From a virus: a stretch of DNA of 64,000 nucleotides. The position numbers were made by a program, and so were the translations under genes. Position 1 is the first letter of the stretch, and each line of letters starts with the position of its first letter. The DNA is taken from positions 32,001-96,000 of IMG/VR virus record IMGVR_UViG_3300022562_002256. One strand, given 5' to 3'. Shown one piece after another: positions 1 to 64,000 of this stretch. The notes beneath the pieces were generated by a model that saw nothing but the letters and a program-made list of their open reading frames with translations, had not been told where the DNA came from and did not search any database.

Positions 1-47
1 CGTGGACGGGGTTCCACGTGGCCTCTGTCCACTCGATCGTGCTGTTG

Positions 48-509
48 TCACCCATCGCTGCAGCCGCCCCCTCGCCTTGCTTCATCCACAATCTTGCGCG
101 CCGCCTCCAGGATTGTGGTAACTCGCATTCCCGGCCAAGCTGTACGAAGAGGACACTCTGGCGGGTTCAGCGACGGGATGTCCCCGAGCTGGATCGACCG
201 TTCCTTTCCCGTTGTGGTGTCGGTGTACTTGTATGACGCAAAACGGATGAGCGCGAAGTCAACGTGGAGAAAAAACAGGGGCGTGCCAGCGCTGAGGATG
301 GCGGACGCGTCGCGCTCACGTGCCGCCGACGCCAGGAAGTGCGCAGACACCAGCGCCACGGCGACATCGGCCCGTCGTTCTACGTCGGTGATGATATCTA
401 CCGGGATGTCGCTGCCTTGCACTACATCAGCGACCGCGCGGCTCACGACCGCCGCCACGTCGCTGTCCTGTTCCGCCCAACACATGAGGACCCTACGCCT
501 GGTGGTCAA
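48..509 (-). CDS. TIR-like domain protein
   Basis: RRVLMCWAEQD resembles the TIR strand A motif (vFiSYa.eD); VAVALVSAHFLAS resembles lvS..fl.S; PLFFLHV resembles the last strand. TTG start with AAGGAG RBS. Confidence 0.6.
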   Translation of the reverse strand: MTTRRRVLMCWAEQDSDVAAVVSRAVADVVQGSDIPVDIITDVERRADVAVALVSAHFLASAARERDASAILSAGTPLFFLHVDFALIRFASYKYTDTTTGKERSIQLGDIPSLNPPECPLRTAWPGMRVTTILEAARKIVDEARRGGGCSDG

Positions 510-529
510 GATTTGTGCTCCTTCCGTAG

Positions 530-651
530 TGGACGCGGCGGGATTCGAACCCGCAATAGCCTCTGTTCAGTTACGCGATGGTGAGTCGCGCAGCCGGAGG
601 CACCGCGGTTTCTAGCCGCAGCGGCTTTGCCCTTCTAGCCATCTCACGCCC
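530..651 (-). tRNA. Atypical tRNA, anticodon AGA (Ser), 48-nt variable arm
   Basis: Acceptor GGGCGTG/CGCGTCC; D stem GGCT/AGCC; anticodon arm TGCGG-CTAGAAA-CCGCG; T arm GCGGG-TTCGAAT-CCCGC; A73; no encoded CCA. Confidence 0.7.
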
Positions 652-661
652 GTTTCGCACC

Positions 662-878
662 TCATGCATCATTCGTGCCAACGGACTCAGTGGCATCATC
701 GGGTGGAGCGCAGTCCAACACAAGGCTCGTTCCTGTCTCGCTCAGGTGCTCGACCACCGCGGTCATTGCCTCGCTGGCAACCACCGCCCACCGATCGTCG
801 GCGGTGCGGCACGCGAGCTCGATGCACGGCGCCCAGGATGGCGTCACCGATGGGGCCGTAGTAGTTCGTGGCAGTCAT
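662..878 (-). pseudogene. Small gene with apparent +1 frameshift near 824
   Basis: ATG overlaps the upstream stop; the GC3-rich frame switches after GCC GTG; removing one base gives MTATNYYGPIGDAILGAVIELACRTADDRW... Confidence 0.45.
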
Positions 879-1462
879 GGCGCACCAGCCTTGAAGAATT
901 GGGGGAGCGCGGCTCGGTCAGCGCCGGTCAGCGTGGGTGGTCCCCCGATCGCCTCAGCGATTCGCCGTTCGATCTCGACTCGCTCGGGTGCGTCATGTGG
1001 AACGCCTGCGCTGATTAGCCCACGCTGCAGGTCGAGCAGGACTTGCGCCTCCTCGCCGTAAAGGGGCCTTGCAGATTCCCATGCGTCCGGGCAAACCCCG
1101 GCGTCACGCAGGATGCGCCTGGCACGCACGCGCAGTGCGTCGCACACACACCGCGTCTTTTCTGCGCGTGTCAGCGCGAAGTCGGAGGTGTGGTTGTGGT
1201 CCTCGGCGAGGTCGGGCTGATGGACGAACTCGAGCAGCCGCTTGTCCTCAAGAAGCGACTCAGCGGCGTGGCACATCCCGATGTGCGTCCACGATCGTTC
1301 GCCCAACACCCCCGTCAGGTCGCCCCGGTCGAGTGCTCGTAGTGCCGTCGCTGGCACCGACGCCCCGCTGTCGGCGTCCTGCCACCACAGCGCCCCATCG
1401 ATGCGACGTAGCACCCACCCCGTCGCCCGAAGGTACTGCTCAACGATTGCTCGATGGATCAT
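875..1462 (-). CDS. Hypothetical protein
   Basis: 195-aa ORF with GC3 bias, coupled to both neighbours. Confidence 0.65.
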   Translation of the reverse strand: MIHRAIVEQYLRATGWVLRRIDGALWWQDADSGASVPATALRALDRGDLTGVLGERSWTHIGMCHAAESLLEDKRLLEFVHQPDLAEDHNHTSDFALTRAEKTRCVCDALRVRARRILRDAGVCPDAWESARPLYGEEAQVLLDLQRGLISAGVPHDAPERVEIERRIAEAIGGPPTLTGADRAALPQFFKAGAP

Positions 1463-2216
1463 GACTTCCTAGCCCGGTTCGCTGCTGCACGTCCTGTGCC
1501 ATACGGTCGCCACGTCGGTCTGCCTCAGCGCGCAGTTCGACCAACAGCGCATCGAGCGCTTCGAAGGCGTCGAACCCGTGGTAGTCGGCGATCGATTCAC
1601 GATCGATTCGCAAGTCATCGGCGTGCGACGAGATCATCGCCCTTACCGCCCGCACTTGCGGGCCGGTTAGGTCAGACCACTTGAAAGGTCGATGGTCTGC
1701 GCGCACCACCACGTACTCGTCGGGGTAGGCGGCGGCAAGCTCACGGTGCTTGCGCTCCTGCCCCTCTGCTGTTTCCGACTGGCTCATCGCCGTCATCCGT
1801 TGGTGTTGTTGGTTCGGGCGGTTTGGGGTCTCAGCCCGGGATTTGGCCATCCCATCGGCGTGGTCCGTAAGGATCGAAATGTAACGCAACGGGACATCTG
1901 CCTGGGTCAGCGATGGCGGGGAGTCCACGGCGTCGCTGTAGCGCGCGCAGGCGTCGATCAGGGAGGCGTAGGCGTCGTGGGCGGTGGGCTCGCGGTCGGT
2001 GGCGCACCACGCGAGCGCGGCGTCGACGACCGGCCGCATTCTCGCGATTTGCTGGTTCAAATACAGCTTGTCGCCCTCAAGCCCAGCGCGCTCCTCGGCT
2101 TGCGCTTCCTTGAGGCGCACGATCTCGGCATGGAGGTTGTCGGCCCGCCCGGTCTCGGCAGCGAGCTGCCCACGGAGCCGCTCGAGTTCTGCGCGCTGAT
2201 CGGCGTCCTGGGTCAT
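1440..2216 (-). CDS. Hypothetical protein with N-terminal coiled coil
   Basis: 258-aa ORF; heptad-like segment RAELERLRGQLAAE..LHAEIVRLKE. Confidence 0.65.
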   Translation of the reverse strand: MTQDADQRAELERLRGQLAAETGRADNLHAEIVRLKEAQAEERAGLEGDKLYLNQQIARMRPVVDAALAWCATDREPTAHDAYASLIDACARYSDAVDSPPSLTQADVPLRYISILTDHADGMAKSRAETPNRPNQQHQRMTAMSQSETAEGQERKHRELAAAYPDEYVVVRADHRPFKWSDLTGPQVRAVRAMISSHADDLRIDRESIADYHGFDAFEALDALLVELRAEADRRGDRMAQDVQQRTGLGSHDPSSNR

Positions 2217-2566
2217 GATTCGCCTCCACCCGCCGAGTCGGTGCGCCTCGTCTTGCCGTGTCGCGCAGCATACTTCACAATCGCGGACACCGCTTGACGG
2301 GACACCCCCAGCGCTCGAGCTGCGGCGGAAAACGAGCCATGCTCATCCACGGCGGCGAGGACCTCACCCTGACGCGTCGTCAACCCAGCGGGCGGTCGAC
2401 CACCACGGCGTCGTGGGAGTGCCGGGTCGCGCCGCAACGCTGCCGTGCGGCCACGGCAGCGGCCACAACGAGCGAGGGGCTCGCGCGGGTCGACATCGCC
2501 CCCGCACGTGCCGCACTTACCGGCGGCTCGACGCCGGGCATAGGAGGAGGCTGGCTCACTTGCCAT
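2213..2566 (-). CDS. Zn-finger plus LysR-like HTH DNA-binding protein
   Basis: CGTCGG..CGRCRG, then LTTRQGEVLAAVDEHGSFSAAARALGVSRQAVS; GGAGG RBS. Confidence 0.75.
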   Translation of the reverse strand: MASEPASSYARRRAAGKCGTCGGDVDPREPLARCGRCRGRTAALRRDPALPRRRGGRPPAGLTTRQGEVLAAVDEHGSFSAAARALGVSRQAVSAIVKYAARHGKTRRTDSAGGGES

Positions 2567-2966
2567 CGGGAGCCTCCTCTTCGCCATCCCCCGTGTCATC
2601 GGCGGTGTCTGTCGCGGGAGTCACCGGCAGGCCAACAACCAGGCTATCGAGTCCACCCAGGGCGTCGGCGAGCACGCTACATGCGAGCGCTGCAGCAGCT
2701 CGGCGCCCGACCAAGCTCGCTTGGTCGGCTTGCACCGAGGCCAGGCGGAGGCGCCGTGCATCGACAATCGCGACGGCCTTGCGAATCGCACCGTTGATCT
2801 TGTCGGCGGTGTTGCCCACCAGCCTCGTCTCGATGCGGCGGAACAGCCCCGCCGTGCCGGGAAGGCCCAAGTCGAGAGCCTCCTCCATGGCGTCGGTTAC
2901 AATCATCTTGGCCAGGGCCAACCGGCCCTGGGCCTCCTTCTGCGCCTGTGTTAATTTCGTCTTCAT
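2556..2966 (-). CDS. Hypothetical helical protein
   Basis: MKTKLTQAQKEAQ...; coupled to the HTH gene. Confidence 0.55.
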   Translation of the reverse strand: MKTKLTQAQKEAQGRLALAKMIVTDAMEEALDLGLPGTAGLFRRIETRLVGNTADKINGAIRKAVAIVDARRLRLASVQADQASLVGRRAAAALACSVLADALGGLDSLVVGLPVTPATDTADDTGDGEEEAPDGK

Positions 2967-3117
2967 TCGTTGTCTCGCCTTCATCTTGGCAATATGGGCA
3001 CACGCCAGACCCACCGCAGGTCCCACACTCGTCGTCTCCGTCATCCCCAGACCCACCACAATCGGGGCATGCCCCCGAGTCGTCGCAGTCGGGGCAGTAG
3101 TCGGATGTGCTATCCAT
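2677..3117 (-). CDS. DnaJ-type CxxCxGxG Zn-finger protein (3' part overlaps the next gene and is doubtful)
   Basis: CPDCDDSGACPDCGGSG..ECGTCGGSGVCPYC in the first 45 aa. Confidence 0.45.
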   Translation of the reverse strand: MDSTSDYCPDCDDSGACPDCGGSGDDGDDECGTCGGSGVCPYCQDEGETTNEDEINTGAEGGPGPVGPGQDDCNRRHGGGSRLGPSRHGGAVPPHRDEAGGQHRRQDQRCDSQGRRDCRCTAPPPGLGASRPSELGRAPSCCSARM

Positions 3118-3532
3118 CGGCGGTCACTCCCCGCCCGTTCTTGAGAAGCACCAGGCGCGTACCTCCGCCGCGGTCGCCGACATGGATGCCACCGCCCCAG
3201 CCCCCCCAGCGGCGTGGCAGCAAGCGACCGGGTACGCGGCGCAGCACGCCGGGACGGTTCCGGTACGCGCCAGCGAACGGCTCGCGATGCCCTTCCGCTG
3301 GCCAGAGCCTGGCGCGCCACAGCCACCAAGGGTCGACCCTGAAGGGCACCCGCAGCCGGCCCGACGAGTCGATGCGCACCACTCCGAGGCGCGCCGCTGC
3401 GTTTACGACGGCTTCAACGATGCGTCCCACCTGTCGGAGATCGTTCCAAGGGGCCATTGCGTCCTCCGCGTCCCCTGTCAACATAATCACGCACTGGGCG
3501 TTGTCGAGCAGGCGCCCGCTCCCGGTGCGCAA
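3110..3532 (-). CDS. Hypothetical protein
   Basis: 140-aa ORF in the co-directional operon. Confidence 0.5.
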   Translation of the reverse strand: MRTGSGRLLDNAQCVIMLTGDAEDAMAPWNDLRQVGRIVEAVVNAAARLGVVRIDSSGRLRVPFRVDPWWLWRARLWPAEGHREPFAGAYRNRPGVLRRVPGRLLPRRWGGWGGGIHVGDRGGGTRLVLLKNGRGVTADG

Positions 3533-3547
3533 GGTTGCGCCACGCCC

Positions 3548-3766
3548 TCACTCGGATGGGGGGGGCTGCGCTCCGAGAAACTGCGCGACGCCCGTGCCGA
3601 ACCGGATGAACTGTTGAGGGTCGCAGTGGTGTAGAAATGTCGGCGGGGCATCGCCAGAAAACGGAAAGTCGCCGTCGTGCCACACGTAGGCGTCGAAGCA
3701 GTCACCTATCGGGACCACGATGCACTTGCCGCAGTACCCGCCCATCTGTGGGTACCACGTCGCCAT
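3548..3766 (-). CDS. Hypothetical protein
   Basis: 72 aa with natural composition (YCGKC, WHDGDFPF). Confidence 0.55.
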   Translation of the reverse strand: MATWYPQMGGYCGKCIVVPIGDCFDAYVWHDGDFPFSGDAPPTFLHHCDPQQFIRFGTGVAQFLGAQPPPSE

Positions 3767-3886
3767 GCCGATGTCCCCACAGACGGCAGGGTGATTCGCG
3801 CGCCCGATGAACCCTCCTCAGCGGAAGGAGGGCCGATGTTGCGGTTGTCCATGAACCGCCCGCGCAGCAACAATCATGCCAGCGCG

Positions 3887-4163
3887 TCAGGAGTAGGGCG
3901 ACTTGCCGCTCCCGTTCCCAGACCCCCTCGCCGATTCCAAGTCCCAACCCGTGGCCTGAAGCCTGCCCGTCCCCCACCCCTGTCCCCAAACGGCTCCCAT
4001 GACCAGATGCGTGCCCCACTCCCCACCCGCCCCCGTACCCATCGCCTCGCCCATCACCGATGCCGCGGCCGTCGCTGTGGCCGTCGAATCGCTCTGACAC
4101 CGAGAGAGCGGGGATGCCAGAGCCCGCTCCGGAGCCCGCCCCTTGGCAGATCAAGGGGCCCAT
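3887..4163 (-). pseudogene. Gly-rich (GxGxG) phage protein with +1 shift in a G5 run
   Basis: GDGRGIGDGRGDGYGGG...GIGEG; with one G fewer at 3923-3927 it continues SGNGSGKSPYS-stop. Confidence 0.55.
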
Positions 4164-4289
4164 GACGACGCGGCGCGGAGGTTGGATTCGGCGGCTCGAG
4201 TGCACCGGATGGTCGCGCACGGGTCGTACAGGTCAATCCACGGTACCGGAGCGGTTACCTCGCTGCCTTCGCCGCACGCCGCGTGCGGC

Positions 4290-4577
4290 CTACGCTCGCA
4301 CGTAGCGGTCTCGGATCGCGGCGGGCGGCTCGGTTCGGTTGCGTACACGGTCATGGTCGACGGGGCGGTCGATGTCCTCGGCGAAGATGCGGAGTTCCTC
4401 GGCCTGTTCTCGAGTGGCCAGTGCGTCCCGGCGGGTAAGCCTTGCATACGCCTCCGCGAACCGCCGCACGTCGGCGCGTGGGACACCGCGCGAGCGTGAC
4501 ACTTGTTCGATGTCGTCGTGGCTCATGGGCCCATCCTGCTCAATCCGGTCGGTGATGATTTTTGATGTCGGGATCAT
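4290..4577 (-). CDS. Hypothetical protein
   Basis: 95-aa ORF with GC3 bias. Confidence 0.5.
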   Translation of the reverse strand: MIPTSKIITDRIEQDGPMSHDDIEQVSRSRGVPRADVRRFAEAYARLTRRDALATREQAEELRIFAEDIDRPVDHDRVRNRTEPPAAIRDRYVRA

Positions 4578-4601
4578 GGGTGGCTCCGGTGGTGGCCTTG
4601 G

Positions 4602-4937
4602 TCAAGGGGCGATGAAGCACTTGGGCGTGTTGGTGAGGGCGTGGTGGAGGCTCGCAGAGGCGCCCTCGTCGCACACGACGACGTGACCCAGCAGAGCCCC
4701 GTCGACGTCGCGCAGCCACGCCTGTTTGGTGTTGCCGCCGTCACGCCATTCGTCACGGCTGACACCGAGCATCGCGAGGCACTTGAGCAGGTCACCCACG
4801 CCACCAACCGTGACGCTCGATGAGTAGAAGTCGATATGTCCGATCAGTCCGCTTATGTGGCGGGGAAAAATCACACCGACCCCGCACTTTCTCGCTGCGT
4901 CGTCGGCCAGATCCATGACATGCTTGTGTGTCGTCAT
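4602..4937 (-). CDS. Hypothetical protein
   Basis: 111-aa ORF with GAGG RBS. Confidence 0.6.
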   Translation of the reverse strand: MTTHKHVMDLADDAARKCGVGVIFPRHISGLIGHIDFYSSSVTVGGVGDLLKCLAMLGVSRDEWRDGGNTKQAWLRDVDGALLGHVVVCDEGASASLHHALTNTPKCFIAP

Positions 4938-4943
4938 CGCAAC

Positions 4944-5141
4944 CTACCTCACGGACTCGACGAATGACAGCGCCACACCACCACGCGTCGGCTTGGTGAT
5001 CGTGATCGTTCCGCCCGTCGTGGCACTCGCAAAGTCGGCTGCTTCCCGCCGCGCCTCGTCAATTGAGTGGCCGCCGTCGTACTCGCCGTCCACGTTGCGC
5101 CCGCCAGCCTTGCATCCTGAAAGTTTGATGATGTACGTCAT
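4944..5141 (-). CDS. Hypothetical protein
   Basis: MTYIIKLSGCKAGG..., ATG 13 nt after a -24/-12 motif. Confidence 0.6.
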   Translation of the reverse strand: MTYIIKLSGCKAGGRNVDGEYDGGHSIDEARREAADFASATTGGTITITKPTRGGVALSFVESVR

Positions 5142-5154
5142 GCCCAAGCCTATC

Positions 5155-5170
5155 TGCACGCACCGTGCCA
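5155..5170 (-). promoter_or_regulatory. sigma54-type -24/-12 promoter
   Basis: TGGCACGGTGCGTGCA (GG-N10-GC); ATG 13 nt downstream. Confidence 0.75.
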
Positions 5171-5269
5171 TCGCGGGCGACGTGTGTGCGCGGGGGTCGA
5201 CATGGCGAGTTTCGGCCCAGTTGCCGCTCGACGCGTGGTGCGCTCGACCCCGGCTGGTCAGCCCATCAC

Positions 5270-5365
5270 CACCAAGCGCGTAAGGCCGTGCGCGCTTGGT
5301 GCGTAGCGTCTTGCCAAAACCGCGCACAACTTTACGCGCCTACGTGGATCGACATAGATCCACGT
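5270..5365. repeat. Two inverted repeats between divergent promoters
   Basis: CACCAAGCGCG-N10-CGCGCTTGGTG (5270-5301) and ACGTGGATC-N6-GATCCACGT (5342-5365). Confidence 0.8.
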
Positions 5366-5424
5366 CGGTGCGTTTTCCGGCCGCCGCATGCCATCGGGCG
5401 GCGCCGCCTTGTGTTCGGTCGCCG

Positions 5425-5440
5425 TGGCACGGTGCGTGCA
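5425..5440 (+). promoter_or_regulatory. sigma54-type -24/-12 promoter
   Basis: TGGCACGGTGCGTGCA; ATG 13 nt downstream at 5454. Confidence 0.75.
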
Positions 5441-5453
5441 AGTGGCATCTGGC

Positions 5454-5786
5454 ATGCGAACCAAGTCATCTACCCCCAAATCCGTCGCTCCCGCCTTTCC
5501 GTCCGTCGACGCGCTGTGCGCCGTGCTAAAGCGCATGTTTCTCGGAGCAGCCCTCGAACGTGTGGCGGCCCGGCGTGAGCTCGACTCGATCATCGACGCG
5601 GCCACCGTGGGCGAGCGCGCCCTGGTGGAGGCAATCCAAACGGCCTATGCACAGGGCATCATCGATGGCTCGACTGCGCGGGCACCGGAGGAACCTCGCC
5701 CGGGCAGCAAGGTGATTGGGGCCACTGCGCCGACGCCCCCGACTCCGCCCCGCCGTGTCAGCGGTACGACCCGCGTGTTGGCATAG
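5454..5786 (+). CDS. Hypothetical protein
   Basis: 110 aa, MRTKSSTPK..., directly after the promoter. Confidence 0.6.
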   Translation: MRTKSSTPKSVAPAFPSVDALCAVLKRMFLGAALERVAARRELDSIIDAATVGERALVEAIQTAYAQGIIDGSTARAPEEPRPGSKVIGATAPTPPTPPRRVSGTTRVLA

Positions 5787-5933
5787 TACGTGCATGCACA
5801 TGGGGGGTCGTGTCAACTAGTCACCCACGGCAGGAGGATACCATGTAGCGAATAGCACCGACTCGTTACGCACGCCGGGGCGCGCCAGCGTCCGGCTCGT
5901 GCCTTCATCGCCGGGGCGTGCTATCGTCGCCCC

Positions 5934-7001
5934 ATGGCCAACTTTGTACGTCTGCGCCCTCCTCTCGGGTGGGTATTCGCGAGCACAGTCTCGCCGGCCG
6001 AGTTTGAGGAGTTCGACGACATCCGTCCGAAGCTCATCAACGCCGCCGACGGGAGCACGCACGCGTGCTCATCACAAATCATCCTTGGCGGCGCTGGGCT
6101 GTGGGTGTCGGGCCCCTCGCGGCTGGACGACATCACAGAGGCTGCACTCGACCCCGCGGGGGGCACATTCACCGTGTCACCCGGGGCGACGCTGACAGTC
6201 GCCGGCGGGGCCGCTGACAGCGGCGAGATCCTGGTTACGGACGGCGTTTTCCCCGGCCTGATTACCTTGGAGCAGAACACCGTGCTCACCGCCAAAGGGG
6301 GAGCCACAATCCATGTGGATGTGTCGGCGATCGAGGTGGTAGATGGCGTGCTTCAGGTCGCGAACGGTGGGATCCTCTCGGTATCGCTTGGCGGCACGGT
6401 CATCATCAACAACGGCGCGACCCTGAATTCGGTCGGCACCACCGTGTTCTCCAGCAGCACATGGCCACAGCTCTCTCCGGCGCGCCCGTGGAATCGCCGG
6501 AGCCTAACGATCGCGGCATGCACCGGAACCGACCAGACCATGACGGCCCCCAACGGGAGCACCACGCCGGATGCATGGAAGATCATCCGTTTGGGCAACA
6601 TCGACCAGATTTTCGCGACCAGCACCGACAACCCGGGTGCCAACATGATCATCGAGTTCGCCGACCTGCCACATGGTGCGACGATGGCGCAGGTGGACAT
6701 CACGTGCATTGGCTCATCTCCCGGAACGGGCGGAATGACGTTCCCGTCCTACCAGATCATCCGGTGGACCGGCACTGTGGTGCAAACGATGTCGGCCATA
6801 ATACCGGACAGCCACGTGTTGGCGGACTGGAACGTGTCGGAGCTCACCACGGCCGTGCCGGTCACCTCGCTCGGAACGATCGATCGCACCTATCGATACG
6901 GGTTGCGCGTGTATCTCGCCCATCACTCGCCCCCGGCGGGGCAGGCATACTACACAGATTGCAAGGCCAGCGGTACAGCCGGGTCTATCCAGGTTGGATA
7001 G
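5934..7001 (+). CDS. Putative virion structural or tail-fibre-like protein
   Basis: 355 aa, rich in G/T/V/S beta-strand-like segments (GATLTVAGG, GGTVIINNGATLN); extended -10 TGCTATCGT 6 nt before ATG. Confidence 0.5.
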   Translation: MANFVRLRPPLGWVFASTVSPAEFEEFDDIRPKLINAADGSTHACSSQIILGGAGLWVSGPSRLDDITEAALDPAGGTFTVSPGATLTVAGGAADSGEILVTDGVFPGLITLEQNTVLTAKGGATIHVDVSAIEVVDGVLQVANGGILSVSLGGTVIINNGATLNSVGTTVFSSSTWPQLSPARPWNRRSLTIAACTGTDQTMTAPNGSTTPDAWKIIRLGNIDQIFATSTDNPGANMIIEFADLPHGATMAQVDITCIGSSPGTGGMTFPSYQIIRWTGTVVQTMSAIIPDSHVLADWNVSELTTAVPVTSLGTIDRTYRYGLRVYLAHHSPPAGQAYYTDCKASGTAGSIQVG

Positions 7002-7002
7002 A

Positions 7003-7323
7003 CTACGGCGCGCACGGGGGAGGCCCCCCGTCGTAGTACACAACGCCCCCGTCGGCGAAGTGGCACGCCGCGGCATGGATGTAGTACACGCCACATATTG
7101 GGTCGCACAGGTCACGCGTGCAGTCGTCGCCATCATCGGGATCGATGAGGACGTGTGCTGTCTCGCCGGTGAGCGGGTCACATGAGTCTTCGGTGCAGGC
7201 GTCACCATCGTCGACGATGGCCGGGTCGCACAGCTCAGGCCCGCCGTCGTTTCCGCCAACGACGATCACACCATCACCGCATGCGGCAACGAGCACCAAA
7301 AAAAGAAAAAGTCTGGCCCTCAT
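7003..7323 (-). CDS. Cys-rich lipoprotein of myxobacterial type
   Basis: Signal peptide with lipobox LVAAC; two repeats DDGDACTEDSCDP and DDGDDCTRDLCDP. Confidence 0.75.
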   Translation of the reverse strand: MRARLFLFLVLVAACGDGVIVVGGNDGGPELCDPAIVDDGDACTEDSCDPLTGETAHVLIDPDDGDDCTRDLCDPICGVYYIHAAACHFADGGVVYYDGGPPPCAP

Positions 7324-7334
7324 ATGTCCTCTCC

Positions 7335-7580
7335 TCAGTTCGGCAACCCGCAGTCGGGGAGCGGTGGGGCGGGGGTGAGCCCGCAGTCAAGGTCGGGGCC
7401 ACCGTCCACAGCGCCGCCGCCGGATCCTCCGGCGCCCCCAGTCCCGCCGTCACCGCCCTCCGCGCTCGGTGCGGCGCCACTGCCGCCAGCCCCTCCGTCG
7501 GGCGCCACCCCGCCGCCGCACCCGGCCATGACCATCAGTATGCCGGCGCTGGCCATAATCAAGAGTCGATTGCTACTCAT
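7335..7580 (-). CDS. Gly-rich lipoprotein
   Basis: MSSNRLLIMASAGILMVMAGC lipobox; GGAGGSG linkers; DCGL repeated twice. Confidence 0.7.
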   Translation of the reverse strand: MSSNRLLIMASAGILMVMAGCGGGVAPDGGAGGSGAAPSAEGGDGGTGGAGGSGGGAVDGGPDLDCGLTPAPPLPDCGLPN

Positions 7581-7731
7581 GCCGCCAATTTGCGCACGGC
7601 ACCGGCGAAGTGCAACCATGACACACCGCGACATGGCGCGACAAGTGCCCTGGAACATGTTGCGCCTGGGTGGCACGCCCACATTTCTCCATGTCGCGAA
7701 ATCGACACTGATGGCGCGCGAGGCCGCGCCG

Positions 7732-7875
7732 TCAGTCGGCGAGAGCGCGCCAGAAAAGGTAGGCGCCGCCGCCCACCGTGCCGAGAAACACCGCAAGCAC
7801 AACCAGTATGCGCATGACGGCGACGACGGTGGAGAAAGTAGGGTGCGAGTTCGGGGAACGGGCGGGGTCAAGCAT
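7732..7875 (-). CDS. 47-aa single-pass membrane peptide (not in ORF track)
   Basis: AAGGAG RBS; MLDPARSPNSHPTFSTVVAVMRILVVLAVFLGTVGGGAYLFWRALAD. Confidence 0.5.
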   Translation of the reverse strand: MLDPARSPNSHPTFSTVVAVMRILVVLAVFLGTVGGGAYLFWRALAD

Positions 7876-7951
7876 GGGGGCTCCTTGGTGCGCGTTGATG
7901 ATAACACCGCCTCAGCTTGACACCACTCCCCGCGGTGCTACATGGCGCACC

Positions 7952-8599
7952 ATGCGAGCTTCCACGTGCCTCACCTCCCTTGTCGGCGCTGTCATGGTGA
8001 CTGGCGCTCTTTGCGTCGCTCTTTGCAGCCCGAGCAGACGATACAGCCCTCCGTCGGACGTCGAACCCGTCCGCATGAAGCCGGTGGCAGCGTCCAACGT
8101 GCCAAGAGAAGCCAGCGAGCTGCTCGACATCACGCGGGCGTACTGGCGGTTGGTGCGGGACGCGCAAGGGCACGCCGCCATTCTGGGGGCGTGCAAGCCC
8201 GGCAAGCCTTGTGCGCACGCGCTGACGTATGCTGCCCCAACCCTACCAGCCCCGCGGGCGGTGACACCATGCGGCAAGAAGGCTGAGGACGACTACCGCG
8301 CCTACATTCAGTATGTGTCTGGGGTTGCCGCGAGCTACATGGGCATCGTTCCCCCACGGATCGAACCCGTGCACACCGGGGGCGTCACCCACCTGGAGAC
8401 CGACGCATGCTACAGGAGGCTGTTCGTGTGCCGCTTTCGCCGGAACGTGTGTTGGGCAAACAAAGTGGCTGACGCGTTGGGGTTGGGGGATGAGAACGAG
8501 ACGGGCAACTACGCGCGGCCTCTCCTCGATGCGTCGACATGCGAGGTCTTCGTCGACTCCGACGAGAGGCTAGGCGATCGGCTGTGTCATTCGCCATGA
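7952..8599 (+). CDS. Exported Cys-rich hypothetical protein
   Basis: Hydrophobic N-terminus; TTGACA-16-TACATG promoter-like sequence 7 nt upstream. Confidence 0.6.
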   Translation: MRASTCLTSLVGAVMVTGALCVALCSPSRRYSPPSDVEPVRMKPVAASNVPREASELLDITRAYWRLVRDAQGHAAILGACKPGKPCAHALTYAAPTLPAPRAVTPCGKKAEDDYRAYIQYVSGVAASYMGIVPPRIEPVHTGGVTHLETDACYRRLFVCRFRRNVCWANKVADALGLGDENETGNYARPLLDASTCEVFVDSDERLGDRLCHSP

Positions 8600-9279
8600 C
8601 CCAACGGTCACCGCGGGGGCGTCACAATTGCTGATGTCAGAGGCATCATGAAGCACAGCGCCGAGAGTTTTCACGCCGGCCGACCAAACGCCCCCGCCCC
8701 GACGGCGTAGAGGCAGCCCCCCAAGTCCGCGAGGACATCGAGCTCGGATCGCCCCTCGACTTTGGCCAGCTTGGCGCACCTCCATCGTGTCGGTGCGCGC
8801 CGTGGGCATCGAGGGCTCGTCGCGGGGTGTAGAATGCGCAGCAGCCCAGCATGGGTCGCAACGCGTGGGCATGTCGTCGGAGCCTCCGAGCGACCCGGGC
8901 CGCACGATCGGTCGCCCACATCCGATACAGGCGCCGCGGTCGTGCACCTCCCTCGCACGCCGCGGGCGCTCGAATGTCCACGTCGAGCCACAGCCGGTGC
9001 ACCGCTCCCCTTCCCACGCCGACCCGTCCTCGCTGACCACCTGGGCCAGCTTGCCGGCTCGACACCGGGGGCACGCATGGCGCTCCGGAGCCACCGAGCC
9101 ATCGACCAGCCCGGCGTGACCGGCTGGCAGTGTCGCCTCGTCGAGCGCGGCGAGAAGCACACGCCTCGAGCCGGGGCGGTGAAGCGCCGGTTGGCCGCGG
9201 TGTAGTCCAGGCCCTCCTCGCGCACGTGGTCAAGAAATGCGGTCGCCTCTTGGCCGGGGTCCTGCCGGCGGTCAGTCAT
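8570..9279 (-). pseudogene. Zn-ribbon protein split by an apparent frameshift near 9160
   Basis: MTDRRQDPG..FTAPARG continues in another frame as VLLAALDEA..CPRC..CTGCG..CIGCG..CDPC. Confidence 0.4.
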
Positions 9280-10840
9280 CGAACAATCTCCCTTGCCGCT
9301 TCTCGGTCTCGACGGCCTTGGGCATCTCGTCGCCCGCCATGAACGCGGCCACGGCTTGCGGCGTGCATGCTTGCCACGCGGTGAGTCGAGCGCGGGTGAT
9401 CACGCACGCCTCGACACAGAACCCCGCCCCGACCCACTCCACCCCGCGCATCCACGCGGCAATCGCGAACGCGCCCGACCCAGCGCACAGATCACCAACG
9501 CGCCGCGCCCCCGTGAGCTTGAGCAGGTGCAGGCACAGCCCGAGCGGCTTGACCGTGGGGTGCACGTTGCCCTGTGCTCGCGTCTGGGCTTGCTTTCTAG
9601 TCGCTGACACAATGACGTCCGGGTTCGTGGCATCAGGTGTTACCTCCCATTGCTCCCTGGTCACCTGGTCGAATCCGAACGGATTGTCACGGTTCGCTCT
9701 CCAGTATAGCTCCTCGCAGCCGAAGTGCCGCTCAGATGGGCCGCACTTGCCGACGAATCGGAACGGCGGCGTTTGGCTGAAAAAGCGCGAGGGCCCGCCT
9801 TCGTCGGCGTGGCCGTACCCAACGCTATCGCTCGAGCTTCCACCGTACCCCTGGCTACCGGCGCTGTTGTTCCTCGGTCTATCCGTTGACACGCTGTGCC
9901 CTCCCTGCGCGTCGACCTCCGCCATCGGACAGCACCACCCCCCAGGCTCGCCACATTCGCACCGAGGAGCGGGGCCGCCTGATTCTGCGAGCCACGTCGA
10001 GCCGCACGTCTCGCAGCCTGCGACGCAGCGATAGGCGGGGATGGTCTCGGTTCCGTCGACAGCAAAACCATCCCATTTGTCCGCGCGCACGGTCGAGCCC
10101 ATGGCGATCTTGAATGCGCCCGCCTGTTCTCCGGTATGGTCTCTCGGCTGCGAGCCCCTAACCTTCCGCGCCCCCGTCCGCTCACAACGCTCATCGTGCG
10201 AGAATATCACGTTGCCAGGCCGGCCGCCGTCGGTGTGTCGCGTCGGTTCCTTGTACAGAGCCCCACCCGACGCGAACAGCACGCCCGGGCCGCCTGTGTG
10301 CGACCGCAACTCGCCCCTCGGAACCCGTACGGCGTCCACGTCGAGACGCACCGCGCCCGGACTCTTTGTAGCCACGAGCCAGTGCTCGGCCAGCGGTCGG
10401 AGCGTATGGCGCCCTTTCGGCCAGCCTTGCGCCTGGATGTGCGTGATGACATCTCGGACGAAGAACCCAGCGAGCCGCAGCGCCTCAGCCGTCCAGTCCG
10501 ACGTGCGCGGTATGGCCCACACGATCGCGATGCCCTCGGGCGTCAGGCAGTCGTACGCCGCCGCAAACCGCTCAGCCCAGTACATCACGAACGCGTGGCG
10601 CTCTTGGATGTCACGGAGGTGCGCCTTCGACCGCGCGGGGAAGGGGGGCTCGTAGTGGGTGGCAGGGTTCGACCTGTCCCAACGCCTACTCATGAATGCG
10701 ATCCCGGCCGGGGGGTCGGTCACCACCGCGTCAAGCGGAAGTTCCTCGCCGGCTGCGATCCGCGCGGCCAGAGCGCGATACACATCGAGGCAGTCCCCGT
10801 GATAGAGGCGTACGTTTTGTGCTCCAAACCAGGGGATCAT
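9272..10840 (-). CDS. DNA methyltransferase, beta-class N4-C/N6-A type
   Basis: LYHGDCLDV, VVTDPPAG (motif IV variant), HPTVKP, DLCAGSG (motif I); central Cys-rich insert. Confidence 0.9.
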   Translation of the reverse strand: MIPWFGAQNVRLYHGDCLDVYRALAARIAAGEELPLDAVVTDPPAGIAFMSRRWDRSNPATHYEPPFPARSKAHLRDIQERHAFVMYWAERFAAAYDCLTPEGIAIVWAIPRTSDWTAEALRLAGFFVRDVITHIQAQGWPKGRHTLRPLAEHWLVATKSPGAVRLDVDAVRVPRGELRSHTGGPGVLFASGGALYKEPTRHTDGGRPGNVIFSHDERCERTGARKVRGSQPRDHTGEQAGAFKIAMGSTVRADKWDGFAVDGTETIPAYRCVAGCETCGSTWLAESGGPAPRCECGEPGGWCCPMAEVDAQGGHSVSTDRPRNNSAGSQGYGGSSSDSVGYGHADEGGPSRFFSQTPPFRFVGKCGPSERHFGCEELYWRANRDNPFGFDQVTREQWEVTPDATNPDVIVSATRKQAQTRAQGNVHPTVKPLGLCLHLLKLTGARRVGDLCAGSGAFAIAAWMRGVEWVGAGFCVEACVITRARLTAWQACTPQAVAAFMAGDEMPKAVETEKRQGRLFDD

Positions 10841-11037
10841 TCTCGCACCAACTCCCGCGCTTGCCGGGCGGCCTCGCGAGCGGCGCGGCGGTGGATCTTG
10901 GCGACGTCCGCGACTGGCTGCCACGGCTCGCCGGCCTTGAAGGCCAGCTCGGCCCGAACCTCGGCGCACCCGCGGAGGTATGCCTGCGTCACGGCCTCGC
11001 GCAGCAATCGTCGGAGCCTCCGTTCGATCGCGGTCAT
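10837..11037 (-). CDS. Hypothetical helical protein
   Basis: 66 aa, coupled to the MTase gene. Confidence 0.55.
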   Translation of the reverse strand: MTAIERRLRRLLREAVTQAYLRGCAEVRAELAFKAGEPWQPVADVAKIHRRAAREAARQARELVRE

Positions 11038-11243
11038 CCGCCACACCCGGGACACATCCCCGACCCGTCGCACTGCTCGCAGTCAGGGTTGTCCCCGCCG
11101 CAGGGGCAGCCCCCCTCGTCGTGGCAGACCAGGCAGTCGATCGGCAGCGGGCTGGGTGGGGCGTCCACCGATGGCTTCCCGAGGAAGGCGTCCACTGCCG
11201 CCCGCGTGGCGTTGGGGTCAGGCCATGTGCTCATGTCGGTCAT
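11034..11243 (-). CDS. DnaJ-type Zn-finger small protein
   Basis: CLVCHDEGGCPCGGDNPDCEQCDGSGMCPGCGG. Confidence 0.6.
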   Translation of the reverse strand: MTDMSTWPDPNATRAAVDAFLGKPSVDAPPSPLPIDCLVCHDEGGCPCGGDNPDCEQCDGSGMCPGCGG

Positions 11244-11536
11244 CCTATACGGAGGTGGGGCTCGCGCGCAACGTGCGCACGAACACCCCACCGCGCAACT
11301 GTGCCCCATCCCGTCGCTACGGCGCCGCCAAGCGTGGCTGAGGCACCGGACGGGCTGCCACAGCCAAGCGGGCACCAAACCCGCGCCACAGGCCCACCAC
11401 GGGGCGGTGACGGTCACCGTGTGGCGCCGACGGGCCCGCCGACTCCCCGTCGGCGAATCGTCTTGGTTGCCGACTCCACAAAACTGTGCTAAGCGCGGGG
11501 GCGACACCCGCCGTCACCCAGCCAACCGAGGACCCC

Positions 11537-12991
11537 ATGCCCAGTCCACCCGACCTCGCGCTCGACCCCAACGACGCCAAGCTCGCCGCTGGCACCAAGC
11601 CGGACGGTACGCCGAGTTCGATCGCGCTCGATGCAGACGGCCAACTCCTCGTCGGCGGCAGTGCGCTGCCGGCTGGCGCCGCAACCAGCGCGTTGCAGGG
11701 CGCTGGGCTGCCCTCTGCGTTCACCGATGGCGGTGGCGTCAAGGTCGGCATCGTCGACGCTTTGCCATCAGGAACAAACACCATCGGCGCAGTCACCGGT
11801 GCCGCTGGCACAGCGCTCGCGACCGAGGATGGGGTCCAGTCGCTTCGGAACCCGTATGGCGAGCTGCGACTGGAGACTGACGCTCTCCAGTATGCCAACT
11901 TCGCGGCCGGTCTCGCCGCTGCGAAGGTGACCCCGAATGTGACCGGCTCGGGCGCCGTGGTGTGGGACACCACCTATCGCTGCGCTCGCCTGTCGGTCGG
12001 AACCGCCGTGGGCACGGCTGTAATTTTGGCTAATACGCCGGGAACCTATCGAACGGACGACGTCAGCGGGCTGGAGGTCACCTTTTTCGTAGGTCCCGAG
12101 CAGGACGCCGCTCTTTTCATCGAAATCGGTGTCATCGCCGACCACGGCCTCGCGAGCTTGTTCCGGTTGACAGACGGCCGCGTGTACATCGTGATTGTCC
12201 ATGCGAGTCTCCCTGGAGGCGAGGAGGCATTTGAGATCACCGACGCCGTGGCGGCTGTCGATTTTGCGGTGGGATGGCATACGATCTCGCTGCGGACCGC
12301 TGGGGAAGGCGGCTGGTGGAGCGAGCTCCGGATTGATGGTATTGTGATTTTTGGTGGGTTTGCACCCCCCGGCCCGATTGTGAGTGCGGCGTGGCATGAA
12401 ACTCGTATCGGTGTGCGTGTGCGATCGACGGCGACCACGCCAGCCGGCGGTTCTGTCTACGTGCGAGGATTTTCGTTCACCACGAACAAGGTGCCGCCGA
12501 TTTCGATCGCGACGGTCACGCGCCCATCGGTGTCTGTTGGAACAACCCAGATCGGCTTGTTCGGCGTCGCCCCGGCCACGACCGTGAATGGGGTGTTCTG
12601 TTATCAGCCGGCCTGGCCAATCGAGTTGGCGCTGGTGACCGAAGCGACGTCGGGGATGGCTTTGTATGCCTATGAAGTAGCCCCATCGGCGCCCGATCCG
12701 TTCAACGGGACCGGAGCGTGGACCGCGGTGCCAGGAACCACGCTCGTGGCGAACACGACGCCCAGTGTCCTGCCTGCCGATCTTGTCTTGCCCGGCGCGA
12801 TATTGCGAGGGATAGCTACACTGTCGAACGACTTGGATCTTTCCGCCATCTACGGGCCCGGGCGTCTGGCGCTCTACGTCCCCCCGCTCGTGACGGCCAG
12901 TTCGCGCCTTGTTGTGGTAGCAGCTCGGGCCAGTGGCGCCGCCGCGCAGACGACCGGCGTTATGTCAATCGGAGTGCAGTACACCACGTAG
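11537..12991 (+). CDS. Putative virion structural protein, possibly with a lectin-like domain
   Basis: GAGGA RBS; LPAGAATSALQ and ALPSGTNTIGAV tail-fibre-like segments; beta-rich body with WHTISL motif. Confidence 0.5.
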   Translation: MPSPPDLALDPNDAKLAAGTKPDGTPSSIALDADGQLLVGGSALPAGAATSALQGAGLPSAFTDGGGVKVGIVDALPSGTNTIGAVTGAAGTALATEDGVQSLRNPYGELRLETDALQYANFAAGLAAAKVTPNVTGSGAVVWDTTYRCARLSVGTAVGTAVILANTPGTYRTDDVSGLEVTFFVGPEQDAALFIEIGVIADHGLASLFRLTDGRVYIVIVHASLPGGEEAFEITDAVAAVDFAVGWHTISLRTAGEGGWWSELRIDGIVIFGGFAPPGPIVSAAWHETRIGVRVRSTATTPAGGSVYVRGFSFTTNKVPPISIATVTRPSVSVGTTQIGLFGVAPATTVNGVFCYQPAWPIELALVTEATSGMALYAYEVAPSAPDPFNGTGAWTAVPGTTLVANTTPSVLPADLVLPGAILRGIATLSNDLDLSAIYGPGRLALYVPPLVTASSRLVVVAARASGAAAQTTGVMSIGVQYTT

Positions 12992-13529
12992 ACCAATGGC
13001 ACGCCGCGGGGCATCGCATGGCGCGTGCCACTCCCACCCCCGCGATGCGCCCACGGTGCCCAGCAGCGCGGAGCGTGGCTGACACCGCTTGAAGGGTTGT
13101 CCCCTCCGTCACCACGTCGTCGATGAGGAGCACGTCCTCATGCGCGCCCAACCCATCCGGCTGATACGCCAGTGAGCGCAGGTGCTCGGCGATGGGTAGC
13201 CCGCCCCGCCCCTCTCGGCGACGCAGCCTCGATGACTCGACGTCGTACGCGCGCACCACTGGCTCCGCCACCCGCGAACCGCCACCCAGCCCGACCAGGG
13301 CTTCCGCGAGGGGCCGAAGGGAGGGGCGCGTCCACGAGGAGCGGGGCACCGGCACAACCACGCCACCGAACGAGGGAATGCACGCCGCAAGCGCCCGCGC
13401 CGAGCGGAGGGTGGCGTCGCGCTCCCCCGCTTTCAACGCCTCAATGATGTCCCGTGCGGCGGCGGTGCGCTGGCTCAACCCGCGGTAGCGCCGCGACAGG
13501 TAGGGGAGAGGAGCGACGATGTTGAGCAT
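12960..13529 (-). CDS. ComF-like type I phosphoribosyltransferase
   Basis: VVVPVP and the PRPP-binding loop VLLIDDVVTEGTTL. Confidence 0.85.
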   Translation of the reverse strand: MLNIVAPLPYLSRRYRGLSQRTAAARDIIEALKAGERDATLRSARALAACIPSFGGVVVPVPRSSWTRPSLRPLAEALVGLGGGSRVAEPVVRAYDVESSRLRRREGRGGLPIAEHLRSLAYQPDGLGAHEDVLLIDDVVTEGTTLQAVSATLRAAGHRGRIAGVGVARAMRCPAACHWSTWCTALRLT

Positions 13530-13698
13530 ACGCCAGCAACTTGCACGATCCGCGCCACAACGGCTCAAGTGGTCAAGCCGCAGCGAACCGCTTCCGTCGC
13601 TCGGCGACCATCGCGTCTGCATACTTCGCGGCACTCTCTGCCATCGTCTCAAATGCGAGCGGAACGGGAAACCGCGCGTCGCGGCCACCATCAACCGG

Positions 13699-14361
13699 CT
13701 ACGTCGCGGCAAGCGCATTGAACACCTCTGCCTCGGTCAGAGGCCGCCCTGCGGTGTTGATGCGTCGGAAGACCTCACGCGCAAGCGCCTCGTCGCCGTG
13801 GACGACGAGCACGCCGACCCGTGTCTCGTGGAGTCTCGCCGCCGCTGCGTAAAGACGAGTCCCGCGGTCTCTAGCCAGGCGCCACGCTGTGTCGTCGGCC
13901 GACGACACAGACTCGTACAAGCCAGTTAAGAATTCTTGACATGCAGCGGTTTCAAGGACCGCGCGCACGGGGGCGTACCGCGCGGGGGGGCGTACCGCGC
14001 TCGCCGGCGCATCGTGTTCTGCCACCACGTATCGATCCTCGTCCATGTCGAATCGAACCGGTGACGTGCCATCCCATGCACGTGCGAGAGACGTGACCCG
14101 CTGCTGACCATCGATCAGCCACGCCGTGGGACCGGTCTGCCAGACTACGATCGTGCCCACGGGCACGCCACGGTCCAGCGAGTCCCATAACGCGGCCTCG
14201 TCCGCCGGTTCCCAGCAGAAGGGGCGCTGAAATGCGGGCACGCGCCACCCGCCTGCTGCGGCGTGCTCGGCGACGTGCGCGACCCACAACGCTGCCGGCT
14301 CAACGCCACCCCACAACGAGTGCCGGCGTGTGGGAGGCGGGGTATGTTTGGGCCGACTCAT
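13699..14361 (-). CDS. Stand-alone DUF262 (GmrSD N-terminal / ParB-like) protein
   Basis: VPAFQRPFCW, LIDGQQRVTSL and VFRRINTAGRPL are the DUF262 signature motifs. Confidence 0.85.
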   Translation of the reverse strand: MSRPKHTPPPTRRHSLWGGVEPAALWVAHVAEHAAAGGWRVPAFQRPFCWEPADEAALWDSLDRGVPVGTIVVWQTGPTAWLIDGQQRVTSLARAWDGTSPVRFDMDEDRYVVAEHDAPASAVRPPARYAPVRAVLETAACQEFLTGLYESVSSADDTAWRLARDRGTRLYAAAARLHETRVGVLVVHGDEALAREVFRRINTAGRPLTEAEVFNALAAT

Positions 14362-14636
14362 TGCCCGACCTTGCGCCCCGCCACGTCCACGGCGTCGTCG
14401 ACGTAAACCCCACGTTCCTGGCGCCACGTGCGTCCCCATGTGGGCGGGGGGCCGTGCGCGTTCTCGCGCTCGAGTCGGGCGGGCACACCCTCAAGGCTGC
14501 CGGCCTTGAGGGACACCTGCGTTTGCGCTGGGCAGCGCCGCCCAAAAAGCTCTACCGCGTCGTCCGGTGACGCGGCGAGCAGCGCCCCGATGACCCGACC
14601 GGGGGGGAACACCTTGATAACGAACCACTCGCTCAT
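14358..14636 (-). CDS. Hypothetical protein
   Basis: MSEWFVIKV...; ATG 12 nt after the promoter; stop overlaps the DUF262 start. Confidence 0.6.
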   Translation of the reverse strand: MSEWFVIKVFPPGRVIGALLAASPDDAVELFGRRCPAQTQVSLKAGSLEGVPARLERENAHGPPPTWGRTWRQERGVYVDDAVDVAGRKVGQ

Positions 14637-14648
14637 GGCCGGCCATGT

Positions 14649-14664
14649 TGCACAGGCCGTGCCA
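14649..14664 (-). promoter_or_regulatory. sigma54-type promoter
   Basis: TGGCACGGCCTGTGCA; ATG 12 nt downstream. Confidence 0.7.
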
Positions 14665-14936
14665 ACCGAGATGCCCCTGCCGGCGAGGTGTTCAGTGGTT
14701 TGGTGGTGTTCAGTATTGGCTGTGGCGTTATGCCACGGAGTTGTTCCGGGATCGCGTGCTGACAGCCACTTGAGTGCTGGCTCTGCGATGTGTGGCACTC
14801 CGCCACACCGTGGCAACATGCCACGCCCCGCCGACGCGGCCAAGTGCTCGAAATCATTGACGCGGCGTGGATCGACCCCGATCCGCCACCGTAAGGCAAC
14901 ATACGGCACGCCCCCAACAACGCCACAACCACCAGG

Positions 14937-14952
14937 TGGCACGGCGCGTGCA
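14937..14952 (+). promoter_or_regulatory. sigma54-type promoter facing the non-coding region
   Basis: TGGCACGGCGCGTGCA; predicted +1 sequence GGCGTAACGACGG is identical to that of the 17733-17748 promoter. Confidence 0.7.
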
Positions 14953-14962
14953 TTCACCGTCT

Positions 14963-15660
14963 GGCGTAACGACGGTCGGCACCCGCAGCCCGCGTGTGCT
15001 ACAACCGCCGAGAACGGAGGAGACGGTCGCGGGGTTACGAGGTGGATCGGTCGAACTGGTCTTGTCGAGGTGATACCTCAATTAAGCGCGAAAGCGGCGC
15101 TGACCCCACCGAATCGAGGCACGTACGCACGAAAAATGTGGAGCACGGCGTGACCACACGTGATTGTCGACGTAACCCTGCGGCCAGTCCCCACGTCACG
15201 AATGGAGTTCGGTCAAGCATACCAGGGATAGAGTTCAGCCTGGGACGGTACGCGCCGCACCGTGAGAGTGCCAAGCGCCTCTTAGCCGTCAGTTAAAGCC
15301 CCGTAAAACCCCCCGCAGGGGGGCGGGGTCGGATGACCGGGCAAGTCATCCGACGTAAGCCGGGCACCCGACTCTATCCCTGATATGCTCGACCGAACCC
15401 CCACCTGTCTGCGGCACGCATTATGCATGAGTTCTCGACGTCGGCGTCGGCGACAGCCGACCGACCCGGTAGGCGGTGACCAATCCGCACCGGTCATCCC
15501 ACCCCGGCCTCTCCGGAGGCACCCACGTCCCGCCACCAGGCGGCCCTAACTGAGCCTCCCGCAAGGTCACCTCTCCCCGCCGTGGTGCGGCGAGTGGGCG
15601 ACCACCGGGAGCGACGACGAAGGAGCATGATGTCAGCGCGAAGCGATGTCGCCGCGCTGA
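14963..15660 (+). ncRNA. Candidate large structured RNA (boundaries and strand inferred)
   Basis: No convincing ORF; 15-bp helix 15025-15039/15171-15185; 31-bp helix 15204-15234/15371-15401; many perfect hairpins. Confidence 0.55.
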
Positions 15661-15664
15661 CCTT

Positions 15665-15747
15665 GGAGGGTTGCCCGAGTGGTCAAAGGGAGCAGATTGT
15701 AAATCTGCCGGCGAAAGCCTTCGGTGGTTCGAGTCCACCACCCCCCA
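15665..15747 (+). tRNA. tRNA-Tyr (GTA)
   Basis: Acceptor GGAGGGT/ACCCCCC; GCAGA-TTGTAAA-TCTGC; class II variable arm; GGTGG-TTCGAGT-CCACC; A73; no encoded CCA. Confidence 0.95.
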
Positions 15748-15775
15748 CCCAATTTCAATACCAACGGAGCACCAC

Positions 15776-16000
15776 ATGGCTACATCGATCCGATCCCCCC
15801 TTGCACGCGCGCGTCCCCATGCCGCGCGCCTCGCGGTCGTCGACGAGATGCCCGAGGCTGCCGACCTGCCATACCCTAACGACGGCGACTCGCTGGCCGT
15901 TTGGCGAGGCTTTGTCATCAATGCGGCCAACGCCCCGTCGGCGCCGCCGTCGTGGCACCTGACCGCCCTTGCGGCGCTCGTCGGCGAGGTGTCCGCGTGA
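15776..16000 (+). CDS. Hypothetical protein
   Basis: GGAG RBS; 74 aa. Confidence 0.55.
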   Translation: MATSIRSPLARARPHAARLAVVDEMPEAADLPYPNDGDSLAVWRGFVINAANAPSAPPSWHLTALAALVGEVSA

Positions 16001-16185
16001 AGCGCGTCGAGCAATTGTTGGACGTCATCGGCGATGACCAGCTACCAGCGACGCTGCGGTGGTTAGCCGCGTAGCATGCCCGGCAAGCCATCGCGGCCGA
16101 CGTGGGCCTGGGCGCGCTCGCGGGCCTTATCGCGGATGTCTGCTGACGCTCGCCGCCCTCCAGGCGCCTTGCGGAGTGTCCGCTC

Positions 16186-17349
16186 ATGGCTATGTTGGCG
16201 GCCATGGATTTTAGTCTTGCAGCGAAGGATTTCAGCGCAGCCGTACACCGCTGTACGGCTGCGACCAACAAAACCAGCGCGATGCCGGTGCTCGCAACCG
16301 TGTTGCTCCGGGCGGGCCCCGGTGAAGTCACGGTCACTGGCACCGACCTCTACAACACCGTCGCCGTTCGGGTGGCGGCTGATGTGGCGCGACCGGGGGC
16401 GTACTGCCTCGATGGGGTCGACCTGGCCAAGCGCATCCAAGCGATGCCGGGGGGAGTCGTCCAGATCGTTCAGGCTCCGCCAGCGACCCCGGATACCCCG
16501 CTCGGTCCCGTAAAAATCCAGGCAGTGGGGACACGACGGGCCTTCGTCATGAGTGGGATCCCCGCTCATGACTACCCAAACGTGGAGGCGTCGCTCGACG
16601 CCACCCCACTCGCCTTGCCCGCCGGGGTGCTCACGCGACTGCTACGCCAGGTCATGGCGTCGATTTCGACGGACGAAACCCGAGCACACGTCAACTGCGC
16701 TCGGGTGGAGTTGAAGGGTTCGTCGGCGCGCATGGTGTCAACCGACGGGCATCGTTTGACCCTTGCCACCGCCACCTTGCCCGACAAGGCGCTCCCCTGC
16801 GTCGAGGCGCTGCTCTCGCGCGCGGCGGCTGGCATCCTGCGCAAGCTCTTGGAAGAGGTGAACCCAGCCACGGATGTCAGCCTGCGTTTTGCATCGCCTT
16901 CGCTTGTTGTAAGCGTGGGGAACGTCACATTTACGACAAAGCTCGTAGACGCGGCGTTCCCGCCATATCAGCAGGTCGTTCCCGCCCCGCGCGACGTGTC
17001 GTACCGGGTTGCGCGCCTTCCCCTCCTGGACATGGTGAAGGCTGTCGCGATTGCGAGCGACACCCACGGGATTCGACTGACGTTTGGTCAGGACAATATC
17101 CTCGCGGAGGGGAACAATGCCGAGCTTGGAAGCGGATCCGACGAGATCGGATGTGTGGCCGGTCCTGGCGCGGTTCCACCGGCATTTGTAGCTGCCTTCA
17201 ACTCGAGTTACCTCCGGGACGCGCTGAGCGTCACCGACGTGGACGAGGTGGCTCTGACGATCGACGGGGAGCTCTCCCCGCTGGTCATCAAACCAGTCGG
17301 AGCCGACGAGCCGTCTTACCTGGCAGTCGTGATGCCCATGCGGGTCTGA
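16186..17349 (+). CDS. dnaN: DNA polymerase III beta sliding clamp
   Basis: SAMPVLATVLL, GTDL, ISTDETRAHVN, MVSTDGHRL, FPPYQQVVP, AFNSSYLRDAL, VVMPMR. Confidence 0.95.
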   Translation: MAMLAAMDFSLAAKDFSAAVHRCTAATNKTSAMPVLATVLLRAGPGEVTVTGTDLYNTVAVRVAADVARPGAYCLDGVDLAKRIQAMPGGVVQIVQAPPATPDTPLGPVKIQAVGTRRAFVMSGIPAHDYPNVEASLDATPLALPAGVLTRLLRQVMASISTDETRAHVNCARVELKGSSARMVSTDGHRLTLATATLPDKALPCVEALLSRAAAGILRKLLEEVNPATDVSLRFASPSLVVSVGNVTFTTKLVDAAFPPYQQVVPAPRDVSYRVARLPLLDMVKAVAIASDTHGIRLTFGQDNILAEGNNAELGSGSDEIGCVAGPGAVPPAFVAAFNSSYLRDALSVTDVDEVALTIDGELSPLVIKPVGADEPSYLAVVMPMRV

Positions 17350-17350
17350 C

Positions 17351-17548
17351 CTACTGCGCGGCACACTTGTGGGGATTGCCGTGATTGGCGGGGAGGCACT
17401 CGCCACACTCCTGGCAGAAAGCGTCGTCTCCGTAGCAAGCGGGGCAGACGAGCTTGGCGTCCTCGATCCGGTGGATTGGCCACCCCTTGCGGATCTCGCA
17501 AGGGGTGAGCACCGCGTGGCATACCTGGCAGTCGATGGTGGTGGTCAT
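17351..17548 (-). CDS. Cys-rich Zn-finger protein
   Basis: CQVC, CPAC, CQECGEC and H..H.C in 65 aa. Confidence 0.6.
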   Translation of the reverse strand: MTTTIDCQVCHAVLTPCEIRKGWPIHRIEDAKLVCPACYGDDAFCQECGECLPANHGNPHKCAAQ

Positions 17549-17556
17549 GGGTGGTT

Positions 17557-17679
17557 TCATTCGTCGGTGGTTTCGTCCGCCAGATCCATGGCCAATTCGT
17601 AGTAGTGCAGGAGTTCCAGGTCGCGGTGCATTTCGTCGGTGGTGGTGTAGGTTCCGTAATCGCAGGTGGTGGTATCCAT
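17557..17679 (-). CDS. 40-aa acidic peptide (not in ORF track)
   Basis: GAGG RBS; MDTTTCDYGTYTTTDEMHRDLELLHYYELAMDLADETTDE. Confidence 0.5.
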   Translation of the reverse strand: MDTTTCDYGTYTTTDEMHRDLELLHYYELAMDLADETTDE

Positions 17680-17732
17680 ATGGGTGCCTCGTCGGTGGAT
17701 TGGTGGTTGCCGTCGTTACGCCCATAGACACT

Positions 17733-17748
17733 TGCACGCACCGTGCCA
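17733..17748 (-). promoter_or_regulatory. sigma54-type promoter
   Basis: TGGCACGGTGCGTGCA. Confidence 0.75.
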
Positions 17749-17847
17749 ACAGGCAACGCGGGGTCGCCATGCCCACAAACCAGCGGCGATCTGGCGGAGT
17801 TGGCACTCCGCCCCGAACTTCGCGCGCTTGGATGACGACACATGGCG

Positions 17848-17978
17848 CGCACTTCTTGCGTTTAGCCGGCAGAATTTACCGGCACCTGATGGCAGCCACT
17901 TGAGTGCTACATCGTGAGCGCCACCGTAAGCGGATTCACCAACCTGCCAAAATCGACGCGCAAACGGTGCGTGTTGGG
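17848..17978. repeat. 131-bp intergenic repeat, copy A
   Basis: Ungapped match to 25257-25387 with 16 mismatches by manual count. Confidence 0.95.
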
Positions 17979-18063
17979 ATCATAGTCCAGAATCGGCGGA
18001 GCGCCCGGCTGGACTCAGCCCCCGAAACCACGACGGTTTCGATATGGCGACGTAGAGCACCGT

Positions 18064-18079
18064 TGGCACGGTGCGTGCA
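18064..18079 (+). promoter_or_regulatory. sigma54-type promoter
   Basis: TGGCACGGTGCGTGCA followed by AGTGCCGTCTGGCATT, homologous to 5441-5456. Confidence 0.75.
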
Positions 18080-18107
18080 AGTGCCGTCTGGCATTAGGAG
18101 GCTGAAC

Positions 18108-18539
18108 ATGCACGAGTGTGTAAAGGACGGCGAGTACATCCTGGGCGTGGAGGAGACGATGCCGCCTGGGCCTTACGACCTTGAGCCTCGGTGGGTGGAG
18201 TCGGAGACCACGCTCGGCCTCAGCGTGGGCACGGTCTGGGCCCCGAACGCCATCACGCCAACAAATGTCAAGGAGCATGTCATCGTGGCGTGGTCGGACG
18301 ACTCACTCGTCCTTCTCCGGCGCAAACAAGACGACGGTCGTCCGCCGTGGCTCCTCTCTCGACGGTTGTTCCTGGAGAAATACGTGGCTGTCGATGTCAC
18401 GTGGCTGCCGTTTGACGGCGATGGCTCCTGCCGTGACTGGTGCCTCGGCTGGGACGGAGCAAGCAGCCGCTGTGACTGCGGCAATCGCCGACTGCACTGG
18501 GAGACAAACGACGGCGTGCCAACCCCCACGGTGTGGTGA
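18108..18539 (+). CDS. Hypothetical protein
   Basis: AGGAGG RBS; 143 aa; C-terminal C..WC..W..C.CG motif. Confidence 0.7.
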   Translation: MHECVKDGEYILGVEETMPPGPYDLEPRWVESETTLGLSVGTVWAPNAITPTNVKEHVIVAWSDDSLVLLRRKQDDGRPPWLLSRRLFLEKYVAVDVTWLPFDGDGSCRDWCLGWDGASSRCDCGNRRLHWETNDGVPTPTVW

Positions 18540-18605
18540 CTCCGGCGGTGCCGAGGACTTCGATGAATGGATGATAGTCCAGGATCGGCGTACCGACCGC
18601 GCCGC

Positions 18606-18621
18606 TGGCACAGCACGTGCA
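18606..18621 (+). promoter_or_regulatory. sigma54-type promoter
   Basis: TGGCACAGCACGTGCA; ATG 13 nt downstream. Confidence 0.7.
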
Positions 18622-18634
18622 TCAACTTCTAGAC

Positions 18635-18811
18635 ATGAAGAAGTCGCCAAGCACTAAGAAACCATTGCCCGACTACGGTCCTGTCAACCCGCCGATGCGC
18701 GTTTGGTTGCGCATCGTCAATGGGCATGTTGTCGAAACGTTTTTTTCCTCGCAGGCCGCAAACGCCTCTGAGGACCAAGATCACATCCACGCCTACGTAC
18801 TCGAGGAGTGA
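18635..18811 (+). CDS. Hypothetical protein
   Basis: 58 aa, MKKSPSTKK... Confidence 0.55.
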   Translation: MKKSPSTKKPLPDYGPVNPPMRVWLRIVNGHVVETFFSSQAANASEDQDHIHAYVLEE

Positions 18812-19064
18812 TCGGCGTCGGCTGGCATCGAGTTGGTCTCAAGTGGACGTTGATGCATCGGCACCCAAGAACCCCACGGTGGGGGGTGAGGGATGGTGTG
18901 TGGTCATCCCTCATACCGGGTCGTCTCCCAGCCAGGTTGTCGCGGCACCGCTGGGGGTTCCTCCCCTTGCTCCCATCGACGGAAGACCTCGTCCATCTCG
19001 TCATCGGTTGGGTTATCACCGAGCCAAGCGAGCCATCGGTTCAGACGGGCAGCGGCATCGTTGC

Positions 19065-22000
19065 TCATGCCGGCACCATAACCACGGCGTCGACCATGGC
19101 TAGGGTCGGCGGGCTGTCCGGCGGCACAAGGAGCACCGTGCCGAGCCCCAACTCCCTAACCGCGGCGCGCAGCATGCTGAACCACGCCTCAACGCATGGC
19201 CCCCGCAGCGGGCCTGATGTCTCGTCAAAGGCGAGGGTCGCCCCCGGCACCGCGCCCCACCGTTCGATCACTACTCCCGCTGTCGCCAGCGCGAGCGCGG
19301 TGCTCAGTAGCGCTCGCTCGCCTTTGGAGCACGCTCGCACCTCTCGTTCGCGTTGGTCCGGATGGCTGATCGCGATCCACCGCGCCTGCTCAATCGAGCG
19401 CTTACCCCGTGCGGCCGTCCGTGTTCCACGGTACTCGATCGACCACCCCGCACCATCGGCTGCGCGTAACAAGTCGGTTGCGATCTCGGCGATCTCCTCC
19501 CCGGCCAACTCCATCTCGAGCGCCTGGACCCCGTCACGGCCGAGTGCTTGCGCCAGCTCGCCCGCGTCCTCGGCCCGCCGCTCCAGTTCTTCGGTGGCCT
19601 CACGGACTCGGGCAGCCCTCGCTGCGGCATCCCGCTCCCGGGCGAGGCGGTCTACCGCAAGCGCAAGCCGTGTCGCGGCGACGGAGGCGCCCCGCGCCGC
19701 GTGTTCTACGTCAGCTTGGCCCACCGGGGCCGGCTCGTCACCAAAAGCCTGTAGCACGGCCGAAGCGTCGGTGTGTCGGGCTGTCGCGTCGGCGAGTTGG
19801 TCGTCGAGGAGGGCCACGCGCTCAGCCGCTCGGATGGCCTGGGTCGAGCGGGTCTGGGCGGCGACCAGCGCGCGATGACGTGCTTCCAGCGAATGCCGTT
19901 CCGTCGCCACCTCGTCGATGCTCCTCAATGCCGCTGCGCGCGCGGCCCTGAGCGGGGCGAGTTCGTTCGCGATGGTGACAAGACGCGCGGCGATCCCGCC
20001 GCGCGTTCTCTCAGCGGTGGCGATGGCAGCGTCGATGTCGGCCACCAGGCGAGTCGGTGCACGTGCGAGTCGTTCCCGTGCTGCGGCAAGTCGCGCAGCG
20101 GCGCTGGCAGCGCGTGATGTCAGGTCCACGATGTTCGGATGGGTGTAGGCATCATCGGCGGCGATGGCACGGCGAGAGCGTCGCCTCACCTCGGCCACGC
20201 TGCTCGATGCCACGTCGGGAGATGCCGCGACAATCGCTGAGGCGGCGATCCGGCCGATGTCGGTGAGCGCGGTGCGCAAGGGGGTCACGCGCCCGGTCTG
20301 AGCGACGTGCGTGGCTGCTTCCAGCGCGGCGGCGGCGGCTCTCTCGGATGCCTCCAACTCCGGGAGGCTCTCCCGCAGCCTCTCGGCACCCTCGGCCTGG
20401 GTTCGCTCCGCACGCAAAGCGTCGAGGCGGTGGTCGATGTCTGCAAGCGCGCGGGCTGCCTCGTGTTCGGCGTCGCGACTGGAGCGAATCGCCTCGTCGG
20501 CTGTGCTGACGTCAGCTCGCAAAACGCTCTCCCGCTGGCGCAGCACATCGAGCGCTTCAACCACCTCCTCGATGTGTTCGGGGGGGGGCGCTGCGCAATC
20601 GGCCGCTTGTCTTGCCGCCGCGAGCTCGGTGGTCAGCCGTTCGACTCGCACTGCCGCCGCGTCGGCGGTGGTGCAAAGCGCGCGCCACTGAGTCCACCGC
20701 GCCGCGTCGACGCGGGCTTGAGCGGCGGCGCAGTCGGCGGTGTGGCTTGCGGCCGTCGCATCGACAACCGCTCGTTCGGCACCCGTAACGTCGACGGGAC
20801 CGATCGCTGTGCTCTCTGTGCGCTTAGCGGCGACATCCTTGTCGATCGCGGCCCGCGCCGCCCGTGCCGCCGCTGCCCATGCTTCATAGTTCCCGGCGCC
20901 CAGGATGCCCAATAACGCGGCTTTCAGCCCCGAGTCGTACAGCGTGCCGATCCCATCGCTCCCGTCCCATAGAAAGGCGAACGCGAGCAACAGCACCGGG
21001 TCGGGCAGGTGCTGGCGCGCCCACTCACGGAACGCCTGGCGCCCGCCGACGAACGTGGCGGCGTCCTCGCCCAACGGGCAAACACGCACGGTGCCACCGC
21101 CATCGGTCATTTCGTGATGGATTGTCCATGCCCCTGTGGCGGTGACAACCTCCACCTCGAGATACGGGTTGGGGCCGGTGACCATCCTGTCGAACGCGCC
21201 GTGTGTGGGGCTTTCCTCTCGCAGCGCCGCGAGCATGAGACCGAGCAGCGTGCTCTTCCCCGCCCCGTTCCCGCCCGCGAGTGCCACGATCGGCGGCATA
21301 TCGCGCACCAGATACTCGGCCTCGCCGACGAAAGGGCCGAGCCCCCGACACGCTACACGCTCGAATCGCACCAGTCCCCCAGCGTCTTCCGGGGATGTCG
21401 CCACCATCTCATCGAGCATGGCGAGCACCCGCTCCCGACGTGCCGGCCGTCGACCAATGGCTGTCCAATAGGCGTCGAGCCTATCGTGGACGGACGGAAC
21501 CTTGTCGATGCCCGCCGCACGCGCACGGGTGACCCGTTGGGGCACAGGTTCAAGTTTGACCGCGACCGCCCCCGCGGCGAGGATGTCGTCTCGCGCCGAC
21601 TCGGCGGCGGCCACGATGCACGCGCGGTTGGCGTCGGTGGTGGTGTAACGAAGCCGCACGTCCGCACCTCGACACGACGCCAGCGTCGGTGTCGCGTCGC
21701 CTGCAGCGTGCTCTCGCCCGTAGGACAACACCAGACCCGCCCCGGCTACCCAGTTGCCAACAAGCAGAACCAGCGGCGTGGCGGGGGCGATGCGCCGCTC
21801 GAACGATACACGACGCCCGTCGACGTGAACAAGTACATAGCCCTTTGGCCCCAGCTCGCCGTATGTCGTGGCATACGGCGCCCCCGGGTAGCAGGCTGGC
21901 CGCCCCCCGATGAGCCAATCCTGCGCCGCGTGGACGTGGCCGAGTAGGTAAGCGTCGGCCGCCGCGCGAGCCAGGTCGTCGTTTGTCACGTCGAGGTCGC

Positions 22001-22559
22001 CCCGCCCTTGCGCCGGCTGGTCGTTCGACAGCCGTGCCCCGGCGACCATGGCATGCCCCACCAAGATGCGCGCGGCGTCAGTGCCAACGATGGCTGCCCC
22101 CAAGTCGTCCAGGATCGCGCGCATCTCTTCGCGAAGCGCAGCCGTTGTCGGTGTGCCCCCCCGCGCCTGGACGCGTCGGAGCAAGTCTGCACGCCGGAGA
22201 TGAGGCAGACAGGCAAGGCGCACGCCGGCCACGTCTATCACTCCGGGCTGCTCTACCACCGTAACGGGGTGCGCCGTGCCGAAGGAGTCGAGGATCGCCA
22301 GGTCTCGTTCGACGTCGTGATTGCCCGCGACCACGACGAGCGGGGCTGTGCGGGTGGCTTCTCTGCAAAACCACCGCGCCACGAGCCGCTCGTCGGGGCG
22401 CGAACCGGAGTGATACACGTCCCCCGCGACTACGGTGGCGGCGACGTTCGCTCGCGCGGCGTCATCAAGGATCCACTCCAAGATGCGTTGGCACTCGGAC
22501 AGCCGACCACCAGGCCGCGCCGAGATGTGAATGTCCGCGAGCGCGGCGATGGTCGTCAT
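19065..22559 (-). CDS. SbcD (Mre11)-SbcC (Rad50) fusion nuclease/ATPase
   Basis: Phosphoesterase motifs DIH, GDVYH, GNHD, GH and GHVH; Walker A GGNGAGKST; coiled coil; signature CSKGE; Walker B AFDE. Confidence 0.9.
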   Translation of the reverse strand: MTTIAALADIHISARPGGRLSECQRILEWILDDAARANVAATVVAGDVYHSGSRPDERLVARWFCREATRTAPLVVVAGNHDVERDLAILDSFGTAHPVTVVEQPGVIDVAGVRLACLPHLRRADLLRRVQARGGTPTTAALREEMRAILDDLGAAIVGTDAARILVGHAMVAGARLSNDQPAQGRGDLDVTNDDLARAAADAYLLGHVHAAQDWLIGGRPACYPGAPYATTYGELGPKGYVLVHVDGRRVSFERRIAPATPLVLLVGNWVAGAGLVLSYGREHAAGDATPTLASCRGADVRLRYTTTDANRACIVAAAESARDDILAAGAVAVKLEPVPQRVTRARAAGIDKVPSVHDRLDAYWTAIGRRPARRERVLAMLDEMVATSPEDAGGLVRFERVACRGLGPFVGEAEYLVRDMPPIVALAGGNGAGKSTLLGLMLAALREESPTHGAFDRMVTGPNPYLEVEVVTATGAWTIHHEMTDGGGTVRVCPLGEDAATFVGGRQAFREWARQHLPDPVLLLAFAFLWDGSDGIGTLYDSGLKAALLGILGAGNYEAWAAAARAARAAIDKDVAAKRTESTAIGPVDVTGAERAVVDATAASHTADCAAAQARVDAARWTQWRALCTTADAAAVRVERLTTELAAARQAADCAAPPPEHIEEVVEALDVLRQRESVLRADVSTADEAIRSSRDAEHEAARALADIDHRLDALRAERTQAEGAERLRESLPELEASERAAAAALEAATHVAQTGRVTPLRTALTDIGRIAASAIVAASPDVASSSVAEVRRRSRRAIAADDAYTHPNIVDLTSRAASAAARLAAARERLARAPTRLVADIDAAIATAERTRGGIAARLVTIANELAPLRAARAAALRSIDEVATERHSLEARHRALVAAQTRSTQAIRAAERVALLDDQLADATARHTDASAVLQAFGDEPAPVGQADVEHAARGASVAATRLALAVDRLARERDAAARAARVREATEELERRAEDAGELAQALGRDGVQALEMELAGEEIAEIATDLLRAADGAGWSIEYRGTRTAARGKRSIEQARWIAISHPDQREREVRACSKGERALLSTALALATAGVVIERWGAVPGATLAFDETSGPLRGPCVEAWFSMLRAAVRELGLGTVLLVPPDSPPTLAMVDAVVMVPA

Positions 22560-22617
22560 GAGCGCGTCACGGCCGCAATGTATGACCGAGTTTGGCTGAG
22601 GTCAACGCGACCGTCCG

Positions 22618-23742
22618 CTACGCCGCAGGCGGCGGGGGCCGATCGGAGCCCGGCACCTGCGGCGGCGCCCCGTCCGTCAACCGCGGATCAACGGGGGCTG
22701 TGACGCCTGCCTTTTCGCACTCCTCGGCGAACCGGGCGTTGAATGTGGCGCCGAGAGACACCATGCGCTCAGGGCTCACGCCAAATTTCTTGAATGCCGC
22801 GAAGAGCCCCTTCTTGGCTGACGCGAGGGCGGCGAACCGTTTCTCGTTCGAGTCTGACATAACTTGTGGCTCCGACGCCTTCTGGATGGCCGCAGCCAGC
22901 GCCTCGCCCACCGTCCGAGGCTCGGCCGGCGTTGGCGCGTCACTAAGCCAGTCAGCGATGATTTGAGCGAAATCATCTCCTGGATTCATAAACACGTCCC
23001 CGGGGGGGAGCAAGTCACACCGCGTCTTGGCAACAATGAGCCGCACCTCGGTTCGCGGCTTCCGCCCGGCCGTTTTCGCGGCAGTGACGTCCGAGACGAT
23101 TGGGACCTGCACCAATTCGCAGAAGAGGTCGGGCTCGTACTCGATGCCCTTCCGTGCGACCGGTCCCAGTCCAACCTTGGTGGGCTCGAGCTTACCCTTA
23201 TCGGTTTGGCTAATTACGTAGTCCATCTCCGATCGAAGGGTGCCTATGATATGGCACGGGCTCTCCAGAATACGCTGGACAAAGCGTGTGTGCGCCGGGG
23301 ACATCTTCCGCCAACCGGTCGAAAAGGCGTTCTTTGACGTGGACCCCTCGGTGATCCTGTCCACCGACTCGAGAACCCCGCCGATGCCAGCCCACACAGG
23401 GCTGAACGAGTCAACAACGATGACGCCGGCCCGCTGCGCTTCGCAGAAGTCGAGGGCCGCTGTATATGCCTCGATTGACTGGTCGTCTGCTGGCATGGGG
23501 ACGTGTTTGAATTGGAACCCGGTGCCCCGGCGAGGAGAGTACGCGTACTTCAGCAGCGACTTGTTCTCCACGTCGACTGCGTACACCGGCCCGAGATTCA
23601 GCGTCCGTACGAGGAACGTCGCGACCGAGAGGGCGGTGTAGCTCTTGCCACTTCCCGCAGGGCCAGCCAGAAATAGGCGCAGGAGAATGCCCTCCCGCGT
23701 TGCATCACGTGCTTGAAACTGGTACTTTTGACTGGTTTGCAT
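22618..23742 (-). CDS. Sak4-like AAA_24 phage recombinase ATPase
   Basis: LFLAGPAGSGKSYTAL, VIVVDSFS, GWRKMSP, IIGTLRSEMDY, GIEYEPD. Confidence 0.8.
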   Translation of the reverse strand: MQTSQKYQFQARDATREGILLRLFLAGPAGSGKSYTALSVATFLVRTLNLGPVYAVDVENKSLLKYAYSPRRGTGFQFKHVPMPADDQSIEAYTAALDFCEAQRAGVIVVDSFSPVWAGIGGVLESVDRITEGSTSKNAFSTGWRKMSPAHTRFVQRILESPCHIIGTLRSEMDYVISQTDKGKLEPTKVGLGPVARKGIEYEPDLFCELVQVPIVSDVTAAKTAGRKPRTEVRLIVAKTRCDLLPPGDVFMNPGDDFAQIIADWLSDAPTPAEPRTVGEALAAAIQKASEPQVMSDSNEKRFAALASAKKGLFAAFKKFGVSPERMVSLGATFNARFAEECEKAGVTAPVDPRLTDGAPPQVPGSDRPPPPAA

Positions 23743-23783
23743 GCCAGAAGCATAACCACTGCATTCATGCATGCAACAGACCG

Positions 23784-24251
23784 TCACCGGCTCACACGGT
23801 CGCCGCGGCACCGCTTCCGCGAGCGCGGACCGCTGCTGCCGGGCCCGTCACCGGCGAGATGCACGCGGATGGAGTCGCCCCCGGTCGTAAACGTGCCATC
23901 CGCGGCCGGTCGCAGCCGAGCGGGCATGAGCACCACCACGCCCCCAGAAACGTCGAGGCGGCGCTCCCCCGCGTCCGGAAGCACATCAAGAAGCGCTGCC
24001 CGCAGCGCTGCCGACCGCTGACTATCCGTGGCGATGCGTCGCTCTACCTCAACCAGCTCGGCGGCGAGTGCAGTGGCCCGCGCGCGTAGCTCACCCGGCG
24101 TAGCCGGCCACCCGTCGTCGATGATGGCAGTGTCGGGCCCACCCGTCGCCCCGAGCGAGAAGGGCCCCGACCGCATGGTGTCCGGAGCGTCCGCGGCGCC
24201 CTCCGGCGTTGTGTCTGGGCACAGATCGTCGACCAAAAGTGAGGTGCTCAT
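23784..24251 (-). CDS. Hypothetical coiled-coil protein heading the recombination operon
   Basis: LAAELVEVERRI..LRAALLDVL; positional analogy to Gp157/Gam-like genes only. Confidence 0.5.
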   Translation of the reverse strand: MSTSLLVDDLCPDTTPEGAADAPDTMRSGPFSLGATGGPDTAIIDDGWPATPGELRARATALAAELVEVERRIATDSQRSAALRAALLDVLPDAGERRLDVSGGVVVLMPARLRPAADGTFTTGGDSIRVHLAGDGPGSSGPRSRKRCRGDRVSR

Positions 24252-24263
24252 GCCGCGCGACCA

Positions 24264-24279
24264 TGCACCATCCGTGCCG
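24264..24279 (-). promoter_or_regulatory. sigma54-type promoter of the recombination operon
   Basis: CGGCACGGATGGTGCA; ATG 12 nt downstream. Confidence 0.6.
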
Positions 24280-24348
24280 CTCTGGTGGTGACGCCACCGC
24301 CGCTAGCACGCGACCGCGAAAAATCAACTGGATCGACGGTGCACCATG

Positions 24349-24364
24349 TGGCACACTGCGTGCA
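24349..24364 (+). promoter_or_regulatory. sigma54-type promoter
   Basis: TGGCACACTGCGTGCA; ATG 12 nt downstream. Confidence 0.7.
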
Positions 24365-24376
24365 TGAGGTTGAGCC

Positions 24377-24772
24377 ATGGAACCGAACGTCGCCACCACG
24401 GCCCCCGCACGAAGGGGCCGCCCCCGTAAGCCCGCCCCGCCCCCTCCGGACCCCGCTCGGCTCGAAGCCGCTCTCGAGATCGCCAGAAGCCTCGAGCCCG
24501 GGTCACTGGTGTTTGTCGAGTATGTCGCTGCGTCAGCGGCGCACCCCAGCCCCGCCGCGCTGCGGTCGGTTGCGGCTGGATTCCCCCAGAGTTACTACGT
24601 CGGGACATACCTCGGGTACCACCTAACGGCCGCCGGGCACGTTGTCCTGCGGCTGGAGGTCATCAACCGAGGGGGCGAGCGCCGCGCCATCAACCCGCTC
24701 AAGGGCGACTTGCGCGCGGTCCGGGTCATACACCCCGCCCCGCCCCCCGACGCTATGCCCATTGCGTCGTGA
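24377..24772 (+). CDS. AT-hook-containing protein
   Basis: RRGRPRKP followed by a small beta domain. Confidence 0.6.
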   Translation: MEPNVATTAPARRGRPRKPAPPPPDPARLEAALEIARSLEPGSLVFVEYVAASAAHPSPAALRSVAAGFPQSYYVGTYLGYHLTAAGHVVLRLEVINRGGERRAINPLKGDLRAVRVIHPAPPPDAMPIAS

Positions 24773-25020
24773 TGCCCGCCCGCTGGTACATCCCTGGGTC
24801 TGCGATTGCTGCGGCAGTCCGACGAGTGGCACCGGGTAAGCGGCCTCCGCTCGCCCTCCTTGCCCCGCTGGAGCGGCTTTGTCTGCGTGCCGCGGGGAGA
24901 CTGCCTCACGTTCCCATGGAATCTGCCAGGACCCCCGGCCGTGCGAGCGCGGGGTACAAGAAGGCGCTCGTGAAAGCCATCAGGCGTGCGTGCTGTGCCC
25001 CCGACTTACGGAGGTGGTAA
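24769..25020 (+). CDS. Hypothetical protein
   Basis: 83 aa, coupled to both neighbours. Confidence 0.5.
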   Translation: MMPARWYIPGSAIAAAVRRVAPGKRPPLALLAPLERLCLRAAGRLPHVPMESARTPGRASAGYKKALVKAIRRACCAPDLRRW

Positions 25021-25021
25021 G

Positions 25022-25249
25022 ATGGACAGGTTGCCTCGCGGCGAGTTCGTGCAAACGTGGTTTGACGGAGGTCGAGACGGATCCGGGTTCACATTCGGCG
25101 TCATCGAGGCCAGCGGGCCCACGGCGTTCGTGGTCAGATGGGAAAGCGGTAACCGACACCGCCGCAAACACGGGCATCCCGACATCCACCGCATCACCGA
25201 TCCAGAGTTGCGCCTCGAGGCGGCGCGCACACTGAAACGAACGACCTAG
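25022..25249 (+). CDS. Hypothetical protein, SH3-like
   Basis: GGAGGT RBS; FGVIE..GPTAFVVRWESG. Confidence 0.6.
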   Translation: MDRLPRGEFVQTWFDGGRDGSGFTFGVIEASGPTAFVVRWESGNRHRRKHGHPDIHRITDPELRLEAARTLKRTT

Positions 25250-25256
25250 ACCCAAA

Positions 25257-25387
25257 CGCACATCCTGCGTTTAGGCGGCAGAATTTACCGGCACCTGGCG
25301 GCAGCCACTTGAGTGCTACGTCGTGAGTGTCACCGTAAGCGGATTCACCAACTAGGCAAAATCGACGCGCAAGGCGTGCGCGCTGGG
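25257..25387. repeat. 131-bp intergenic repeat, copy B
   Basis: See 17848-17978. Confidence 0.95.
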
Positions 25388-25485
25388 CCAACTTTCCAGA
25401 CTTGGCGGGCCGCGCGCGTCGGCCGGGCGCCGTCAAAACATCGCGCAAATTGAGGGATCGCCCCAAGAGCACAAGCGCCGATGGT

Positions 25486-25501
25486 TGGCACGCCACGTGC
25501 A
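25486..25501 (+). promoter_or_regulatory. sigma54-type promoter
   Basis: TGGCACGCCACGTGCA; ATG 13 nt downstream. Confidence 0.7.
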
Positions 25502-25514
25502 AGTAGGTTCGGAC

Positions 25515-25724
25515 ATGATGAACACGAGGACCGCGACCCAGCAAGCCTATGCCGACGCAGTAGCGAAATACGGTGCCGCGCGCGACGCCGGTGCGAGCAG
25601 CGAGGAGATCAACGCGCTCTACGCCGAGGTCGCCGAAACCTGGAACGCGGTGCTCGCGGCCGACGAAGCCCCCAAAGACCCGCGCCCCCAACCCCGCCGC
25701 GGACGCCTCAGCAGGAAGTGGTAA
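25515..25724 (+). CDS. Hypothetical helical protein
   Basis: MMNTRTATQQAYADAV... Confidence 0.6.
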   Translation: MMNTRTATQQAYADAVAKYGAARDAGASSEEINALYAEVAETWNAVLAADEAPKDPRPQPRRGRLSRKW

Positions 25725-25726
25725 CA

Positions 25727-25930
25727 ATGCTCACGCAAGACGCACCTATCGGGTTTCTCCGAGCCGCCTACCGTGTGTTGGTGGGTGGCGACCCATGCGG
25801 GCTGACCCGCATGGAAGTCCTTCAAGCGCTCGACCGAGTGGTGTGGACGCCATGGTCCAGTGGGCACGATACAGGCATGCCCCGTCACCCCTCGGGAGCC
25901 GCGCTAGTCGCCAGCATGAACCTGGTGTAG
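25727..25930 (+). CDS. Hypothetical protein
   Basis: 67 aa, AGGAAG upstream. Confidence 0.5.
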   Translation: MLTQDAPIGFLRAAYRVLVGGDPCGLTRMEVLQALDRVVWTPWSSGHDTGMPRHPSGAALVASMNLV

Positions 25931-26634
25931 GTGGCATCGCGGGCCGCAACCCACTTCGCTCCTGACGAGCAAGCTCGCCCCGAACCATAACCGACGATTG
26001 CGGGGCGGAACCATCGATCGGCCGGCACCCATCGTGAGCACCTCGCCCGTGCGGCCGAGAGAATGCGCGCTGCCACCACGAAGCACCGGCGCGTGGACGC
26101 CGCGTCCAGTCCGACGAGCTCGCGGCCGGTAACGCCCCACTTCTTACTTCGGCCGTCCAACCCTCCAATGTTGATTTGGGCGAGGCACACCGAGCGGCAC
26201 CACCGTCGCTTTTGCCCCCCGGCGTCTCGCCATACTGAGCAGTCCCCGACGGCCGCCGGACCCACCCCGCTGTGCACATCTCGTCGAAACCCGCTTTCGT
26301 GGTACGCGATGGTCGCAAGCCCCATGGCGAGGTCCTGTGCGGGCCATGGCCACAACGGCTCGGCGCCGTCATGGCCGACCCGTACCGCCTGCTTTGCAAC
26401 GTCGACGATGGCGCGCGCGATGGTGCCGTACCGCGCCGTCGCCTCCGCAGCGGTCTCGAGTCTTACCCACGCGCGATGCGAGAAAGACCACCGTGGTGGA
26501 TATGCTGCCACATCGAGCGAGCACGTCGGCGCCGCGCGGCTGGTTCCGCATTCGGCGGCGGGCACAACCGAGTAGTGACTGGCACCGGGCGGTGCCAGTG
26601 CCAGCATGATCTGGAGGATCACCGATTCGAGCAT
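25885..26634 (-). CDS. Lysozyme-like lytic transglycosylase, exported
   Basis: LATIAYHESGF (catalytic Glu in ES motif), GD..SVCLAQIN (GLMQ equivalent); hydrophobic N-terminus. Confidence 0.7.
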   Translation of the reverse strand: MLESVILQIMLALAPPGASHYSVVPAAECGTSRAAPTCSLDVAAYPPRWSFSHRAWVRLETAAEATARYGTIARAIVDVAKQAVRVGHDGAEPLWPWPAQDLAMGLATIAYHESGFRRDVHSGVGPAAVGDCSVWRDAGGQKRRWCRSVCLAQINIGGLDGRSKKWGVTGRELVGLDAASTRRCFVVAARILSAARARCSRWVPADRWFRPAIVGYGSGRACSSGAKWVAARDATYTRFMLATSAAPEG

Positions 26635-26729
26635 TTTGGTCTTTCCTGGTTAGTCTCTGTCCATTCGCCGAGTGCGAGGCCGACGTCATTTTTCACCCCG
26701 TCCACGACACGACGAGCGCGCGGATGGTT

Positions 26730-27284
26730 TCATCCGTGGTTCTCGACACGTCCAACCCCCGCGGCGCTGGCATGGCGCGTGACACGGTCCATGAACGCAA
26801 GTAGCGCGGCGACATCGGGATCTGACGCAAGGAGCATGCCGTTGTCGTGCATGAGACGGATACGCCCGGCCGAGCACCATTCCACAGGGTCCAACTCCTC
26901 GGTGGCGTGCGGCGCGGCAGACTGACCAGCGACGAGGCCGAAGCACGTCAAGCGCACAGGCACCGTTACGGCGGGCGGATCACGGTCAACCACATACAGG
27001 CACGGCGGCAGTCCCCCTTCGGCCCATACGGGGGCGCGATACCACCGACCCCCGCGCGAGTAGCCGGTTTCCTCGGCGAGCTCGCGGTACATCGCGTCGA
27101 GCAGCCCCTCGCCCGGCTCTACCTTACCCCCCGGCTGACACCACATCCCAGGTTCCGAGTTGCCGGGTGTGCGCTGCCCGAGCAGCAGATAGGGCCGTCC
27201 GTCCTCGGGGCCGACGCGCACCACGGCGGCGCAAACCACCTCGAGACGCCCGTCGGCGATGAGACGGGGCTCCGGGGCGGTCAC
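26730..27284 (-). CDS. Nudix hydrolase
   Basis: Nudix box GGKVEPGEGLLDAMYRELAEETG. Confidence 0.92.
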   Translation of the reverse strand: MTAPEPRLIADGRLEVVCAAVVRVGPEDGRPYLLLGQRTPGNSEPGMWCQPGGKVEPGEGLLDAMYRELAEETGYSRGGRWYRAPVWAEGGLPPCLYVVDRDPPAVTVPVRLTCFGLVAGQSAAPHATEELDPVEWCSAGRIRLMHDNGMLLASDPDVAALLAFMDRVTRHASAAGVGRVENHG

Positions 27285-27820
27285 GGTGTTACCGCCCGGC
27301 AGATCATGGCGCCCTGCCGGCGGCGCGCACGGCGAGTTTGCTTCTTGTGCCACAGCCGCGAGACACGGCTCTTGTGCCACTCGGCGAGGTCCACGTCGAA
27401 CCCCGTCTTGACCCGTACGCCCACTCGATGGACTTGACCCTTCATGATGGTCCTTTCTAGCACGGGACAGCCGAGGGGCAAACGTTCGGCACGCTTCGCG
27501 CCTCGCCTGATGGTGCGTCGCGGATCTTGCGGCCCAACATACTCTGGACGATCGTCGATCCAAACGACGTGTGCGCCACCCTCGGGCATGTTTTGGTCCA
27601 TCCACCGCTCGAGCGCCTCGCGTTTCCAGCCACCGGCGGCAAAGACAACCGGCATGACGTCGCCCACCGCCCGCCGCACCTCGGCTCCCCGCCGTCCCTC
27701 ATCGGAGCGCCCTGTCAGCATGACGCACGTGTGCCCGCGCGCGAGCATGACACGGGCGAGGTCGCGAAAGACGCCGGGCTCGCGCGTCCACGTGCCATCG
27801 TAGTCGAACACCACGATCAT
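27281..27820 (-). CDS. HAD-superfamily phosphatase
   Basis: FDYDGT, LTGR, conserved K and WIDD motifs. Confidence 0.85.
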   Translation of the reverse strand: MIVVFDYDGTWTREPGVFRDLARVMLARGHTCVMLTGRSDEGRRGAEVRRAVGDVMPVVFAAGGWKREALERWMDQNMPEGGAHVVWIDDRPEYVGPQDPRRTIRRGAKRAERLPLGCPVLERTIMKGQVHRVGVRVKTGFDVDLAEWHKSRVSRLWHKKQTRRARRRQGAMICRAVTP

Positions 27821-28243
27821 GTTTCGCGCGCCACGGTCCACGGCCCCGCGTGATATCGCGCGGACCCGTCCCGCATCAGGCCGGACTCGTTCGCTCTTGC
27901 CACCAGCCAGTCGAGGCGTGCGGCCTTGCTTACGAGCACCAATAGACCCATCGCTACATCATCCGCCGTCGAGCGACCTGTGATGCCGCGCGCTACCGCG
28001 GCGATCCGCCTGTCATCTGTGCTGCAATGCTCGGTGTAGGCCAGTCGCACAAGTTGGACTTCGACCGTCACGGTGGCGGTCATCACGCCCATAGCGCCCC
28101 GCACGGGATCGTGGTTGATCGCGCACTGGATCACGGTGGCCCAGGGGTGTCACAAGGAACATGGCTTGCGACTGAAGGGCGGTGACGTCCGGGGGCACGA
28201 GAACCCCGAGACCCTCGGCTGTTACGTAGGTGGGCTCACTCAT
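27817..28243 (-). pseudogene. Hypothetical gene with apparent +1 shift near 28141
   Basis: MSEPTYV..FLVTPL continues as ATVIQCAINHDP.. in the GC3-rich frame after removing one G; the span is 3n+1. Confidence 0.45.
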
Positions 28244-28691
28244 AAACGCTGTCCTCGTCGGCCACGGCGCCTGGCCCTGGGGTGATCGCCACAATGCCCG
28301 CGTCGTGGGCTGCGAGCAACTCCGCCACCCGCGAGGCGGTCGCCTTGGTGAACACCACAGTGTTTGGCTCGGCATCTTGCTCGGCACACGCCTGAAGGAG
28401 TGCCGCCCTTACCACGTCTCCTGTCAGCCGATACCGTGAAGGCGGCAGCGGTTTCCCCCGCGGCACAGCGATGGCCAGCCAGTCGTACCGCCACCGCCCT
28501 CCGCGGACAGCGAGAATGCGCCCGATCGAGCGCCTGTCTGCCTTCTGCCGCTCGGCCACCACGAGGGCTCGTTCTTCCTGCGTGAATGTCACACTGTCGG
28601 AGTGGTCACCCGTAACCACCAGTGCGCCACGTGGCGCATCGCATGCCACCACCACGCGCGGCGACGGGCGCCAATCATCTCTCATAGCCAT
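28236..28691 (-). CDS. Hypothetical protein
   Basis: 151-aa coupled ORF. Confidence 0.55.
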   Translation of the reverse strand: MAMRDDWRPSPRVVVACDAPRGALVVTGDHSDSVTFTQEERALVVAERQKADRRSIGRILAVRGGRWRYDWLAIAVPRGKPLPPSRYRLTGDVVRAALLQACAEQDAEPNTVVFTKATASRVAELLAAHDAGIVAITPGPGAVADEDSVYE

Positions 28692-28705
28692 CCCCCCGAC
28701 GATAA

Positions 28706-28900
28706 TCACGATCGCGAGCCATGTCGACCCCTCGTGGTGGGGCTCGGCGAACATGGGCCCCGGTGCCCTGGCTCGCGGAGGCACTCAACCTTGCCGTCGG
28801 TGCCAGCGTGAATGACCTTCAGGCAGAACCTCGCGGGCCAGGAGTTGCTGATACGCCTCATCTGCGCTGCACGTCGCGCTTTGCGCTGCCTTCGGTTCAT
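28706..28900 (-). CDS. Small basic protein
   Basis: MNRRQRKARR N-terminus typical of phage peptides. Confidence 0.55.
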   Translation of the reverse strand: MNRRQRKARRAAQMRRISNSWPARFCLKVIHAGTDGKVECLREPGHRGPCSPSPTTRGRHGSRS

Positions 28901-29454
28901 CGGTGCACCCTGCCGCGGTTGCTGTCACGCATCCACCTAACACCCCGGCGGCGTCCGAACCGACGTCGGCCGTTTGGCGGCCTCGGTCCCTCCGATGGCA
29001 GCCAGGCGTCGATCGAACGGCTTAGCCGGCGGAGCCAACACACTTCCCAGGGGCGCACGTCCTCCAGCCACGAGGGGTCAGAGGCGATCTCCGGAGCGTC
29101 GTCGATCGCTTCGTAGGGGTCGTCGTCGCCGCTCCAAAAGCGCCCGTCGCGATCAGGCAGCCACCGCCACGTGGTCGGCCAACCGAGAGCGTGAATCGCC
29201 GCTGTGAGCACGACCGGGTGGACGATGGGGTGGCGCCAAAAACCGAGAAACCCGTCCTCGGTCATACGTGGAGCGTCGTGGTCGATGAAATCGACCACTC
29301 GGTTGATGCGGTTCAGGGCACGCCTCGCCGGCACAGCGTCGGTCCACTCTATGGCCAAAAATGGTCGTGGGCCACTGGGCTGGACCACCGCCAGAAGGCG
29401 CGATGCCGGCGGTGACCGGCGAAAACAAAACCACTCGGCGTAGGGCGGCGTCAC
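28897..29454 (-). CDS. Hypothetical Trp-rich protein
   Basis: 185-aa coupled ORF. Confidence 0.55.
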   Translation of the reverse strand: MTPPYAEWFCFRRSPPASRLLAVVQPSGPRPFLAIEWTDAVPARRALNRINRVVDFIDHDAPRMTEDGFLGFWRHPIVHPVVLTAAIHALGWPTTWRWLPDRDGRFWSGDDDPYEAIDDAPEIASDPSWLEDVRPWEVCWLRRLSRSIDAWLPSEGPRPPNGRRRFGRRRGVRWMRDSNRGRVHR

Positions 29455-29460
29455 GTGCGC

Positions 29461-30993
29461 CTACGTGAGCGGGCGGCTCACGTGGTGAGCCGCTAGGTTC
29501 TCTGCCTGCTGTATGCAGCACCGCACGACCAGCTTGAGCGCGATCCTGACTTCAGCGCGCTCGGCCTTTCGCGGCGCACGGTACTCGGCCAACCATTGTG
29601 CTCGCTGCCCTTCCTCCTGAGCGATATGCAACAACCGCGCCAAGAACTCGCGGTGTGCCTTCCAGTCGCCGCACTGAGGGACGGTCCATCCGACGGGTCG
29701 CCACTCATACCGTACGTTGGCGAGCACGTACGACACCAAGACCGTCTGCGCGAGCACGTCCAGGAAGTTGTCCACATCGGCGGCATCCCGTTGTCCCCCA
29801 GCGAACAGCAGCCACGACACGTTCATCCCGAACCCATCGACGCTTGGGTTTTGGGAAATGAACGACCCGATGGTGCCGTGACGGCACGCCCACTCACGCC
29901 ACTGGGCGCTTTGACCCAGTGTGCGTTCATAGAACGACGCGTCAAGGCCGACGCTATCGACAATCGTGTGGCAAAGCGCCTGCCACACGTCCTCTCGCAC
30001 CATCGCTTGTGCCAATGGCACGCCGGAGCGACCCCGGGATTCGAGTGATGGCGGGGCAAACCTGAACGTGTGCTCGCCATCCCGTGTCCCGGGCTTGGGG
30101 TGAACGAGAAGCTGAGGGTGGCCGTCTCCTGGCGACAGCATCACCGAGTACCTGCGCGCAAGTCGTTTCGCAAGCGCCGTGAGCCGGATGCTCGCCTCGA
30201 TGTCGCTCGAATGCCCGCCAACCCGAACGCGCACCTCGCCGCGGCGCAGCCGGGCTACGATGAATTTGTGGTCCTCGTTTCCCAATTGTGATATGTCTAT
30301 AAGCCACGTGGCGCGGTATGGCCAACCGATCGTGCCGTCGCCGTTCAGGCTCCACCATTCGCCCCCATGCCACACGAACTCGCCGGGCACGTCGACATCA
30401 TCGCCGTAGCCACACCGTTCCCGCCATCGACTCATCGTTTCCCCCAGATCCGGTGTATAGGGGCATGGCCCCCCCACGCCGTCGTCAAGGTCGGTCACGA
30501 TGGCCCGCCCGCCGCCGAATCCCATGTGTGGGTCGGCAGAAGGATCGTAGCGGTTGGTGGCGGCGGAGGTTGGGATTCCCCGCGAAACCTTGCGGGGTGC
30601 AAACAACGCCGGCACGTTCTCGGCGTGGCGCTTATGGTCCTGGCCCGTCTCAAGTGTCGCGCTGACACGCACCTGCCTTTCCCACAGGGCTTCGAGCAAC
30701 TCGTCGAACTGGCACGTGTTGTCGCCCCACCCCTGTTCGATCATGTCGACGCCCAACCCATCGAGCCAGTTCTGCGCGATGGCGGCGTCACGCTTGTCCA
30801 CGTCGGTGATCGAGCCGCAGTCGTTGTATTGCCCGCGCACGGGGAGCGCGCGGAGGTACCACGATCGCTCTCCGTCGCCCACGTCGTCGCCCGCCGGGCC
30901 GAATGGGCTGGACTGGAGGAGCAACAGCCGCACCGGCGTTCCACCCGCGATGGGCAAGCCAGATACCGCACACGTGAAGTCGAATGACCCCAT
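29461..30993 (-). CDS. Conserved-looking phage hypothetical protein
   Basis: MGSFDFTCAVSGLPI..LPVRGQYNDCG N-terminus resembles a recurrent phage family (recalled, not verified). Confidence 0.6.
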   Translation of the reverse strand: MGSFDFTCAVSGLPIAGGTPVRLLLLQSSPFGPAGDDVGDGERSWYLRALPVRGQYNDCGSITDVDKRDAAIAQNWLDGLGVDMIEQGWGDNTCQFDELLEALWERQVRVSATLETGQDHKRHAENVPALFAPRKVSRGIPTSAATNRYDPSADPHMGFGGGRAIVTDLDDGVGGPCPYTPDLGETMSRWRERCGYGDDVDVPGEFVWHGGEWWSLNGDGTIGWPYRATWLIDISQLGNEDHKFIVARLRRGEVRVRVGGHSSDIEASIRLTALAKRLARRYSVMLSPGDGHPQLLVHPKPGTRDGEHTFRFAPPSLESRGRSGVPLAQAMVREDVWQALCHTIVDSVGLDASFYERTLGQSAQWREWACRHGTIGSFISQNPSVDGFGMNVSWLLFAGGQRDAADVDNFLDVLAQTVLVSYVLANVRYEWRPVGWTVPQCGDWKAHREFLARLLHIAQEEGQRAQWLAEYRAPRKAERAEVRIALKLVVRCCIQQAENLAAHHVSRPLT

Positions 30994-31037
30994 AATCGCC
31001 TCTTAGTATCAGGGCCACACGCTGCGGGCCCGTCGCA

Positions 31038-31655
31038 TCACCACAGCCCCAACACACGTGGGACTGCTCGCGTGTCCCCCCGAACGACGGTGGCCAGCGC
31101 TGCCACCGTGGCAGCGACGTCCTCGACGTTGATGAACGCGTCACGTCCGACGGAGTCGACTCCAATGTACCATTGCGCGTGAATGCCACCACTGTTGAGC
31201 GGGGACAGGTGCCACATCTCCTGGGCACCTGTGTGCTCTTGGGCCTCCTCCCATGTCCGCCCGACGACGGCGAGCACGCCGATACGGCGGATAGCAGCCG
31301 CCACGCGCTCGCACCGGCTGAGCGCGGCCTTGACCTGTGCTTCCGTCGGCGATGGGAGCGTCTCCCCCGACAACCGAGCCTCGGCAACCACGTGAGCCAA
31401 ACGCCGCTGCGCCGCCTCCGACAGCCCGCGGACGTCGACCGGCTGACCGGCATACACCAGCAGCCGGTCGACCACGACCATCGCCCCGCCGTACGCCTGG
31501 CATATACGCTGCCATGTCGCCCGATCTCGAGGCCACCTCTTCCCGGTCTCGATGTCGGATAAGTAGGGTGGGCTGACGCTCAACTCGGTGGCGGCGCGAC
31601 GCAGGGTCACACCGCGCAGTTTGCGCGTCTCTCGAAGGTAGGAGCCGGGTGTCAC
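31038..31655 (-). CDS. Xre/Cro-C1 HTH regulator
   Basis: GSYLRETRKLRGVTLRRAATELSVSPPYLSDIETGKR. Confidence 0.9.
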   Translation of the reverse strand: MTPGSYLRETRKLRGVTLRRAATELSVSPPYLSDIETGKRWPRDRATWQRICQAYGGAMVVVDRLLVYAGQPVDVRGLSEAAQRRLAHVVAEARLSGETLPSPTEAQVKAALSRCERVAAAIRRIGVLAVVGRTWEEAQEHTGAQEMWHLSPLNSGGIHAQWYIGVDSVGRDAFINVEDVAATVAALATVVRGDTRAVPRVLGLW

Positions 31656-31661
31656 CCGGCA

Positions 31662-31690
31662 ACGATAACGCTTGTTCGCTGCAATGTCAA
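31662..31690 (-). promoter_or_regulatory. sigma70-type promoter, predicted leaderless
   Basis: TTGACA-17-TATCGT; predicted +1 coincides with the GTG at 31655. Confidence 0.75.
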
Positions 31691-31713
31691 CTTGACTCCG
31701 GCGTTCCCGGGGC

Positions 31714-32940
31714 TTATTCGGCGGGTTTCGCGGCGGAGTCTCCCTTGGTGTGCGACGCGAGGCGCCGCAGGAGCAGGATCGACTCCACCACCTTGGCGAC
31801 AGGTTCGTCTTGAAGGCGCGCTGCCACCTCAGCGAGGTAGGCATGCGACAAATCTGACCCATCACTGAACAGGGCTGCCAGGGTAAGCGGCGGGGCGGGG
31901 GCCGTCGCTTCGACAACGGCTGGCGGCGGTGCCTGTTCGCCCAACAGTTCGGCGCGCTCGCACGCATCAGGCATACCAAAAAGGAGTGGGACCTCCACGC
32001 GCTGAGGGCGCAGGAGAGCCGGGTCGAGCTTTGAGACGTCGTTCACAGTGAGCAGAACCGGCATGGTCGGAAACGACGCCTTGATCATCTCCAGGACAAA
32101 GAGGATCCGTGCGCTCACCGCGTCCATCGGTGAGCGATCGAGGTCATCGATGATGAGAGCGGTCGGCCGCAGTGCGTCAATCATGAACGCAAGCTCGCGT
32201 ACCCCCATGTGAGGCAGCGCGGCGGCGTCGATTTTGAGCGGTCGACCACCTACGCGTTGGGCGAATAATATAGCAAACACGCTCTTGCCGGACCCGGGCT
32301 CACCGACACACAGAAACGTCCTATGGCGCCCGCGTGCCCGCGCGCGGTGGTAGTTGACCACCTGGTGCTCAAGGCGTTCGGTCGCCGCGCGCGTGAGCCG
32401 ATCGAGTCGTAGCGGTGGGACTGGTCCGAACGTCATCTCGTGGCCATACCCCCGGTCGGAAACATCGACGGACATGTACAGCCCATTGGGGTAGCGTTCC
32501 CATAGTCGGTCCACCACCTGGCCAAAGTCGAACTCAGGTGTGTGGTAGAACGACGGTGAGACGGCCCCCCGCCCCCAGTGGTGCTGCTCGAACAGCAGGA
32601 TGTCCTCCCCGCGGCTCGCAAACACCAGGGTCGAATCGTCCACGTCAATAGGCGTGACATCGAACATCGTGTGGAGGTCCGCCATGAAGAACAGCCTCAC
32701 GAACGCCTCCGAAGTGCGCGCGCGGAGGCCATAGCGAGCCACCATGTCCCGCACGTAGGTGTCTTTCCCGCCGCGCATCACCCCCCTTACCGCGTCGACG
32801 ACGGCAAGCGACTTCGTGACTTTCGTCAGCCACGCGTCGTCCTTTTCCGGGAGTTTTTCGGCGATCTTGGTTGCGATTTTGAAAACCAGCTCGATCGTCG
32901 CCCATGCCCGCCCGCGCGTGGGCCTTGTGTTCCCGGTCAT
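31714..32940 (-). CDS. AAA+ ATPase
   Basis: GEPGSGKS, LIIDDLDR, LTVNDVSKLDPALLRPQRV. Confidence 0.9.
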   Translation of the reverse strand: MTGNTRPTRGRAWATIELVFKIATKIAEKLPEKDDAWLTKVTKSLAVVDAVRGVMRGGKDTYVRDMVARYGLRARTSEAFVRLFFMADLHTMFDVTPIDVDDSTLVFASRGEDILLFEQHHWGRGAVSPSFYHTPEFDFGQVVDRLWERYPNGLYMSVDVSDRGYGHEMTFGPVPPLRLDRLTRAATERLEHQVVNYHRARARGRHRTFLCVGEPGSGKSVFAILFAQRVGGRPLKIDAAALPHMGVRELAFMIDALRPTALIIDDLDRSPMDAVSARILFVLEMIKASFPTMPVLLTVNDVSKLDPALLRPQRVEVPLLFGMPDACERAELLGEQAPPPAVVEATAPAPPLTLAALFSDGSDLSHAYLAEVAARLQDEPVAKVVESILLLRRLASHTKGDSAAKPAE

Positions 32941-33281
32941 TGTTCCTCTATCCGTTCACGACGCTCTTGGTTCCACGCCCGCCATGCCCGTCGTCGCGCG
33001 GTCTTCACATCAACCGGCACGTGGCCGACCATAAACTTGTGCTCGCCCGTTGTCACGCCACTGACGAGCGTGATGAGGCACTGCTCGCACCGGCGTGTGT
33101 GCTTGCCGGGCGCGCGCAGTTGGTCGGCGGGGTACGTGCGACACTGCCCACACGCCCCCGTCATGCCACCACCACCGAACGATGGTCCCATCGCGTGCGC
33201 CGCACGCCGCCCGGGCAGCACCGTCCACGTGGCAGCCTTGATGCGCCGGTCGGCAGCGGCAAGATCAATTGTCGGCGTCAT
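32937..33281 (-). CDS. Hypothetical Zn-binding protein
   Basis: CGQC..CEQC. Confidence 0.5.
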   Translation of the reverse strand: MTPTIDLAAADRRIKAATWTVLPGRRAAHAMGPSFGGGGMTGACGQCRTYPADQLRAPGKHTRRCEQCLITLVSGVTTGEHKFMVGHVPVDVKTARRRAWRAWNQERRERIEEQ

Positions 33282-35634
33282 CGAGCATTCCATCCAGTTC
33301 AGCGTCCCGGTTGCACCATTCAGCTTCTGCATCGTCGGTGTGCTCACACGTTGCAAGCCCCGTGCCAGCAACGGCCTCGCCCTTCAGCCGCGCGCACAGC
33401 CCCGTCCGCCTGAGTTCGCGCCGCACCTCCGCGAGAGCGACCCGCATCGCCCGCGGGTCCGACAGCATCACCACAAGCCGCTGGCCCCGCGTCACCGCTG
33501 TGTAAACGAGGTTGCGCGACAGCATCACCCAATGGCTGTTGATCACCGGCACCACCACCACCGGGGCCTGGCCGCCCTGCGATCGGTGGATGCTCATGGC
33601 GTACGCTAGAGTGACGTCGCTTACGTGCTTGTCCTCGTACTCGACGCGCCGTCCATCGAAATCGATCACCATCGCTGGTTCTTCGGCCTTGGGGTGGGAG
33701 CGGATAGACGCCACGAACCCCACGTCGCCGTTGAACACGTCGCGGCTGTAGTCGTTTCTGGTTTGGAGCACGCGGTCCCCTACGCGCAAGGTGGTCTTGC
33801 CCCGCGTGATCGCGGGGCCGACCGGGTTAAGTGCAGCCTGCAGCCGCTCGTTCAGCGCGAGCACGCCCGCGTCGCCCTTGTTCATCGGAGCGAGCACCTG
33901 GATGTCGCGCCGCGGGTTGACGCCATACGCTGCTGGTATCCGCGTCGCCACCAACATCGTGATCATGTCGGCCGCTGTGGGGCCGTCCCAGCGGCGCTCG
34001 ATGAGGTGGAAGTCCCCGGTGCCCTTGGGGCCCGTCTCCGGCGCGATACCCGCGTTGATGCGGTGAGCGTTGCGCGTGATGAGGCTCCCTTCCGCCTGCC
34101 GAAAGATCTGGGTCAGTCGCACAGTGGGGACCGCGCCCGAGTCGATGATGTCCCGGAGTACCGCCCCCGGACCGACGCTTGGAAGCTGGTCCACGTCACC
34201 CACAAACACCACCCGCGCGCCGTCGCGAAGCGCGTCAAGAAGGCTGTCTGTGAGCTGAATGTCGCACATGGAGCTCTCGTCGACGATGATCGCATGATCG
34301 TCGAGCGGCGAGGCATGGCCCGCGAAAAAGCCCTCGCAGCCCGGGTCCCATTGCAACAGCCGGTGGATGGTCGTGGCCTGCCGTTTCGTCGCCTCGCTCA
34401 TGCGCTTCGCAGCCCGACCCGTCGGCGCCGCCAGCGAATACTCTAGTCTTGCGCACTCATAAAGTTTTATGATGGCGCGAACGAGATGGGTCTTCCCCGT
34501 CCCGGGGCCGCCGGTCACCACCAACACCTTGTGCCTCGCTGCGGCGCGGACGGCCTCTTTCTGGGCGGGGGCGAGTGTCGTGCCCCCCTCAGCCTCAAAC
34601 GAGGCGATGGCGTCGTCTACGGCCGCCTCCATCGCCGGCGCGGGGGTTCCATCGGGGAGCGGCTTACCCGGACTGGCATCCGTGTCGAGCAGTGCACGCA
34701 GTCTCGCGGCGACCCGCCTTTCCGCCGCATGAAGGGCGGCGAGGTACACCACGTCGTCGGACGTTACGCCTCCGTCACGATCAACCACGACCAGGCCGTC
34801 GCGCTCCAATGCCGTGACGCCTTCCCATGCGCGGGTCGCTGTGCAGTCGAGCAACTCCATCGCCGCGCGCGCGAGGTCCTCACTCGGCGTGTAGCAGTGC
34901 CCGTCGCCGCTATGCTCAATCAGGCAGTGAAGCACCCCCGCCGCCGCGCGATCGAGCGAGTCCCGCGGCACACCGAGGCGCTGCGCGATCTCGTCTGCGG
35001 TCTTGAAACCGATCCCCGAAATATCGAGCGCAAGCCGATAGGGGTTCTTCGTAACCACCTCAATGGTCCGTGCCCCGTAGCGCTTGTGGATGCGGTGTGC
35101 GAGCGCGCTCGTGATGCCGTGACCCTGAAGCCAGATGAGCACCGTCCCCACGGCCTTCTGCTCGATCCACGCCCGTTGGAGGGCCTCCGCTCGCTCCTTG
35201 CCGAGTCGCTTGACCTCACGCGCCACCCGGGCCGGGTCTTGCTCGAGCACATCGAGCGTCGCGGCGCCGAACCTGGCTACGATCCGCTCAGCGAGCCGAG
35301 GGCCCACACCCGACACGATCCCACTGCCGAGAAACCCGGCGATCCCATCGGTGGTCTGTGGCGCGAGTGGCACGACGAGCGCGGTCTCAAACTGCCGCCC
35401 GAACCTCGGGTTGTCGACCCAAGTTCCGAGTCCACGCACGGCGGCCCCCCCCGTGACGCTGGGCATGATGCCAACCCACGTCTGGATGTCCCCCCCAACC
35501 TCAACAGAGAGAACACGGTAGCCGCTGTCCGGGTTGGCGAATCGCTCCCGAACGACGCGCCCCTCCTGCGAAATGGGCGCGGTCATGCCAGGAAACAACT
35601 CATGTTGCTCGTCAGTCATCTCGCCCGACATCAT
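33265..35634 (-). CDS. recD2: RecD2-like SF1B helicase
   Basis: HhH region GVGPRLAERIV, KNPYRL, GIGFKTAD; GGPGTGKT, APTGRAAKR, IIVDESSM, GDVDQLPSVG, YAMSIHRSQG, YTAVTRG. Confidence 0.95.
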   Translation of the reverse strand: MMSGEMTDEQHELFPGMTAPISQEGRVVRERFANPDSGYRVLSVEVGGDIQTWVGIMPSVTGGAAVRGLGTWVDNPRFGRQFETALVVPLAPQTTDGIAGFLGSGIVSGVGPRLAERIVARFGAATLDVLEQDPARVAREVKRLGKERAEALQRAWIEQKAVGTVLIWLQGHGITSALAHRIHKRYGARTIEVVTKNPYRLALDISGIGFKTADEIAQRLGVPRDSLDRAAAGVLHCLIEHSGDGHCYTPSEDLARAAMELLDCTATRAWEGVTALERDGLVVVDRDGGVTSDDVVYLAALHAAERRVAARLRALLDTDASPGKPLPDGTPAPAMEAAVDDAIASFEAEGGTTLAPAQKEAVRAAARHKVLVVTGGPGTGKTHLVRAIIKLYECARLEYSLAAPTGRAAKRMSEATKRQATTIHRLLQWDPGCEGFFAGHASPLDDHAIIVDESSMCDIQLTDSLLDALRDGARVVFVGDVDQLPSVGPGAVLRDIIDSGAVPTVRLTQIFRQAEGSLITRNAHRINAGIAPETGPKGTGDFHLIERRWDGPTAADMITMLVATRIPAAYGVNPRRDIQVLAPMNKGDAGVLALNERLQAALNPVGPAITRGKTTLRVGDRVLQTRNDYSRDVFNGDVGFVASIRSHPKAEEPAMVIDFDGRRVEYEDKHVSDVTLAYAMSIHRSQGGQAPVVVVPVINSHWVMLSRNLVYTAVTRGQRLVVMLSDPRAMRVALAEVRRELRRTGLCARLKGEAVAGTGLATCEHTDDAEAEWCNRDAELDGMLDDADN

Positions 35635-35784
35635 CGAAACGCAGCATCCCCCTGCGCGCGAGTTTGCGAAATTGTGCCGCCTGTCCCGCGCCGGTGGGAT
35701 AGATCCCCGCACGGAACCGGCGCTCCAAGTCGGCCGCCCTCGCCAGAGTCAAAGCGTCGGCATCTACCACCGATTTTCGGTCCC

Positions 35785-36042
35785 TCACCACAGCGCATCC
35801 CCCCCGCCGCCCGGCTTCTCGCTGTCACGAACTGCGATAATCCGCACGGCAGCCCCGATGACATCATCGATGAACGCGAGCCCCGCAGGTGTGCCTGCGT
35901 CCACCTCAGCCGCCATCTCCGCAGCGGTGAGCCGCTGGCCGTCGGACGCGCGGACAAAACGCGGCGAACCATCGTAGGCGGCTCGCCGGCGCAGCGCGTC
36001 GGCCACTGCCCCGTGGACATTGACGGGGCTAACCGTCTCCAC
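35785..36042 (-). CDS. Hypothetical protein (possibly the 3' part of the upstream gene across a G9 run)
   Basis: 85 aa with GC3 bias. Confidence 0.45.
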   Translation of the reverse strand: METVSPVNVHGAVADALRRRAAYDGSPRFVRASDGQRLTAAEMAAEVDAGTPAGLAFIDDVIGAAVRIIAVRDSEKPGGGGDALW

Positions 36043-36406
36043 CGCCGCGATCCCCCCCCCTTGCGCGCGGGAGCCTCCACCCGTGAGTCAGCGCGGCGAT
36101 CTCCCACTTCTGCAACATGCGGCCAGTTCTCCACACTACCCTGATAGCAGTCGCGGCGCGCTGCGCGGCTCGTGCCGTTGCGAAAACGAACTCGCCTTCC
36201 GGGACCGTCCGCTTCGCGGCAAACGGGGCGGCGACCTTGCACGCCGCCCACGCCATCCAATGATCGCGGTCCTTCAACCTGCACGGCTCTTTCTTCGGCT
36301 GGCACTGGCCGATCCATGGCTTAGAGAAGGCGTCGGTGTACCCAACCACATCATAGGCCAGGGCGTAAGACCCGTCGCCCCGCGGCCAACATCTCAGCGC
36401 ACTCAT
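36029..36406 (-). CDS. Hypothetical protein
   Basis: MSALRCWPRG... Confidence 0.5.
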   Translation of the reverse strand: MSALRCWPRGDGSYALAYDVVGYTDAFSKPWIGQCQPKKEPCRLKDRDHWMAWAACKVAAPFAAKRTVPEGEFVFATARAAQRAATAIRVVWRTGRMLQKWEIAALTHGWRLPRARGGDRGGGDG

Positions 36407-36411
36407 TCCTG

Positions 36412-36840
36412 TCACCACATCCCCTTCGACACCAGCACACCACTGAGGTGCTCCACCCCAACCGAGTAGGCCGTCCACACGCTGACGGCCTCGGCCTCAC
36501 TCATGTTGCGAAGTCGGCCACTCTCCCACCACAGGATACGTCTGCGCACATCGGCGGCGCTTTCGATCGGTAGGCGGTCGACCATTGCCCGGTTCATTGT
36601 GGGGATGACAATCGTCTCAGGAGTGCCTTGCGTGCTGAGCCACTCCTCAATGTCGCGCCAGTGCATCGTGTTGGTGTCGCCGCGCCACACCCAGTCGTTG
36701 CGCGGCGCGTCGTGCTCTTGTCGAACCAGCCACGCCACGCAGTCGGGTACGCCGTGGCCATCCACCGACCAATGGCGCATTAGCACAACGACCGGCCCTG
36801 TCGTGACGTCGCACCCACCGAGTCGCACGGGCTCTGTCAC
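36412..36840 (-). CDS. Hypothetical protein
   Basis: 142-aa coupled ORF. Confidence 0.6.
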   Translation of the reverse strand: MTEPVRLGGCDVTTGPVVVLMRHWSVDGHGVPDCVAWLVRQEHDAPRNDWVWRGDTNTMHWRDIEEWLSTQGTPETIVIPTMNRAMVDRLPIESAADVRRRILWWESGRLRNMSEAEAVSVWTAYSVGVEHLSGVLVSKGMW

Positions 36841-37199
36841 GGGGCTCTCCTGGGTTGCGGTGTCACCGTGACGCGAAACTCCGCGTGTCGCTCACGGAGC
36901 CACATCCCCGCCTGTTCAGCCGATATCGGCATGCGGATGTCACGATGGGTCGCCACGTCCTCGAGCAGTGCGACGTTGCCGTCGTCGGTGTGCTCAACAC
37001 AGATGAGGACAGCCCGGTACTCGACCGGCCACAGCGGCGATTCGATGGCGTCTTGAAGGTCCCGCTCGGCATCGCGTAGTTCGCGCAACAGGCGGGCTGG
37101 CGGTGCCGGGGGGCGGTCGCCGCCGGAGTAGGACTCGACTCTCGCGCGAAGGGTGAGCACGCGGGCCCGCAGTTCGGACAGTGTGGCCGTCGACCTCAT
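36837..37199 (-). CDS. Hypothetical protein
   Basis: N-terminal coiled coil plus a small beta domain. Confidence 0.6.
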   Translation of the reverse strand: MRSTATLSELRARVLTLRARVESYSGGDRPPAPPARLLRELRDAERDLQDAIESPLWPVEYRAVLICVEHTDDGNVALLEDVATHRDIRMPISAEQAGMWLRERHAEFRVTVTPQPRRAP

Positions 37200-37477
37200 C
37201 GGGTGGTGTCCACGTCGACGGCCGCAGGCGCCGCGCACTGGTCCGTCACCGTAAAGCAGAACGACGTCGTGTACTCGACGCGGGTTGTCCATTCCACCCG
37301 GAAGCGCCACTGATCACCTTCGGCCGTAGCCACGTCCACATGAGTCTCCCCATGAGGGTTGTCGCCGCGAACATCCGCGGCGTACATCATTGCCGCATCC
37401 CGGGCGTTGCGTGCCACCAGGGGCACCCACTCGCCACCTGGCACGCGGCACTCGAAAGAATGATGTATCGTGGTCAT
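37196..37477 (-). CDS. Hypothetical protein
   Basis: 93-aa coupled ORF. Confidence 0.6.
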   Translation of the reverse strand: MTTIHHSFECRVPGGEWVPLVARNARDAAMMYAADVRGDNPHGETHVDVATAEGDQWRFRVEWTTRVEYTTSFCFTVTDQCAAPAAVDVDTTR

Positions 37478-37524
37478 GCGACCACGATAACCACGAGCCG
37501 GTCAGATCGCAATGGCGTCGGCCG

Positions 37525-38265
37525 TCAGAAGGGGAGGTCGTCGTCCGAGCCGGTGCCGTACCCCCCCCCGGCGTAGGGGTCATCCTGGGGTGGACTTGCC
37601 GGCGTGGTGGCCCGACGTGGGTGGCTCATCGGCCGCTCGCCACTCCCGCCGTCCGCTCTTCCTCCCCCGCTCCTTCTCGCCAACTCGGCATCAATCGACG
37701 CGAGTTGCAAGCGGGCCTTGCTGTGGTACTTGGCCTTTTCGGGGTCAGCGATGTCCCCCTCGAGCTTGCCGCGCAACCACGCGAGATCAGCGACCGCGCT
37801 GATCTTTTTGCCCTTGTCGTTGCCGAATCCAACGACAAAGTCGCCCGCGGTCGCTGGACCTCCACCATGGTGCGAGCCTCCTGCCGCTGGCGGCGAGGCT
37901 GCGCTGCCCCCCCCCGCGTTCTCCCCTGCACCGCTCCCACCACAGAGCACCACGTTCGTCGCCACGATCTCGACCTTGTACCGCTTGTTGCCGTCGCGGT
38001 CGTCGTAGCTCGAGGTGCGGAGCGACCCTTCGACGTAGAGGCGGCTCCCTTTGCCGACTACCTTCGCGAGCCCTTCGCCCCGCCGGGCCCACACCACGAC
38101 CGAATGCCATTCGGTGCGTTCCTGGACGTTCTTGTCCTTGTCCACGTAACTCTCGGTCGTGGCAAGGCGCATGTTGAGCACGGCTTGTCCCGCTTGCGTG
38201 AATCGCAATTCGGGGTCGGCCCCGAGGTAGCCCAGCAGGAGCACCCGGTTGACACCGGTGCTCAT
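37525..38265 (-). CDS. ssb: Single-stranded DNA-binding protein with an inserted small domain
   Basis: VNRVLLLGYLGADPELR, TEWHSVVVW, KGSRLYVEGSLRT; C-terminal DDLPF. Confidence 0.97.
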   Translation of the reverse strand: MSTGVNRVLLLGYLGADPELRFTQAGQAVLNMRLATTESYVDKDKNVQERTEWHSVVVWARRGEGLAKVVGKGSRLYVEGSLRTSSYDDRDGNKRYKVEIVATNVVLCGGSGAGENAGGGSAASPPAAGGSHHGGGPATAGDFVVGFGNDKGKKISAVADLAWLRGKLEGDIADPEKAKYHSKARLQLASIDAELARRSGGGRADGGSGERPMSHPRRATTPASPPQDDPYAGGGYGTGSDDDLPF

Positions 38266-38447
38266 AGTGCGCCCCCCCAATTCCACACCAGGCGCACGAG
38301 CAACGTCAGCGCTGCAATCGCTGTGACCAGCGCAAACAGCGCGGCCATCCACCCGGCCGCGCGCTTCAGCCTCCCGCGCCACGACCGCGCCTCTCGCGCT
38401 CTCGCCGCCTCAGACTGCGTCCTCACCCATCCTATCGTTGCACTCAT
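38262..38447 (-). CDS. Small membrane protein
   Basis: WMAALFALVTAIAALTLLVRLVW transmembrane segment. Confidence 0.55.
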   Translation of the reverse strand: MSATIGWVRTQSEAARAREARSWRGRLKRAAGWMAALFALVTAIAALTLLVRLVWNWGGAL

Positions 38448-38585
38448 GTGTTCCCTTTCGAGGCGGCTCCGGTGTGTCCGCCTCCGTTGTGGACAGCATA
38501 ACCACCCACCGCTGTGTCGCAACGGCCCGTCACGCGTCGACGCGTCAGCCTAGCCCATTCTTGTCCTGGATGCGACGGGTGTCGC

Positions 38586-39413
38586 TCATCGGCTGAGTAG
38601 CACGAAGCGGTGATCATCACCGTCGATGCCCCGCTCGGGCTCCGCGACGACGCGCGCCCCGCGTCGCGTCATGGCGTTGAGCACGCCAACCCAATCGGTC
38701 GATGACGGGCTGACGCCCGCGCGCTCGAGGCGGGGCACGATCTCGCCTCGCCACAGCAAGCCGAGCGGGCCAGATGAGCACAACTCGTAGAACACCGCAC
38801 CGGCCAGCAGAACCACGTCGATCCCCTCACCCCTCCCGATAGGGTGCGACCGCGCGAGCGTTGCGGCGTGGCGACACTCTGGCGTGGGTGATACAACGTC
38901 GTAGCCAGCATCCCGAAGGACGGACCACGCTCGCAGAAGAGTGGAGGCTGTCGACGGCTCCCACCGCGCTGCCCGCGACGGGCCGCCGCCCTCGCCCCAG
39001 AACAGCGCCCACCGAGCGGGCTCCCCGGGGGCGACATCAACGACCACCCCTGGAGCCCCACCGCGCCCAGTCGGTATGCCCGCCTGGCGGAGCACGGCAT
39101 TGGCGTGCGCGAGCGCCGCTGGGCGAGACGTAGCATTGGCGCTGAGCACGGGCCGGCCGGGCGGTGTGCAGAACGACGTCGGACCGAGATCATCGAGTGG
39201 CAGTCCGGTCAGCTCACGGAGCACGCACCATGCGGCCCAGCGAGGCCAGCCCCCCTGCTCGGGCCACTTGAATTGGCGACCAAACAGTTGGCGCGCGTAG
39301 ATGTCGGCGACGACAGCCAGTTGCCATTGGCTTGGGCTGTCCCCGCCGCCGACGGCCAGCGCGTGCCGAAGCAGCGCCCGTCGCACGACCTGGGGGTCAT
39401 CGTGTGCGCTCAC
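38586..39413 (-). CDS. Hypothetical protein
   Basis: 275-aa ORF. Confidence 0.55.
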   Translation of the reverse strand: MSAHDDPQVVRRALLRHALAVGGGDSPSQWQLAVVADIYARQLFGRQFKWPEQGGWPRWAAWCVLRELTGLPLDDLGPTSFCTPPGRPVLSANATSRPAALAHANAVLRQAGIPTGRGGAPGVVVDVAPGEPARWALFWGEGGGPSRAARWEPSTASTLLRAWSVLRDAGYDVVSPTPECRHAATLARSHPIGRGEGIDVVLLAGAVFYELCSSGPLGLLWRGEIVPRLERAGVSPSSTDWVGVLNAMTRRGARVVAEPERGIDGDDHRFVLLSR

Positions 39414-39493
39414 GGGTGCCCCGCAAGCGACCGAAGGTATCGTCTCATAGGCTCATTCCTTCTCCCGACCAATAACCATCCAACGTCGCCTCG

Positions 39494-39748
39494 TCAATCG
39501 GACACCGTGCCCCACAGCCCGAGCTGCCCGCCGCGCAAGCCGACACGTGCGCGACGCGTGGCCCACGCCTTCGCCATGCGCGCTACCGCTCCAACGCGGA
39601 GCCTGCACCGGCGGCAATATCCGCGATGTGGTGGCCCAGTCGTGCGCCCCACGACGTCGCGCGCTGGCTTGCCACACCCCGCCGCACAAGCACCCCGCTG
39701 CTCGGTCAACACCCGGGCCCGCTCGCGCCGCCACTCGGGGCCGGTCAT
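39494..39748 (-). CDS. Small Zn-finger protein
   Basis: WRRERARVL..CAAGCG..CRRC. Confidence 0.55.
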   Translation of the reverse strand: MTGPEWRRERARVLTEQRGACAAGCGKPARDVVGRTTGPPHRGYCRRCRLRVGAVARMAKAWATRRARVGLRGGQLGLWGTVSD

Positions 39749-39755
39749 GGCGTGA

Positions 39756-41069
39756 TTATTGCAGAACGGTGAGCGCGGCAGGGGGGGCAGCCGCGTCGAC
39801 GTGGTAGTAAACCGTCTCATCATTGACGGCGTTGACTCCGGAGGTCAGACGGCCCTCGGCGATGAGCTCGGTGGCGAGGTCGGGAAGGATCGTAAGGGCG
39901 TCGCAGCTCGGCACGACATCGGCTGACGCCTCGATGGCCGCTCCGAGCTGCGATCGCTCTACGCCGGCAGCGGCAGCAGCGAGGATACTCTCCTCGAGGA
40001 GTTCCTTGAGGTTGGCCCGAAGTGCGCCTGTGATCGCCAGCCTTGGCGGCGGCGCTGCCGTGGTCGGCGAGGGAGGGGGCTCCGGGGTATCGACCGATGG
40101 CACGCTCACCAGCGTGCCCAGCCGCCCCTTCTCCCCCTCGCACAGATCGTATGTCGATGCCTTCGCGATGTCGGCTTCGCTCATCTCGCGAGCCGCGTAT
40201 TCGTGCCCTGTGGCGAGCACGCCGGCAGTCGTCGGGCTGATGCCAGCCGTGAACAGGGCCCGCGCTTCTTCGGTGTCCACGGTGTCCAGCGGGCCGTTGA
40301 CCGCGATGACCAGTCGCACGGCGGCCGTGGGAGCGTTCCACGCGTTCGACTCGGTGGACACAAACGTCGGGGCGGCCGGGGTGTCCCCACCAGCGTAGGG
40401 CCCCGGAGCCGACGGTGTGGACGGCGCCGCCACGGCCTCCAGTTTGGCTTTCTTGGGGCGCTTGGCTTTCTTGGCGGGTTCACTCCCGGCCTCCGTGTCA
40501 TCGTCGGCGGTGGCGTCATTCCCGGCGCCGGAAGGGGCATCGAGGAGTTCATCGAGCGGCCCGACCACTTTGAGCAGCGCTTCGAGCGCTGCATCGGGCT
40601 CGAGGGCGCCGAGGTACTCATCGAGGTTGCCTGGGTCCTGCGACTCGAGCTCGGGGATGGCGGGGGCTGGCACGTCGGGGGCGGCGTCGACACCGGGGAG
40701 AGGCGTCTGCGCGCGCCGCCGGAGCCACTCCGACTCTTTCGATGTGATGCGGCGTGGCTCGCCCACCACCTCGTTCGTGTCCTCGCGAACGACGTAGACC
40801 ATGCCCGCATCGGTGTCGATCTCGACACGGCAGTCGACTCCGACGAAAATGGTCTTCGCTTCCCATCGCGGAAGCAAGCCGAAGATGTCCTCGTCGATCC
40901 GCTTCACCTTGTCGCCAAGGACTTTGGTGGCGGCGGCCTTCAGCGCTTTGACCTCTTTGTGGCGCCGCAGCAGCCTTTTTACCGCTTGCCCAATGCGGAG
41001 ATCCTCCTCCGCCGTCATCTTCGTCTCGACCGTGCGGCGTGCGGTCCCCATCAAGATCCGATCTGCCAT
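39756..41069 (-). CDS. Hypothetical protein
   Basis: 437 aa; GAGGAG RBS; charged N-terminal domain ending QTPLPG. Confidence 0.7.
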   Translation of the reverse strand: MADRILMGTARRTVETKMTAEEDLRIGQAVKRLLRRHKEVKALKAAATKVLGDKVKRIDEDIFGLLPRWEAKTIFVGVDCRVEIDTDAGMVYVVREDTNEVVGEPRRITSKESEWLRRRAQTPLPGVDAAPDVPAPAIPELESQDPGNLDEYLGALEPDAALEALLKVVGPLDELLDAPSGAGNDATADDDTEAGSEPAKKAKRPKKAKLEAVAAPSTPSAPGPYAGGDTPAAPTFVSTESNAWNAPTAAVRLVIAVNGPLDTVDTEEARALFTAGISPTTAGVLATGHEYAAREMSEADIAKASTYDLCEGEKGRLGTLVSVPSVDTPEPPPSPTTAAPPPRLAITGALRANLKELLEESILAAAAAGVERSQLGAAIEASADVVPSCDALTILPDLATELIAEGRLTSGVNAVNDETVYYHVDAAAPPAALTVLQ

Positions 41070-41123
41070 GTAATCTCCTCGTTTTGCGTGGCGCCCACGA
41101 GCGGCGCACCCTCGTGATGCGGC

Positions 41124-41194
41124 AGGCTAACCACTCTGTCGGCTCTCCGCAAGTCGACAATGCCCTTGACACGTCGCCGCGGCATGGTTAGGGT
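41124..41194. promoter_or_regulatory. Divergent sigma70-type promoters at the strand switch
   Basis: Minus: TTGCGG-17-TAGCCT (41152-41124). Plus: TTGACA-17-TAGGGT (41166-41194). Both have TGGT before the -10. Confidence 0.7.
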
Positions 41195-41207
41195 CAAACC
41201 GGAAGCA

Positions 41208-41657
41208 ATGACCACCTATTTCGACCAAATGGAGGAGGCGCTCCGGGCGGTGGACACTGGGTCCACCGAGGCGATGGACATGCTCTGGGACATCGACGCG
41301 CGCATCGTCCGCGACGTCTCCTTGGCTGCGGTCTTTCCGCCTGTACCGGCACGCGGCGCGAGCCCCGCTCGTGGTGGATGTCCACCCGCGTTCGCACGTG
41401 CGATCCATCGCATGGTGGCGGAGCATAGCCTTGTGGCGTGGGACGGGCGGCCGAATGGGCCAGACTATCCCGACGAGCGCGCCCACCGAGACGCGCTGCT
41501 TCAGATGGCGTGGAATTTGCATCTTCTTTTTCACGACCTTGCCCACGACCCGGATTGGCCCTACGGTGACAACCCCATCGTACCCCTGGACTACCTGTTG
41601 GGCGACGCCGCCGAGGGGTGGGACGAGTTCATCCCAACACCGGAACTCCTGCCCTGA
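41208..41657 (+). CDS. Hypothetical protein
   Basis: MTTYFDQMEE..., directly after the promoter. Confidence 0.65.
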   Translation: MTTYFDQMEEALRAVDTGSTEAMDMLWDIDARIVRDVSLAAVFPPVPARGASPARGGCPPAFARAIHRMVAEHSLVAWDGRPNGPDYPDERAHRDALLQMAWNLHLLFHDLAHDPDWPYGDNPIVPLDYLLGDAAEGWDEFIPTPELLP

Positions 41658-41659
41658 AC

Positions 41660-42196
41660 ATGCTCTATATTTTTGACGCAGACGGGACGCTTCGGCGATG
41701 CCTGGTTCCGACACAGCCGTGTCCTCACACCCAGGCAGAGTGGGCGCTCATGCCCGGGGTACTACAGCGGATGGCGCAGATCGACTGGACAGCCAACAAC
41801 TTCGGCATAGCGAGCAACCAAGCCGGTGTCGGGAAGGGCCTGCTGTCCGAAGTGGTGGCGCTGGAGTTGTTGGTGTCCCTCGCGCACACGGTGACTGGCC
41901 AGTGGCCGCCCGTCGGCGCCGTGCGGATGTGCCCTCACAACCACCACGTAGACACATGTTGGTGTCGCAAACCGTCGCCGTGGATGCTTTGGGAGATCAT
42001 GCGTTGCTATGGTGTCCCTCGCGCGGCGGACGGGACGGTGAGGAGCGATGTCATGTTTGTCGGTGACATGGACACCGACCGTCAAGCTGCCCTTGGGGCG
42101 CGGGTGATGTTCACGTGGGCCTGGGACTTTTTCGGGTCAACCAAGGAGGCGTGGGAGCGCGCCATCGGCTACGTGCCGACTTCGGGCCCGTCGTGA
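41660..42196 (+). CDS. HAD IIIA phosphatase (GmhB/HisB-like)
   Basis: FDADGTL, ASNQAGV, CPH..C.CRKPSPWML, FVGDMDTDRQAA. Confidence 0.9.
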   Translation: MLYIFDADGTLRRCLVPTQPCPHTQAEWALMPGVLQRMAQIDWTANNFGIASNQAGVGKGLLSEVVALELLVSLAHTVTGQWPPVGAVRMCPHNHHVDTCWCRKPSPWMLWEIMRCYGVPRAADGTVRSDVMFVGDMDTDRQAALGARVMFTWAWDFFGSTKEAWERAIGYVPTSGPS

Positions 42197-42570
42197 CCAC
42201 ATCCATCCACGCTCGCTCGCGATCCGTGGACCTATGGCGCATCATGTACGCTGCGCGCGGGGCCGCTCCGGGGCGATGGTCGGCGGAGCAGACCGCGGCG
42301 CATCAGGAGTGGGAGCGGCGGGTTGAGATGGCCGACCACGAGCACGGCGCGGGGGCAAGCGCCGGCAAGGCGGCGCGGTACGACGCGTACGCGGCTGGGC
42401 GCGAGGACGAGGAGGCTGTCCGATGCGAGGACATCCGAATCGCGCGCGAGCTTTACCACGCGCTCGAGTCGGCGCTTGCGCGGCCCGACCGGGCAATTGA
42501 CATATTGCGTGACGCCCTGCGCAGCATGACTTTGCGGGACGTCATGCGCTTGCGACCGGGGACACGGTGA
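42193..42570 (+). CDS. Hypothetical protein
   Basis: 125-aa coupled ORF. Confidence 0.5.
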   Translation: MTTSIHARSRSVDLWRIMYAARGAAPGRWSAEQTAAHQEWERRVEMADHEHGAGASAGKAARYDAYAAGREDEEAVRCEDIRIARELYHALESALARPDRAIDILRDALRSMTLRDVMRLRPGTR

Positions 42571-43130
42571 GGGTTCACAGCACGTGGCTGGGCGACAGCG
42601 CGTGTGCAGGACGTCCACTGCCGTCCTTTACGGTTCGCATCGGCCTCGGTGCCTACCGGGCCATGGTCGCCTTCGCGCGACGGGCGTGGCCCAACGAGAC
42701 GGGCAGCGCGCTTGTGGGCACGTGCTCGGACGACGGCTTGGTTGCCACCGTGGTGCGCGTCATGCCCCGCGAGTTCGTGGCGATCGGCGGCCCGCGGGAC
42801 TGCCTGGTGGGAAACATGCCCGGGGAGCGCGATTACTTTGCCCGGCTGTTCCAGCGCAGCCGTGGTCGGGTGTTTTTCGCCGGGGCATGGCATAGCCACC
42901 CCGGTGGCGCCGCCCGGTTGAGCGAGGTGGACTGGTACGCGGCGCAACGGATCGCGGAGACCCCCGCCGCGGAATGCCCGGTGGTGATTCTCGCGGTGCT
43001 TGCGCTCGCCACAAACGGAGAGGCGTCGCTCGGGGTGAACGTGTATTCGCGGAAAGATGGTCGAATACCACTGCTGCGCGTAGAGCTGCGCGTAGACGGG
43101 GCGCCGGAGGAGTGTCATGGGCATCGATGA
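42567..43130 (+). CDS. JAB/MPN+ metallo-isopeptidase
   Basis: PNETGSALVG (catalytic Glu) and AWHSHPGGAARLSEVD (H-x-H-x7-S-x2-D). Confidence 0.85.
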   Translation: MRVHSTWLGDSACAGRPLPSFTVRIGLGAYRAMVAFARRAWPNETGSALVGTCSDDGLVATVVRVMPREFVAIGGPRDCLVGNMPGERDYFARLFQRSRGRVFFAGAWHSHPGGAARLSEVDWYAAQRIAETPAAECPVVILAVLALATNGEASLGVNVYSRKDGRIPLLRVELRVDGAPEECHGHR

Positions 43131-44397
43131 CCTGGTGGGGTGTTATCCGGCGTTTGGCGGCAAGCGCGACCCAGCGCCGGAGGTGTGGCGCAGGTTTGGC
43201 CGGGTCAGGCAGTACATCGAGCCCTGTTGCTTTTCGGCGGCGGTCTTGCTGCTCGCTCCCGAGCCAGCGTCGCTCGAGGTGATTGGTGACGTAAACGGAT
43301 TTGTCGCCAATTTCTGGAGGGCGGTCAAGCACCAGCCGGGAGAGGTGGCGCGGTGGGCGGACTACCCCGTGTCGCACATCGACCTTGGGGCGCGGCATGT
43401 GTGGCTCATGGCGCAGCGCGACCGGCTCGGGGCGAGTCTACAGGACCCCGACTGGCCGGGTGATGCCAAGGTCGCCGGTTGGTGGTTGTGGGGTCAGTGC
43501 TGCTGGATCGGGTCCGGGTGGTGCGAGTGGACGGGGGAGGTGCCTCACGTCGCGGATGCTGGGCTCGGCGTGCAAGCGATCGGGAAGGTGCCTCACGTGA
43601 CCGACGGCGGGCAGGGTGTACAGCCTGTACACCCTGCGTCGATGAGCATCCAGGCGCTGGGTAAGATCCCACTGGTGGGCAATGCCGGCCGGGGGATACA
43701 GCCTGTATCCCCCGGCGAGGACGTGGAACAATCCACTGCTGGCTGTGTACAGGCGCTCGGCAAGACACCACTGGTCACCACCGGCAAGGGGGTTCAGGCC
43801 ATGGGGCAGATCCCGTTCCTAAGCACTCCGGGGATGGGTGTGCAGGCCAGCGGCCACGTCACCCATCCCCGGAGTGTCGACAGCATCCAAGCGATGGGCC
43901 AGATCCCGCTCGTTGGCAACGCTGGCAGGGGCGTGCAGCCTGCACGCCCCTCATCCCTTGTGGACGCGGTGCTCGACATCCCGGGCGACTTGCTCACGTC
44001 GGCGGGACGCGTCGCGTGGGTATGGCTTCATCGCCTCGCTGCTCGGCTCGAGCGGGTGCGCGTCATCCACGGCGACTGGACGCGTACGCTCAACCATCAC
44101 TACGGTGGTGACGACACGGCGGTATTCCTCGATCCGCCCTACGAGGGCTACGAGGGGCTGTACCGGGCGGGATCAATCGCACAGGCTATGGCCGAGTGGG
44201 CGCGTGCCAACGCAAACCTAAAGGTCGCGCTTTGTGGCCACGGGGGCGACTACGACATGCCCGGCTGGGACGTGTACAAGTGGAGCCGTAGGCGGAACAC
44301 CTACGGTGGTGCCGGCACGAAGGACGCTGAGTGCATCTGGTTCTCGCCAGCGTGCCTTAAGCCGAGGACGGCGGGAAGGCAGACGAGTCTGTTTTGA
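43117..44397 (+). CDS. Dam-like (D12-class) N6-adenine DNA methyltransferase with internal repeats
   Basis: PAFGGK, YIEP, EVIGDVNG..NFWRAV, VFLDPPY. Confidence 0.88.
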   Translation: MGIDDLVGCYPAFGGKRDPAPEVWRRFGRVRQYIEPCCFSAAVLLLAPEPASLEVIGDVNGFVANFWRAVKHQPGEVARWADYPVSHIDLGARHVWLMAQRDRLGASLQDPDWPGDAKVAGWWLWGQCCWIGSGWCEWTGEVPHVADAGLGVQAIGKVPHVTDGGQGVQPVHPASMSIQALGKIPLVGNAGRGIQPVSPGEDVEQSTAGCVQALGKTPLVTTGKGVQAMGQIPFLSTPGMGVQASGHVTHPRSVDSIQAMGQIPLVGNAGRGVQPARPSSLVDAVLDIPGDLLTSAGRVAWVWLHRLAARLERVRVIHGDWTRTLNHHYGGDDTAVFLDPPYEGYEGLYRAGSIAQAMAEWARANANLKVALCGHGGDYDMPGWDVYKWSRRRNTYGGAGTKDAECIWFSPACLKPRTAGRQTSLF

Positions 44398-44859
44398 TTG
44401 GCGCGCGGTCGAGCACTGGCATGTTGAGCAACACGGTGTTGCCGCAATTCGTGCAGATGAGTGCCACACACGAAAGCGCCATCGCTTTGCCCCCCTGCGG
44501 GATCGTAGCGCCCGTTGAACGCGGCGCGTGCTGCCTCCCAGTCGTGGCCTGCGTACACCAACTCGGCGTGGGCCCGGATGCGGCGGTACGCCTCACGGCT
44601 GCCGAATGGCGCGTCACCGCGCGCGCTGTCCGCCTCGGTGCTGCCGGTGCCGACGGGCCAGCGGTAGACTTCGAGACGGGCGGGGCGGCCGAGCCCCCAG
44701 ACCAGCAGCAGTTGGTGGTGCTGGTGGAAGTTTTCTTGGGCGTAGCCGAACAGCGCGAGGCCGCGGCGACGCCGCCATCGGGTGACGGTGGATGTCATGT
44801 CAACAACGTAACCACCGAGCCATGAGGGGGCAACGGGCACCAGTGCGGGCTTGCGCGTT

Positions 44860-44888
44860 GCGCATGTCGTGCGCATGTTACGCGCATG
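44860..44888 (+). promoter_or_regulatory. Three phased GCGCATG direct repeats (putative operator)
   Basis: Copies start at 44860, 44871 and 44882; the last includes the ATG. Confidence 0.55.
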
Positions 44889-45116
44889 GCAATGAGCAAG
44901 GCCGGTGGCAACTTGGCTCGGGGTCGACCCGCACGTGGTCAGCGCGTGGGCCGCGCGGTGGTCAACCTCACGATGCACCCCGACGACAAGGCGCTGCTAG
45001 GACCACGGGGCAAGCGTGGTCGACGCGTGGCGCTCGCGCTCATGGTGCTACGGATCGCGCCGCCCGACTTGGTGGACCGAGCACGGGTGATGGTAGCGGA
45101 AAGGGATGAGGCATAG
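44886..45116 (+). CDS. Small RHH-like DNA-binding protein, paralog 1
   Basis: VVNLTMHPDD..RVALALMVL; clearly similar to 50122-50316. Confidence 0.6.
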   Translation: MAMSKAGGNLARGRPARGQRVGRAVVNLTMHPDDKALLGPRGKRGRRVALALMVLRIAPPDLVDRARVMVAERDEA

Positions 45117-45119
45117 GCC

Positions 45120-45491
45120 ATGGCTGACGACGCCGGTCACGATCAGATCGTCGACGAAACATTGGCCGAACTGGGGCTGACTCGAACGGTGGTCGAGCCC
45201 GAAGTCGAGTTCCCCATCGAGCACGCCTGCCCTGGCCCGTTCTGCCCGCACAACCACTTCACGGTCGACAAATTCGCTCGTAAAGTCCTCTGTGGCCTTT
45301 GCGGCGTCGCGCTTGACCCGATCGACGTGCTCTTTGAGCTTTCGCTCAATCCGACATGGATCAAGCAGGCGTACGTCGAGCGTCGGCGCGTCGATGAAGA
45401 GGTGAGGGCGCTCCGTGTTGAAGTGTCCAAACTGCGGGCGGCGAGGCGTGCCGTTCTCAACAAGTCCAAACCTCCCCAAGGCGCACCATGA
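45120..45491 (+). CDS. Zn-ribbon plus coiled-coil protein
   Basis: CPHNHF..VLCGLCG..LDPIDVL; C-terminal heptads. Confidence 0.7.
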   Translation: MADDAGHDQIVDETLAELGLTRTVVEPEVEFPIEHACPGPFCPHNHFTVDKFARKVLCGLCGVALDPIDVLFELSLNPTWIKQAYVERRRVDEEVRALRVEVSKLRAARRAVLNKSKPPQGAP

Positions 45492-45555
45492 CCGAGGAAA
45501 GACCGCTTAGCCGCGGCGAGCTCCTTGACGTCGCGTTGGGCGGACGGCATATCTG

Positions 45556-46608
45556 ATGGACACGCTTCGTCAAGACATGCGTCTGCCTCAGCTTCTAGCG
45601 GAGAAGGCGGCGATGTTTGCGGCGTTGCGCAGGGAGGCAGGCATCGCGGCCAAAGCGCCTGTGATCCATGTCACCCGCCGAGCGCCGGTCGCGCCGACGC
45701 CGCTCCGCCAGGTTGTACGTCCGCACTTGGCCTCGGCGACCACCAACGTGGGGGAGTGCCGGTCGCCGAGGCCCGTGTCGCGTGCGGACCTACCTGCGAC
45801 CTACCGTGACGTGACTACGGCCATGATTCGGATGGCGCAGGCGGGTGACACCGTGATGGCGGGGGCGATTGTGCGGGCGAACGAGATGCTGATCTCGCGG
45901 GGGTGTGGAATCTACATACGAAAAAATCCTCACCTACGCGATGACATCCTGCAAGCTGGTCGAATGGGCTTCCTCCATGGAATTGTCAAGTTCGACACCG
46001 ACCGCGGGTATGAGTTGTCCACCTACGCGCTGCCGTGGGTGCGTAGCTACGCGCAGCGGCATGTATTGAACGAGGGGCGCACCATCCGGGTGCCGGTGTA
46101 TGCTCAGGGACTTGTTTCCCAGGCGCTCAACGCGGGGGCGACGACAGTCGATGATGTTCGCGAGATGAAGGGACAGTTCGCAGTGGACGCGTGGTCGCTC
46201 ATGCGCGGCTCTGTCAGCACCGAGGCGGCTCTGAGGTGCGACGGTCATGAGGATGATAACGTGCTCGGTGGAACGCTGGCCGACCCGGATGCGGTGGACC
46301 CCGAGCAGGCGGCGTTGAGTGGGGCGGACCGCGAGCGGGTGCGCAAGGCACTCAACGCCCTACCCGCCCGCGACCGCGAGGTGCTCGAGCTGAAGTACTT
46401 TGGAGGCGACCCATCCGCGGGCGTGCCAGCCGACCCTACGCTCGAGGAGATCGGTGAGCTGTATGGGCTCGGCCGGGAGCGGATCCGGCAGATTATCGCG
46501 GGTGCGCACGCAAAAATGGCAACCATGCTGCGGCGGCTTGACCGCGGCGAAACGTTGCCTCCGCCACAGGCTGAGGACAAGCGCCACCGCCGTGTGCGAC
46601 GAAGGTAA
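45556..46608 (+). CDS. sigma70-family RNA polymerase sigma factor, copy 1
   Basis: DDILQAGRMG..KFDTDRGYELSTYALPWVR (region 2), RTIRVP, and region 4 LPARDREVLELKY..TLEEIG..LGRERIRQI. Confidence 0.93.
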   Translation: MDTLRQDMRLPQLLAEKAAMFAALRREAGIAAKAPVIHVTRRAPVAPTPLRQVVRPHLASATTNVGECRSPRPVSRADLPATYRDVTTAMIRMAQAGDTVMAGAIVRANEMLISRGCGIYIRKNPHLRDDILQAGRMGFLHGIVKFDTDRGYELSTYALPWVRSYAQRHVLNEGRTIRVPVYAQGLVSQALNAGATTVDDVREMKGQFAVDAWSLMRGSVSTEAALRCDGHEDDNVLGGTLADPDAVDPEQAALSGADRERVRKALNALPARDREVLELKYFGGDPSAGVPADPTLEEIGELYGLGRERIRQIIAGAHAKMATMLRRLDRGETLPPPQAEDKRHRRVRRR

Positions 46609-46627
46609 CCACACGAGAGGACTGGGC

Positions 46628-48085
46628 ATGATTACATTCAAGACCGACGCACAACGAGTACCGCGCGTGTTAGTCCCCAGACCATACCAAGAGAAGGCCA
46701 TCGCAGCGTGCATCGACTTCGCGCTCGACCACCACGATGGAGGCTCAATCCTCATATCATGCCCCCCGGGTGGCGGGAAAACGGTGATCGCCGCCTTCGT
46801 GTTGAGGATCCTCGCTGCCGACCAAGGGCTTCGGGGGCTCGCATGGGCGCACAGGCGGGAAATCGTGTTCCAGATCTACGATCACCTGATCGCATGCGGC
46901 GTGCCGCGCGATCTGCTCGGGGTCATCGTGTCGGGCGACGCCGGGCACGAAGAAGACGATGAGTCTCGGCCGGCGCGTCGCGTGGATCCCGCCGCCCTGA
47001 TCCAGGTAGGGACGATCCAGATGATCACCCGGCGACGCCCACCCGCTGACGTCGTATGGTCGGACGAGGCGCACCTTGACGCTGCTGAAGGGCGCAAGCG
47101 GCTCCGCCGCGCTTATCCGACAGCCGTTCACATAGGGACCACGGGCAGCCCTTGTCGTCTTGACGGACGCGGGCTGAGGTTTGAGTACGACTCCTTGCTC
47201 CAGGTGTCATCCCCGGCAGAGCTCATCGCCCTTGGGTACTTGGCCGAGCCGCGGGTATGGACCGTCCCGCCTGAGCTGCTCCCGGATCTTCGAAGGGTTC
47301 GCAAGACATGCGGCGACTATGCGCCTGGGGAGCTAAGCGATGCCGCGAACCGTCGACCCATCATCGGTGGCATCGTTGAACATTGGAAGCGCCACGCCGA
47401 CGGTCTGAGGACGTTCGCCTTCGCTGTCACGATCGCGCACAGCCGTCACATCACCAAGGCGTTCAAAGAGGCCAACGTCCCCTGGGAGCACGTCGATGGT
47501 GGTACGCCTCTTGCGACGCGCCGTCAGATCCTTGACCGCGTGACCACCGGCGACCTAATGGGCGTGTCCTGCGCGGAGTTGTTGACTGCCGGCGTCGACC
47601 GTCCCCCGATCAAGTGCGTGATCCAGGCGCGGCCGACGCTCTCCCTGGTCCTACATCTTCAGCAGACGGGGCGGTGCATGCGTCCGTGGAACGGGGCCAC
47701 GCCAGTCATCCTCGACCACGCCGGCAACAACGTCCAGCACGGGCTACCCCAAGACGAACGGGATTGGGAGGCCGTGTTTGAGGGCAGCAACGCGCGTCAA
47801 GGCCCGTCTGGGGCGCGCCCGCGCCCACGGGCATGCGGGGCGTGCTACGTGGTCATCACACCGGAACTGACCGCTTGTCCGAGCTGCGGCATGAACGTGC
47901 CCCCGACTCCTCTGCTCGCTCCTCTGGCGCCGGAACGCGATGGGGCGTTGGTCGAACTGAAGTTCCCAGCGGAAAACCGCGCCGACCATTGGCTGATCAT
48001 CCAACACGTCGCCAAGGACATCGGGGCATCGCCTGCATGGGCTGCCGACGTCTACAAGCGCCGCTATGGGGTGCTCCCTCCATGA
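46628..48085 (+). CDS. SF2 (DExH) helicase with C-terminal Zn finger
   Basis: PRPYQ, PPGGGKT, DEAH, GTTGSP, QQTGRCMR, ILDHAGN, CGAC..CPSCG. Confidence 0.92.
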   Translation: MITFKTDAQRVPRVLVPRPYQEKAIAACIDFALDHHDGGSILISCPPGGGKTVIAAFVLRILAADQGLRGLAWAHRREIVFQIYDHLIACGVPRDLLGVIVSGDAGHEEDDESRPARRVDPAALIQVGTIQMITRRRPPADVVWSDEAHLDAAEGRKRLRRAYPTAVHIGTTGSPCRLDGRGLRFEYDSLLQVSSPAELIALGYLAEPRVWTVPPELLPDLRRVRKTCGDYAPGELSDAANRRPIIGGIVEHWKRHADGLRTFAFAVTIAHSRHITKAFKEANVPWEHVDGGTPLATRRQILDRVTTGDLMGVSCAELLTAGVDRPPIKCVIQARPTLSLVLHLQQTGRCMRPWNGATPVILDHAGNNVQHGLPQDERDWEAVFEGSNARQGPSGARPRPRACGACYVVITPELTACPSCGMNVPPTPLLAPLAPERDGALVELKFPAENRADHWLIIQHVAKDIGASPAWAADVYKRRYGVLPP

Positions 48086-49053
48086 ACAGGCTCAGTCTTG
48101 AACGCAGAGCGGCCGTCCTGCAAGCCTTCACCCGCCATCCCATCCGCGCGGTGGCTGTGGTTGCTGGCGCCGATACGACGACGTGCCTGTCCACCCTGAG
48201 ACTTCTTGCTACCGTGGTGGCGTCTTGGCAGATTGGGTTGTTCGGCATAGTGGTCGAACAAGCTCGCTGTTACATAGGTCGTGTCAAGCTCGGGGCCGGG
48301 GTGGTAGGCTGTGTCTTGATCGACGACTCTACGCGCCTGATCGTCGGGTACGGAGTGGGAACGTCCGTAGAAACCGCCGAATCCGATGCGCTCGCAATGG
48401 CGTCGGTTACTACCCGGCGGATCGAACTTCTGGGCCGTGCGCCATGGGACTTCCCCCTTCCGCGATCGAATAAGCGCCCTCGCGCCGACGTGGCTGGCGC
48501 CAAGACCGCATTCGTTCTCCTGTTGACCGCATGGAATCTCTTGATTGATCACGACGGTTCTTCTCCGGCCTATCGCGCGGGGCTACAGCCGTGCTCTTGG
48601 ACGGCCATCCAACTTGTCGCCGAGGCGACCGGCGAGAAGGCCGAGAGCGCCAACGTGGAAACTCCTCCCCCTTCTCCGCCCACTCCGCATCCTCGCCCCA
48701 TGTCCGTCGAAGAGCGAGAAGCGCGCTGGCTTGGTCAACGGTATGCGCTTCTCGTCGTTGTCGCCCGGGTGCTCAAGGGCACCGCAACATCGCTGCGCCT
48801 GGTGCGGTGCGACTGTGGCGGCTTCAGGGTCTGCAATCTGACGCATCTTCGTTCGGGAGCGACGACGAGCTGTGGCTGTCGTCGCTTGGTTCCGCTGTTT
48901 GGGAGCCGTGTTCCCGCGGTCGTCCGCGCCCTGGGCTATGACTTGTCCATCGGCCAGCTTGCGGCTCTCGCTGGGATGACCCCAACGCAACTTATGGCCC
49001 GGATCGCGCGGGGCATGGACCCGGAAGCGGCGGCCTCGCTCGGGGTCACCTAG
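48082..49053 (+). CDS. Chimera of a degenerate IS1-like transposase domain and homing-endonuclease-type DNA-binding modules
   Basis: MNRLSLERRAAVL, IDDSTRLIVGYGVG, WN..SPAYRAGL..W; then GQRYALLVV..RCDCG..LRSGATTSCGC and an HTH ending RIARGMDPEAA. Confidence 0.5.
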   Translation: MNRLSLERRAAVLQAFTRHPIRAVAVVAGADTTTCLSTLRLLATVVASWQIGLFGIVVEQARCYIGRVKLGAGVVGCVLIDDSTRLIVGYGVGTSVETAESDALAMASVTTRRIELLGRAPWDFPLPRSNKRPRADVAGAKTAFVLLLTAWNLLIDHDGSSPAYRAGLQPCSWTAIQLVAEATGEKAESANVETPPPSPPTPHPRPMSVEEREARWLGQRYALLVVVARVLKGTATSLRLVRCDCGGFRVCNLTHLRSGATTSCGCRRLVPLFGSRVPAVVRALGYDLSIGQLAALAGMTPTQLMARIARGMDPEAAASLGVT

Positions 49054-49073
49054 AGCGGCTTCAGCGTCACCGG

Positions 49074-49949
49074 ATGGCAAAGCAAGGGTGTTTTTACCAG
49101 GAGGACACAGTGATCGAATTTCAGGACGACTTCGTGGCGACGCAGGACATCGGAGGGGCCGCGCTCTTCCGAGTCACCTACGTGAGTGAGGAGACGGCAC
49201 GCAAGGCTGCAGCGGAGGCCGAGCCGGCGCCGGTCACGTCGTTCGATGCCCGGAAGTGGTTCGGCGATCGTGAGCAGCCGAAGAGCGGCGGTTCAACCTT
49301 CTGGGATGAGCCCATGAGCGGGCGGGGCACCCCATGGGAGGCGTACTTCCGCTCGGTCGCCGACGGCATCGAGACGGGCGTCATGGCGGTATGCCCGCCA
49401 TCCGGTCCGAGTAACCGCTATGAGATTCAGGATGTGTGTCGTACGCTCCTTGACGCAGCCGACGAAGGGGTCAGCGACATCGCCGCCGCCGAGCGCGTGG
49501 TCGCGACGTTGCCTCGGTGGCTGTCCACGGACATGAGCGTGGGGCTGCTGTCCCTCGAGCGCGTGGCACCACCGCCCCCACACGACACGCGGTGGGCACG
49601 TCGCCTCGCGCAATATGCCAACAACACCGATCCCGGCCGGGCCGAGCCCATCCGCAACGCGCTCAGGTGGGGCGTGCGGTCGCTGCACGAGGCCATGTTG
49701 GTGCTGATCGCGCAGGGCGCCCCGCCGACCACGTGCGGCAACCTCGTCGGACGCGTGCTGTTCGACGAGGAGCCAGTCGACGGCGGCGAAACCGATGGCG
49801 ACTCCGGGGCCACCGGCGGTGTGGCGACCCGGTGCCCGACGTGCGGCTCACCCGATTCTGCGCGGGACCGCCGCGTGCTGCTGAACTACGCGGGCGATGC
49901 CCAGCAGTGCCCCGACCCGTGGCACTCGGCGGCGGCGGACACGGCATAG
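49074..49949 (+). CDS. Hypothetical protein
   Basis: 291 aa; C-terminal CPTCGSP..CPDPWH. Confidence 0.6.
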   Translation: MAKQGCFYQEDTVIEFQDDFVATQDIGGAALFRVTYVSEETARKAAAEAEPAPVTSFDARKWFGDREQPKSGGSTFWDEPMSGRGTPWEAYFRSVADGIETGVMAVCPPSGPSNRYEIQDVCRTLLDAADEGVSDIAAAERVVATLPRWLSTDMSVGLLSLERVAPPPPHDTRWARRLAQYANNTDPGRAEPIRNALRWGVRSLHEAMLVLIAQGAPPTTCGNLVGRVLFDEEPVDGGETDGDSGATGGVATRCPTCGSPDSARDRRVLLNYAGDAQQCPDPWHSAAADTA

Positions 49950-50086
49950 CGTACGTAAGCCGACCAGGCGCGCCCGCCGACGTCCGACGCGCCATAGGGG
50001 GCGACTCAACCGCTGCGCACCGACGTGTTATGTGTAAGCGTTTTGCTGTCAAAATGACTACACCGTGTGCGCTCTGTGCGCAAGAC

Positions 50087-50114
50087 TTGCTGTTTCATGG
50101 TTGTGGGTTATACT
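50087..50114 (+). promoter_or_regulatory. sigma70-type promoter of the replication operon
   Basis: TTGCTG-16-TATACT, 7 nt before ATG. Confidence 0.55.
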
Positions 50115-50121
50115 CACCGCC

Positions 50122-50316
50122 ATGACCCAGACACAGCCTCCGTCCTCAAAAAAGGTGATGGTTTGCCTGACGTTGCACCCCGATGACTACAAGCGACTCG
50201 GGATCAAAGGGCGACAGAGTAGGATGGTGGCACTCGCGCTGGCGGTGCTCGAACTCGCCCCAGAGCAGCTCATCGACAAGGCGCGCGCCATCGTCGCCAA
50301 GCGAGACCTCGCATGA
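50122..50316 (+). CDS. Small RHH-like DNA-binding protein, paralog 2
   Basis: VMVCLTLHPDD..RMVALALAVL. Confidence 0.6.
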   Translation: MTQTQPPSSKKVMVCLTLHPDDYKRLGIKGRQSRMVALALAVLELAPEQLIDKARAIVAKRDLA

Positions 50317-50909
50317 GCGGCCATGGCACCAGCATGCCATGGCGCAAGTTGGCCAGGTTCGAAGAAGGCCAGTTGTGGGGTGCCCCGTTTTTTACGCGTG
50401 CGGTGGCCTCTGCTCTAATCAAGGTGTGCAACGATGCTGGTCGCATTCCCGTGGGGACAGCGGGCAACATCATGAACGTGCTGACATGCCGATGTCGTGT
50501 TGAGCGGGGCGAGGAGCGGTCGTTCGAGAAGCACGTGCAACGGCTGTTTTCCGCCGGCTATTTGTCGTTAGACGACGACGGATGGGTCACCATTCACGGC
50601 TTCATCCCGGACGACCACCCCCCGGTGACCAACCACCCCGCCTCGCTCGTGTATTTCATCACAGCAGGCGGGGATGCACCGATCAAAATCGGCTGCTCAA
50701 CCAACGTTTTCGGACGGCTGGCTACCTTGCAAACCGCTAGCCCGGCCCCACTCGGGGTGGTGTGCACACTGCCTGGTGACAGAACGACAGAAGCGACGTT
50801 GCACCGGCGGTTTAAGGACTACCGTCTCAAGGGTGAGTGGTTCAGCCCGGCGCCACCCATTCTCGACTACATCCGCGAGGTGCAGTCGTCGCGTCCGGTG
50901 GGGTGGTGA
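50313..50909 (+). CDS. T5orf172 (GIY-YIG-like) domain protein
   Basis: VYFI..PIKIGCS..RLATLQTASP..EATLHRRFKDYRLKGEWF. Confidence 0.88.
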   Translation: MSGHGTSMPWRKLARFEEGQLWGAPFFTRAVASALIKVCNDAGRIPVGTAGNIMNVLTCRCRVERGEERSFEKHVQRLFSAGYLSLDDDGWVTIHGFIPDDHPPVTNHPASLVYFITAGGDAPIKIGCSTNVFGRLATLQTASPAPLGVVCTLPGDRTTEATLHRRFKDYRLKGEWFSPAPPILDYIREVQSSRPVGW

Positions 50910-50910
50910 C

Positions 50911-52374
50911 ATGGTGTGGGTCCGGTTCCACGAGGAGATCACCATGGGCACCAAGCGAGGCATCCCGCGCGCGCAGCGGTTCGTGCTGATGGAGCTCTCC
51001 CTCAAGGCTCGTCGCCTCGGAGGTCGTGTCGAGCTGCCCTCCGGCATGTCCTACATCGACGCCGTGCATGACCTGCTCGGCGGCAACCGAAAAGAGATCG
51101 CTGATGCGCTGGCGACGTTCGGTGCGGAGGTCGAGCCGGTCATCACGTTCGCCACCGAGGGGACGCGACGGTACTTGGTCCTCACGTCGTGGCAGAAATG
51201 GAACCCCGGCGGGGAGGCCCCGGGAGCCAGCACCGAGCGAAGCCGTCGCAGCCGCGAGGCGATGCGCGCGGCTGCAACGGTCGAGCAACGGTCGAGCGAC
51301 GGTCGAGCAACGGTCGACGCATCGCCCCCGCCTCCCGCGTTGCCTAGCCGTTGCGACGAGCCTGCAACGGTCTCTAGACGGAGAGAGAGAGGAAGAGCAG
51401 AGGGAGATCCAGATGGAGAAGCGCTGAAGACCAGTACCGTTGATCCCCCCGTTGCGCGCGTGGACCGCCATAAATCGCGCGCGCGTGATATAAAGGACTC
51501 TTCCGCCCCCTCGCCGACGAGCGAGCAGCCCGTCGCGGCGGCGGAGGACCATCCGGTCGTTGCAGCCCACCCCTCGCAGCCCGGAGCGCCGCCAGTCGCC
51601 GAGCGGCTCGCGCCTCCCCCAGCCGCACCGGCTGCGCCCCCCGAGCCGTGCCCTGGGTTGCCGGCCATCGCGGACGCGGAGTTCCTCGCTGGGTTGTTCC
51701 GGTCGGTGCCGGCGTTGTCGCGGCTTGCTGGCCGTGAGCGCGAGTTGGATGGCATCGCGGGGCGGTGCGCGACCGGGGCGGTGACGTGCGAGCTCGTCCG
51801 GGGGGCGTTCGACGAGTTCTGTGACGCCCACGCCCATGAGCTCGCGTCGATGGACGAGTCGGCGGTGTTTTCCAAGTTCAACCGCTTCGTCATGCAGGCC
51901 AGGAAGAACGCTCGGCGAGGCGATGGGCGTTTGCCGGCGCAGGAAGGCGGCAAGGCGGCGGTTTCGTTGCCGGGGGTAGGTAGGGTGCCAGGACCAGACG
52001 GTGCGGCCGTTTGCGCCTACGCCGAGGGGCAGGAACGGGCAAGCGGGAAGCCGTACCCCCGGGTGCAGGGCGACAGGCGGGAGCGCGAGGCGTTGGCGGT
52101 CGCCATCGATACGTTCGGGCCTGGTCCGGATGTGTCGGACGAAGCGAAGTGTGAGTGGATTCGGGAGACCAGCGCGGCGTACCGGGCGGCGCAGCCCGAT
52201 CCGACCTACGAGAAGGGCTACAACCCGAGCGCGTTTTTGCGGTGGCTTCAAGGGGGGCAGCCGTCGGCGCTGGCGGCTCTTCGGCGTCGGCAGGGCTTGC
52301 CGATGACGTTGGACGATGAGAGGCTGGCGCGCGGCGAACGGCTTCACTGGATGCCAGCGGAGGGGTCGGCGTGA
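50911..52374 (+). CDS. Phage replication initiator (replisome organiser)
   Basis: WVRF N-terminus, SWQKWN..STERSRRSRE; lies upstream of the loader and DnaB; contains iterons. Confidence 0.7.
   Translation: MVWVRFHEEITMGTKRGIPRAQRFVLMELSLKARRLGGRVELPSGMSYIDAVHDLLGGNRKEIADALATFGAEVEPVITFATEGTRRYLVLTSWQKWNPGGEAPGASTERSRRSREAMRAAATVEQRSSDGRATVDASPPPPALPSRCDEPATVSRRRERGRAEGDPDGEALKTSTVDPPVARVDRHKSRARDIKDSSAPSPTSEQPVAAAEDHPVVAAHPSQPGAPPVAERLAPPPAAPAAPPEPCPGLPAIADAEFLAGLFRSVPALSRLAGRERELDGIAGRCATGAVTCELVRGAFDEFCDAHAHELASMDESAVFSKFNRFVMQARKNARRGDGRLPAQEGGKAAVSLPGVGRVPGPDGAAVCAYAEGQERASGKPYPRVQGDRREREALAVAIDTFGPGPDVSDEAKCEWIRETSAAYRAAQPDPTYEKGYNPSAFLRWLQGGQPSALAALRRRQGLPMTLDDERLARGERLHWMPAEGSA
51274..51317 (+). 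repeat. Four tandem 11-bp iterons (putative origin)
   Basis: GCAACGGTCGA, GCAACGGTCGA, GCGACGGTCGA, GCAACGGTCGA. Confidence 0.7.
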
Positions 52375-53225
52375 TCAGAACGGGTGGCCTGACGAGTCTC
52401 GCGGCGGACGTGGAGACGGCGGTGCCACGGCGTCACCCGCCGGGTAAGTGCACGATGTGTGGGTGCGACACGGGGCCTGGGGTGTGGTTGTGTGGGCCGT
52501 GCGCGGTGGAGGATGCGCGGCAGCTCCAGGCGCGGGCGGACGAGGCGTGGCTGCGGGAGTACCGGCAGAGCATCGAGCGGGCGCGGCAGAGCATCCCGGA
52601 GCGGTTTCGCGGGCTCACGCCGAGCAACCCGCGTGTGCATGCGCTGCCGGCGGGGTCGCTCGCGGCGGTTCAGCGGGCGGTTGCCTCCGGGGATGTGACC
52701 ATCACGGGCGAGAGTGGGCGGGGCAAGACCACGGCGGCGGCGGCGATGCTGTGGGGGTTGTTCGAGGCGGGGCTCGCGGCGCCGCGCTCGGCGGTGGGGG
52801 CGCTGGCGCGTGGGGCCCGGCTCATCCACGCGCGCGATCTCGCCAAGTCGCGTGCGTTCGGCGACGGGGGGCGGGGTTATGGCGAGGAATCGGCGGAGAT
52901 GCTCATGGCGCACCACGCGACGGTGTTGGTGCTCGACAACGTGGGCGGCGAGGGGAATCAGCCGGGGCGCGCGGACATGATCGCGGAGGTGCTCCACGAC
53001 CGATACCAGCGCGCGGCTCGTACGGTGGTGACCACCACGTTGCCGCTTCGTGTGGCGGTGGATCGGTATGGGCCGGAGATCGGGCGGCGGCTGTTCGACA
53101 CGGCGCAAGTCACGGTGGTGTCGCTCGACCCGGTGCGGGGGGACGCGGGCGGTGGTGGGAGTACGCCGGCGCCGAAACGTGGGCGGGCGGTGCTCATGGG
53201 CGGAGGTGGTTCGGGTGGCTGGTAA
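52371..53225 (+). CDS. DnaC/IstB-like helicase loader ATPase
   Basis: CTMCGC..CGPC Zn motif; IPERF; GESGRGKT; VLVLDNVGGE; RYQ..TVVTT. Confidence 0.85.
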   Translation: MIRTGGLTSLAADVETAVPRRHPPGKCTMCGCDTGPGVWLCGPCAVEDARQLQARADEAWLREYRQSIERARQSIPERFRGLTPSNPRVHALPAGSLAAVQRAVASGDVTITGESGRGKTTAAAAMLWGLFEAGLAAPRSAVGALARGARLIHARDLAKSRAFGDGGRGYGEESAEMLMAHHATVLVLDNVGGEGNQPGRADMIAEVLHDRYQRAARTVVTTTLPLRVAVDRYGPEIGRRLFDTAQVTVVSLDPVRGDAGGGGSTPAPKRGRAVLMGGGGSGGW

Positions 53226-54825
53226 GCACGGCAAGGGCTACTCCGATGCGTATCCGGCTCGGCTCGAGCCCCCGATGGTGGCGGGGCGCGTGCCCCCGCA
53301 CGACCTCGAGGCGGAGGCGGCTTCGCTTAGCGCGGCGATGCTTGACCGTGGGGCCATGGCCACTGTGCTGGCGCTGTTGAAGCCGGTGCATCCCTACAGC
53401 GAAGCGAATGGGCGGATTCTGGCCGCTATCACGGACCTCGCGTCCACGGGGATCCCGGTGGACATCGTGTCGGTGGCTTCGTGGCTTCGTGACCGGGGGT
53501 GGCTGACGAGCGTGGGGGGGCCTGGTTACCTCGCGCAGATCGCCGACGCGACCCCGGCGGTTCACCACGTACGCGACCATGCCCGGACGGTGGTGGAAAA
53601 GTGGCTTGTACGGCAGGTGATCGCGACGTGCCAGCGCATCGCGGCGGAGGGGTACGGCGACGTTGGGCCGGCGCGTGATTTCGTGAACCGGGCGGCGGCG
53701 GCGCTCGCTGGACTGGCGCAGGACGGGTTCCGGGACGGGCGACCGATTGAGGTGGCCTCGGTGCTGAAGGCGGAAGTCGACCGATTGAGTCGGCAAGCCG
53801 ACCACCCCGAGGAATTCGGGGGCATCGCGACGCGGTACGCGAAGCTCGATGCGAAGCTGTCGGGCTTGCACGGGGGGGAATTGCTCATCTTGGCGGCACG
53901 ACCGGGTATGGGCAAGACCAGCCTGGCGCTGGGGATTGCCCTGAACGTGGCGGCGCCGGTGCGCGAGGAAGCGCCCCTGAGCGTGCCGCAGACGGGGGTT
54001 GTGTTCTTCTCGCACGAAATGCCGCGCGAACAGCTTCTAATGCGGTTGATTTGCTCGGAGGCGCGAGTAGAGCTTGGGCGCTACAGGCAGGCGGAGCGGC
54101 TCACCGGCGGCGATTGGGGGAGGATCTACCAGGCGGTGGACTTCCTTGTTGCTGCTGGGCGCAACCTGTGGATCGATGACACCCCGGCGCAGACGGTTGC
54201 GGCGATATCGGCCAAGGTGCGTGCGCTGCAGACGGAATACAACGTCGAGCCAAAATGGCAAGCATGCCCCACGTGCGGTGGCGTCATCACGCAGGTCGAG
54301 ATCGGCGTGCGGGCGTGGACGTGCCGGGCGTGCACGCCGGACGTGAGCGTCCCGGCGGCGGTGTGGTGGGACCAGCCCCCAGCGCAGTTGGTGCGCGAGC
54401 GCAAGGTGGGGCTGGTCGTGATCGATTATCTCCAGCTTATGAAGGGGCGCGAGGGGGTAGCGAGCCGCGAGCAAGAGATCGGGGAGATATCGAGGGGGTT
54501 GAAGCAAATGGCGAAGGAACTCGGCGTGCCGGTGCTCGCGCTCGCCCAACTCAGCCGCGCCGTCGAACGCCGACCCGACAAGCGCCCGCTGCTGTCCGAC
54601 CTTCGAGAATCGGGGAGCCTCGAGCAAGACGCCGACACCGTGATTTTTATCTACGTCGACGAGTACTACAACCCCGACACGGGGGCGAAAGGGCTGGCCG
54701 AGTTGCTCGTCGGCAAGCAGCGAAACGGCTCGACGGGCAAGGTGGTGGTGCGGTTTGAACGGGCATGCACGCGCTTTGACAACCTGGCAGAGGGTGATTA
54801 CCCTGAGTGGGCAACCGATGGGTGA
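53215..54825 (+). CDS. dnaB: Replicative DNA helicase
   Basis: PPHDLEAE, LAARPGMGKT, FSHEM, IDYLQLM, LAQLSR, DLRESGSLEQDAD, KQRNG. Confidence 0.97.
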   Translation: MAGKHGKGYSDAYPARLEPPMVAGRVPPHDLEAEAASLSAAMLDRGAMATVLALLKPVHPYSEANGRILAAITDLASTGIPVDIVSVASWLRDRGWLTSVGGPGYLAQIADATPAVHHVRDHARTVVEKWLVRQVIATCQRIAAEGYGDVGPARDFVNRAAAALAGLAQDGFRDGRPIEVASVLKAEVDRLSRQADHPEEFGGIATRYAKLDAKLSGLHGGELLILAARPGMGKTSLALGIALNVAAPVREEAPLSVPQTGVVFFSHEMPREQLLMRLICSEARVELGRYRQAERLTGGDWGRIYQAVDFLVAAGRNLWIDDTPAQTVAAISAKVRALQTEYNVEPKWQACPTCGGVITQVEIGVRAWTCRACTPDVSVPAAVWWDQPPAQLVRERKVGLVVIDYLQLMKGREGVASREQEIGEISRGLKQMAKELGVPVLALAQLSRAVERRPDKRPLLSDLRESGSLEQDADTVIFIYVDEYYNPDTGAKGLAELLVGKQRNGSTGKVVVRFERACTRFDNLAEGDYPEWATDG

Positions 54826-54903
54826 TCCGATACAAGCGCCCGTCCCGTCCCGGTGCGGGGACATGGTGAAGAGGTGTGCGGCCTGCCTGCGGATGAGGTG
54901 GTG

Positions 54904-55179
54904 ATGACAAGGTTCCGGGCGTTGATCGCTGTCAGCATCGGCAACCGTGTGCTCGGCGTCGCGTGTTTTTGCGGTGCCGCATACCTGGCCATCCGGGAAG
55001 GCCAGGTATACAGGGCGCTCTTGGGGGTGTTTTTGGCAGGGCTTACGTGTGCCGTCGGTGTGTTTGATACGATTGGAATTTGGAGGTGCGCACGTGGAGT
55101 CCCAGGGCGCGCTCCGAGTCGTGCGGCGGTGGCTGGATGGACTACCCGTTCCCCCACGGTGCGGTCACGCCGTGCATAG
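54904..55179 (+). CDS. Small two-TM membrane protein
   Basis: Two hydrophobic segments. Confidence 0.4.
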   Translation: MTRFRALIAVSIGNRVLGVACFCGAAYLAIREGQVYRALLGVFLAGLTCAVGVFDTIGIWRCARGVPGRAPSRAAVAGWTTRSPTVRSRRA

Positions 55180-55315
55180 CGGCCGGGCGACCGTCATGCG
55201 CGGCTGGCCATGCATGAAATCGGCGACCCGGATCGTGGGAATGGACATCGGTCACATGGACGTGCTGTGCGACACGGCGCACCCCGAGATCGAACCGCGG
55301 GGCGAATGGATGTGA
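55094..55315 (+). CDS. Hypothetical protein
   Basis: GGAGGT RBS with GTG start. Confidence 0.45.
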   Translation: MESQGALRVVRRWLDGLPVPPRCGHAVHSGRATVMRGWPCMKSATRIVGMDIGHMDVLCDTAHPEIEPRGEWM

Positions 55316-55369
55316 GTGGTGGCCGATCGTGATGGAGCCGTGGGACGGAGGCGAGGAGCAGAAAGACTA

Positions 55370-56200
55370 ATGAGACATGGCACATATGTGGGGATCAGCG
55401 GGTTTACGGCGGCGGCTGAGGCGCGGGCCGCGCTCGCGCACTTCCGTGGGGTCGGCCTGGCGGCAGCGGGGTGGTTGCTCGGCGTTGGGGTGCTGACGTC
55501 GACCAAGACGCTCCTCGGGCGGTCGAACAGGTGGCCCCTGCGCTACCCACGGTCAGTGTCGGACGTCGAAACGATATTTTTGGACGAGCCCGAAGTGCTT
55601 AACGTGGTGCACGTCTCCCACGACCCAACCCTCGGGGTGCCGGTCTTGGTCGACCTCCAACGGGGGCTCTCCGCCGGGGGGTCGCTGTGTCACGGGCTGC
55701 AAATCAACGGTCTCGCTCTTTGGGACGCACCAACACCGCGACAGCGGCTGGACGAGATGTGGGGCCTGGCCATGTTCCGCGAGCGGCACCCGGACATCCG
55801 TGTCGTCCTGCAGGTGCGGCCGGGCGAGACCGCGGCTCACGACGCGGGGGGGATCCGCATGGTAGCCGGCCTGGTGACGGACGTGCTGCTCGACCCGAGC
55901 GGGGGGCAAGGGCGTCAGAGTGCCTTTGACGGCGTCGGGTTGGCAGCGCGATGCGTCGAGATCCGTGAGGCTTGCCCGTCGGTGAGGGTCGGCGTCGCCG
56001 GCGGCTTGGACGCGGCACTGGTTGAGCAATATGAGCCGACGCCTCTCGGCTACCTGTGGCGCAACCGAGAGGCGAGTAGCGACGCCGAGGGTCGGTTGCG
56101 TGACGATGAGCCGGGTGGCGGACGCCTTGTCGCCGAGAATGTGCGAGCCTACCTGGAGGCGATGGCAAGATGTGGAGGGGCGGCCGGTGTGCCGGTGTGA
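55370..56200 (+). CDS. TrpF-like TIM-barrel protein
   Basis: YVGISG, GLQIN, VLLDPSGGQG, VGVAGGL, SSDAEGRLRD. Confidence 0.65.
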   Translation: MRHGTYVGISGFTAAAEARAALAHFRGVGLAAAGWLLGVGVLTSTKTLLGRSNRWPLRYPRSVSDVETIFLDEPEVLNVVHVSHDPTLGVPVLVDLQRGLSAGGSLCHGLQINGLALWDAPTPRQRLDEMWGLAMFRERHPDIRVVLQVRPGETAAHDAGGIRMVAGLVTDVLLDPSGGQGRQSAFDGVGLAARCVEIREACPSVRVGVAGGLDAALVEQYEPTPLGYLWRNREASSDAEGRLRDDEPGGGRLVAENVRAYLEAMARCGGAAGVPV

Positions 56201-56203
56201 GAG

Positions 56204-56635
56204 ATGACGCGCGATGATGTTCTCAGACCGGGGTGGTGGGGGCTCCCGGGCCCCGACGGTAACCAGTTGGTGCGGCTTTCTGCTCAGGAAATTGCGGTTA
56301 AGTCGGATGAGCCGGGGTGCGAGCAGGAGTCGTCGTGGCAGTTCGTGGTGGACCCCCAATTGCCATGGGAGTATCTGGGCGACGGCGACTACCCCGAACC
56401 GACCGAGTGGCTTTTGGGGATATGCACCGAAGTGGCGCTGATAATGGTGTATGGCCAACAGGCGGCGCGCGGCGAGATGGCCAGCTACGCGGCGGCAGGC
56501 TACATGCGCGCGACGCGAGCGCTGCTCATGGGGGAGCCGATCGGCGACGAGGAGCACGCCGCGCTGGATGATCCCGCGGTCAAGGCGGTGATTCGGCTTT
56601 TTCGGGATCGGCTGCTCATGACCAGCACGTGGTGA
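56204..56635 (+). CDS. Hypothetical protein
   Basis: 143-aa coupled ORF. Confidence 0.6.
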   Translation: MTRDDVLRPGWWGLPGPDGNQLVRLSAQEIAVKSDEPGCEQESSWQFVVDPQLPWEYLGDGDYPEPTEWLLGICTEVALIMVYGQQAARGEMASYAAAGYMRATRALLMGEPIGDEEHAALDDPAVKAVIRLFRDRLLMTSTW

Positions 56636-56724
56636 CGCCGATCGCGGCGATCAAAGAAATGTAGGTGTGGTGGGACGGCCCCGGCGCGCCCGGACGCCAT
56701 GGGGGAAGGCGGGGCCCATGCCCC

Positions 56725-56753
56725 TTGACACACGCGCTGCGGATGGTTATGCC
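56725..56753 (+). promoter_or_regulatory. sigma70-type promoter
   Basis: TTGACA-17-TATGCC preceded by ATGGT; closely resembles 41166-41194. Confidence 0.7.
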
Positions 56754-56772
56754 TCATCGCAAGGAGCGAGTC

Positions 56773-56997
56773 ATGACGACCCATCGCAAACAGCGCATTG
56801 CGCCTCGCACGTGCCCTTTCATCGAGGGAGCCGACCAAGAGATCATGGACTTTATGCCCGCCGGCTTTGGCGCCTTCATGGCGGCTCGCGGCGAAGATGA
56901 GCCGGGGGGGGTATCCGCTGCCGCTGAGCTGATGCTGGGATCGATGGCTGGGGACGAGGACGAGGCGGACTCCGACGGTGGGGGAATTGCCCCGTGA
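56773..56997 (+). CDS. Hypothetical acidic protein
   Basis: AAGGAG RBS. Confidence 0.6.
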   Translation: MTTHRKQRIAPRTCPFIEGADQEIMDFMPAGFGAFMAARGEDEPGGVSAAAELMLGSMAGDEDEADSDGGGIAP

Positions 56998-58346
56998 CCG
57001 TGAAACTGTACAAACTCACCCGTGATGGGTGTAGCCCGCATACAGGTTACGAGTGGTCGCTTCCGACGCGCTCGGCGCCGGGTGGTTGGCACACGGTGGA
57101 CGCGGGGCCACTCGTACCCCACAAAAACGCGTTCCACCTCACATCGAAGCCGAAGGCCCACTGGAGCGCCGGGCTCGAGGTGTGGGAGGTCGAGGCCGTG
57201 GGCACTAAGCGGCTCGTCAACTGCAGCGAGGCGGAGTACATCGCTCGCAAGGTGCGGTTCGTTCGGCGGCTGACGCCGCGTGAACTCGACGCTTTGGATG
57301 TTGGCGTTGAGCGAACATATCGAACATCGCATCGAGCCGGCGTTCGGCGCCGCGTTCCCAAGGGGATGAGCCCCGTGATGCAGGTGTTGACGGTGGTGCG
57401 TGATCACGCGCTCACGGCCGGTAACCGTCGGGGCGACAACATGTTTGCCTACGTGATGCGTCGCCTGTTCGACGTGGTGGTCGAGGCGCGAATGGACTTC
57501 GCGCCGGCGGACTTCGCCGAGATCGCTAAGCTGGGGGGCTTGGGAGTCGGGAGCGAGGCGGTTTATGCGGCACTGGTGCAGAGCGGCAACGCGTCGGCGT
57601 TGAAAGCGTGGGAGGCGTGGCAGGGGCGCACGCCGTGGATGTGGCAGGGGCGGCGCCTCTACGTCGGCGCGCCGCTGAGATGGCGAGGCCGTGAGTGCAA
57701 GGTCACGGCCATTGACGACGCCACAGGCACAATCCGTGCCTGTGCCTACCACCAACGCCAATACAACGATCGAGGATACCCGATAGACGACTTGCGGGTG
57801 TCCCAAAGGCACCGGATCACGAAGGCGGCGCTTGCGGACGCGGACAAGGCGCAAAAGTTGGCGGACGCGTGGCTTGAGAAGAGCGCTGCGCTCGCCAAGT
57901 TGATCTACGGGAAGCAAACGTCCCGTCCGCGCCGCCATCGCTCTGCCGCACACGCGGCGTTTTGGATGGGCGATCACGCCATCATGATCGCGATGTGGTC
58001 GGCGGAGGAGCGTGCGGAGGCCGAGGAGTGGGCGCGGCTTCGCGACGCCGACCGCGGGAAGACGCGCGTCAGGGTAGCCGCCCCCCCGGTGTGTGTGCTG
58101 GCCACGGCCGATGCCATAAAGCTCCACAAGGACGCTGAGACGGCGGCCTCTCGGGCGTTTGGAGACGCGTTGGCGGCCCGCGGAACGAGCGCGGCTTCTC
58201 CGGTGTATGAGCCTGTGACTGGGACGCCCGTGTGTGCGGCGAGCGAGGCGCTGGGGCGTTGGGCGGAGGCGGCATGCGCCGGCTTCCCGGCGCAACACCT
58301 TGCCCCATCGACGAAGGTGCCCGCTAGGAAGGCAAGGGCGGCGTGA
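56994..58346 (+). CDS. Hypothetical multidomain protein
   Basis: 450 aa; N-terminal YKLT..GYEW..NAFH..WEVE..ARKVRFVRRL phage-type domain. Confidence 0.7.
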   Translation: MTVKLYKLTRDGCSPHTGYEWSLPTRSAPGGWHTVDAGPLVPHKNAFHLTSKPKAHWSAGLEVWEVEAVGTKRLVNCSEAEYIARKVRFVRRLTPRELDALDVGVERTYRTSHRAGVRRRVPKGMSPVMQVLTVVRDHALTAGNRRGDNMFAYVMRRLFDVVVEARMDFAPADFAEIAKLGGLGVGSEAVYAALVQSGNASALKAWEAWQGRTPWMWQGRRLYVGAPLRWRGRECKVTAIDDATGTIRACAYHQRQYNDRGYPIDDLRVSQRHRITKAALADADKAQKLADAWLEKSAALAKLIYGKQTSRPRRHRSAAHAAFWMGDHAIMIAMWSAEERAEAEEWARLRDADRGKTRVRVAAPPVCVLATADAIKLHKDAETAASRAFGDALAARGTSAASPVYEPVTGTPVCAASEALGRWAEAACAGFPAQHLAPSTKVPARKARAA

Positions 58347-58469
58347 GCGGGGTCTGGCTTCTTGCGGTCACGGCTTGCACGGCCTACCAGCGGACGAGAC
58401 CGACCACGGGGTGTGCGCGTGGCTGTGGACATCCGGCCATGACGTCGGCCGCGCGATAGCGAGGCGGAC

Positions 58470-58658
58470 GTGCTAAGCCTTTCAACTCGCCTGCTCGTGG
58501 TCGGTGTGGTCTGGGGGTTGATGGTGGCATGGGGTTTTGTCGCTGGCGTCGTCGACGGGTATAGAGGCGTAGTCGGTGACCTGAATCACCCGCTGGCCGT
58601 CGTTTGGATGCCTGGCAGGAAGGTCGGCGCGTGGTTGCGTCGGCACGGTCGGAGGTAA
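58470..58658 (+). CDS. Small membrane protein
   Basis: One transmembrane segment. Confidence 0.45.
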   Translation: MLSLSTRLLVVGVVWGLMVAWGFVAGVVDGYRGVVGDLNHPLAVVWMPGRKVGAWLRRHGRR

Positions 58659-58660
58659 GC

Positions 58661-59023
58661 ATGGGAACGTTTTACGGCTTGTTTACGCAGAGCGGTGAGG
58701 GGTGTGACTACACGATCGGCTGTGGTATGGTGTGGCGAAAGCTGAGGGCCACCACGCCGGAGGAGGCAGTGACCGAGGCGATGGGTGCGTTCTCGCTCGA
58801 GGTGTCGGACGTCCACAACATCGAGGTCATTCGTGTCGTCGAGGTCGCGGCTGAGATTGACCTGGCTGATGAGATAAAGGCGGCACGGCAGGTCATCAAA
58901 GAAGAGCGTGCCGCGTCGGCGCGGGCCGCGAAGCGTGCCCAGATCGAGCGACTGCAACGAGAGTTGGATGGCGTCGAGGGGGAGGCGGCGAGCATCGCAC
59001 GGTGCGATCACCGCCACGGTTAG
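58661..59023 (+). CDS. Hypothetical protein
   Basis: GGAGGT RBS; GEGCDYTIGCG; C-terminal coiled coil. Confidence 0.7.
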   Translation: MGTFYGLFTQSGEGCDYTIGCGMVWRKLRATTPEEAVTEAMGAFSLEVSDVHNIEVIRVVEVAAEIDLADEIKAARQVIKEERAASARAAKRAQIERLQRELDGVEGEAASIARCDHRHG

Positions 59024-59042
59024 TGGCCAAAGGAGGAGAACG

Positions 59043-59363
59043 ATGAGCAGAGGTGCGTGGGTAGTATCCATGGTAATGGTCGTGGTGCTCGGGATGATTT
59101 CGACCTTGGGTGCGGTCGAGTGCGCCACAGGCGACAAGATACGGAGCGCCGCCGAGGACGAGGCGCGAACGTTCGCGCAGACCCTCGGCTTGGATGACGT
59201 CGGCGTGTCGTGCGCCGACGTAGACAGCGACGGCGACGGGTACGTGAGCTGCGCGATCAACGCGGGGGCAGCCGGATTTCGTGCGGTTGAGTGCCGCAGT
59301 CGGTGGGCGATTGGGCATGGGTGCCGCGTTCCGAAGTTGCGCGCGGTCAGCCAAGAGCCGTAA
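59043..59363 (+). CDS. Exported Cys-containing protein
   Basis: AGGAGGAG RBS; TM or signal segment; SCADVDSDGDGYVSC. Confidence 0.7.
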   Translation: MSRGAWVVSMVMVVVLGMISTLGAVECATGDKIRSAAEDEARTFAQTLGLDDVGVSCADVDSDGDGYVSCAINAGAAGFRAVECRSRWAIGHGCRVPKLRAVSQEP

Positions 59364-59431
59364 CGACCACGCCGATCGAGGCGTCGACAACGGCGCCGGG
59401 GCGACTTATACTGCTGACCGAGCGGACAGCC

Positions 59432-59692
59432 ATGGCGATGTGTCGGAAGTGCAACAGGGGTGGGACAAAGAGGCACGCACGTGGCTGTCCGCGTCGGGGG
59501 GCGTGCCACAAGAAGGGAGCCGCCGCGCGAGCGGCGTACGAGCAGCGGATGGTCGCCGCGAACGCGGAACTCGAGGCGGCAAACCAGGTGCTCGCAGAGC
59601 TGCAGCGGTTGCAGCGCGGGAAGGCGGGCGACTTCCGCGTGGTGTCGTTTGCCGTGCCAGTCCGGTGGACAGAGCACCCGCTTCCGCCGTGA
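59432..59692 (+). CDS. Hypothetical Zn/coiled-coil protein
   Basis: CRKC..H..GC. Confidence 0.5.
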   Translation: MAMCRKCNRGGTKRHARGCPRRGACHKKGAAARAAYEQRMVAANAELEAANQVLAELQRLQRGKAGDFRVVSFAVPVRWTEHPLPP

Positions 59693-60120
59693 GCACGATG
59701 CGGTTGGCGTGCCGGTGCTGTGGCGACGAGGCTTGTTTGCCGACGTTGCCGGATGTTGGCGAGGACGCGTTCTGCGACCATTGCCGCAGCGTGGTAGAAC
59801 GAACCCCGCCGCCCAAACGAGCGGCGTGCTCACGTGATGAGCACGTGGGTGACGTGTGGCGAACCACGTTGGACGTGCTGGCCGAGGACGCCGCCGATGC
59901 GGCGTGGAGCGAAGAGGAGTGGTGGAGCGAACCACCACGAAGGGACACCTATGGGTATCATCACGGTTGAGTGGGTCGCGCGCTACCTGTTGACGGCGGA
60001 GGTGTGGGCCGAGGTCGGGTGGCTCGCGGCGGGGGACACGGCTGGGCCCCACGCGGTTGGGTACGCGTCTGCTCTCGCAGAGGGGGAACGCCGCTTGCGC
60101 GCGGCGGTGGGTGGGTCGGC

Positions 60121-60795
60121 GTGATCCTTGGTCCGACCGAGATCGATGTCGTACGCCGGGTACTACTCCGTGGCGTGGTAGACATGGCCGCCGCGGACGT
60201 TGCGGCGGCGCGCGCGTTGCTTGCACGCATTGAGCGCGAGCACGTCGTGCGGGGCGCGCGCGTGTTCTCCTTGGAGTTGGGCATCGGGTCCGAGGCGACC
60301 AAGCAAGTGAAGAAGTGGGTGGCGGCGCGAAGGGAATTCAGAAAGAAACTGGGCGTCAAAAGGCTAAAAAAAGGCGAGGGCCCCGCGATAAGCGTGTTGG
60401 TATGGGCACCTACGCTTAACGAGTACAACGGACTGGACAGTCGGCAAAAGGAGCAACTCCGTAAGGCCATCGACGCGAGGATCGTCGAGACGCGGGAGGG
60501 GTGGCCGGACTGGCACGCCGGGTTTCGAGAGGGAGCATCCGTGGCACGCGGCAAAGTTCGGGTGGCTCGCGAAGGGGGGCGCCGCCGAGCGGTGGTGGTA
60601 ACGAGATACTCGAGCCGGCGTGTGGACGAGGTGAGCGTCGATGTGTGTGGGGGAAAGATGCCGATCGACAGGCTGGTGTTGGCGGGCGTGCTCCGTGGCG
60701 ACACCGATGAGTGGCTCGTGCGCGAGGCGGCATGGGTGCCAGTGGCGCCGGGGCATGGCAAGGTCGTAGTGGATGTGTACGAGATTGGAGGATAG
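60121..60795 (+). CDS. RusA-like Holliday junction resolvase
   Basis: PTLNEY, RRVDEVSVD..GGKMPIDRLVLAGVLRGDTDEW..GKVVVDVYE. Confidence 0.55.
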   Translation: MILGPTEIDVVRRVLLRGVVDMAAADVAAARALLARIEREHVVRGARVFSLELGIGSEATKQVKKWVAARREFRKKLGVKRLKKGEGPAISVLVWAPTLNEYNGLDSRQKEQLRKAIDARIVETREGWPDWHAGFREGASVARGKVRVAREGGRRRAVVVTRYSSRRVDEVSVDVCGGKMPIDRLVLAGVLRGDTDEWLVREAAWVPVAPGHGKVVVDVYEIGG

Positions 60796-60797
60796 CC

Positions 60798-61181
60798 GTG
60801 GGTTCGTTCCGCATCGCTCCGTACACCGGGAGAACGCAGTCAACCATCGGCCGCCGAAACGCGGTGCTTATCCGGAGCGAGGCCGGGGCATGTAGGGTCG
60901 TCGCGGCAGACGTAGACTCGTACGTCGGCGAGGTTTTGCACAAAACCTACGGCGCGAGCGACGGGTTTGACCTCGAGTTGGGGGTGGATGTCGAGGACTT
61001 GGAGCCCGGACTTTGGGTGGCGGACATCGCCATTCGAGGGCTCGGGCCGCCAGCCTGGTTCGGTGTCGAGCGCGACTGGCGGGTCGACTTGACGGGAGCG
61101 CGGCGGGCGACATCAGAAGACGTGTCCTCGTTCGGGCCGGGTGGTGACGAAGCCCAGATCGCCACGCTGGTTGATGCGTAG
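60798..61181 (+). CDS. Hypothetical protein
   Basis: GGAGG RBS with GTG start. Confidence 0.55.
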   Translation: MGSFRIAPYTGRTQSTIGRRNAVLIRSEAGACRVVAADVDSYVGEVLHKTYGASDGFDLELGVDVEDLEPGLWVADIAIRGLGPPAWFGVERDWRVDLTGARRATSEDVSSFGPGGDEAQIATLVDA

Positions 61182-61213
61182 CGTTTTGGTGGTTATGGGT
61201 AGGATGTGGAAGG

Positions 61214-61606
61214 ATGGTCGATATGAGCCCGGGCGACCTTGTAGAACTCCTGGCGGCGGTCAGCGGGGTGTTCGCGGCATGCCTACGCGATGGCGGTGAT
61301 GTGCCGACGTGTGTGCGTTGTGGCGGCATCGGGGCGATGCTGTGCGAGGAAACCGCGGGCCATGTTATCGGGACGGTGTGCCCTGAGTGTGAGCGCCCGA
61401 CGGACCACGCCGTCTACGGTGGCCGGCGTGTTAACCGGGCGGTCAAGCGCCTGGACCGACTCCTCCGGCGGCTTGAACGACAGCGAAATGTGGCGAAGGG
61501 CGTGCGAGCTGTGGCACCGTTCCTGGACAGTGACCCCGCGCGAGCAGCAGCGGTGCGTCCACAAGACATCGACTGGCACCTCGAACCAGACGAGATGAAG
61601 CCGTAG
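61214..61606 (+). CDS. Hypothetical Zn-ribbon protein
   Basis: CVRCGG..CPEC. Confidence 0.55.
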   Translation: MVDMSPGDLVELLAAVSGVFAACLRDGGDVPTCVRCGGIGAMLCEETAGHVIGTVCPECERPTDHAVYGGRRVNRAVKRLDRLLRRLERQRNVAKGVRAVAPFLDSDPARAAAVRPQDIDWHLEPDEMKP

Positions 61607-61649
61607 GCCCCTCAGTCGACTTTGTGGGTATCGTGGTTATCCAAGGGGC

Positions 61650-62096
61650 ATGAAGAGATGGTCGACTACTAGTGACTCACGGGTCGAGTCCCCGCGCGCC
61701 GATGCGTTTTTGGCCGACCTCGAGGCTGTGTTTGCGAGGCACGGCCTGTCGATTGGACACGAGGACAGCCAGGGGGCTTTCATCATCGAGCCCTTCGACG
61801 AGTACAACGTGCGGTGGCTTCGCTCTGCTCATGTCGGTGACATCGGGCCTGACCCGGGCATTGCAGCGCTTGTCGATGGCCATGGCGACCTCGCCCGCGC
61901 GGCGATGACGGCCGAGCGTCGCGCGCTGCTTACGGGCATCGCGGCGGCAGCCTTGTGGGTTCCAGTCAGTGACGTGGTCGTCGACGACGACGGCCGAGTC
62001 TCGCTCGGCTGTGCTCTCACCTCGTCGGAGAACGACGCGCTCGCGATTGTGATGCGCCACGCCATGGGAGAGAACGATGGTAGCGCTAGTCGTTGA
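61650..62096 (+). CDS. Hypothetical protein
   Basis: FLADLEAVFARHGLSIGHEDSQGAFII. Confidence 0.6.
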   Translation: MKRWSTTSDSRVESPRADAFLADLEAVFARHGLSIGHEDSQGAFIIEPFDEYNVRWLRSAHVGDIGPDPGIAALVDGHGDLARAAMTAERRALLTGIAAAALWVPVSDVVVDDDGRVSLGCALTSSENDALAIVMRHAMGENDGSASR

Positions 62097-62667
62097 CGGG
62101 ACGGAACACCACATCGGTCAGATAGACCACGCCGAAATCCGGCGTCATGATGTCATCATGCTTGGGGACGGTGAGCGGTGGCGAGTCCTTCGCAAGGAGT
62201 GGAGGAGCGGTCTGCGGGTTGAGCGGCACTCTGCCACTCCTGTCACATCCTGTGTGGCAGTTGTCGTGGTGCCGGAAAATCAGAAAGCACGAGAGATGGT
62301 GGCAACGGGGGGGGGCGGCGCCCTGGTTTCCGCGAGATCACCGCACCCGTTGCCGGGTGCACCCGGCAACGGGGCTGATGCTGCCATCGAACGCACCATG
62401 AGAGACATCGAGGTGAGGTGGCCAATTACAATGCGGCTGCTCGACGATGGGGCTCAAGAAAGCCGTGCCACGGAGCAAACGGTTCCGGCGGAGGCTGTCC
62501 CTTGTTCCCGCCACCGCCCTAAGCGGCACCGCACAATGCCGCTCCGGGATGACGTCAAGGCATTCGAAGAGGCGTTCGAGGCGGCTGCTACCCGGTCGGC
62601 GCCCAGCGCGGACACCAGGGCGAATGCCGCTGCCAAGAAGGTGGCGCGGAAGGGATGCAGGCGATGA
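62077..62667 (+). CDS. Hypothetical protein
   Basis: 196-aa coupled ORF. Confidence 0.5.
   Translation: MVALVVDGTEHHIGQIDHAEIRRHDVIMLGDGERWRVLRKEWRSGLRVERHSATPVTSCVAVVVVPENQKAREMVATGGGGALVSARSPHPLPGAPGNGADAAIERTMRDIEVRWPITMRLLDDGAQESRATEQTVPAEAVPCSRHRPKRHRTMPLRDDVKAFEEAFEAAATRSAPSADTRANAAAKKVARKGCRR
62346..62373. repeat. Perfect 28-bp palindrome
   Basis: CCCGTTGCCGGGTG|CACCCGGCAACGGG with no spacer. Confidence 0.95.
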
Positions 62668-63062
62668 GCGATGTGATCGAGATAGGGACGCACCGACTGT
62701 TTTGGAAGCCCGAGGTGGGGGGCGAAGGGGCTCACGGCACTGTCTGGCTTGCGCCACTGGACGCCGGTGAGACGCTGGAAGATGCCGAGGACTTGGCCAC
62801 ATGCGTCGCGGTCGGCCCCGAATGCCTTGACGAGCTTGCCGACGGGCTGCGGTGTGCCAAGCGATGGTATGGCCAACCGGTCCCAGACGAGCCGGAACTC
62901 GACGCCTTCCGGCTCGGCGTAGCGTGCGTGGTCCTCGGCGTGTCGCTTGACAGGCTTGGTGGTGGCGCGAGGAGGCCGGACCTGACTCTCGATGGTAAGC
63001 CGCTCCGCGCGAGCGCCGCCGCCAAGGTCGAACGTGCCGTTCGGGCGGCCATCGGGGGGTGA
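62664..63062 (+). CDS. Hypothetical protein
   Basis: 132-aa coupled ORF. Confidence 0.55.
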   Translation: MSDVIEIGTHRLFWKPEVGGEGAHGTVWLAPLDAGETLEDAEDLATCVAVGPECLDELADGLRCAKRWYGQPVPDEPELDAFRLGVACVVLGVSLDRLGGGARRPDLTLDGKPLRASAAAKVERAVRAAIGG

Positions 63063-63328
63063 TTGTTCGTCATGGCAGCCGAGGGAGACGTGACATCGTC
63101 GTGGTTTAGGCAAGTGGCCGAGACGCTCGCCTCGGAAATCATCGCCGCCTACGCCGCACCGAGCCGGTCCGCTGCCGGAGGAAGCCGTCTGGCGTCGTGT
63201 GATGCCATGACGGCGGTAAGGATGGAGCTGCTCGGCGAAGGGGCGGGCATCCGGTCAATTGGCCGCGCGCGTTGCAGTTGTTCAGAAAGGTGCTTATGCT
63301 TGGGCGTAAAGGCGCCATCAAACACGGA

Positions 63329-64000
63329 ATGAAGCGACGCACACGAGGACCAAGATCAGACCAGGATGCCACACGGGCTCCGTCGTGTGCCCCGCTCGGC
63401 CCTCGTCCCGCGCTGCCCGCGACGTATCACGACCTGTACGGCGACGCCGGACGGGCGCTCATCGAGTGGGCCCAGCGCGGGGATAGTGTCATGACGGGGG
63501 CCATTCTCACTGCCAACGAAGCGCTTATCGCGAAGGCGTGCGGACGGTGGCTTCGCCTCTATCCCGAGCTTCGCGACGACATCTTGCAGGAGGGACGGGC
63601 AGGCTTTCTTCACGCGCTCGGCAAGTTTGAGACAGGGCGGGGTCTGGCCCTGTCGACCTACGCCGTGTCGTGGGTGCGGCACTACGTGCAGCGATACATA
63701 AAAAACCATGTGCGAACGGTGAGGGTGCCGGTATGCGCGCAAGAGAGAGTGGCGCACCTGCTGCGGGGCGGCGCTCACACGTTCGACGAGATTCTCGAGT
63801 CGGGCGGGCAGTCAGCGGTCGATGCGTGGTCTCTTCTTGGCGGGACGGTGAGCCTGGAGTCGCGCCTTCATGCGCGGGGGGATGAGGGGGGTGGCGGCGA
63901 CGAGAGATTGCCCTTGGGGGGCTTGATCGCTGACCAAGATGCCGTGAACCCGGAGATGGATGCCGTAAGGGGGGAGGCGCGCGCCCGCGTCCACCTTGCG
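63329..64000 (+). CDS. sigma70-family sigma factor, copy 2 (runs off the window; not in ORF track)
   Basis: Manual translation: LPATYHD..LIEWAQRGDSVMTGAILTANEALI..LRDDILQEGRAGFLHALGKFETGRGLALSTYAVSWVR..RTVRVPV. Confidence 0.9.
   Translation, partial: MKRRTRGPRSDQDATRAPSCAPLGPRPALPATYHDLYGDAGRALIEWAQRGDSVMTGAILTANEALIAKACGRWLRLYPELRDDILQEGRAGFLHALGKFETGRGLALSTYAVSWVRHYVQRYIKNHVRTVRVPVCAQERVAHLLRGGAHTFDEILESGGQSAVDAWSLLGGTVSLESRLHARGDEGGGGDERLPLGGLIADQDAVNPEMDAVRGEARARVHLA

What the first reader, a model, noticed from the sequence alone, without database searches (positions are those of the whole stretch)
530..651. 122-nt tRNA-like gene with A34 (AGA) anticodon and a 48-nt variable arm
Seen: canonical 7-bp acceptor, T arm and CU-NNN-AA anticodon loop, but a 3-4-nt connector before the D stem, an anticodon stem extendable to 6-7 bp, and a 48-nt variable region that itself folds (GCCTC/GAGGC closing GCGCGA-CTCACCA-TCGCGT). 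Known: class II variable arms are usually under about 25 nt; bacteria rarely have A34 tRNAs other than Arg(ACG); tRNA-Ser normally has G73, while A73 plus a long arm is Leu/Tyr-like. Inference: a possibly mischarged tRNA (Leu on UCU), an anticodon-nuclease-resistant variant or decoy, or a new tRNA-scaffolded ncRNA class. The ordered folding of the insert argues against simple decay.
Basis: partly seen in the sequence, partly recalled or inferred. Interest (0 to 1): 0.8.

Follow-up and report, generated by a model that had tools for sequence, protein, structure and literature searches.

The report
Phage alanine-type tRNA mimic RNA
A 198-kb uncultured phage carries a promoter-driven, tRNA-shaped RNA gene that bears the marks for charging with alanine but probably does not read codons; it belongs to a small, apparently undescribed group of phage tRNA look-alikes whose job is still unknown.

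Summary
On the minus strand (651 to 527) lies a 122-nt cloverleaf plus a 3-nt tail: 7-bp acceptor, D arm, 7-bp hairpin with an anticodon-like AGA loop, a 47-nt extra arm and a perfect T arm. Standard detectors miss it. Removing a 29-nt hairpin and two connector bases in silico makes ARAGORN call a class II tRNA.

The acceptor carries G3:U70 with A73, the alanine identity set, so alanine is the likelier charge, not leucine or serine.

A sigma-54-type promoter ends 13 nt before base 1. A Shine-Dalgarno-led gene for a protein with a predicted TIR-like fold follows 17 nt after the tail.

One true homologue exists, in a distantly related phage. It keeps the acceptor, D arm, the base of the extra arm and the T arm, with compensatory changes. 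Its 'anticodon' arm ends in a GAAA tetraloop and it lacks the 29-nt insert.

The conserved function is therefore independent of an anticodon. I read this as a non-decoding, alanine-accepting tRNA mimic (confidence 0.5). Its target is unknown.

Looser relatives, all with G3:U70 and A73, occur in other phages, including cultured Streptomyces phages. This scan has noted similar mimics before on other DNA.

The parts
665..680 (-). sigma-54-type promoter motif (TGGCAC-N5-NTGCA), ending 13 nt before base 1 of the RNA
   Evidence: Exact match. The genome holds 51 exact copies, and 24 of them have an ATG 12-13 nt after the motif. Base 1 of the RNA sits at 13 nt.
527..651 (-). tRNA-shaped RNA gene: 122 nt to the discriminator (530) plus a CUA tail (529-527), with no encoded CCA
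645..651 (-). acceptor stem, 5' strand; G3 at 649
   Evidence: Pairs with 531-537. G3:U70 (649:533) and U6:G67. Read.
530..537 (-). acceptor stem, 3' strand (531-537), and discriminator A73 (530)
   Evidence: Identical in L019 apart from the partner of position 6.
623..640 (-). D-like arm (4-bp stem, 10-nt loop with GGG), preceded by the 4-nt connector at 641-644
   Evidence: Sequence and stem are conserved in L019, where the stem is one pair longer.
602..622 (-). arm 2: 7-bp hairpin with the anticodon-like loop CUAGAAA (615-609; AGA at 613-611)
   Evidence: Not conserved in L019, which has a bulged stem ending in a GAAA tetraloop.
559..601 (-). arm 3 (extra or variable arm): 5-bp basal stem and AACA, interrupted by a 29-nt hairpin (596-568) with the loop CUCACCA; UAUU (558-555) links it to the T arm
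   Evidence: In L019 the basal stem and AACA are kept, with two pairs changed on both sides, and the 29-nt hairpin is absent.
538..554 (-). T arm (5 bp, loop UUCGAAU)
   Evidence: Identical in L019.
518..525 (-). Shine-Dalgarno sequence GGAAGGAG of the downstream gene
   Evidence: Read. No terminator lies between the RNA and this gene.
48..509 (-). downstream co-directional ORF (153 aa from TTG 509, or 145 aa from ATG 485) with a TIR-like predicted fold. By layout it is co-transcribed with the RNA.
   Evidence: no sequence homologues; Atlas feature score 0.93 and TM 0.84 to TIR_2 clusters; a lead only.

Best explanation
This is a phage gene for a non-decoding, alanine-accepting tRNA mimic. Its body derives from a class II (long-variable-arm) tRNA.

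Inferred course of events: host RNA polymerase with sigma-54 starts about 3 nt before base 1. The transcript runs on into the TIR-like gene. Host RNase P and a 3' endonuclease release the RNA at the discriminator, and the host CCA enzyme completes the 3' end. Host AlaRS then charges it with alanine through G3:U70 and A73.

The RNA then acts in trans through its acceptor, T and D 'elbow', not through an anticodon. My preferred guess is that it acts as an alanine-charged competitor or decoy for host factors that read tRNA-Ala or the tRNA-like domain of tmRNA, as TLD-only tmRNA variants do. Arms 2 and 3 are variable add-ons.

Shown: the structure, the identity elements, the promoter motif and its spacing, the homologue and what it conserves. 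Inferred: transcription, processing, alanylation and the target.
For: 1) G3:U70, A73, G1:C72 and G2:C71 are present. The same set is kept in L019 and in looser phage relatives that have different acceptor sequences and were not selected for that pair: L072, phage Shaeky, the 185-nt RNA in L018 and this phage's own 65-nt mimic.
2) L019 is the homologue in a phage whose structural proteins are only 30-40% identical to ours. It has an identical T arm, the same acceptor and a conserved D arm. Five pairs are changed on both sides. The model built from our sequence scores it at 45 bits, E 7e-10. Its arm 2 ends in GAAA and is not alignable to ours.
3) Several features depart from a canonical tRNA: a 4-nt connector without U8, a 6-7 bp 'anticodon' stem and a 47-nt arm. 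ARAGORN calls a tRNA only after 31 nt are removed in silico.
4) A sigma-54-type motif places base 1 exactly where this phage places the ATG of its near-leaderless genes.
5) UCU is the rarest serine codon in the phage, at 4.4% of Ser and 2.9 per 1000 codons. A UCU reader would have little to do.
6) There is precedent. A TLD-only tmRNA occurs in mycobacteriophage DS6A, and a similar molecule inhibits tmRNA (PMC4131195, PMC11915505). Long-arm tRNAs with G3:U70 and A73 take alanine in E. coli (PMC5389517).
Against: There are no expression, processing or charging data. Only one close homologue was found, so the covariation rests on two sequences aligned by a model built from one of them (19 of 500 shuffles reach the observed values). 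Our copy does have a well-formed 7-nt loop with U33 and A37, and engineered tRNAs with hairpin-tipped variable arms do translate (PMC7590224). Decoding by this particular copy is therefore not excluded. The phage encodes no recognisable partner: no SmpB, CCA enzyme, Ro60, Fem-type or MprF-type transferase, or AlaX. The D arm and arm 2 occupy the space that SmpB fills on tmRNA, which argues against a strict tmRNA-like mode. Similarity to the tmRNA model is limited to the acceptor and T arm (17.4 bits against a cut-off of 47).
Confidence: 0.5

Rival explanations
1. It is a working but odd decoding tRNA. It is charged with alanine (or ambiguously with alanine and serine) and reads UCU, and perhaps UCC, so the phage mistranslates or recodes a rare serine codon. 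The long arm is a tolerated or protein-binding add-on.
For: Arm 2 has a 7-nt loop with C32, U33, A37 and A38. Once the 29-nt hairpin and two connector bases are removed in silico, ARAGORN calls a class II tRNA-Ser(AGA) at its default threshold. Allo-tRNAs with G3:U70 decode in E. coli and insert alanine. Variable arms tipped with hairpins are compatible with translation.
Against: The homologue has no anticodon loop. The connector has 4 nt and no U8. The stem has 6-7 bp. UCU is used 2.9 times per 1000 codons. A random 7-nt loop fits Y-U-NNN-R about 1 time in 16 (my estimate). A34 next to G35 and A36 is not the known TadA substrate context (my own knowledge). The test of which residues align with UCU sites found only 2 sites.
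Confidence: 0.15
2. It is mainly a cis-acting 5' module of the downstream mRNA. A tRNA-shaped leader is cut off by RNase P or RNase Z-type enzymes, or shields the 5' end, and so sets the stability or the short leader of the TIR-like gene's message.
For: There is no promoter or terminator between the RNA and the ORF, and the SD lies 1 nt after the tail. In several looser relatives an ORF starts -1 to 18 nt after the tail: L021, L028, L029, L030, L072 and L027.
Against: The downstream ORFs are unrelated to one another, and tight spacing is normal in phages. In L019 the RNA lies antisense between two structural genes with no co-directional gene behind it. A processing signal would not need the invariant alanine identity set.
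Confidence: 0.15
3. It is a relic: a decaying class II tRNA gene, or the remnant of a tRNA or tmRNA attachment site, with no present function.
For: Detectors fail. There are insertions relative to a canonical tRNA. Distribution among related phages is sporadic.
Against: All five helices are intact. The T arm and acceptor are identical in a phage with 30-40% protein identity, and pairs are changed on both sides. The element has its own promoter motif at the standard spacing. Both acceptor strands are present, and the phage has no integrase.
Confidence: 0.1
4. It is a minimal tmRNA. Alanine-charged, it would enter stalled ribosomes and use the short frame in arm 3 (GCG ... UAA, six codons, positions 61-81 of the RNA) as a tag template.
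For: The best Rfam clan hit is tmRNA. It has alanine identity. A frame that starts with an alanine codon and ends in UAA lies in the extra arm, and the extra arm is the topological equivalent of tmRNA helix 2 (my own knowledge of TLD-SmpB structures).
Against: The frame lies wholly inside a stable hairpin. L019 lacks it, since its middle region has no insert and no in-frame stop. The tmRNA match covers only the acceptor and T arm, at 17.4 bits against 47. ARAGORN finds no tmRNA. The D arm and arm 2 occupy the SmpB site.
Confidence: 0.03

Closest known systems
TLD-only ('CDS-less') tmRNA of mycobacteriophage DS6A, with the tRNA-like domain of tmRNA in general (Rfam RF00023)
   Same: It is phage-borne and short. 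It has alanine identity (G3:U70, A73), a canonical T arm and no demonstrable reading frame. It probably acts without an anticodon. A comparable molecule is reported to inhibit tmRNA (PMC4131195, PMC11915505).
   Different: Ours has a true D stem plus two further hairpins (a five-helix junction), not a stemless D loop plus one P2 helix. It scores only 17.4 bits on RF00023, and only over the acceptor and T arm. The actinophage RNAs L027 and Shaeky carry the tmRNA-type D-loop motif (GG, one variable base, UUUCGAC). Ours does not.
Allo-tRNAs and other non-canonical tRNAs carrying G3:U70 (Mukai et al. 2017, PMC5389517)
   Same: It has a long variable arm, alanine identity grafted onto a non-alanine body, and an anticodon that does not match its identity. 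Members occur in phages and uncultured bacteria.
   Different: Allo-tRNAs have an 8/4 or 9/3 acceptor/T geometry and a working anticodon arm. Ours is 7/5, has a 47-nt arm and a 4-nt connector, and its homologue lacks an anticodon loop.
Bacterial class II tRNAs (Ser, Tyr, Leu; Rfam RF00005)
   Same: The overall cloverleaf has a variable-arm hairpin. The D loop is of the class II type. ARAGORN calls tRNA-Ser(AGA) after 31 nt are removed in silico.
   Different: It has A73 and G3:U70 where serine needs G73. It also has the 29-nt insertion, a longer connector and a 6-7 bp anticodon stem. It is not detected in its native form.
Phage T4 stable RNAs C and D, and bacterial YrlA/Y RNAs (tRNA-like non-coding RNAs)
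   Same: These are tRNA-shaped, non-decoding RNAs encoded by phages or by mobile DNA.
   Different: YrlA is circularly permuted and travels with Ro60. This phage has no TROVE protein, and the ends of our RNA form the acceptor stem. No sequence relation to the T4 RNAs was tested.

Membership tests
Canonical elongator tRNA (RF00005), class II tRNA-Ser | Recognised by tRNA covariance or heuristic models | tested here: not met
   ARAGORN makes no call (native). Rfam makes none at gathering score. In E-value mode the tRNA model scored below the 17.4-bit tmRNA hit.
Canonical elongator tRNA (RF00005), class II tRNA-Ser | 7-bp acceptor, 5-bp T stem, T loop UUCRANY | tested here: met
Canonical elongator tRNA (RF00005), class II tRNA-Ser | Two-base connector (U8, N9), 5-bp anticodon stem, variable arm up to about 25 nt | tested here: not met
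   The connector is AGAU (4 nt), the stem has 6-7 bp and the arm has 47 nt. ARAGORN calls it only after 29 + 2 nt are removed.
Canonical elongator tRNA (RF00005), class II tRNA-Ser | Anticodon loop conserved among homologues | tested here: not met
   Arm 2 of L019 ends in a GAAA tetraloop.
Canonical elongator tRNA (RF00005), class II tRNA-Ser | Serine identity (G73) | tested here: not met
   It has A73 and G3:U70.
AlaRS substrates (tRNA-Ala identity set) | G3:U70 with A73, G1:C72 and G2:C71 | tested here: met
   Read and conserved in L019. Actual charging is not testable with these tools.
tmRNA / TLD-only tmRNA (RF00023) | Score at or above the family cut-off | tested here: not met
   17.4 bits against 47. 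Only the acceptor and T arm align.
tmRNA / TLD-only tmRNA (RF00023) | Stemless D-loop motif followed by a single P2 helix that leads into the T arm | tested here: not met
   Ours and L019 have a D stem and two hairpins. L027 and Shaeky do show the motif.
tmRNA / TLD-only tmRNA (RF00023) | Tag reading frame | tested here: inconclusive
   A six-codon frame lies inside the arm 3 hairpin in ours. L019 has none.
tmRNA / TLD-only tmRNA (RF00023) | Binding to SmpB | not testable with these tools
   The phage has no smpB. The host protein would be needed.
Allo-tRNA (Mukai 2017) | 8/4 or 9/3 acceptor/T-stem geometry | tested here: not met
   The geometry is 7/5.
YrlA / Y RNA with Ro60 | Neighbouring Ro60 (TROVE) gene and permuted topology | tested here: not met
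   The 198-kb genome has no TROVE match. The 5' and 3' ends form the acceptor stem.

The most novel reading that the evidence does not exclude
The RNA is a natural 'aptamer-tagged' chimeric tRNA that does work on the ribosome. It would be charged by AlaRS and read UCU or UCC, with the 29-nt hairpin in its variable arm (a second, pseudo-anticodon-like loop) recruiting a phage or host protein. The phage would then deliberately recode or mistranslate serine codons under sigma-54 control. A variant of this reading is that it supplies alanine to a non-ribosomal acceptor.
Probability: 0.1. Interest if true: 0.85.

Novelty: new variant of a known kind. Interest (0 to 1): 0.52.

Why it matters
Phage tRNA genes are usually read as codon-usage helpers or as spare parts against tRNA-cutting defences. 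This case shows a tRNA-shaped RNA with its own promoter that keeps the alanine-charging marks while the codon-reading arm is free to change. The same marks recur in unannotated RNAs of other phages, including cultured Streptomyces phages. This points to a class of alanine-type tRNA mimics that annotation pipelines miss. The only described precedent I found is the TLD-only tmRNA of phage DS6A. If these RNAs are charged and act on ribosome rescue, AlaRS, EF-Tu or a defence system, they would be a new kind of phage tool against the host translation apparatus. The cultured phages make that testable.

Tried and rejected
- **Antisense regulator:** the 198-kb genome has no complement or repeat of 13 nt or more. 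The best match is one 12-mer, about what chance gives, and all blastn-short hits have E above 1. A genome-wide duplex-energy scan timed out.
- **Close relatives through flanking proteins or the portal protein:** none in IMG/VR. The downstream protein has no homologue among 5.8 billion clusters.
- **DNA similarity to GenBank phages:** only T-arm-sized matches.
- **Pattern scans for further members of the ours/L019 subfamily:** viral contigs gave only L019/L044. The metagenome scan gave 11 chance hits next to ordinary tRNAs. The genome scan gave three archaeal tRNA-Ala genes with extra sequence in the D-loop region (likely introns) and one normal tRNA-Ala.
- **Syntenic site in six related phage contigs:** no RNA there, and no model hit anywhere in those records.
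- **Partner genes in the phage:** none found for SmpB, CCA-adding enzyme, Ro60/TROVE, tyrosine integrase, FemAB, MprF C-terminal domain or the AlaX/AlaRS editing domain. There was one sub-threshold 15-bit Acetyltransf_6 hit with an internal stop.
- **Recoding test:** I looked at which residues align with UCU codons in homologous structural proteins. Only 2 informative sites were found, so the test is uninformative.
- **Upstream 195-aa protein:** no usable Atlas hit.
- **The look-up of encoding contigs was closed.** The second contig that carries the identical downstream protein could therefore not be inspected.
- **Host identity** was not established by me.

Full report
**Setting.** The window is bases 32001-96000 of a 198,045-bp virus record with direct terminal repeats and 66% G+C. 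The whole genome has one standard tRNA, tRNA-Tyr(GUA).

**What is there.** On the minus strand, base 1 is at 651, the discriminator is at 530, and a CUA tail runs to 527.
- The sequence shows a 7-bp acceptor (GGGCGUG/CGCGUCC) and a 4-nt connector.
- It has a D-like arm (4 bp, 10-nt loop with GGG).
- It has a 7-bp hairpin with the loop CUAGAAA.
- It has a 47-nt extra arm and a T arm with the loop UUCGAAU.
- The minimum-free-energy fold gives exactly these five helices (-54.9 kcal/mol, z -1.9).
- The stretch 496-750 has no codon-position G+C signal, so it is non-coding.

ARAGORN and Rfam at gathering score miss the element. In E-value mode the best hit in the tRNA clan is tmRNA (17.4 bits, E 3.4e-5 for a 401-nt search), and it aligns only the acceptor and T arm. 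When the 29-nt hairpin inside the extra arm and two connector bases are removed in silico, ARAGORN calls a 92-nt class II tRNA-Ser(AGA) at its default threshold. The body is therefore a class II tRNA with two 'lesions'.

**A caution on chance.** A T arm plus a 7-bp acceptor within 40-160 nt occurs about 0.9 times per shuffled genome, against 3 observed. The case for a real element rests on conservation, not on that criterion.

Position 3 pairs with 70 as G:U. Together with G1:C72, G2:C71 and A73, this is the alanine identity set. G3:U70 is the major AlaRS determinant (Hou and Schimmel 1988; McClain and Foss 1988, as cited in PMC5389517). Long-variable-arm allo-tRNAs with G3:U70 were charged with alanine in E. 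coli, and only the one with G73 inserted serine. Alanine is therefore the expected charge, not leucine or serine. This is an inference.

**Expression signals.** An exact sigma-54-type motif lies at 680-665, and its last base is 13 nt before base 1. The genome holds 51 exact copies of this motif. In 24 of them an ATG follows at 12-13 nt. The RNA thus starts where this phage's near-leaderless genes start, which implies a 5' leader of about 3 nt. The lead to this promoter set came from earlier notes of the scan, and I re-tested it.

There is no terminator-like site downstream. A strong Shine-Dalgarno sequence (525-518) and a TTG at 509 open a 153-aa ORF. It has no sequence homologues, but its predicted fold and features match TIR-domain clusters (feature score 0.93, TM 0.84). 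That is a lead, not proof. By layout the RNA and this gene share one transcript.

**The homologue.** A scan of viral contigs for the T loop plus the 3' acceptor strand gave 37 loci. One RNA, present in two contigs from sister samples (L019:1330-1433, minus strand; also L044, L061, L062), is a true homologue.
- Its phage is a distant relative of ours. Nine syntenic structural-module proteins are 26-41% identical.
- A covariance model built from our sequence alone scores it at 45 bits, E 7e-10, end to end.
- The T arm is identical, and the acceptor differs only at position 6 (C:G against U:G).
- The D arm keeps its loop sequence.
- The base of arm 3 and the following AACA are kept, with two pairs changed on both sides. 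In all, five pairs are changed on both sides and 98% of cells are paired, against about 45% when partners are slid.
- These counts come from only two sequences, aligned by a model made from one of them. 19 of 500 shuffles reach the observed values.

The differences are telling. L019 lacks the 29-nt hairpin, so its arm 3 is a plain 5-bp stem with an AACA loop. Its arm 2 is a bulged stem that ends in a GAAA tetraloop. An RNA that keeps perfect stems but has no anticodon loop is under selection for shape and not for decoding.

In L019 the gene lies antisense between two structural genes. Related contigs have a terminator hairpin or nothing at that spot, and none of their records matches the model. 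The gene is therefore sporadic, and its context is not conserved.

**A looser class.** The same scan and follow-ups showed other long or short phage RNAs with G3:U70 and A73, often with the same CUA tail.
- There are two copies in one 62.7-kb phage (L030:522-627 and L072:1501-1596).
- L021, L028 and L029 are 96-111 nt long.
- L018 holds a 98-nt RNA and a 185-nt RNA next to ordinary tRNAs.
- L027 is 78 nt long and has a tmRNA-type D-loop motif.
- Cultured Streptomyces phages carry unannotated RNAs of this kind: Shaeky, inside its tRNA cluster, and Faust.
- This phage itself has a 65-nt tRNA-Ala-like RNA with a stub in place of the anticodon arm (genome 2164-2228; 41 bits on the tRNA model).
- Those not selected by my pattern (L072, Shaeky, the 185-nt RNA in L018 and the 65-nt RNA) still keep G3:U70 and A73 on different acceptor sequences.

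**Tests of other readings.**
- Antisense: there is no complement or repeat of 13 nt or more in the phage.
- Attachment-site relic: both acceptor strands are present, and there is no integrase.
- Partner enzymes: the phage has no SmpB, CCA enzyme, Ro60, Fem-type or MprF-type transferase, or AlaX.
- Codon supply: UCU is the rarest serine codon, at 4.4% of Ser.
- Recoding: only two UCU sites could be compared with homologues, so this test is uninformative.
- Mini-tmRNA: a six-codon frame (alanine codon to UAA) lies inside the arm 3 hairpin but is absent from L019. I give this 0.03.

**Most likely mechanism.** The RNA is transcribed from the sigma-54-type promoter and released by host tRNA-processing enzymes. 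It is then completed with CCA and charged by AlaRS. It acts in trans through the acceptor, T and D module. Arms 2 and 3 are dispensable or lineage-specific add-ons.

The nearest documented behaviour is that of TLD-only tmRNA. [quoted passage not shown] Against a strict tmRNA mode, our RNA has a D arm and arm 2 where SmpB would sit. I therefore commit only to 'non-decoding alanine-type tRNA mimic that competes for factors reading tRNA-Ala or the TLD' (0.5).

The rivals are a decoding chimeric tRNA (0.15), a cis-acting leader or processing module for the TIR-like gene (0.15) and a relic (0.1). The decoding rival stays open for two reasons: engineered tRNAs with hairpin-tipped variable arms are active (PMC7590224), and our arm 2 loop is well formed.

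**Comparison and novelty.** The element fails membership tests for canonical tRNA, tmRNA, allo-tRNA and YrlA (see the table). It shares alanine identity and a probable anticodon-independent action with TLD-only tmRNA. It shares a mismatched identity on a long-arm body with the G3:U70 allo-tRNAs. I rate it a new variant of a known kind. Earlier notes of this scan describe similar alanine-type phage mimics on other DNA, so the theme is recurrent and not unique to this phage.

**Limits.** There are no expression data. Only one close homologue was found. 

Noticed in passing
L002:2164-2228 (+), i.e. genome 2164-2228, outside the window: This is a second alanine-type tRNA look-alike in the same phage. 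It is 65 nt long, with G3:U70 and A73, a canonical U8-A9 and D arm, and a short stub in place of the anticodon arm. It scores 41.4 bits on the Rfam tRNA model. Its acceptor equals that of a genuine phage tRNA-Ala(UGC) in L018:5560-5633.
   Followed up: partly
window 48-509 (-): This stand-alone 145-153-aa protein sits directly behind the RNA. It has no sequence homologues and no Pfam hit, but its predicted fold and features match TIR-domain clusters (score 0.93, TM 0.84). A phage-borne TIR domain, by layout co-transcribed with a tRNA mimic from a sigma-54-type promoter, is unusual.
   Followed up: partly
L018:6052-6236 (+): A 185-nt RNA lies in a phage tRNA cluster. It has an alanine-type acceptor (G3:U70, A73), a canonical tRNA-Ala-like D arm and a T arm, but about 115 nt where the anticodon arm should be. 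A 98-nt alanine-type RNA lies at 5645-5742 in the same cluster.
   Followed up: no
L030:522-627 (+) and L072:1501-1596 (+), same 62.7-kb virus record: There are two diverged copies of an alanine-type tRNA-like RNA in one AT-rich phage. Each has a stemless tmRNA-like 5' region, a long central helix and a CUA tail. Each has an upstream -10-like box and an ORF that starts 12-18 nt after the tail.
   Followed up: partly
L074:301-379 (Streptomyces phage Shaeky, MT701595 42932-43010) and L073:359-425 (Streptomyces phage Faust, NC_070783): These cultured actinophages carry unannotated alanine-type tRNA-like RNAs. Shaeky's sits inside its tRNA cluster and has the actinobacterial tmRNA 5' motif, so it looks like a TLD-only tmRNA. 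Faust's candidate has 6 of 7 acceptor pairs. Both are experimentally tractable relatives.
   Followed up: partly
L009:7434-7473 (-): A 37-nt acceptor-plus-T-arm minihelix with G3:U70, A73 and an encoded CCA lies on a viral contig. It may be the end of a longer or two-piece tmRNA-like gene.
   Followed up: no
L029:5276-5374 (-) and flanks: In this phage the start codon of the next ORF overlaps the CUA tail of the tRNA-like RNA. Cleavage at the discriminator would therefore leave an almost leaderless mRNA.
   Followed up: no
L057, L058, L059 (archaeal MAG contigs): These are archaeal tRNA-Ala genes with 20-40 extra nt in the D-loop region, likely introns, picked up by the long-form pattern. They are ordinary for archaea and unrelated to the phage RNA.
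   Followed up: no
P0001 (the window's 145-aa downstream protein): The protein database records this exact protein on two contigs.
   Followed up: no

Follow-up and report, generated by a model that had tools for sequence, protein, structure and literature searches.

The question raised by this locus is what kind of element is represented by a 16-bp sequence that recurs between the genes of an uncultured 198-kb phage, and which protein reads it. The stretch of DNA analysed (the window) comprises 64,000 nucleotides of the phage genome. An earlier note had listed ten copies and a weaker one at 5779(+), and had proposed a set of sigma-54-type promoters with near-leaderless transcripts. The full 16-mer was found at all ten positions in the listed orientation, and the weaker copy was present as well. 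Judged from the sequence, TGGCACG-N4-GTGCA would be the core of a -24/-12 (sigma-54-type) promoter class whose likeliest reader is the RpoN holoenzyme of the host, a reading to which we assign a probability of about 0.6.

A polar motif at a fixed distance from ORF starts

Within the motif GG-N10-GC is invariant, and the TGGCAC and TGCA flanks are conserved. GGCAC-N5-GTGC occurs 13 times in the 64-kb window compared with 2.2 expected, a number reached in none of 100 shuffles; the site total for the window is 13-15. In the whole genome (198 kb) a regular expression matched 59 sites (4 in the control); there are 45 strict sites (approximately 0.3 expected) and, at a cut-off of at least 10 bits, 72 PWM sites (1-3 in Markov shuffles). 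When the occurrence of the motif inside and outside genes was compared, 52 of the 72 PWM sites proved to be intergenic, within that part of the genome (approximately 23%) to which a crude gene caller assigned no gene; the remaining 20 were mostly at ORF ends. Polarity relative to the downstream gene is strict, and at 39 of the 72 sites an ATG follows 12-14 nt downstream in the motif's own orientation. Among the strong sites (n = 60) position -20 is G in 49 and A in 11, and -11 is A in 55; the sole systematic departure from TGGCAC-N5-TTGCW concerns -15, where 53 of the 60 have G in place of T.

The regulon extends well beyond the 5-25 kb of the window in which the ten copies had been listed: sites resume outside the window (G000 1-26 kb and 106-175 kb) and span most of the genome, the replication and structural modules excepted. 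No sites had been noticed past 25.5 kb; in that part of the window only one good site and three weak ones were found. The good one, a canonical-looking TGGCACGGGGCTTGCA of the TTGCA type at 33352..33367(-), is inside the RecD2 gene at its 3' end and its function is doubtful. The genes behind the motif are small, mostly unknown and non-structural, with a few non-coding RNAs in addition; a sigma-70-family gene of the phage (G000 22641-23594) sits behind one such promoter. Promoters of the TTGACA-N16-17-TA.. type are present elsewhere in the phage genome.

The strong-set ORFs with an ATG at 12-14 nt are 53-330 codons long, with a GC3 of about 0.7 or more. The promoter core is separated from the ATG by 12-14 nt only, SD-like tetramers were detected in 2 of 32 motif-ATG spacers as against 68 of 199 other genes, and C directly precedes the ATG in 29 of the 32 cases. 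Sigma-54 promoters have their start about 11-12 nt downstream of the GC. In the phage, G is enriched 9-10 nt past the motif, at a distance of 18-19 bp from its centre; the start given in an E. coli study is at 19 bp (PMC4591121). Transcription would begin either at this G or at the first base of the ATG, an A that follows the conserved C; the latter would place the GC at -14/-15, 2-3 bp beyond the canonical position. With either start the predicted leader is 0-4 nt long and has no Shine-Dalgarno sequence, so that leaderless-type translation would apply.

Putative promoters, genes and repeat cassettes in the window

At seven of the listed sites the ATG was confirmed to lie 12-13 nt after the motif, and the four divergent pairs are real. 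Two of the seven putative promoters, 5155..5170(-) and 5425..5440(+), have the sequence TGGCACGGTGCGTGCA and are followed after 13 nt by the ATGs of leaderless-type ORFs of 65 codons (4944..5141(-), ATG at 5141, GC3 0.75) and 110 codons (5454..5786(+), ATG at 5454). The site at 14649..14664(-) precedes an ATG at 14636 (ORF 14358-14636, 92 codons), that at 18606..18621(+) an ATG at 18635 (ORF 18635-18811, 58 codons), and that at 25486..25501(+) an ATG at 25515 (ORF 25515-25724, 69 codons). The variant CGGCACGGATGGTGCA at 24264..24279(-), with its ATG at 24251, heads a Sak4/SbcCD-like recombination operon (19065..24251(-)) that consists of a 155-aa ORF, an AAA_24 (Sak4-like) ATPase (22618-23811(-)) and a 1164-aa protein with Metallophos and ABC-type ATPase domains (19065-22559(-)). 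Only 70 bp separate this promoter from its divergent partner at 24349..24364(+), which is followed by an ATG at 24377 (ORF 24377-24772, 131 codons).

Other sites have a different downstream side. At 18064..18079(+) the motif is followed by ATTAGGAGG and, as described earlier, by AGGAGG and an ATG at 18108 (ORF to 18539), which predicts a leadered mRNA. The sites at 14937..14952(+) and 17733..17748(-), the latter again TGGCACGGTGCGTGCA, have GGCGTAACGACGG in common on their downstream side; there is no ATG at 12-13 nt after the former or at 12-14 nt after the latter. A predicted non-coding transcript region (14963..15660(+)) begins with GGCGTAACGACGG behind 14937(+) and extends to tRNA-Tyr (15664-15751). 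The variant TGGCATAGTACGTGCA at 5779..5794(+) has no ATG at 12-14 nt; the gene downstream of it (5934-7001) would have a leader of about 130 nt. Three sites overlooked earlier add to the set: the variant TGGCGCGGATCGTGCA at 13542..13557(-) with an ATG at 13529 (ORF 12960-13529, 189 codons), TGGCACAGGACGTGCA at 1486..1501(-) with an ATG at 1462 led by AGGAAG (ORF 875-1462), and the weaker TGGCACGAATGATGCA at 665..680(-), 13 nt after which a tRNA/tmRNA-like RNA (651-527) begins.

Sigma-54 depends on activation by an AAA+ enhancer-binding protein that carries a GAFTGA loop and usually binds upstream dyads. Two types of repeat cassette were found near the phage promoters. The type-B cassette (unit of about 245 bp, 4 genome copies) at 14690..14952(+) contains three GTGGC-N5-GCCAC dyads and one TGGATC-N6-GATCCA dyad and ends in the promoter 14937-14952. 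The type-A cassette (about 150 bp, 9 genome copies, core GCCGGTAAATTCTGCCGGC) is located at 17833..17997(-), between the divergent promoters 17748(-) and 18064(+), and another copy, 25242..25406(-), is upstream of 25486(+). Dyad-rich cassettes lie 75-250 bp upstream of approximately 13 promoter regions, about a quarter of the promoters. Of the two types, the type-A cassette was the one searched for in 201 candidate host genomes, and it was not found there. A distance of 75-250 bp is where enhancers lie, and these phage-specific cassettes are the best candidates for enhancer sites.

The probable host and other phages

Among named matches, the phage DnaB (52-55% identity) and RecD2 (about 50% identity) matched Polyangiaceae/Myxococcota proteins only, and 316 of 383 Polyangiaceae genomes have a tRNA-Tyr with 88-93% identity to that of the phage. 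Since all three point there, the host is probably a Sorangium-like myxobacterium (Polyangiaceae/Polyangiales), an assignment based on protein identities of about 50-55% and one tRNA, a CRISPR spacer not being among its grounds. All of the 31 Polyangiaceae genomes sampled encode the rpoN DNA-binding domain. In candidate host genomes TGGCAY-N5-TTGCT is enriched (19-30 per genome compared with 4-11 in controls), whereas TGGCAY-N5-GTGCW is not (22-44 compared with 63-102). Taking into account which form is enriched in the host, the phage motif departs from the host-family pattern at -20, -15 and -11. This mismatch bears on the likeness to host promoters, not on the ability of sigma-54 to bind.

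The layout is not restricted to this phage. It was found, with CTGCA, in a distant relative (capsid identity 41%, GC 55%), and also in at least eight IMG/VR contigs that have no tblastn relation to the phage. These other layout-bearing sequences, when pooled, contain 58 sites compared with 0 in controls; an ATG lies at 12-14 nt in 37 and is preceded by C in 34 of the 37. The base at -15 in all phages with the layout is G in 39, C in 10, A in 6 and T in 3. A gene for sigma-70 region 2 was absent from four of five such contigs, four of the five records being incomplete, and no enhancer-binding protein was detected in five other motif-bearing contigs. The presence of the layout in unrelated contigs, the majority of which lack a phage sigma gene, favours a host reader. 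No comparable regulon is present in Mx1, a cultured Myxococcus phage (1 site compared with 1-3 in controls).

Candidate readers of the motif

A sigma-70-family promoter was considered and rejected. In -35/-10 promoters the hexamers are 16-18 bp apart and the -10 element is 6-8 nt before the start; the two blocks of the motif are 5 bp apart, a gap that cannot be spanned by sigma-70 regions 2 and 4, and the 12-13 nt spacer contains no conserved -10. In contrast, the phage motif resembles RpoN promoters (E. coli glnAp2 and fdhF; M. xanthus actB, nla28 and nla6) in GG-N10-GC, TGGCAC and TGCA, in the single fixed orientation, in the purine at the canonical start distance and in the dyad-rich sequences 75-250 bp upstream; bases other than T at -15 also occur among promoters of both species. 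Sigma-54 tolerates such a base. The promoters listed for M. xanthus include CTGCT, GTGCT and GTGTT forms; the -12/-24 regions of nla28 (CTGCT) and nla6 (GTGTT) were tested by mutation, and the GTGCT site is putative (PMC9765219). Among the E. coli ChIP sites are GTGCA and CTGCA forms as well as the fdhF promoter, which is confirmed and has ATGCA (PMC4591121). The phage promoters differ in their number (about 60-70 copies per genome), in the almost fixed -15 G and -11 A, in the lack of an identified cognate enhancer-binding protein, and in a start codon 2-4 nt from the predicted start rather than 25-204 nt, the range between predicted start and gene for the E. coli entries considered from Table 1 of the ChIP-seq study (PMC4591121).

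The enhancer-binding protein had been suggested to come from either the host or the phage. A phage-encoded one was not found: the PF00158 search of the complete phage genome yielded Walker-A noise only, and the genome contains no GAFTGA motif. The only classic AAA ATPase of the phage (31714..32940(-), with GTGACA-17-TATGGT, a sigma-70-like sequence, upstream) has a Bcs1/YjoB-like fold and was rejected for this role.

That the promoter is read through a factor specified by the phage, not by plain host sigma-54, is possible, but we consider it rather unlikely. Such a factor could be an unusually used sigma-70-family protein, an undetected sigma-54-like protein or appropriator, or a protein retargeting RNA polymerase to GTGCA-type sites. 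The phage does re-programme RNA polymerase, having three sigma-70-family genes: the one already mentioned as lying behind such a promoter, one with regions 2 and 4 within an operon (45556..46608(+)), and one that continues past the window end (63272..64000(+); G000 95272-96246). Also compatible with this explanation are the missing enhancer-binding protein, the systematic deviation from the host-family motif (GTGCA versus TTGCT), the rarity of T at -15 in all phages with the layout (3/58) and the many phage proteins without explanation. However, the 5-bp gap and the lack of a following -10 argue against a sigma-70-family protein, such factors being served by the TTGACA-N16-17-TA..-type promoters elsewhere in the genome. 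Neither a Sigma54 DNA-binding nor a core-binding domain was detected in the phage genome, and the occurrence of the layout in phages unrelated by tblastn likewise disfavours a factor peculiar to this one.

The earlier note had itself raised the alternative that GCAC-N5-GTGC, formally a dyad, is the site of a dimeric regulator; the 16-mer would then bind a repressor, activator or nucleoid-type protein and not be a promoter. In many IMG/VR contigs TGGCAY-N5-TTGCW sites form face-to-face palindromes or tandem arrays, arrangements that resemble protein-binding arrays rather than promoters. An operator for a dimer would have two-fold symmetry and no preferred orientation. In the phage genome none of 59 sites is palindromic, the motif is polar, the G at position 2 and the A at position 16 never vary and are not complementary, there is no covariation between positions 7 and 11, and the CTGCA of the relative destroys the dyad. 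An operator role is excluded because no -35/-10 pair flanks the site, and a regulator site as such appears improbable. Hardly any weight can be given to a hairpin promoter or RNA-level element serving a virion or other phage RNA polymerase. The virion RNA polymerase of N4 uses hairpin promoters; like these, the motif has a conserved inverted repeat that is short and lies roughly one helical turn before the start. In the commonest variant, GCACG-GTG-CGTGC, a 5-bp stem closed by a 3-nt loop is possible. But the fifth pair shows no covariation (position 7 is A or G with position 11 remaining C), the dyad is absent in the relative, and there is no giant virion RNA polymerase, the largest ORF (1164 aa) being the nuclease/ATPase. 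The NADFDGD-type catalytic motif is absent from the long frames of the phage, and the T7-like RNA polymerase family gave no match, in a weak search in which the family's controls gave none either.

For the favoured reading, a -24/-12 promoter used by host RpoN, two phage systems offer partial parallels. T4 late transcription depends on gp55, gp33 and the gp45 sliding clamp as a mobile enhancer, and employs a sigma-70-family factor with a -10-only TATAAATA promoter. The likeness, in logic only since no homology was found, is a promoter class with (here, proposed) enhancer-like ATP-dependent activation and no classical DNA-bound activator; this phage, too, encodes its own beta clamp (16186-17349 of the window). 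Leaderless phage mRNAs are represented by lambda cI transcribed from PRM and by middle and late genes of the Thermus phages phiYS40 and P23-45, and a '-10 adjacent to ORF' pattern has been described for Deinococcus-Thermus (PMC12340547). The promoter abutting the ORF, the lack of an SD and the genome-wide layout are common features, but those cases use a sigma-70-type -10, whereas the abutting promoter of this phage would be of the -24/-12 type.

A dedicated promoter class that includes the recombination operon and gives near-leaderless transcripts, as first proposed, is well supported by these sequence features; for its reader, sigma-54 is plausible from the core sequence, the spacing, rpoN in the host family and the layout in unrelated phages. 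The phage would use the motif about 60-70 times, for its recombination operon and one sigma-factor gene of its own as well as for small non-structural genes and a few non-coding RNAs, and the reader would be the RpoN holoenzyme of its Polyangiales host. If this is true, much of the phage programme would seem to depend on a sigma factor of the host that requires enhancers, and on almost leader-free mRNAs.

Distribution of the motif and structure of the start region

Ten copies of the 16-mer YGGCAC-R-N4-GTGCA had been listed in the window by the earlier note, which took them for sigma-54-type promoters. The full 16-mer was found at all ten positions and on the strands claimed, and at seven of them an ATG follows 12-13 nt downstream, as had been described. 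Three further sites, absent from that list, are at 1486(-), 665(-) and 13542(-). The window contains 13 copies of the core GGCAC-N5-GTGC, where 2.2 are expected; 13 copies were reached in none of 100 shuffles. Genome-wide, 45 strict sites were counted where approximately 0.3 are expected, and a position weight matrix built from the strict sites found 72 at 10 bits or more, as compared with one to three in Markov shuffles. These facts about the motif are solid.

The sites occupy 1-57 kb and 106-175 kb of the record; they avoid 58-105 kb, where the replication module lies, and the structural module at 177-198 kb. Fifty-two of the 72 matrix sites lie in uncalled DNA, which makes up about 23% of the genome as delimited by a crude codon-usage gene caller, and the remaining ones mostly coincide with over-extended ORF starts or with the 3' end of the gene upstream. 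The motif is thus not equally frequent in coding regions; equal frequency there had been named in the earlier note as a refutation, and the promoter reading is not refuted by this test. Two perfect GGCAC...GTGCC hairpins (window 57720-57745 and record 177625-177655; CAGGCACAATCCGTGCCTG and CCGTGGCACAAAGTGTGCCACGG), in which a loose form of the motif matched on both strands, look like terminators.

The consensus of the 60 strongest sites is (G)(G/T)TGGCAC(G/A)G-NN-C-GTGCA-(A/T). In this set position -20 is G in 49 sites and A in 11, position -15 is G in 53, A in four and T in three, and position -11 is A in 55, T in four and C in one; no conserved element was found upstream at a fixed distance from the motif. 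An ATG is located 12-14 nt downstream at 39 of the 72 sites, and the ORFs starting from these ATGs in the strong set are 53-330 codons long (median 96) with a GC3 of about 0.7 or higher. An SD-like tetramer is present in 2 of 32 motif-to-ATG spacers as compared with 68 of 199 other genes. The start region carries the signature G-N-C-ATG-A; of 32 ATGs, 29 are preceded by a C. The G is 9-10 nt past the motif independently of the ATG offset, or 18-19 bp when counted from the motif centre; an E. coli ChIP-seq study places the sigma-54 start 19 bp from the motif centre (PMC4591121). Transcription may start at this G, leaving a leader of 2-4 nt, or with the purine that follows the C, yielding a true 5'-AUG, and either start leaves no room for a ribosome-binding site. 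In entries from Table 1 of the same study the predicted starts of E. coli sigma-54 promoters are 25-204 nt before the gene, in contrast to the 2-4 nt of the phage, a start-to-ATG distance that is therefore without precedent in those entries (PMC4591121).

A GGC-purine element is also found downstream of promoters for non-coding RNAs and for the SD-led mRNA at 18064. The site 18064(+) had been singled out as not leaderless, and rightly: ATTAGGAGG is found downstream, followed by the ATG at 18108. At the promoter 5779(+) (window 5779-5850), AGGAGG precedes ATG-TAG, a start codon with an immediate stop, approximately 90 nt before the gene at 5934-7001. The sites 14937(+) and 17733(-) both have GGCGTAACGACGG downstream; the two putative transcripts (window 14963-15200 (+) and 17719-17480 (-)) begin with this identical 5' sequence and then diverge, the overall column identity being 69%. 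The transcripts led by GGCGTAACGACGG probably represent either non-coding RNAs or leaders that have a 5' module in common. A tRNA-shaped RNA (window 527-651 (-)) matches the tmRNA model only at the ends of that model, with a score of 26 bits that is below the gathering score. Its Rfam-defined 5' end, 651 (-), is exactly 13 nt past a weak motif site.

Candidate readers of the motif

We consider it fairly probable, at about 60 per cent, that these are phage-wide sigma-54-type promoters read by the host RpoN holoenzyme together with an activator, the resulting mRNAs having a leader of 0-4 nt.

Several other readings were rejected. A sigma-70-type promoter does not fit, the two blocks being 5 bp apart with a spacer that holds no -10 element; promoters of the form TTGACA-N16-17-TA.. 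are present elsewhere in the genome. The dyad bound by a dimeric regulator, which had been offered as an alternative in the earlier note, did not stand: the polarity of the sites is strict, position 2 (an invariant G) does not complement position 16 (an invariant A), positions 7 and 11 do not covary, none of the 59 regex sites in this genome has a palindromic partner, and a relative of the phage uses CTGCAATA. A hairpin promoter of the N4 type was discarded on the absence of covariation and of a giant polymerase, the largest phage protein being a nuclease/ATPase of 1164 aa. The T7-like RNA polymerase family gave no match, but the control for this family also matched nothing anywhere; no convincing DxDGD catalytic motif was found in the long frames.

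The main rival to the host RpoN reading, clearly less probable, is that a phage-specified factor reads the motif or retargets to it. The phage genome contains no Sigma54 DNA-binding or core-binding domain. Three of its genes code for sigma-70-family proteins that have both region 2 and region 4 and whose nearest models are of the RpoD/RpoS type. One of them (record 22641-23594 (-)) is behind a motif site; the other two (window 45556-46608 (+) and window 63272 (+) to past the window end) are within operons of the motif-free replication region. At the first gene, the ATG following the motif opens an apparently leaderless 24-codon ORF upstream of the sigma gene, and since the TGA of this ORF overlaps a TTG that is in frame with the sigma gene, translational coupling is suggested. 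The occurrence of the same layout in unrelated phages that have no sigma gene in common points to a host reader.

A phage-encoded enhancer-binding protein (EBP), which had also been proposed, was not found by whole-genome searches: GAFTGA is absent from every frame, and the matches to PF00158 were confined to Walker-A stretches, in RecD2 and a putative loader. The only classic AAA ATPase of the phage is a 408 aa protein (window 31714-32940 (-); pLDDT of the predicted model 91) belonging to a family of proteins of approximately 400 aa with 91 relatives at E < 1e-30, and its gene is preceded by a sigma-70-like GTGACA-17-TATGGT. It was considered as a hidden EBP and rejected, its sequence and fold matching Bcs1, YjoB and proteasomal classic AAA proteins instead. 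That this Bcs1-like protein serves as a non-EBP activator of the motif promoters is speculation.

Host, relatives and upstream cassettes

The window covers bases 32001-96000 of a single IMG/VR virus record, which is 198,045 bp long with a GC content of 66%, carries direct terminal repeats and is rated 100% complete. Megablast of 20 kb detected no close cultured relative, and in tblastn the capsid and portal proteins were only about 25% identical to those of known phages, one match reaching 32% over a short stretch. The head module is of the Mu type. A single-protein locus search of IMG/VR and a scan of genome contigs with RecD2 as single protein gave no match. Loci L015, L112 and L113, from the structural modules of closer relatives, are motif-free, as is the structural module of this phage, and are for that reason uninformative about the motif.

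The best homologues of the DnaB helicase (window 53050-54825 (+)) are 52-55% identical, and every named one is from Polyangiaceae (Sorangium, Polyangium, Chondromyces, Minicystis). The conserved C-terminal domain of this helicase is in two stretches separated by about 50 unmatched residues (approximately 398-446). All named RecD2 homologues (about 50% identity) are from Myxococcota, and the phage tRNA-Tyr (window 15664-15751 (+)) has tRNA-Tyr counterparts at 88-93% identity in 316 of 383 Polyangiaceae genomes, a tally that takes in three unpublished genomes (G279, G318, G319) but does not depend on them. As rpoN was present in 31 of 31 sampled Polyangiaceae genomes, these homologies make a sigma-54-bearing myxobacterial host likely. 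This host is not proven, as no spacer match was found; when 19.9 kb was compared by BLAST with the 383 genomes to look for a link through CRISPR spacers or prophages, the tRNA-Tyr gene was the only match.

Five large Polyangiaceae genomes are enriched in TGGCAY-N5-TTGCW (19-30 sites each vs 4-11 for a reversed-pattern control), nearly always as TTGCT, and are not enriched in TGGCAY-N5-GTGCW (22-44 vs 63-102 in the control); thus the phage promoters are not copies of those of the host. M. xanthus promoters with CTGCT, GTGCT and GTGTT have been listed; the -12/-24 regions of nla28 (CTGCT) and nla6 (GTGTT) were tested by mutation, and the GTGCT site is putative (PMC9765219). The E. coli study reports sigma-54 in vivo at GTGCA, CTGCA and ATGCA sites, including the confirmed fdhF promoter (PMC4591121). 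These examples soften the mismatch between the phage and host-family motifs (PMC9765219, PMC4591121). No motif regulon of this kind is present in Mx1, a cultured Myxococcus phage, and the layout is therefore not a general habit of myxophages.

A Logan contig, SRR29078114_7489 (117.6 kb, 55% GC), encodes a capsid 41% identical to that of this phage and carries, within 10 kb of small genes, eight to ten sites of the form TGGCACG-N4-CTGCAATA, five of them with an ATG at 12-13 nt. The layout thus predates this genome, and it can do without the dyad. A scan of IMG/VR for TGGCACG-N4-GTGCA-N11-12-CATG returned 59 stretches, and several of these contigs hold many sites in addition to those demanded by the query. 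In the relative and the IMG/VR contigs taken together (eleven loci, 116 kb) there are 58 sites, none palindromic, as compared with none in controls; 37 of the 58 have an ATG at 12-14 nt, preceded by C in 34 of 37. Position -15 is G in 39, C in 10, A in six and T in three, and position -11 is A in 53 and T in five. The recurrent non-T at -15 combined with A at -11 suggests a promoter subclass tuned for something. In tblastn the proteins of this phage found almost no match in these IMG/VR loci. Five motif-bearing records, four of them incomplete, contained no EBP, the one weak match being a ComM/Mg-chelatase-type ATPase, and a sigma-70 region 2 gene was present in one of the five. Another contig, IMGVR_UViG_3300014613_000025 (L119), shows a variant spacing of the same promoter-ATG layout: of its twelve GTGCA-type sites, located within 7 kb, most are followed by ...ACC-ATG at 15 nt instead of 12-13.

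With TTGCA, the canonical form, in place of GTGCA and again with CATG, the IMG/VR scan gave at least 443 TGGCAY-N5-TTGCW sites vs 5 in controls (120 loci among the matches listed). These matches were rejected as leaderless promoters, the CATG in many of them being part of an inverted TGGCATG. At loci with GC contents of 30-66% (L176, L190, L229, L241, L152, L116/L125/L163), many sites form face-to-face palindromes or tandem arrays with a site every 25-40 bp, which are not hairpins, because their spacers are not conserved. Judged from their arrangement, they look like protein-binding arrays rather than promoters, and perhaps act as sigma-54 traps or as sites of another protein.

The space between divergent promoter pairs of this phage is filled by two repeat families. 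Type A (about 150 bp, nine genome copies, among them window ~17833-17997 and 25242-25406) has the core GCCGGTAAATTCTGCCGGC. Type B (about 245 bp, four genome copies, one at window 14690-14936) ends in its own promoter, TGGCACGGACAGTGCA, and contains three GTGGC-N5-GCCAC dyads and one TGGATC-N6-GATCCA dyad 75-215 bp upstream of it; AGCACTCAAGTGGCTGNCA is common to both types. Their position and multiple dyads are what one expects of sigma-54 enhancers, and on this ground the cassettes are candidates for such a role. They serve only about one quarter of the sites, and the promoters of the pair 24264/24349 are separated by 70 bp. Mimicry of host enhancers by cassette A was rejected, as only chance-level matches were obtained in 201 Polyangiaceae genomes; if the cassettes are enhancers, their binder is more likely to be phage-encoded.

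Implications for phage gene expression

A full-text literature search revealed no description of a phage with sigma-54 as its main promoter class, and no sigma-54 promoters that abut start codons or give leaderless mRNAs. It is conceivable, though we regard it as rather unlikely, that this phage, its distant relative and at least eight contigs unrelated by tblastn represent a class of uncultured phages in which host sigma-54 promoters are fused to the start codons of early or accessory genes and are fired without a classical EBP. Such activation would rest on a new kind of activator, or on a bypass tied to the atypical -12 element (non-T at -15, A at -11), to upstream cassettes that are specific to the phage, or to an ATPase other than an EBP, e.g. 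the Bcs1-like AAA protein.

Sigma-54 is seen as a tightly gated system of host stress and development, and to our knowledge it is the sole bacterial sigma factor unable to start transcription without an ATP-driven activator. The sigma-54/activator networks of myxobacteria are very large. If the host RpoN reading is true, the question is what opens about 70 enhancer-dependent promoters in the infected cell when the phage brings no EBP, and since the layout recurs in other metagenomic phages, the answer would reach beyond this genome. The compact cassettes of promoter plus start codon, which are possibly orthogonal, would be on offer for use, and phage gene expression would be tied to the myxobacterial sigma-54/activator networks.

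Follow-up and report, generated by a model that had tools for sequence, protein, structure and literature searches.

A gene-free region upstream of a phage tRNA-Tyr gene as a possible composite control and leader region containing a candidate structured RNA

The closest described systems are the GOLLD and ROOL RNAs, which are large ornate RNAs of hundreds of nucleotides found in phage DNA beside tRNA genes (Weinberg et al., PMC5737381; cryo-EM preprint 10.1101/2024.12.08.627333). The function of GOLLD and ROOL beside phage tRNA genes is still unknown. The tRNA cluster of phage T4 yields small stable non-tRNA RNAs (species 1 and 2, rnaC/rnaD) of ~120-140 nt, which are partly tRNA-like and are freed from tRNA transcripts by host processing enzymes. 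RNase III stems are found at the early-region sites of phage T7 and in the stalks flanking 16S and 23S rRNA. Correia- and MITE-type elements are ~200 bp long, carry long terminal inverted repeats, and form RNase III-sensitive hairpins when they are transcribed.

We analyzed a gene-free region in a virus record of 198,045 bp with direct terminal repeats and 66% G+C. The window is the whole stretch of 64,000 nt that was analyzed, corresponding to bases 32001-96000 of the record, and positions refer to the window unless genome positions are stated. The phage sliding clamp is 40% identical to the cellular DnaN of Polyangiaceae (Polyangium and Sorangium), which are its nearest relatives; therefore, a myxobacterial (Polyangia) host is likely. 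No close phage relative was found in IMG/VR, JGI metagenomes or GenBank phages. Like GOLLD and ROOL, the region is hundreds of nucleotides long and non-coding, and it lies in phage DNA adjoining a tRNA gene, in a virus with direct terminal repeats in which tRNA-Tyr begins 4 nt downstream of the candidate RNA. However, it lacks a covariance-model match, and its relatives found here are strain fragments only. Its folding signal is concentrated in one 198-nt element whose 31-bp near-perfect duplex is atypical of those families, and an internal promoter motif splits the region. In our preferred reading, to which we assign a rough probability of 0.5, the locus serves a tRNA-Tyr/orf74/dnaN transcription unit as its composite control and leader region, in which a first promoter (P1) would make an RNA or leader of ~440 nt composed of two domains, D1 and D2. 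The chances that D1-D2 is a structured RNA or leader under selection are about even. The features of the locus are as follows.

14358-14636, minus strand: gene of 92 aa at the left edge of the gene-free stretch (JGI call), with its ATG 12 nt past the minus-strand promoter
14649-14664, minus strand: sigma-54-type motif TGGCACGGCCTGTGCA, strict match, divergent partner of P1, predicted to serve the 92-aa gene
14691-14907, no strand: enhancer-like DNA cassette of ~200 bp between the divergent promoters, found by a blastn comparison of the region with the complete genome
Genome 15269-15473 (+), 106311-106504 (-) and 157184-157375 (-): other copies of the cassette (blastn)
14937-14952, plus strand: P1, sigma-54-type motif TGGCACGGCGCGTGCA, strict match, predicted start ~14963
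14963-14975, plus strand: 13-mer GGCGTAACGACGG, predicted 5′ end of the P1 transcript, common to the transcript of the 17733(-) promoter
14963-15103, plus strand: fast-evolving 5′ segment, in which one strain has 4 single-base deletions besides at least 9 substitutions
15022-15189, plus strand: D1, multibranch fold with a closing helix of 14-15 bp (15025-39/15171-85)
15204-15401, plus strand: D2 (198 nt), in which a 31-bp stem and a 6-bp helix lead to a four-way junction bearing three hairpins
15412-15427, plus strand: P2, second sigma-54-type motif CGGCACGCATTATGCA, relaxed match, predicted start ~15439
15438-15663, plus strand: GC-rich 225-nt leader from P2 to the tRNA, with hairpins at 15446-61, 15475-98, 15509-15611 and 15634-59
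15664-15751, plus strand: tRNA-Tyr (GTA) with a long variable arm (ARAGORN; Rfam RF00005 tRNA, 50.9 bits)
15776-16000, plus strand: orf74, located 25 nt past the tRNA and preceded by the ribosome-binding site GGAG (JGI call)
16186-17349, plus strand: sliding clamp gene (DnaN), the next plus-strand gene

The region 14637-15775 contains no gene and is non-coding. On a JGI contig (L005) identical to window positions 13517-21349, the JGI gene caller left the interval between the 92-aa gene and orf74 blank. GC content differs among codon phases by at most 0.1 over 14650-15760, compared with 0.2-0.3 in the flanking genes. No ORF overlapping the region, including the long chance ORFs, matched PHROG or Pfam, and no protein is on record for the spurious ORF across it. 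In one strain variant (X2), four one-base deletions (15053, 15057, 15060 and 15084; net -4) disrupt every long ORF there. The gene caller, codon-phase GC, PHROG/Pfam searches and frame-breaking indels thus bear out the first-pass annotation, which had reported about 1.1 kb without a convincing ORF.

The GG-N10-GC motif YGGCAY-N6-TGCW is enriched over chance and is oriented into genes, which at the motif level marks the family of P1 and P2 as sigma-54-type promoters. Where chance predicts 0.17 copies of the strict 16-mer YGGCACR-N4-GTGCA, the window contains 11, and the whole genome has 43; for the relaxed motif, the window contains 16 (1.8 expected) and the genome 69. P1 and P2 carry the -24/-12 signature of the enhancer-dependent sigma-54 promoters (GG-N10-GC), which is used ~40-70 times in this phage. 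Most of the strict copies have an ATG 12-14 nt downstream, and most such promoters in this phage launch near-leaderless mRNAs, whereas P1 and P2 are predicted to launch long non-coding RNA instead. The promoter at 14937 had been described as lacking a downstream ATG, and indeed the strict motif at 14937-14952 is followed by none within 80 nt. Its start near 14963 is predicted from the GG-N10-GC geometry. The start sequence had also been said to be common to two promoters, and GGCGTAACGACGG does recur after the 17733(-) promoter, where it forms the start of a 45-nt leader that includes a ribosome-binding site. Upstream of P1, the cassette is one of four genome copies that are 88-91% identical and all adjoin sigma-54-type promoters; we take it to be regulatory DNA, outside any RNA. 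The cassette repeats raise the contig depth over 14700-14900 in metagenome runs.

P2 was recognized from a motif match only, with ~0.01 chance matches expected on the plus strand of these 700 nt. It is located 11 nt past D2, inside the candidate RNA, and shares ATGCATGAG with the promoter (665-680, minus strand) that directly precedes the tRNA-mimic gene of the phage. No sigma-54-type motif was found on the plus strand between P2 and the clamp gene; therefore, P1 and P2 probably serve tRNA-Tyr, orf74 and dnaN. Between 14649 and 17733, no promoter motif on the minus strand points into the region, and RNA from the plus strand is therefore the parsimonious, although not proven, reading. Outside the window, at genome 106575-106650 (+), another strict promoter motif without an ATG is followed after ~30 nt by GTTGCGACC-TT-GTTCGCAAC plus GTTTT. 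This is a terminator-like hairpin, and the site is a candidate short sRNA gene.

The first-pass annotation had proposed a single ornate non-coding RNA of ~700 nt over 14963-15660, of the GOLLD/ROOL kind and made as a unit beside tRNA-Tyr. The 15-bp helix, the 31-bp helix and the small hairpins on which it was based exist, with the two large helices at 15025-39/15171-85 and 15204-34/15371-401. The folding z-score of 14963-15660 also favors this proposal, being -8.4 on the plus strand and -5.9 on the minus strand against dinucleotide shuffles. However, this score stems mostly from the 198 nt of D2. As a background we scored 290 plus-strand segments of 200 nt at steps of 100 nt (mean z -0.38, sd 1.45), and the only extreme outlier was 15201-15400 (z -10.6, rank 1). 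The segments at 15001 (z -3.6, rank 6) and 15501 (z -2.9, rank 17) were lower in rank, and those at 14901, 15101, 15301 and 15401 were ordinary (+0.7, +1.6, -0.6 and -0.8). With z -3.0 for D1 and z between -2.7 and -3.5 for the 3′ part, these two reach no further than the top 2-6% of the genome background. In comparison with shuffles and background, D2 is therefore far beyond expectation, D1 is borderline and the 3′ leader lies within the background. The small perfect hairpins claimed near the tRNA are present, but the scan ranks (17 for 15501; z -0.8 at 15401) show that they are not beyond the norm of this GC-rich genome.

D2 consists of a stem of 31 pairs (pair probability ~1.0) that includes three mismatches and perfect stretches of 8, 6 and 13 bp, and a crown with hairpins such as C6-GCA-G6 and, at 15328-15354, one of 10 perfect pairs. 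Its score (15200-15405; 200 shuffles, as for each domain) is -8.1 on the plus strand and -8.6 on the minus strand. All three stem mismatches are A·C on the plus strand and thus G·U on the minus strand, which is the opposite of the pattern predicted from selection on a plus-strand RNA and would occur with a chance of 1 in 8 under neutrality. The inner helices have two G·U pairs on the plus strand, and D2 is therefore strand-ambiguous. It folds equally well on both strands.

These properties bring in the main rival explanation, in which D2 and its perfect inner palindromes act as DNA for P2, for example by binding an activator or a repressor 58-103 bp upstream of the motif, or as an architectural or cruciform-prone repeat, and the transcript is an unselected leader. 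The equal folding of the two strands and the A·C mismatches on the transcribed strand are both in its favor. No inverted repeat within 500 nt anywhere in the 198-kb genome is longer than the arms of D2 (28-31 nt), and the other three long inverted repeats of the genome are DNA-level divergent promoter pairs. Moreover, the second rank in the scan belongs to segment 5201 (5270-5373; z -5.35 in 29 kb), which is non-transcribed enhancer DNA between divergent promoters and holds palindromes of 16 and 17 nt located 50-150 bp upstream of its promoters. DNA-level repeats can therefore yield strong z-scores in this genome, and the palindrome at 15328-15354 lies at a similar distance from P2. On the other hand, a 31-bp repeat with a 136-bp spacer is an unusual layout for an operator or enhancer. 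Two related stems, GGATGAC/GTCATCC (15331-51) and GGTGACC/GGTCATC (15475-98), have spacers of 7 and 10-12 nt, respectively; spacers that differ in this way are more readily explained by RNA loops than by the binding sites of a single dimeric protein. Being downstream of P1, the region is probably transcribed anyway. D1, which is far from P2, also shows structure-preserving variation and a better plus-strand fold. On balance, we regard action at the DNA level as a real but minority possibility.

As an RNA, D2 would resemble the RNase III stems in being a long duplex of distant segments around a structured RNA, in a predicted polycistronic transcript bearing a tRNA. The stem exceeds the duplex of at least 20 bp that characterizes an RNase III processing stem, a comparison that concerns duplex length only. 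It differs in having three A·C mismatches on the presumed RNA strand and no sequence relation to the known stems, and its cleavage is a prediction. No terminator-like site (a GC-rich stem with a U tract) was found on the plus strand in 14637-15663, and D2 is followed by CCCCCACCTG. The segment 15321-40 in the crown is 90% complementary over 20 nt to 15490-15509 in the leader downstream of P2. This pairing competes with the hairpins 15300-15354 and 15475-15498, and it is a possible alternative only in P1 transcripts. A duplication relating the hairpins at 15312-68 and 15462-514 is not claimed, given a weak likeness of 32 of 57 columns.

Three other sediment studies yielded variant contigs, which match parts of the region at 89-99% identity; outside the source sample, 15306-15419 had no contig cover. 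The sequencing runs listed as containing the stretch included no RNA run. Divergence is uneven. The 5′ segment 14963-15103 has at least 13 events in 141 nt (~9%), and 15104-15305 has 2 differences in 202 nt (~1%); the coding flanks diverge by ~3%. Over 15139-15305, which reaches into D2, just 2 differences occur in a strain that diverges by ~9% immediately upstream. The natural variants tend to preserve the predicted folding of D1, a 5′ hairpin and the D2 stem. The hairpin at 14980-14998 survives in the variant, where C14983A turns a C·U mismatch into an A-U pair and G14979A breaks the end pair; the variant test gave p 0.11. In the D2 stem, 15206 A>G mends one of the A·C mismatches.

In D1, z is -2.95 on the plus strand and -1.51 on the minus strand (200 shuffles), and the closing helix contains two G·U pairs on the plus strand, on which D1 folds better. 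The change 15031 G>A converts one G·U pair of this helix into A-U. The X2 version of D1 was rebuilt from nine changes in a difference table, and its minimum free energy was compared with that of a simple null model, in which the same nine changes were placed at random positions with the same bases; this comparison covers one lineage. The variant folds with -73.5 kcal/mol, compared with -70.6 kcal/mol for the reference and -65.1 +/- 4.0 kcal/mol for the null, 2% of which was as stable (p ~0.02). Both partners of the A15085-T15101 pair are lost through deletion of A15084/85 and a change equivalent to deletion of T15101, and three deletions with a T>G change rebuild the inner helices GGTCA/TGACC and CGTGT/GCACG against an unaltered 3′ strand. 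On the minus strand, the test is equally significant (p 0.018); therefore, it indicates selection for self-complementarity and does not single out a strand. The variation in D1 tends to preserve the predicted structure, and in this one lineage it is suggestive of such selection.

The structured part is followed by the leader between P2 and the tRNA. It has a z of -2.71 on the plus strand, with 3 of 200 shuffles as good, and the slightly longer 3′ part (15414-15663) has -3.5 on the plus strand and -3.4 on the minus strand (200 shuffles). The variant changes in this leader are no better than random (p 0.12), and these 225 nt are without significant structural constraint. The minimum free energy structure closes the 3′ domain by a 9-bp helix (15418-26/15625-33), the 5′ arm of which is the -12 element of P2 itself.

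The tRNA-Tyr that had been placed just 3′ of the region was recovered at 15664-15751 by both ARAGORN and Rfam. Its acceptor stem (15665-15747) has an A·C mismatch at the third pair, flagged by cmscan, and CCA is not encoded, the 3′ end being ACCCA. In orf74, an X3 contig deletes 15749-15864 (116 nt directly past the tRNA) and an X2 contig deletes 17 nt at 15806. These deletions remove or frameshift the first half of orf74; therefore, this half is not conserved, and the annotated start or the reality of the gene appears doubtful. The tRNA-mimic and tRNA-Tyr each have, no more than ~25 nt past their end, a similar junction (530-560, ACGGAAGGAGCAC.., and 15752-15778, AACGGAGCAC.., respectively). 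Both junctions carry a ribosome-binding site and a start codon, unlike the usual leaderless genes of the phage.

Searches for relatives retrieved only strain fragments of 90-99% identity. The tRNA was the sole match of blastn in distant mode against 50,697 phage records. Searches of IMG/VR via the clamp and the RecD-like protein gave no relatives, those of JGI metagenomes via the clamp gave 19%-identity matches only, and in tblastn with the RecD-like protein no known phage exceeded 43% identity. Sequences of D1 and of the D2 arm, used as exact patterns, were absent from 185,579 species genomes and IMG/VR. Against four Polyangiaceae and 401 Polyangiales-order genomes, blastn gave GC-rich chance matches of 20-60 nt (best E 6e-5 per genome). 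In the cmscan against 4227 Rfam families, tRNA alone reached the gathering score, and only chance-level matches (AS1726, VA and TYMV_upPK) appeared at E<=10. Judged by the covariance models, the locus does not belong to GOLLD or ROOL, with which it shares the context only.

Taken together, these observations make a single RNA of ~700 nt unlikely. The context of phage and tRNA does resemble that of GOLLD and ROOL (PMC5737381), and both the 9-bp helix that closes the 3′ domain and the 20-nt complementarity that joins D2 to the 3′ part speak for a single unit. However, the fold signal resides almost entirely in 198 nt, P2 lies inside and overlaps an arm of that same helix, the first 140 nt evolve at ~9% with indels, the 3′ domain lacks variant-based constraint, there is no Rfam match at E<=10, and one X2 contig may lack 15182-15503 entirely. 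The proposal as first made is supported only in part. Its fallback, an array of smaller RNAs that share their processing with tRNA-Tyr, agrees better with the evidence, with the processing itself as the presumed part.

The X2 contig just mentioned is 268 nt long and of low depth, and it may join 15181 to 15504, removing D2 and P2. It has a 43-nt flank with 80% likeness, and we set the joint aside as a basis for conclusions, this being a single weakly supported contig. It would suggest a presence/absence polymorphism, as expected if D2, perhaps with P2 as a 322-nt block, were a small non-autonomous mobile element or remnant of the MITE or Correia type inserted in the tRNA leader. D2 has about the size of such elements (198 bp) and 31-bp terminal inverted repeats. 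Unlike them, it is present as a single copy in the phage, no target-site duplication is found at either candidate boundary, where the flanks differ, and no relatives were found: its arm pattern is absent from the species genomes and IMG/VR, and D2 matched the Polyangiales-order genomes no better than by chance. We consider this origin unlikely as well. The inverted repeats flanking a structured core at 15204-15401 also recall a retron-like msr/msd RNA. The complete 198-kb genome has no reverse transcriptase (PF00078), for which control genomes were positive; therefore, D2 is not a retron. No Rfam retron family matched either, and we regard this already disfavored explanation as negligible.

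Transcripts can also prime replication, as in ColE1 RNA II and the promoter-dependent origins of T4 and T7. The RNA from P1, P2 or both might likewise form an R-loop and prime replication, and the promoter without an ORF lies beside dnaN, an SbcCD-like gene and helicases, with a G-rich run at 15318-15328. However, there is no AT-rich unwinding element (the minimum GC over 60 nt is 0.53 here and 0.37-0.47 elsewhere in the genome), neither turn of the cumulative GC skew (genome 71.7 kb and 116.5 kb) falls at 47 kb, and the unique part contains no iterons. An origin-priming transcript therefore seems very unlikely.

We return to the composite control and leader region. The cassette at 14691-14907 would serve the divergent promoter pair, and from P1 a non-coding transcript would begin near 14963, its first ~440 nt comprising the variable 5′ part, D1 and D2. 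P2 would start the weakly constrained 225-nt leader that runs into tRNA-Tyr. The long D2 duplex may operate on the RNA as a processing or 3′-end element, either as an RNase III-type substrate or as a U-less stem that stops or stabilizes the P1 RNA. A stable D1-D2 RNA of ~440 nt would thereby be set apart from the portion with the tRNA. The 5′ end of tRNA-Tyr would be freed by RNase P, and the orf74 and dnaN mRNA would extend further downstream. The proposed order is thus cassette, P1, ~440-nt RNA, P2, 225-nt leader, tRNA-Tyr, orf74 and dnaN. As in the T4 tRNA cluster, a non-tRNA RNA would share a transcript with a phage tRNA. The locus differs from T4 in that nothing tRNA-like lies upstream of tRNA-Tyr: ARAGORN at relaxed settings found no additional tRNA-like gene there, and its intron-mode calls were artefacts.

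A bolder version holds that D1-D2 (~14963-15405) represents a new class of stable phage non-coding RNA in a singleton lineage, launched by a sigma-54-type promoter, cut from the tRNA operon transcript at the 31-bp stem and having a role in trans, such as that of a scaffold or decoy while the phage infects a myxobacterium. We consider this improbable. If it were true, such a singleton would be invisible to comparative RNA discovery. The present value of the locus is that of a singleton with defined targets (D1, D2 and P2) for the mapping of RNA ends and for deeper mining of sediment metagenomes. Such an RNA would show that a phage whose promoters normally give near-leaderless mRNAs reserves two of them for long non-coding RNA ahead of replication genes and a tRNA. 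Another case without relation to GOLLD and ROOL, in a phage that is GC-rich and probably infects myxobacteria, would broaden the puzzle that these two RNAs pose.
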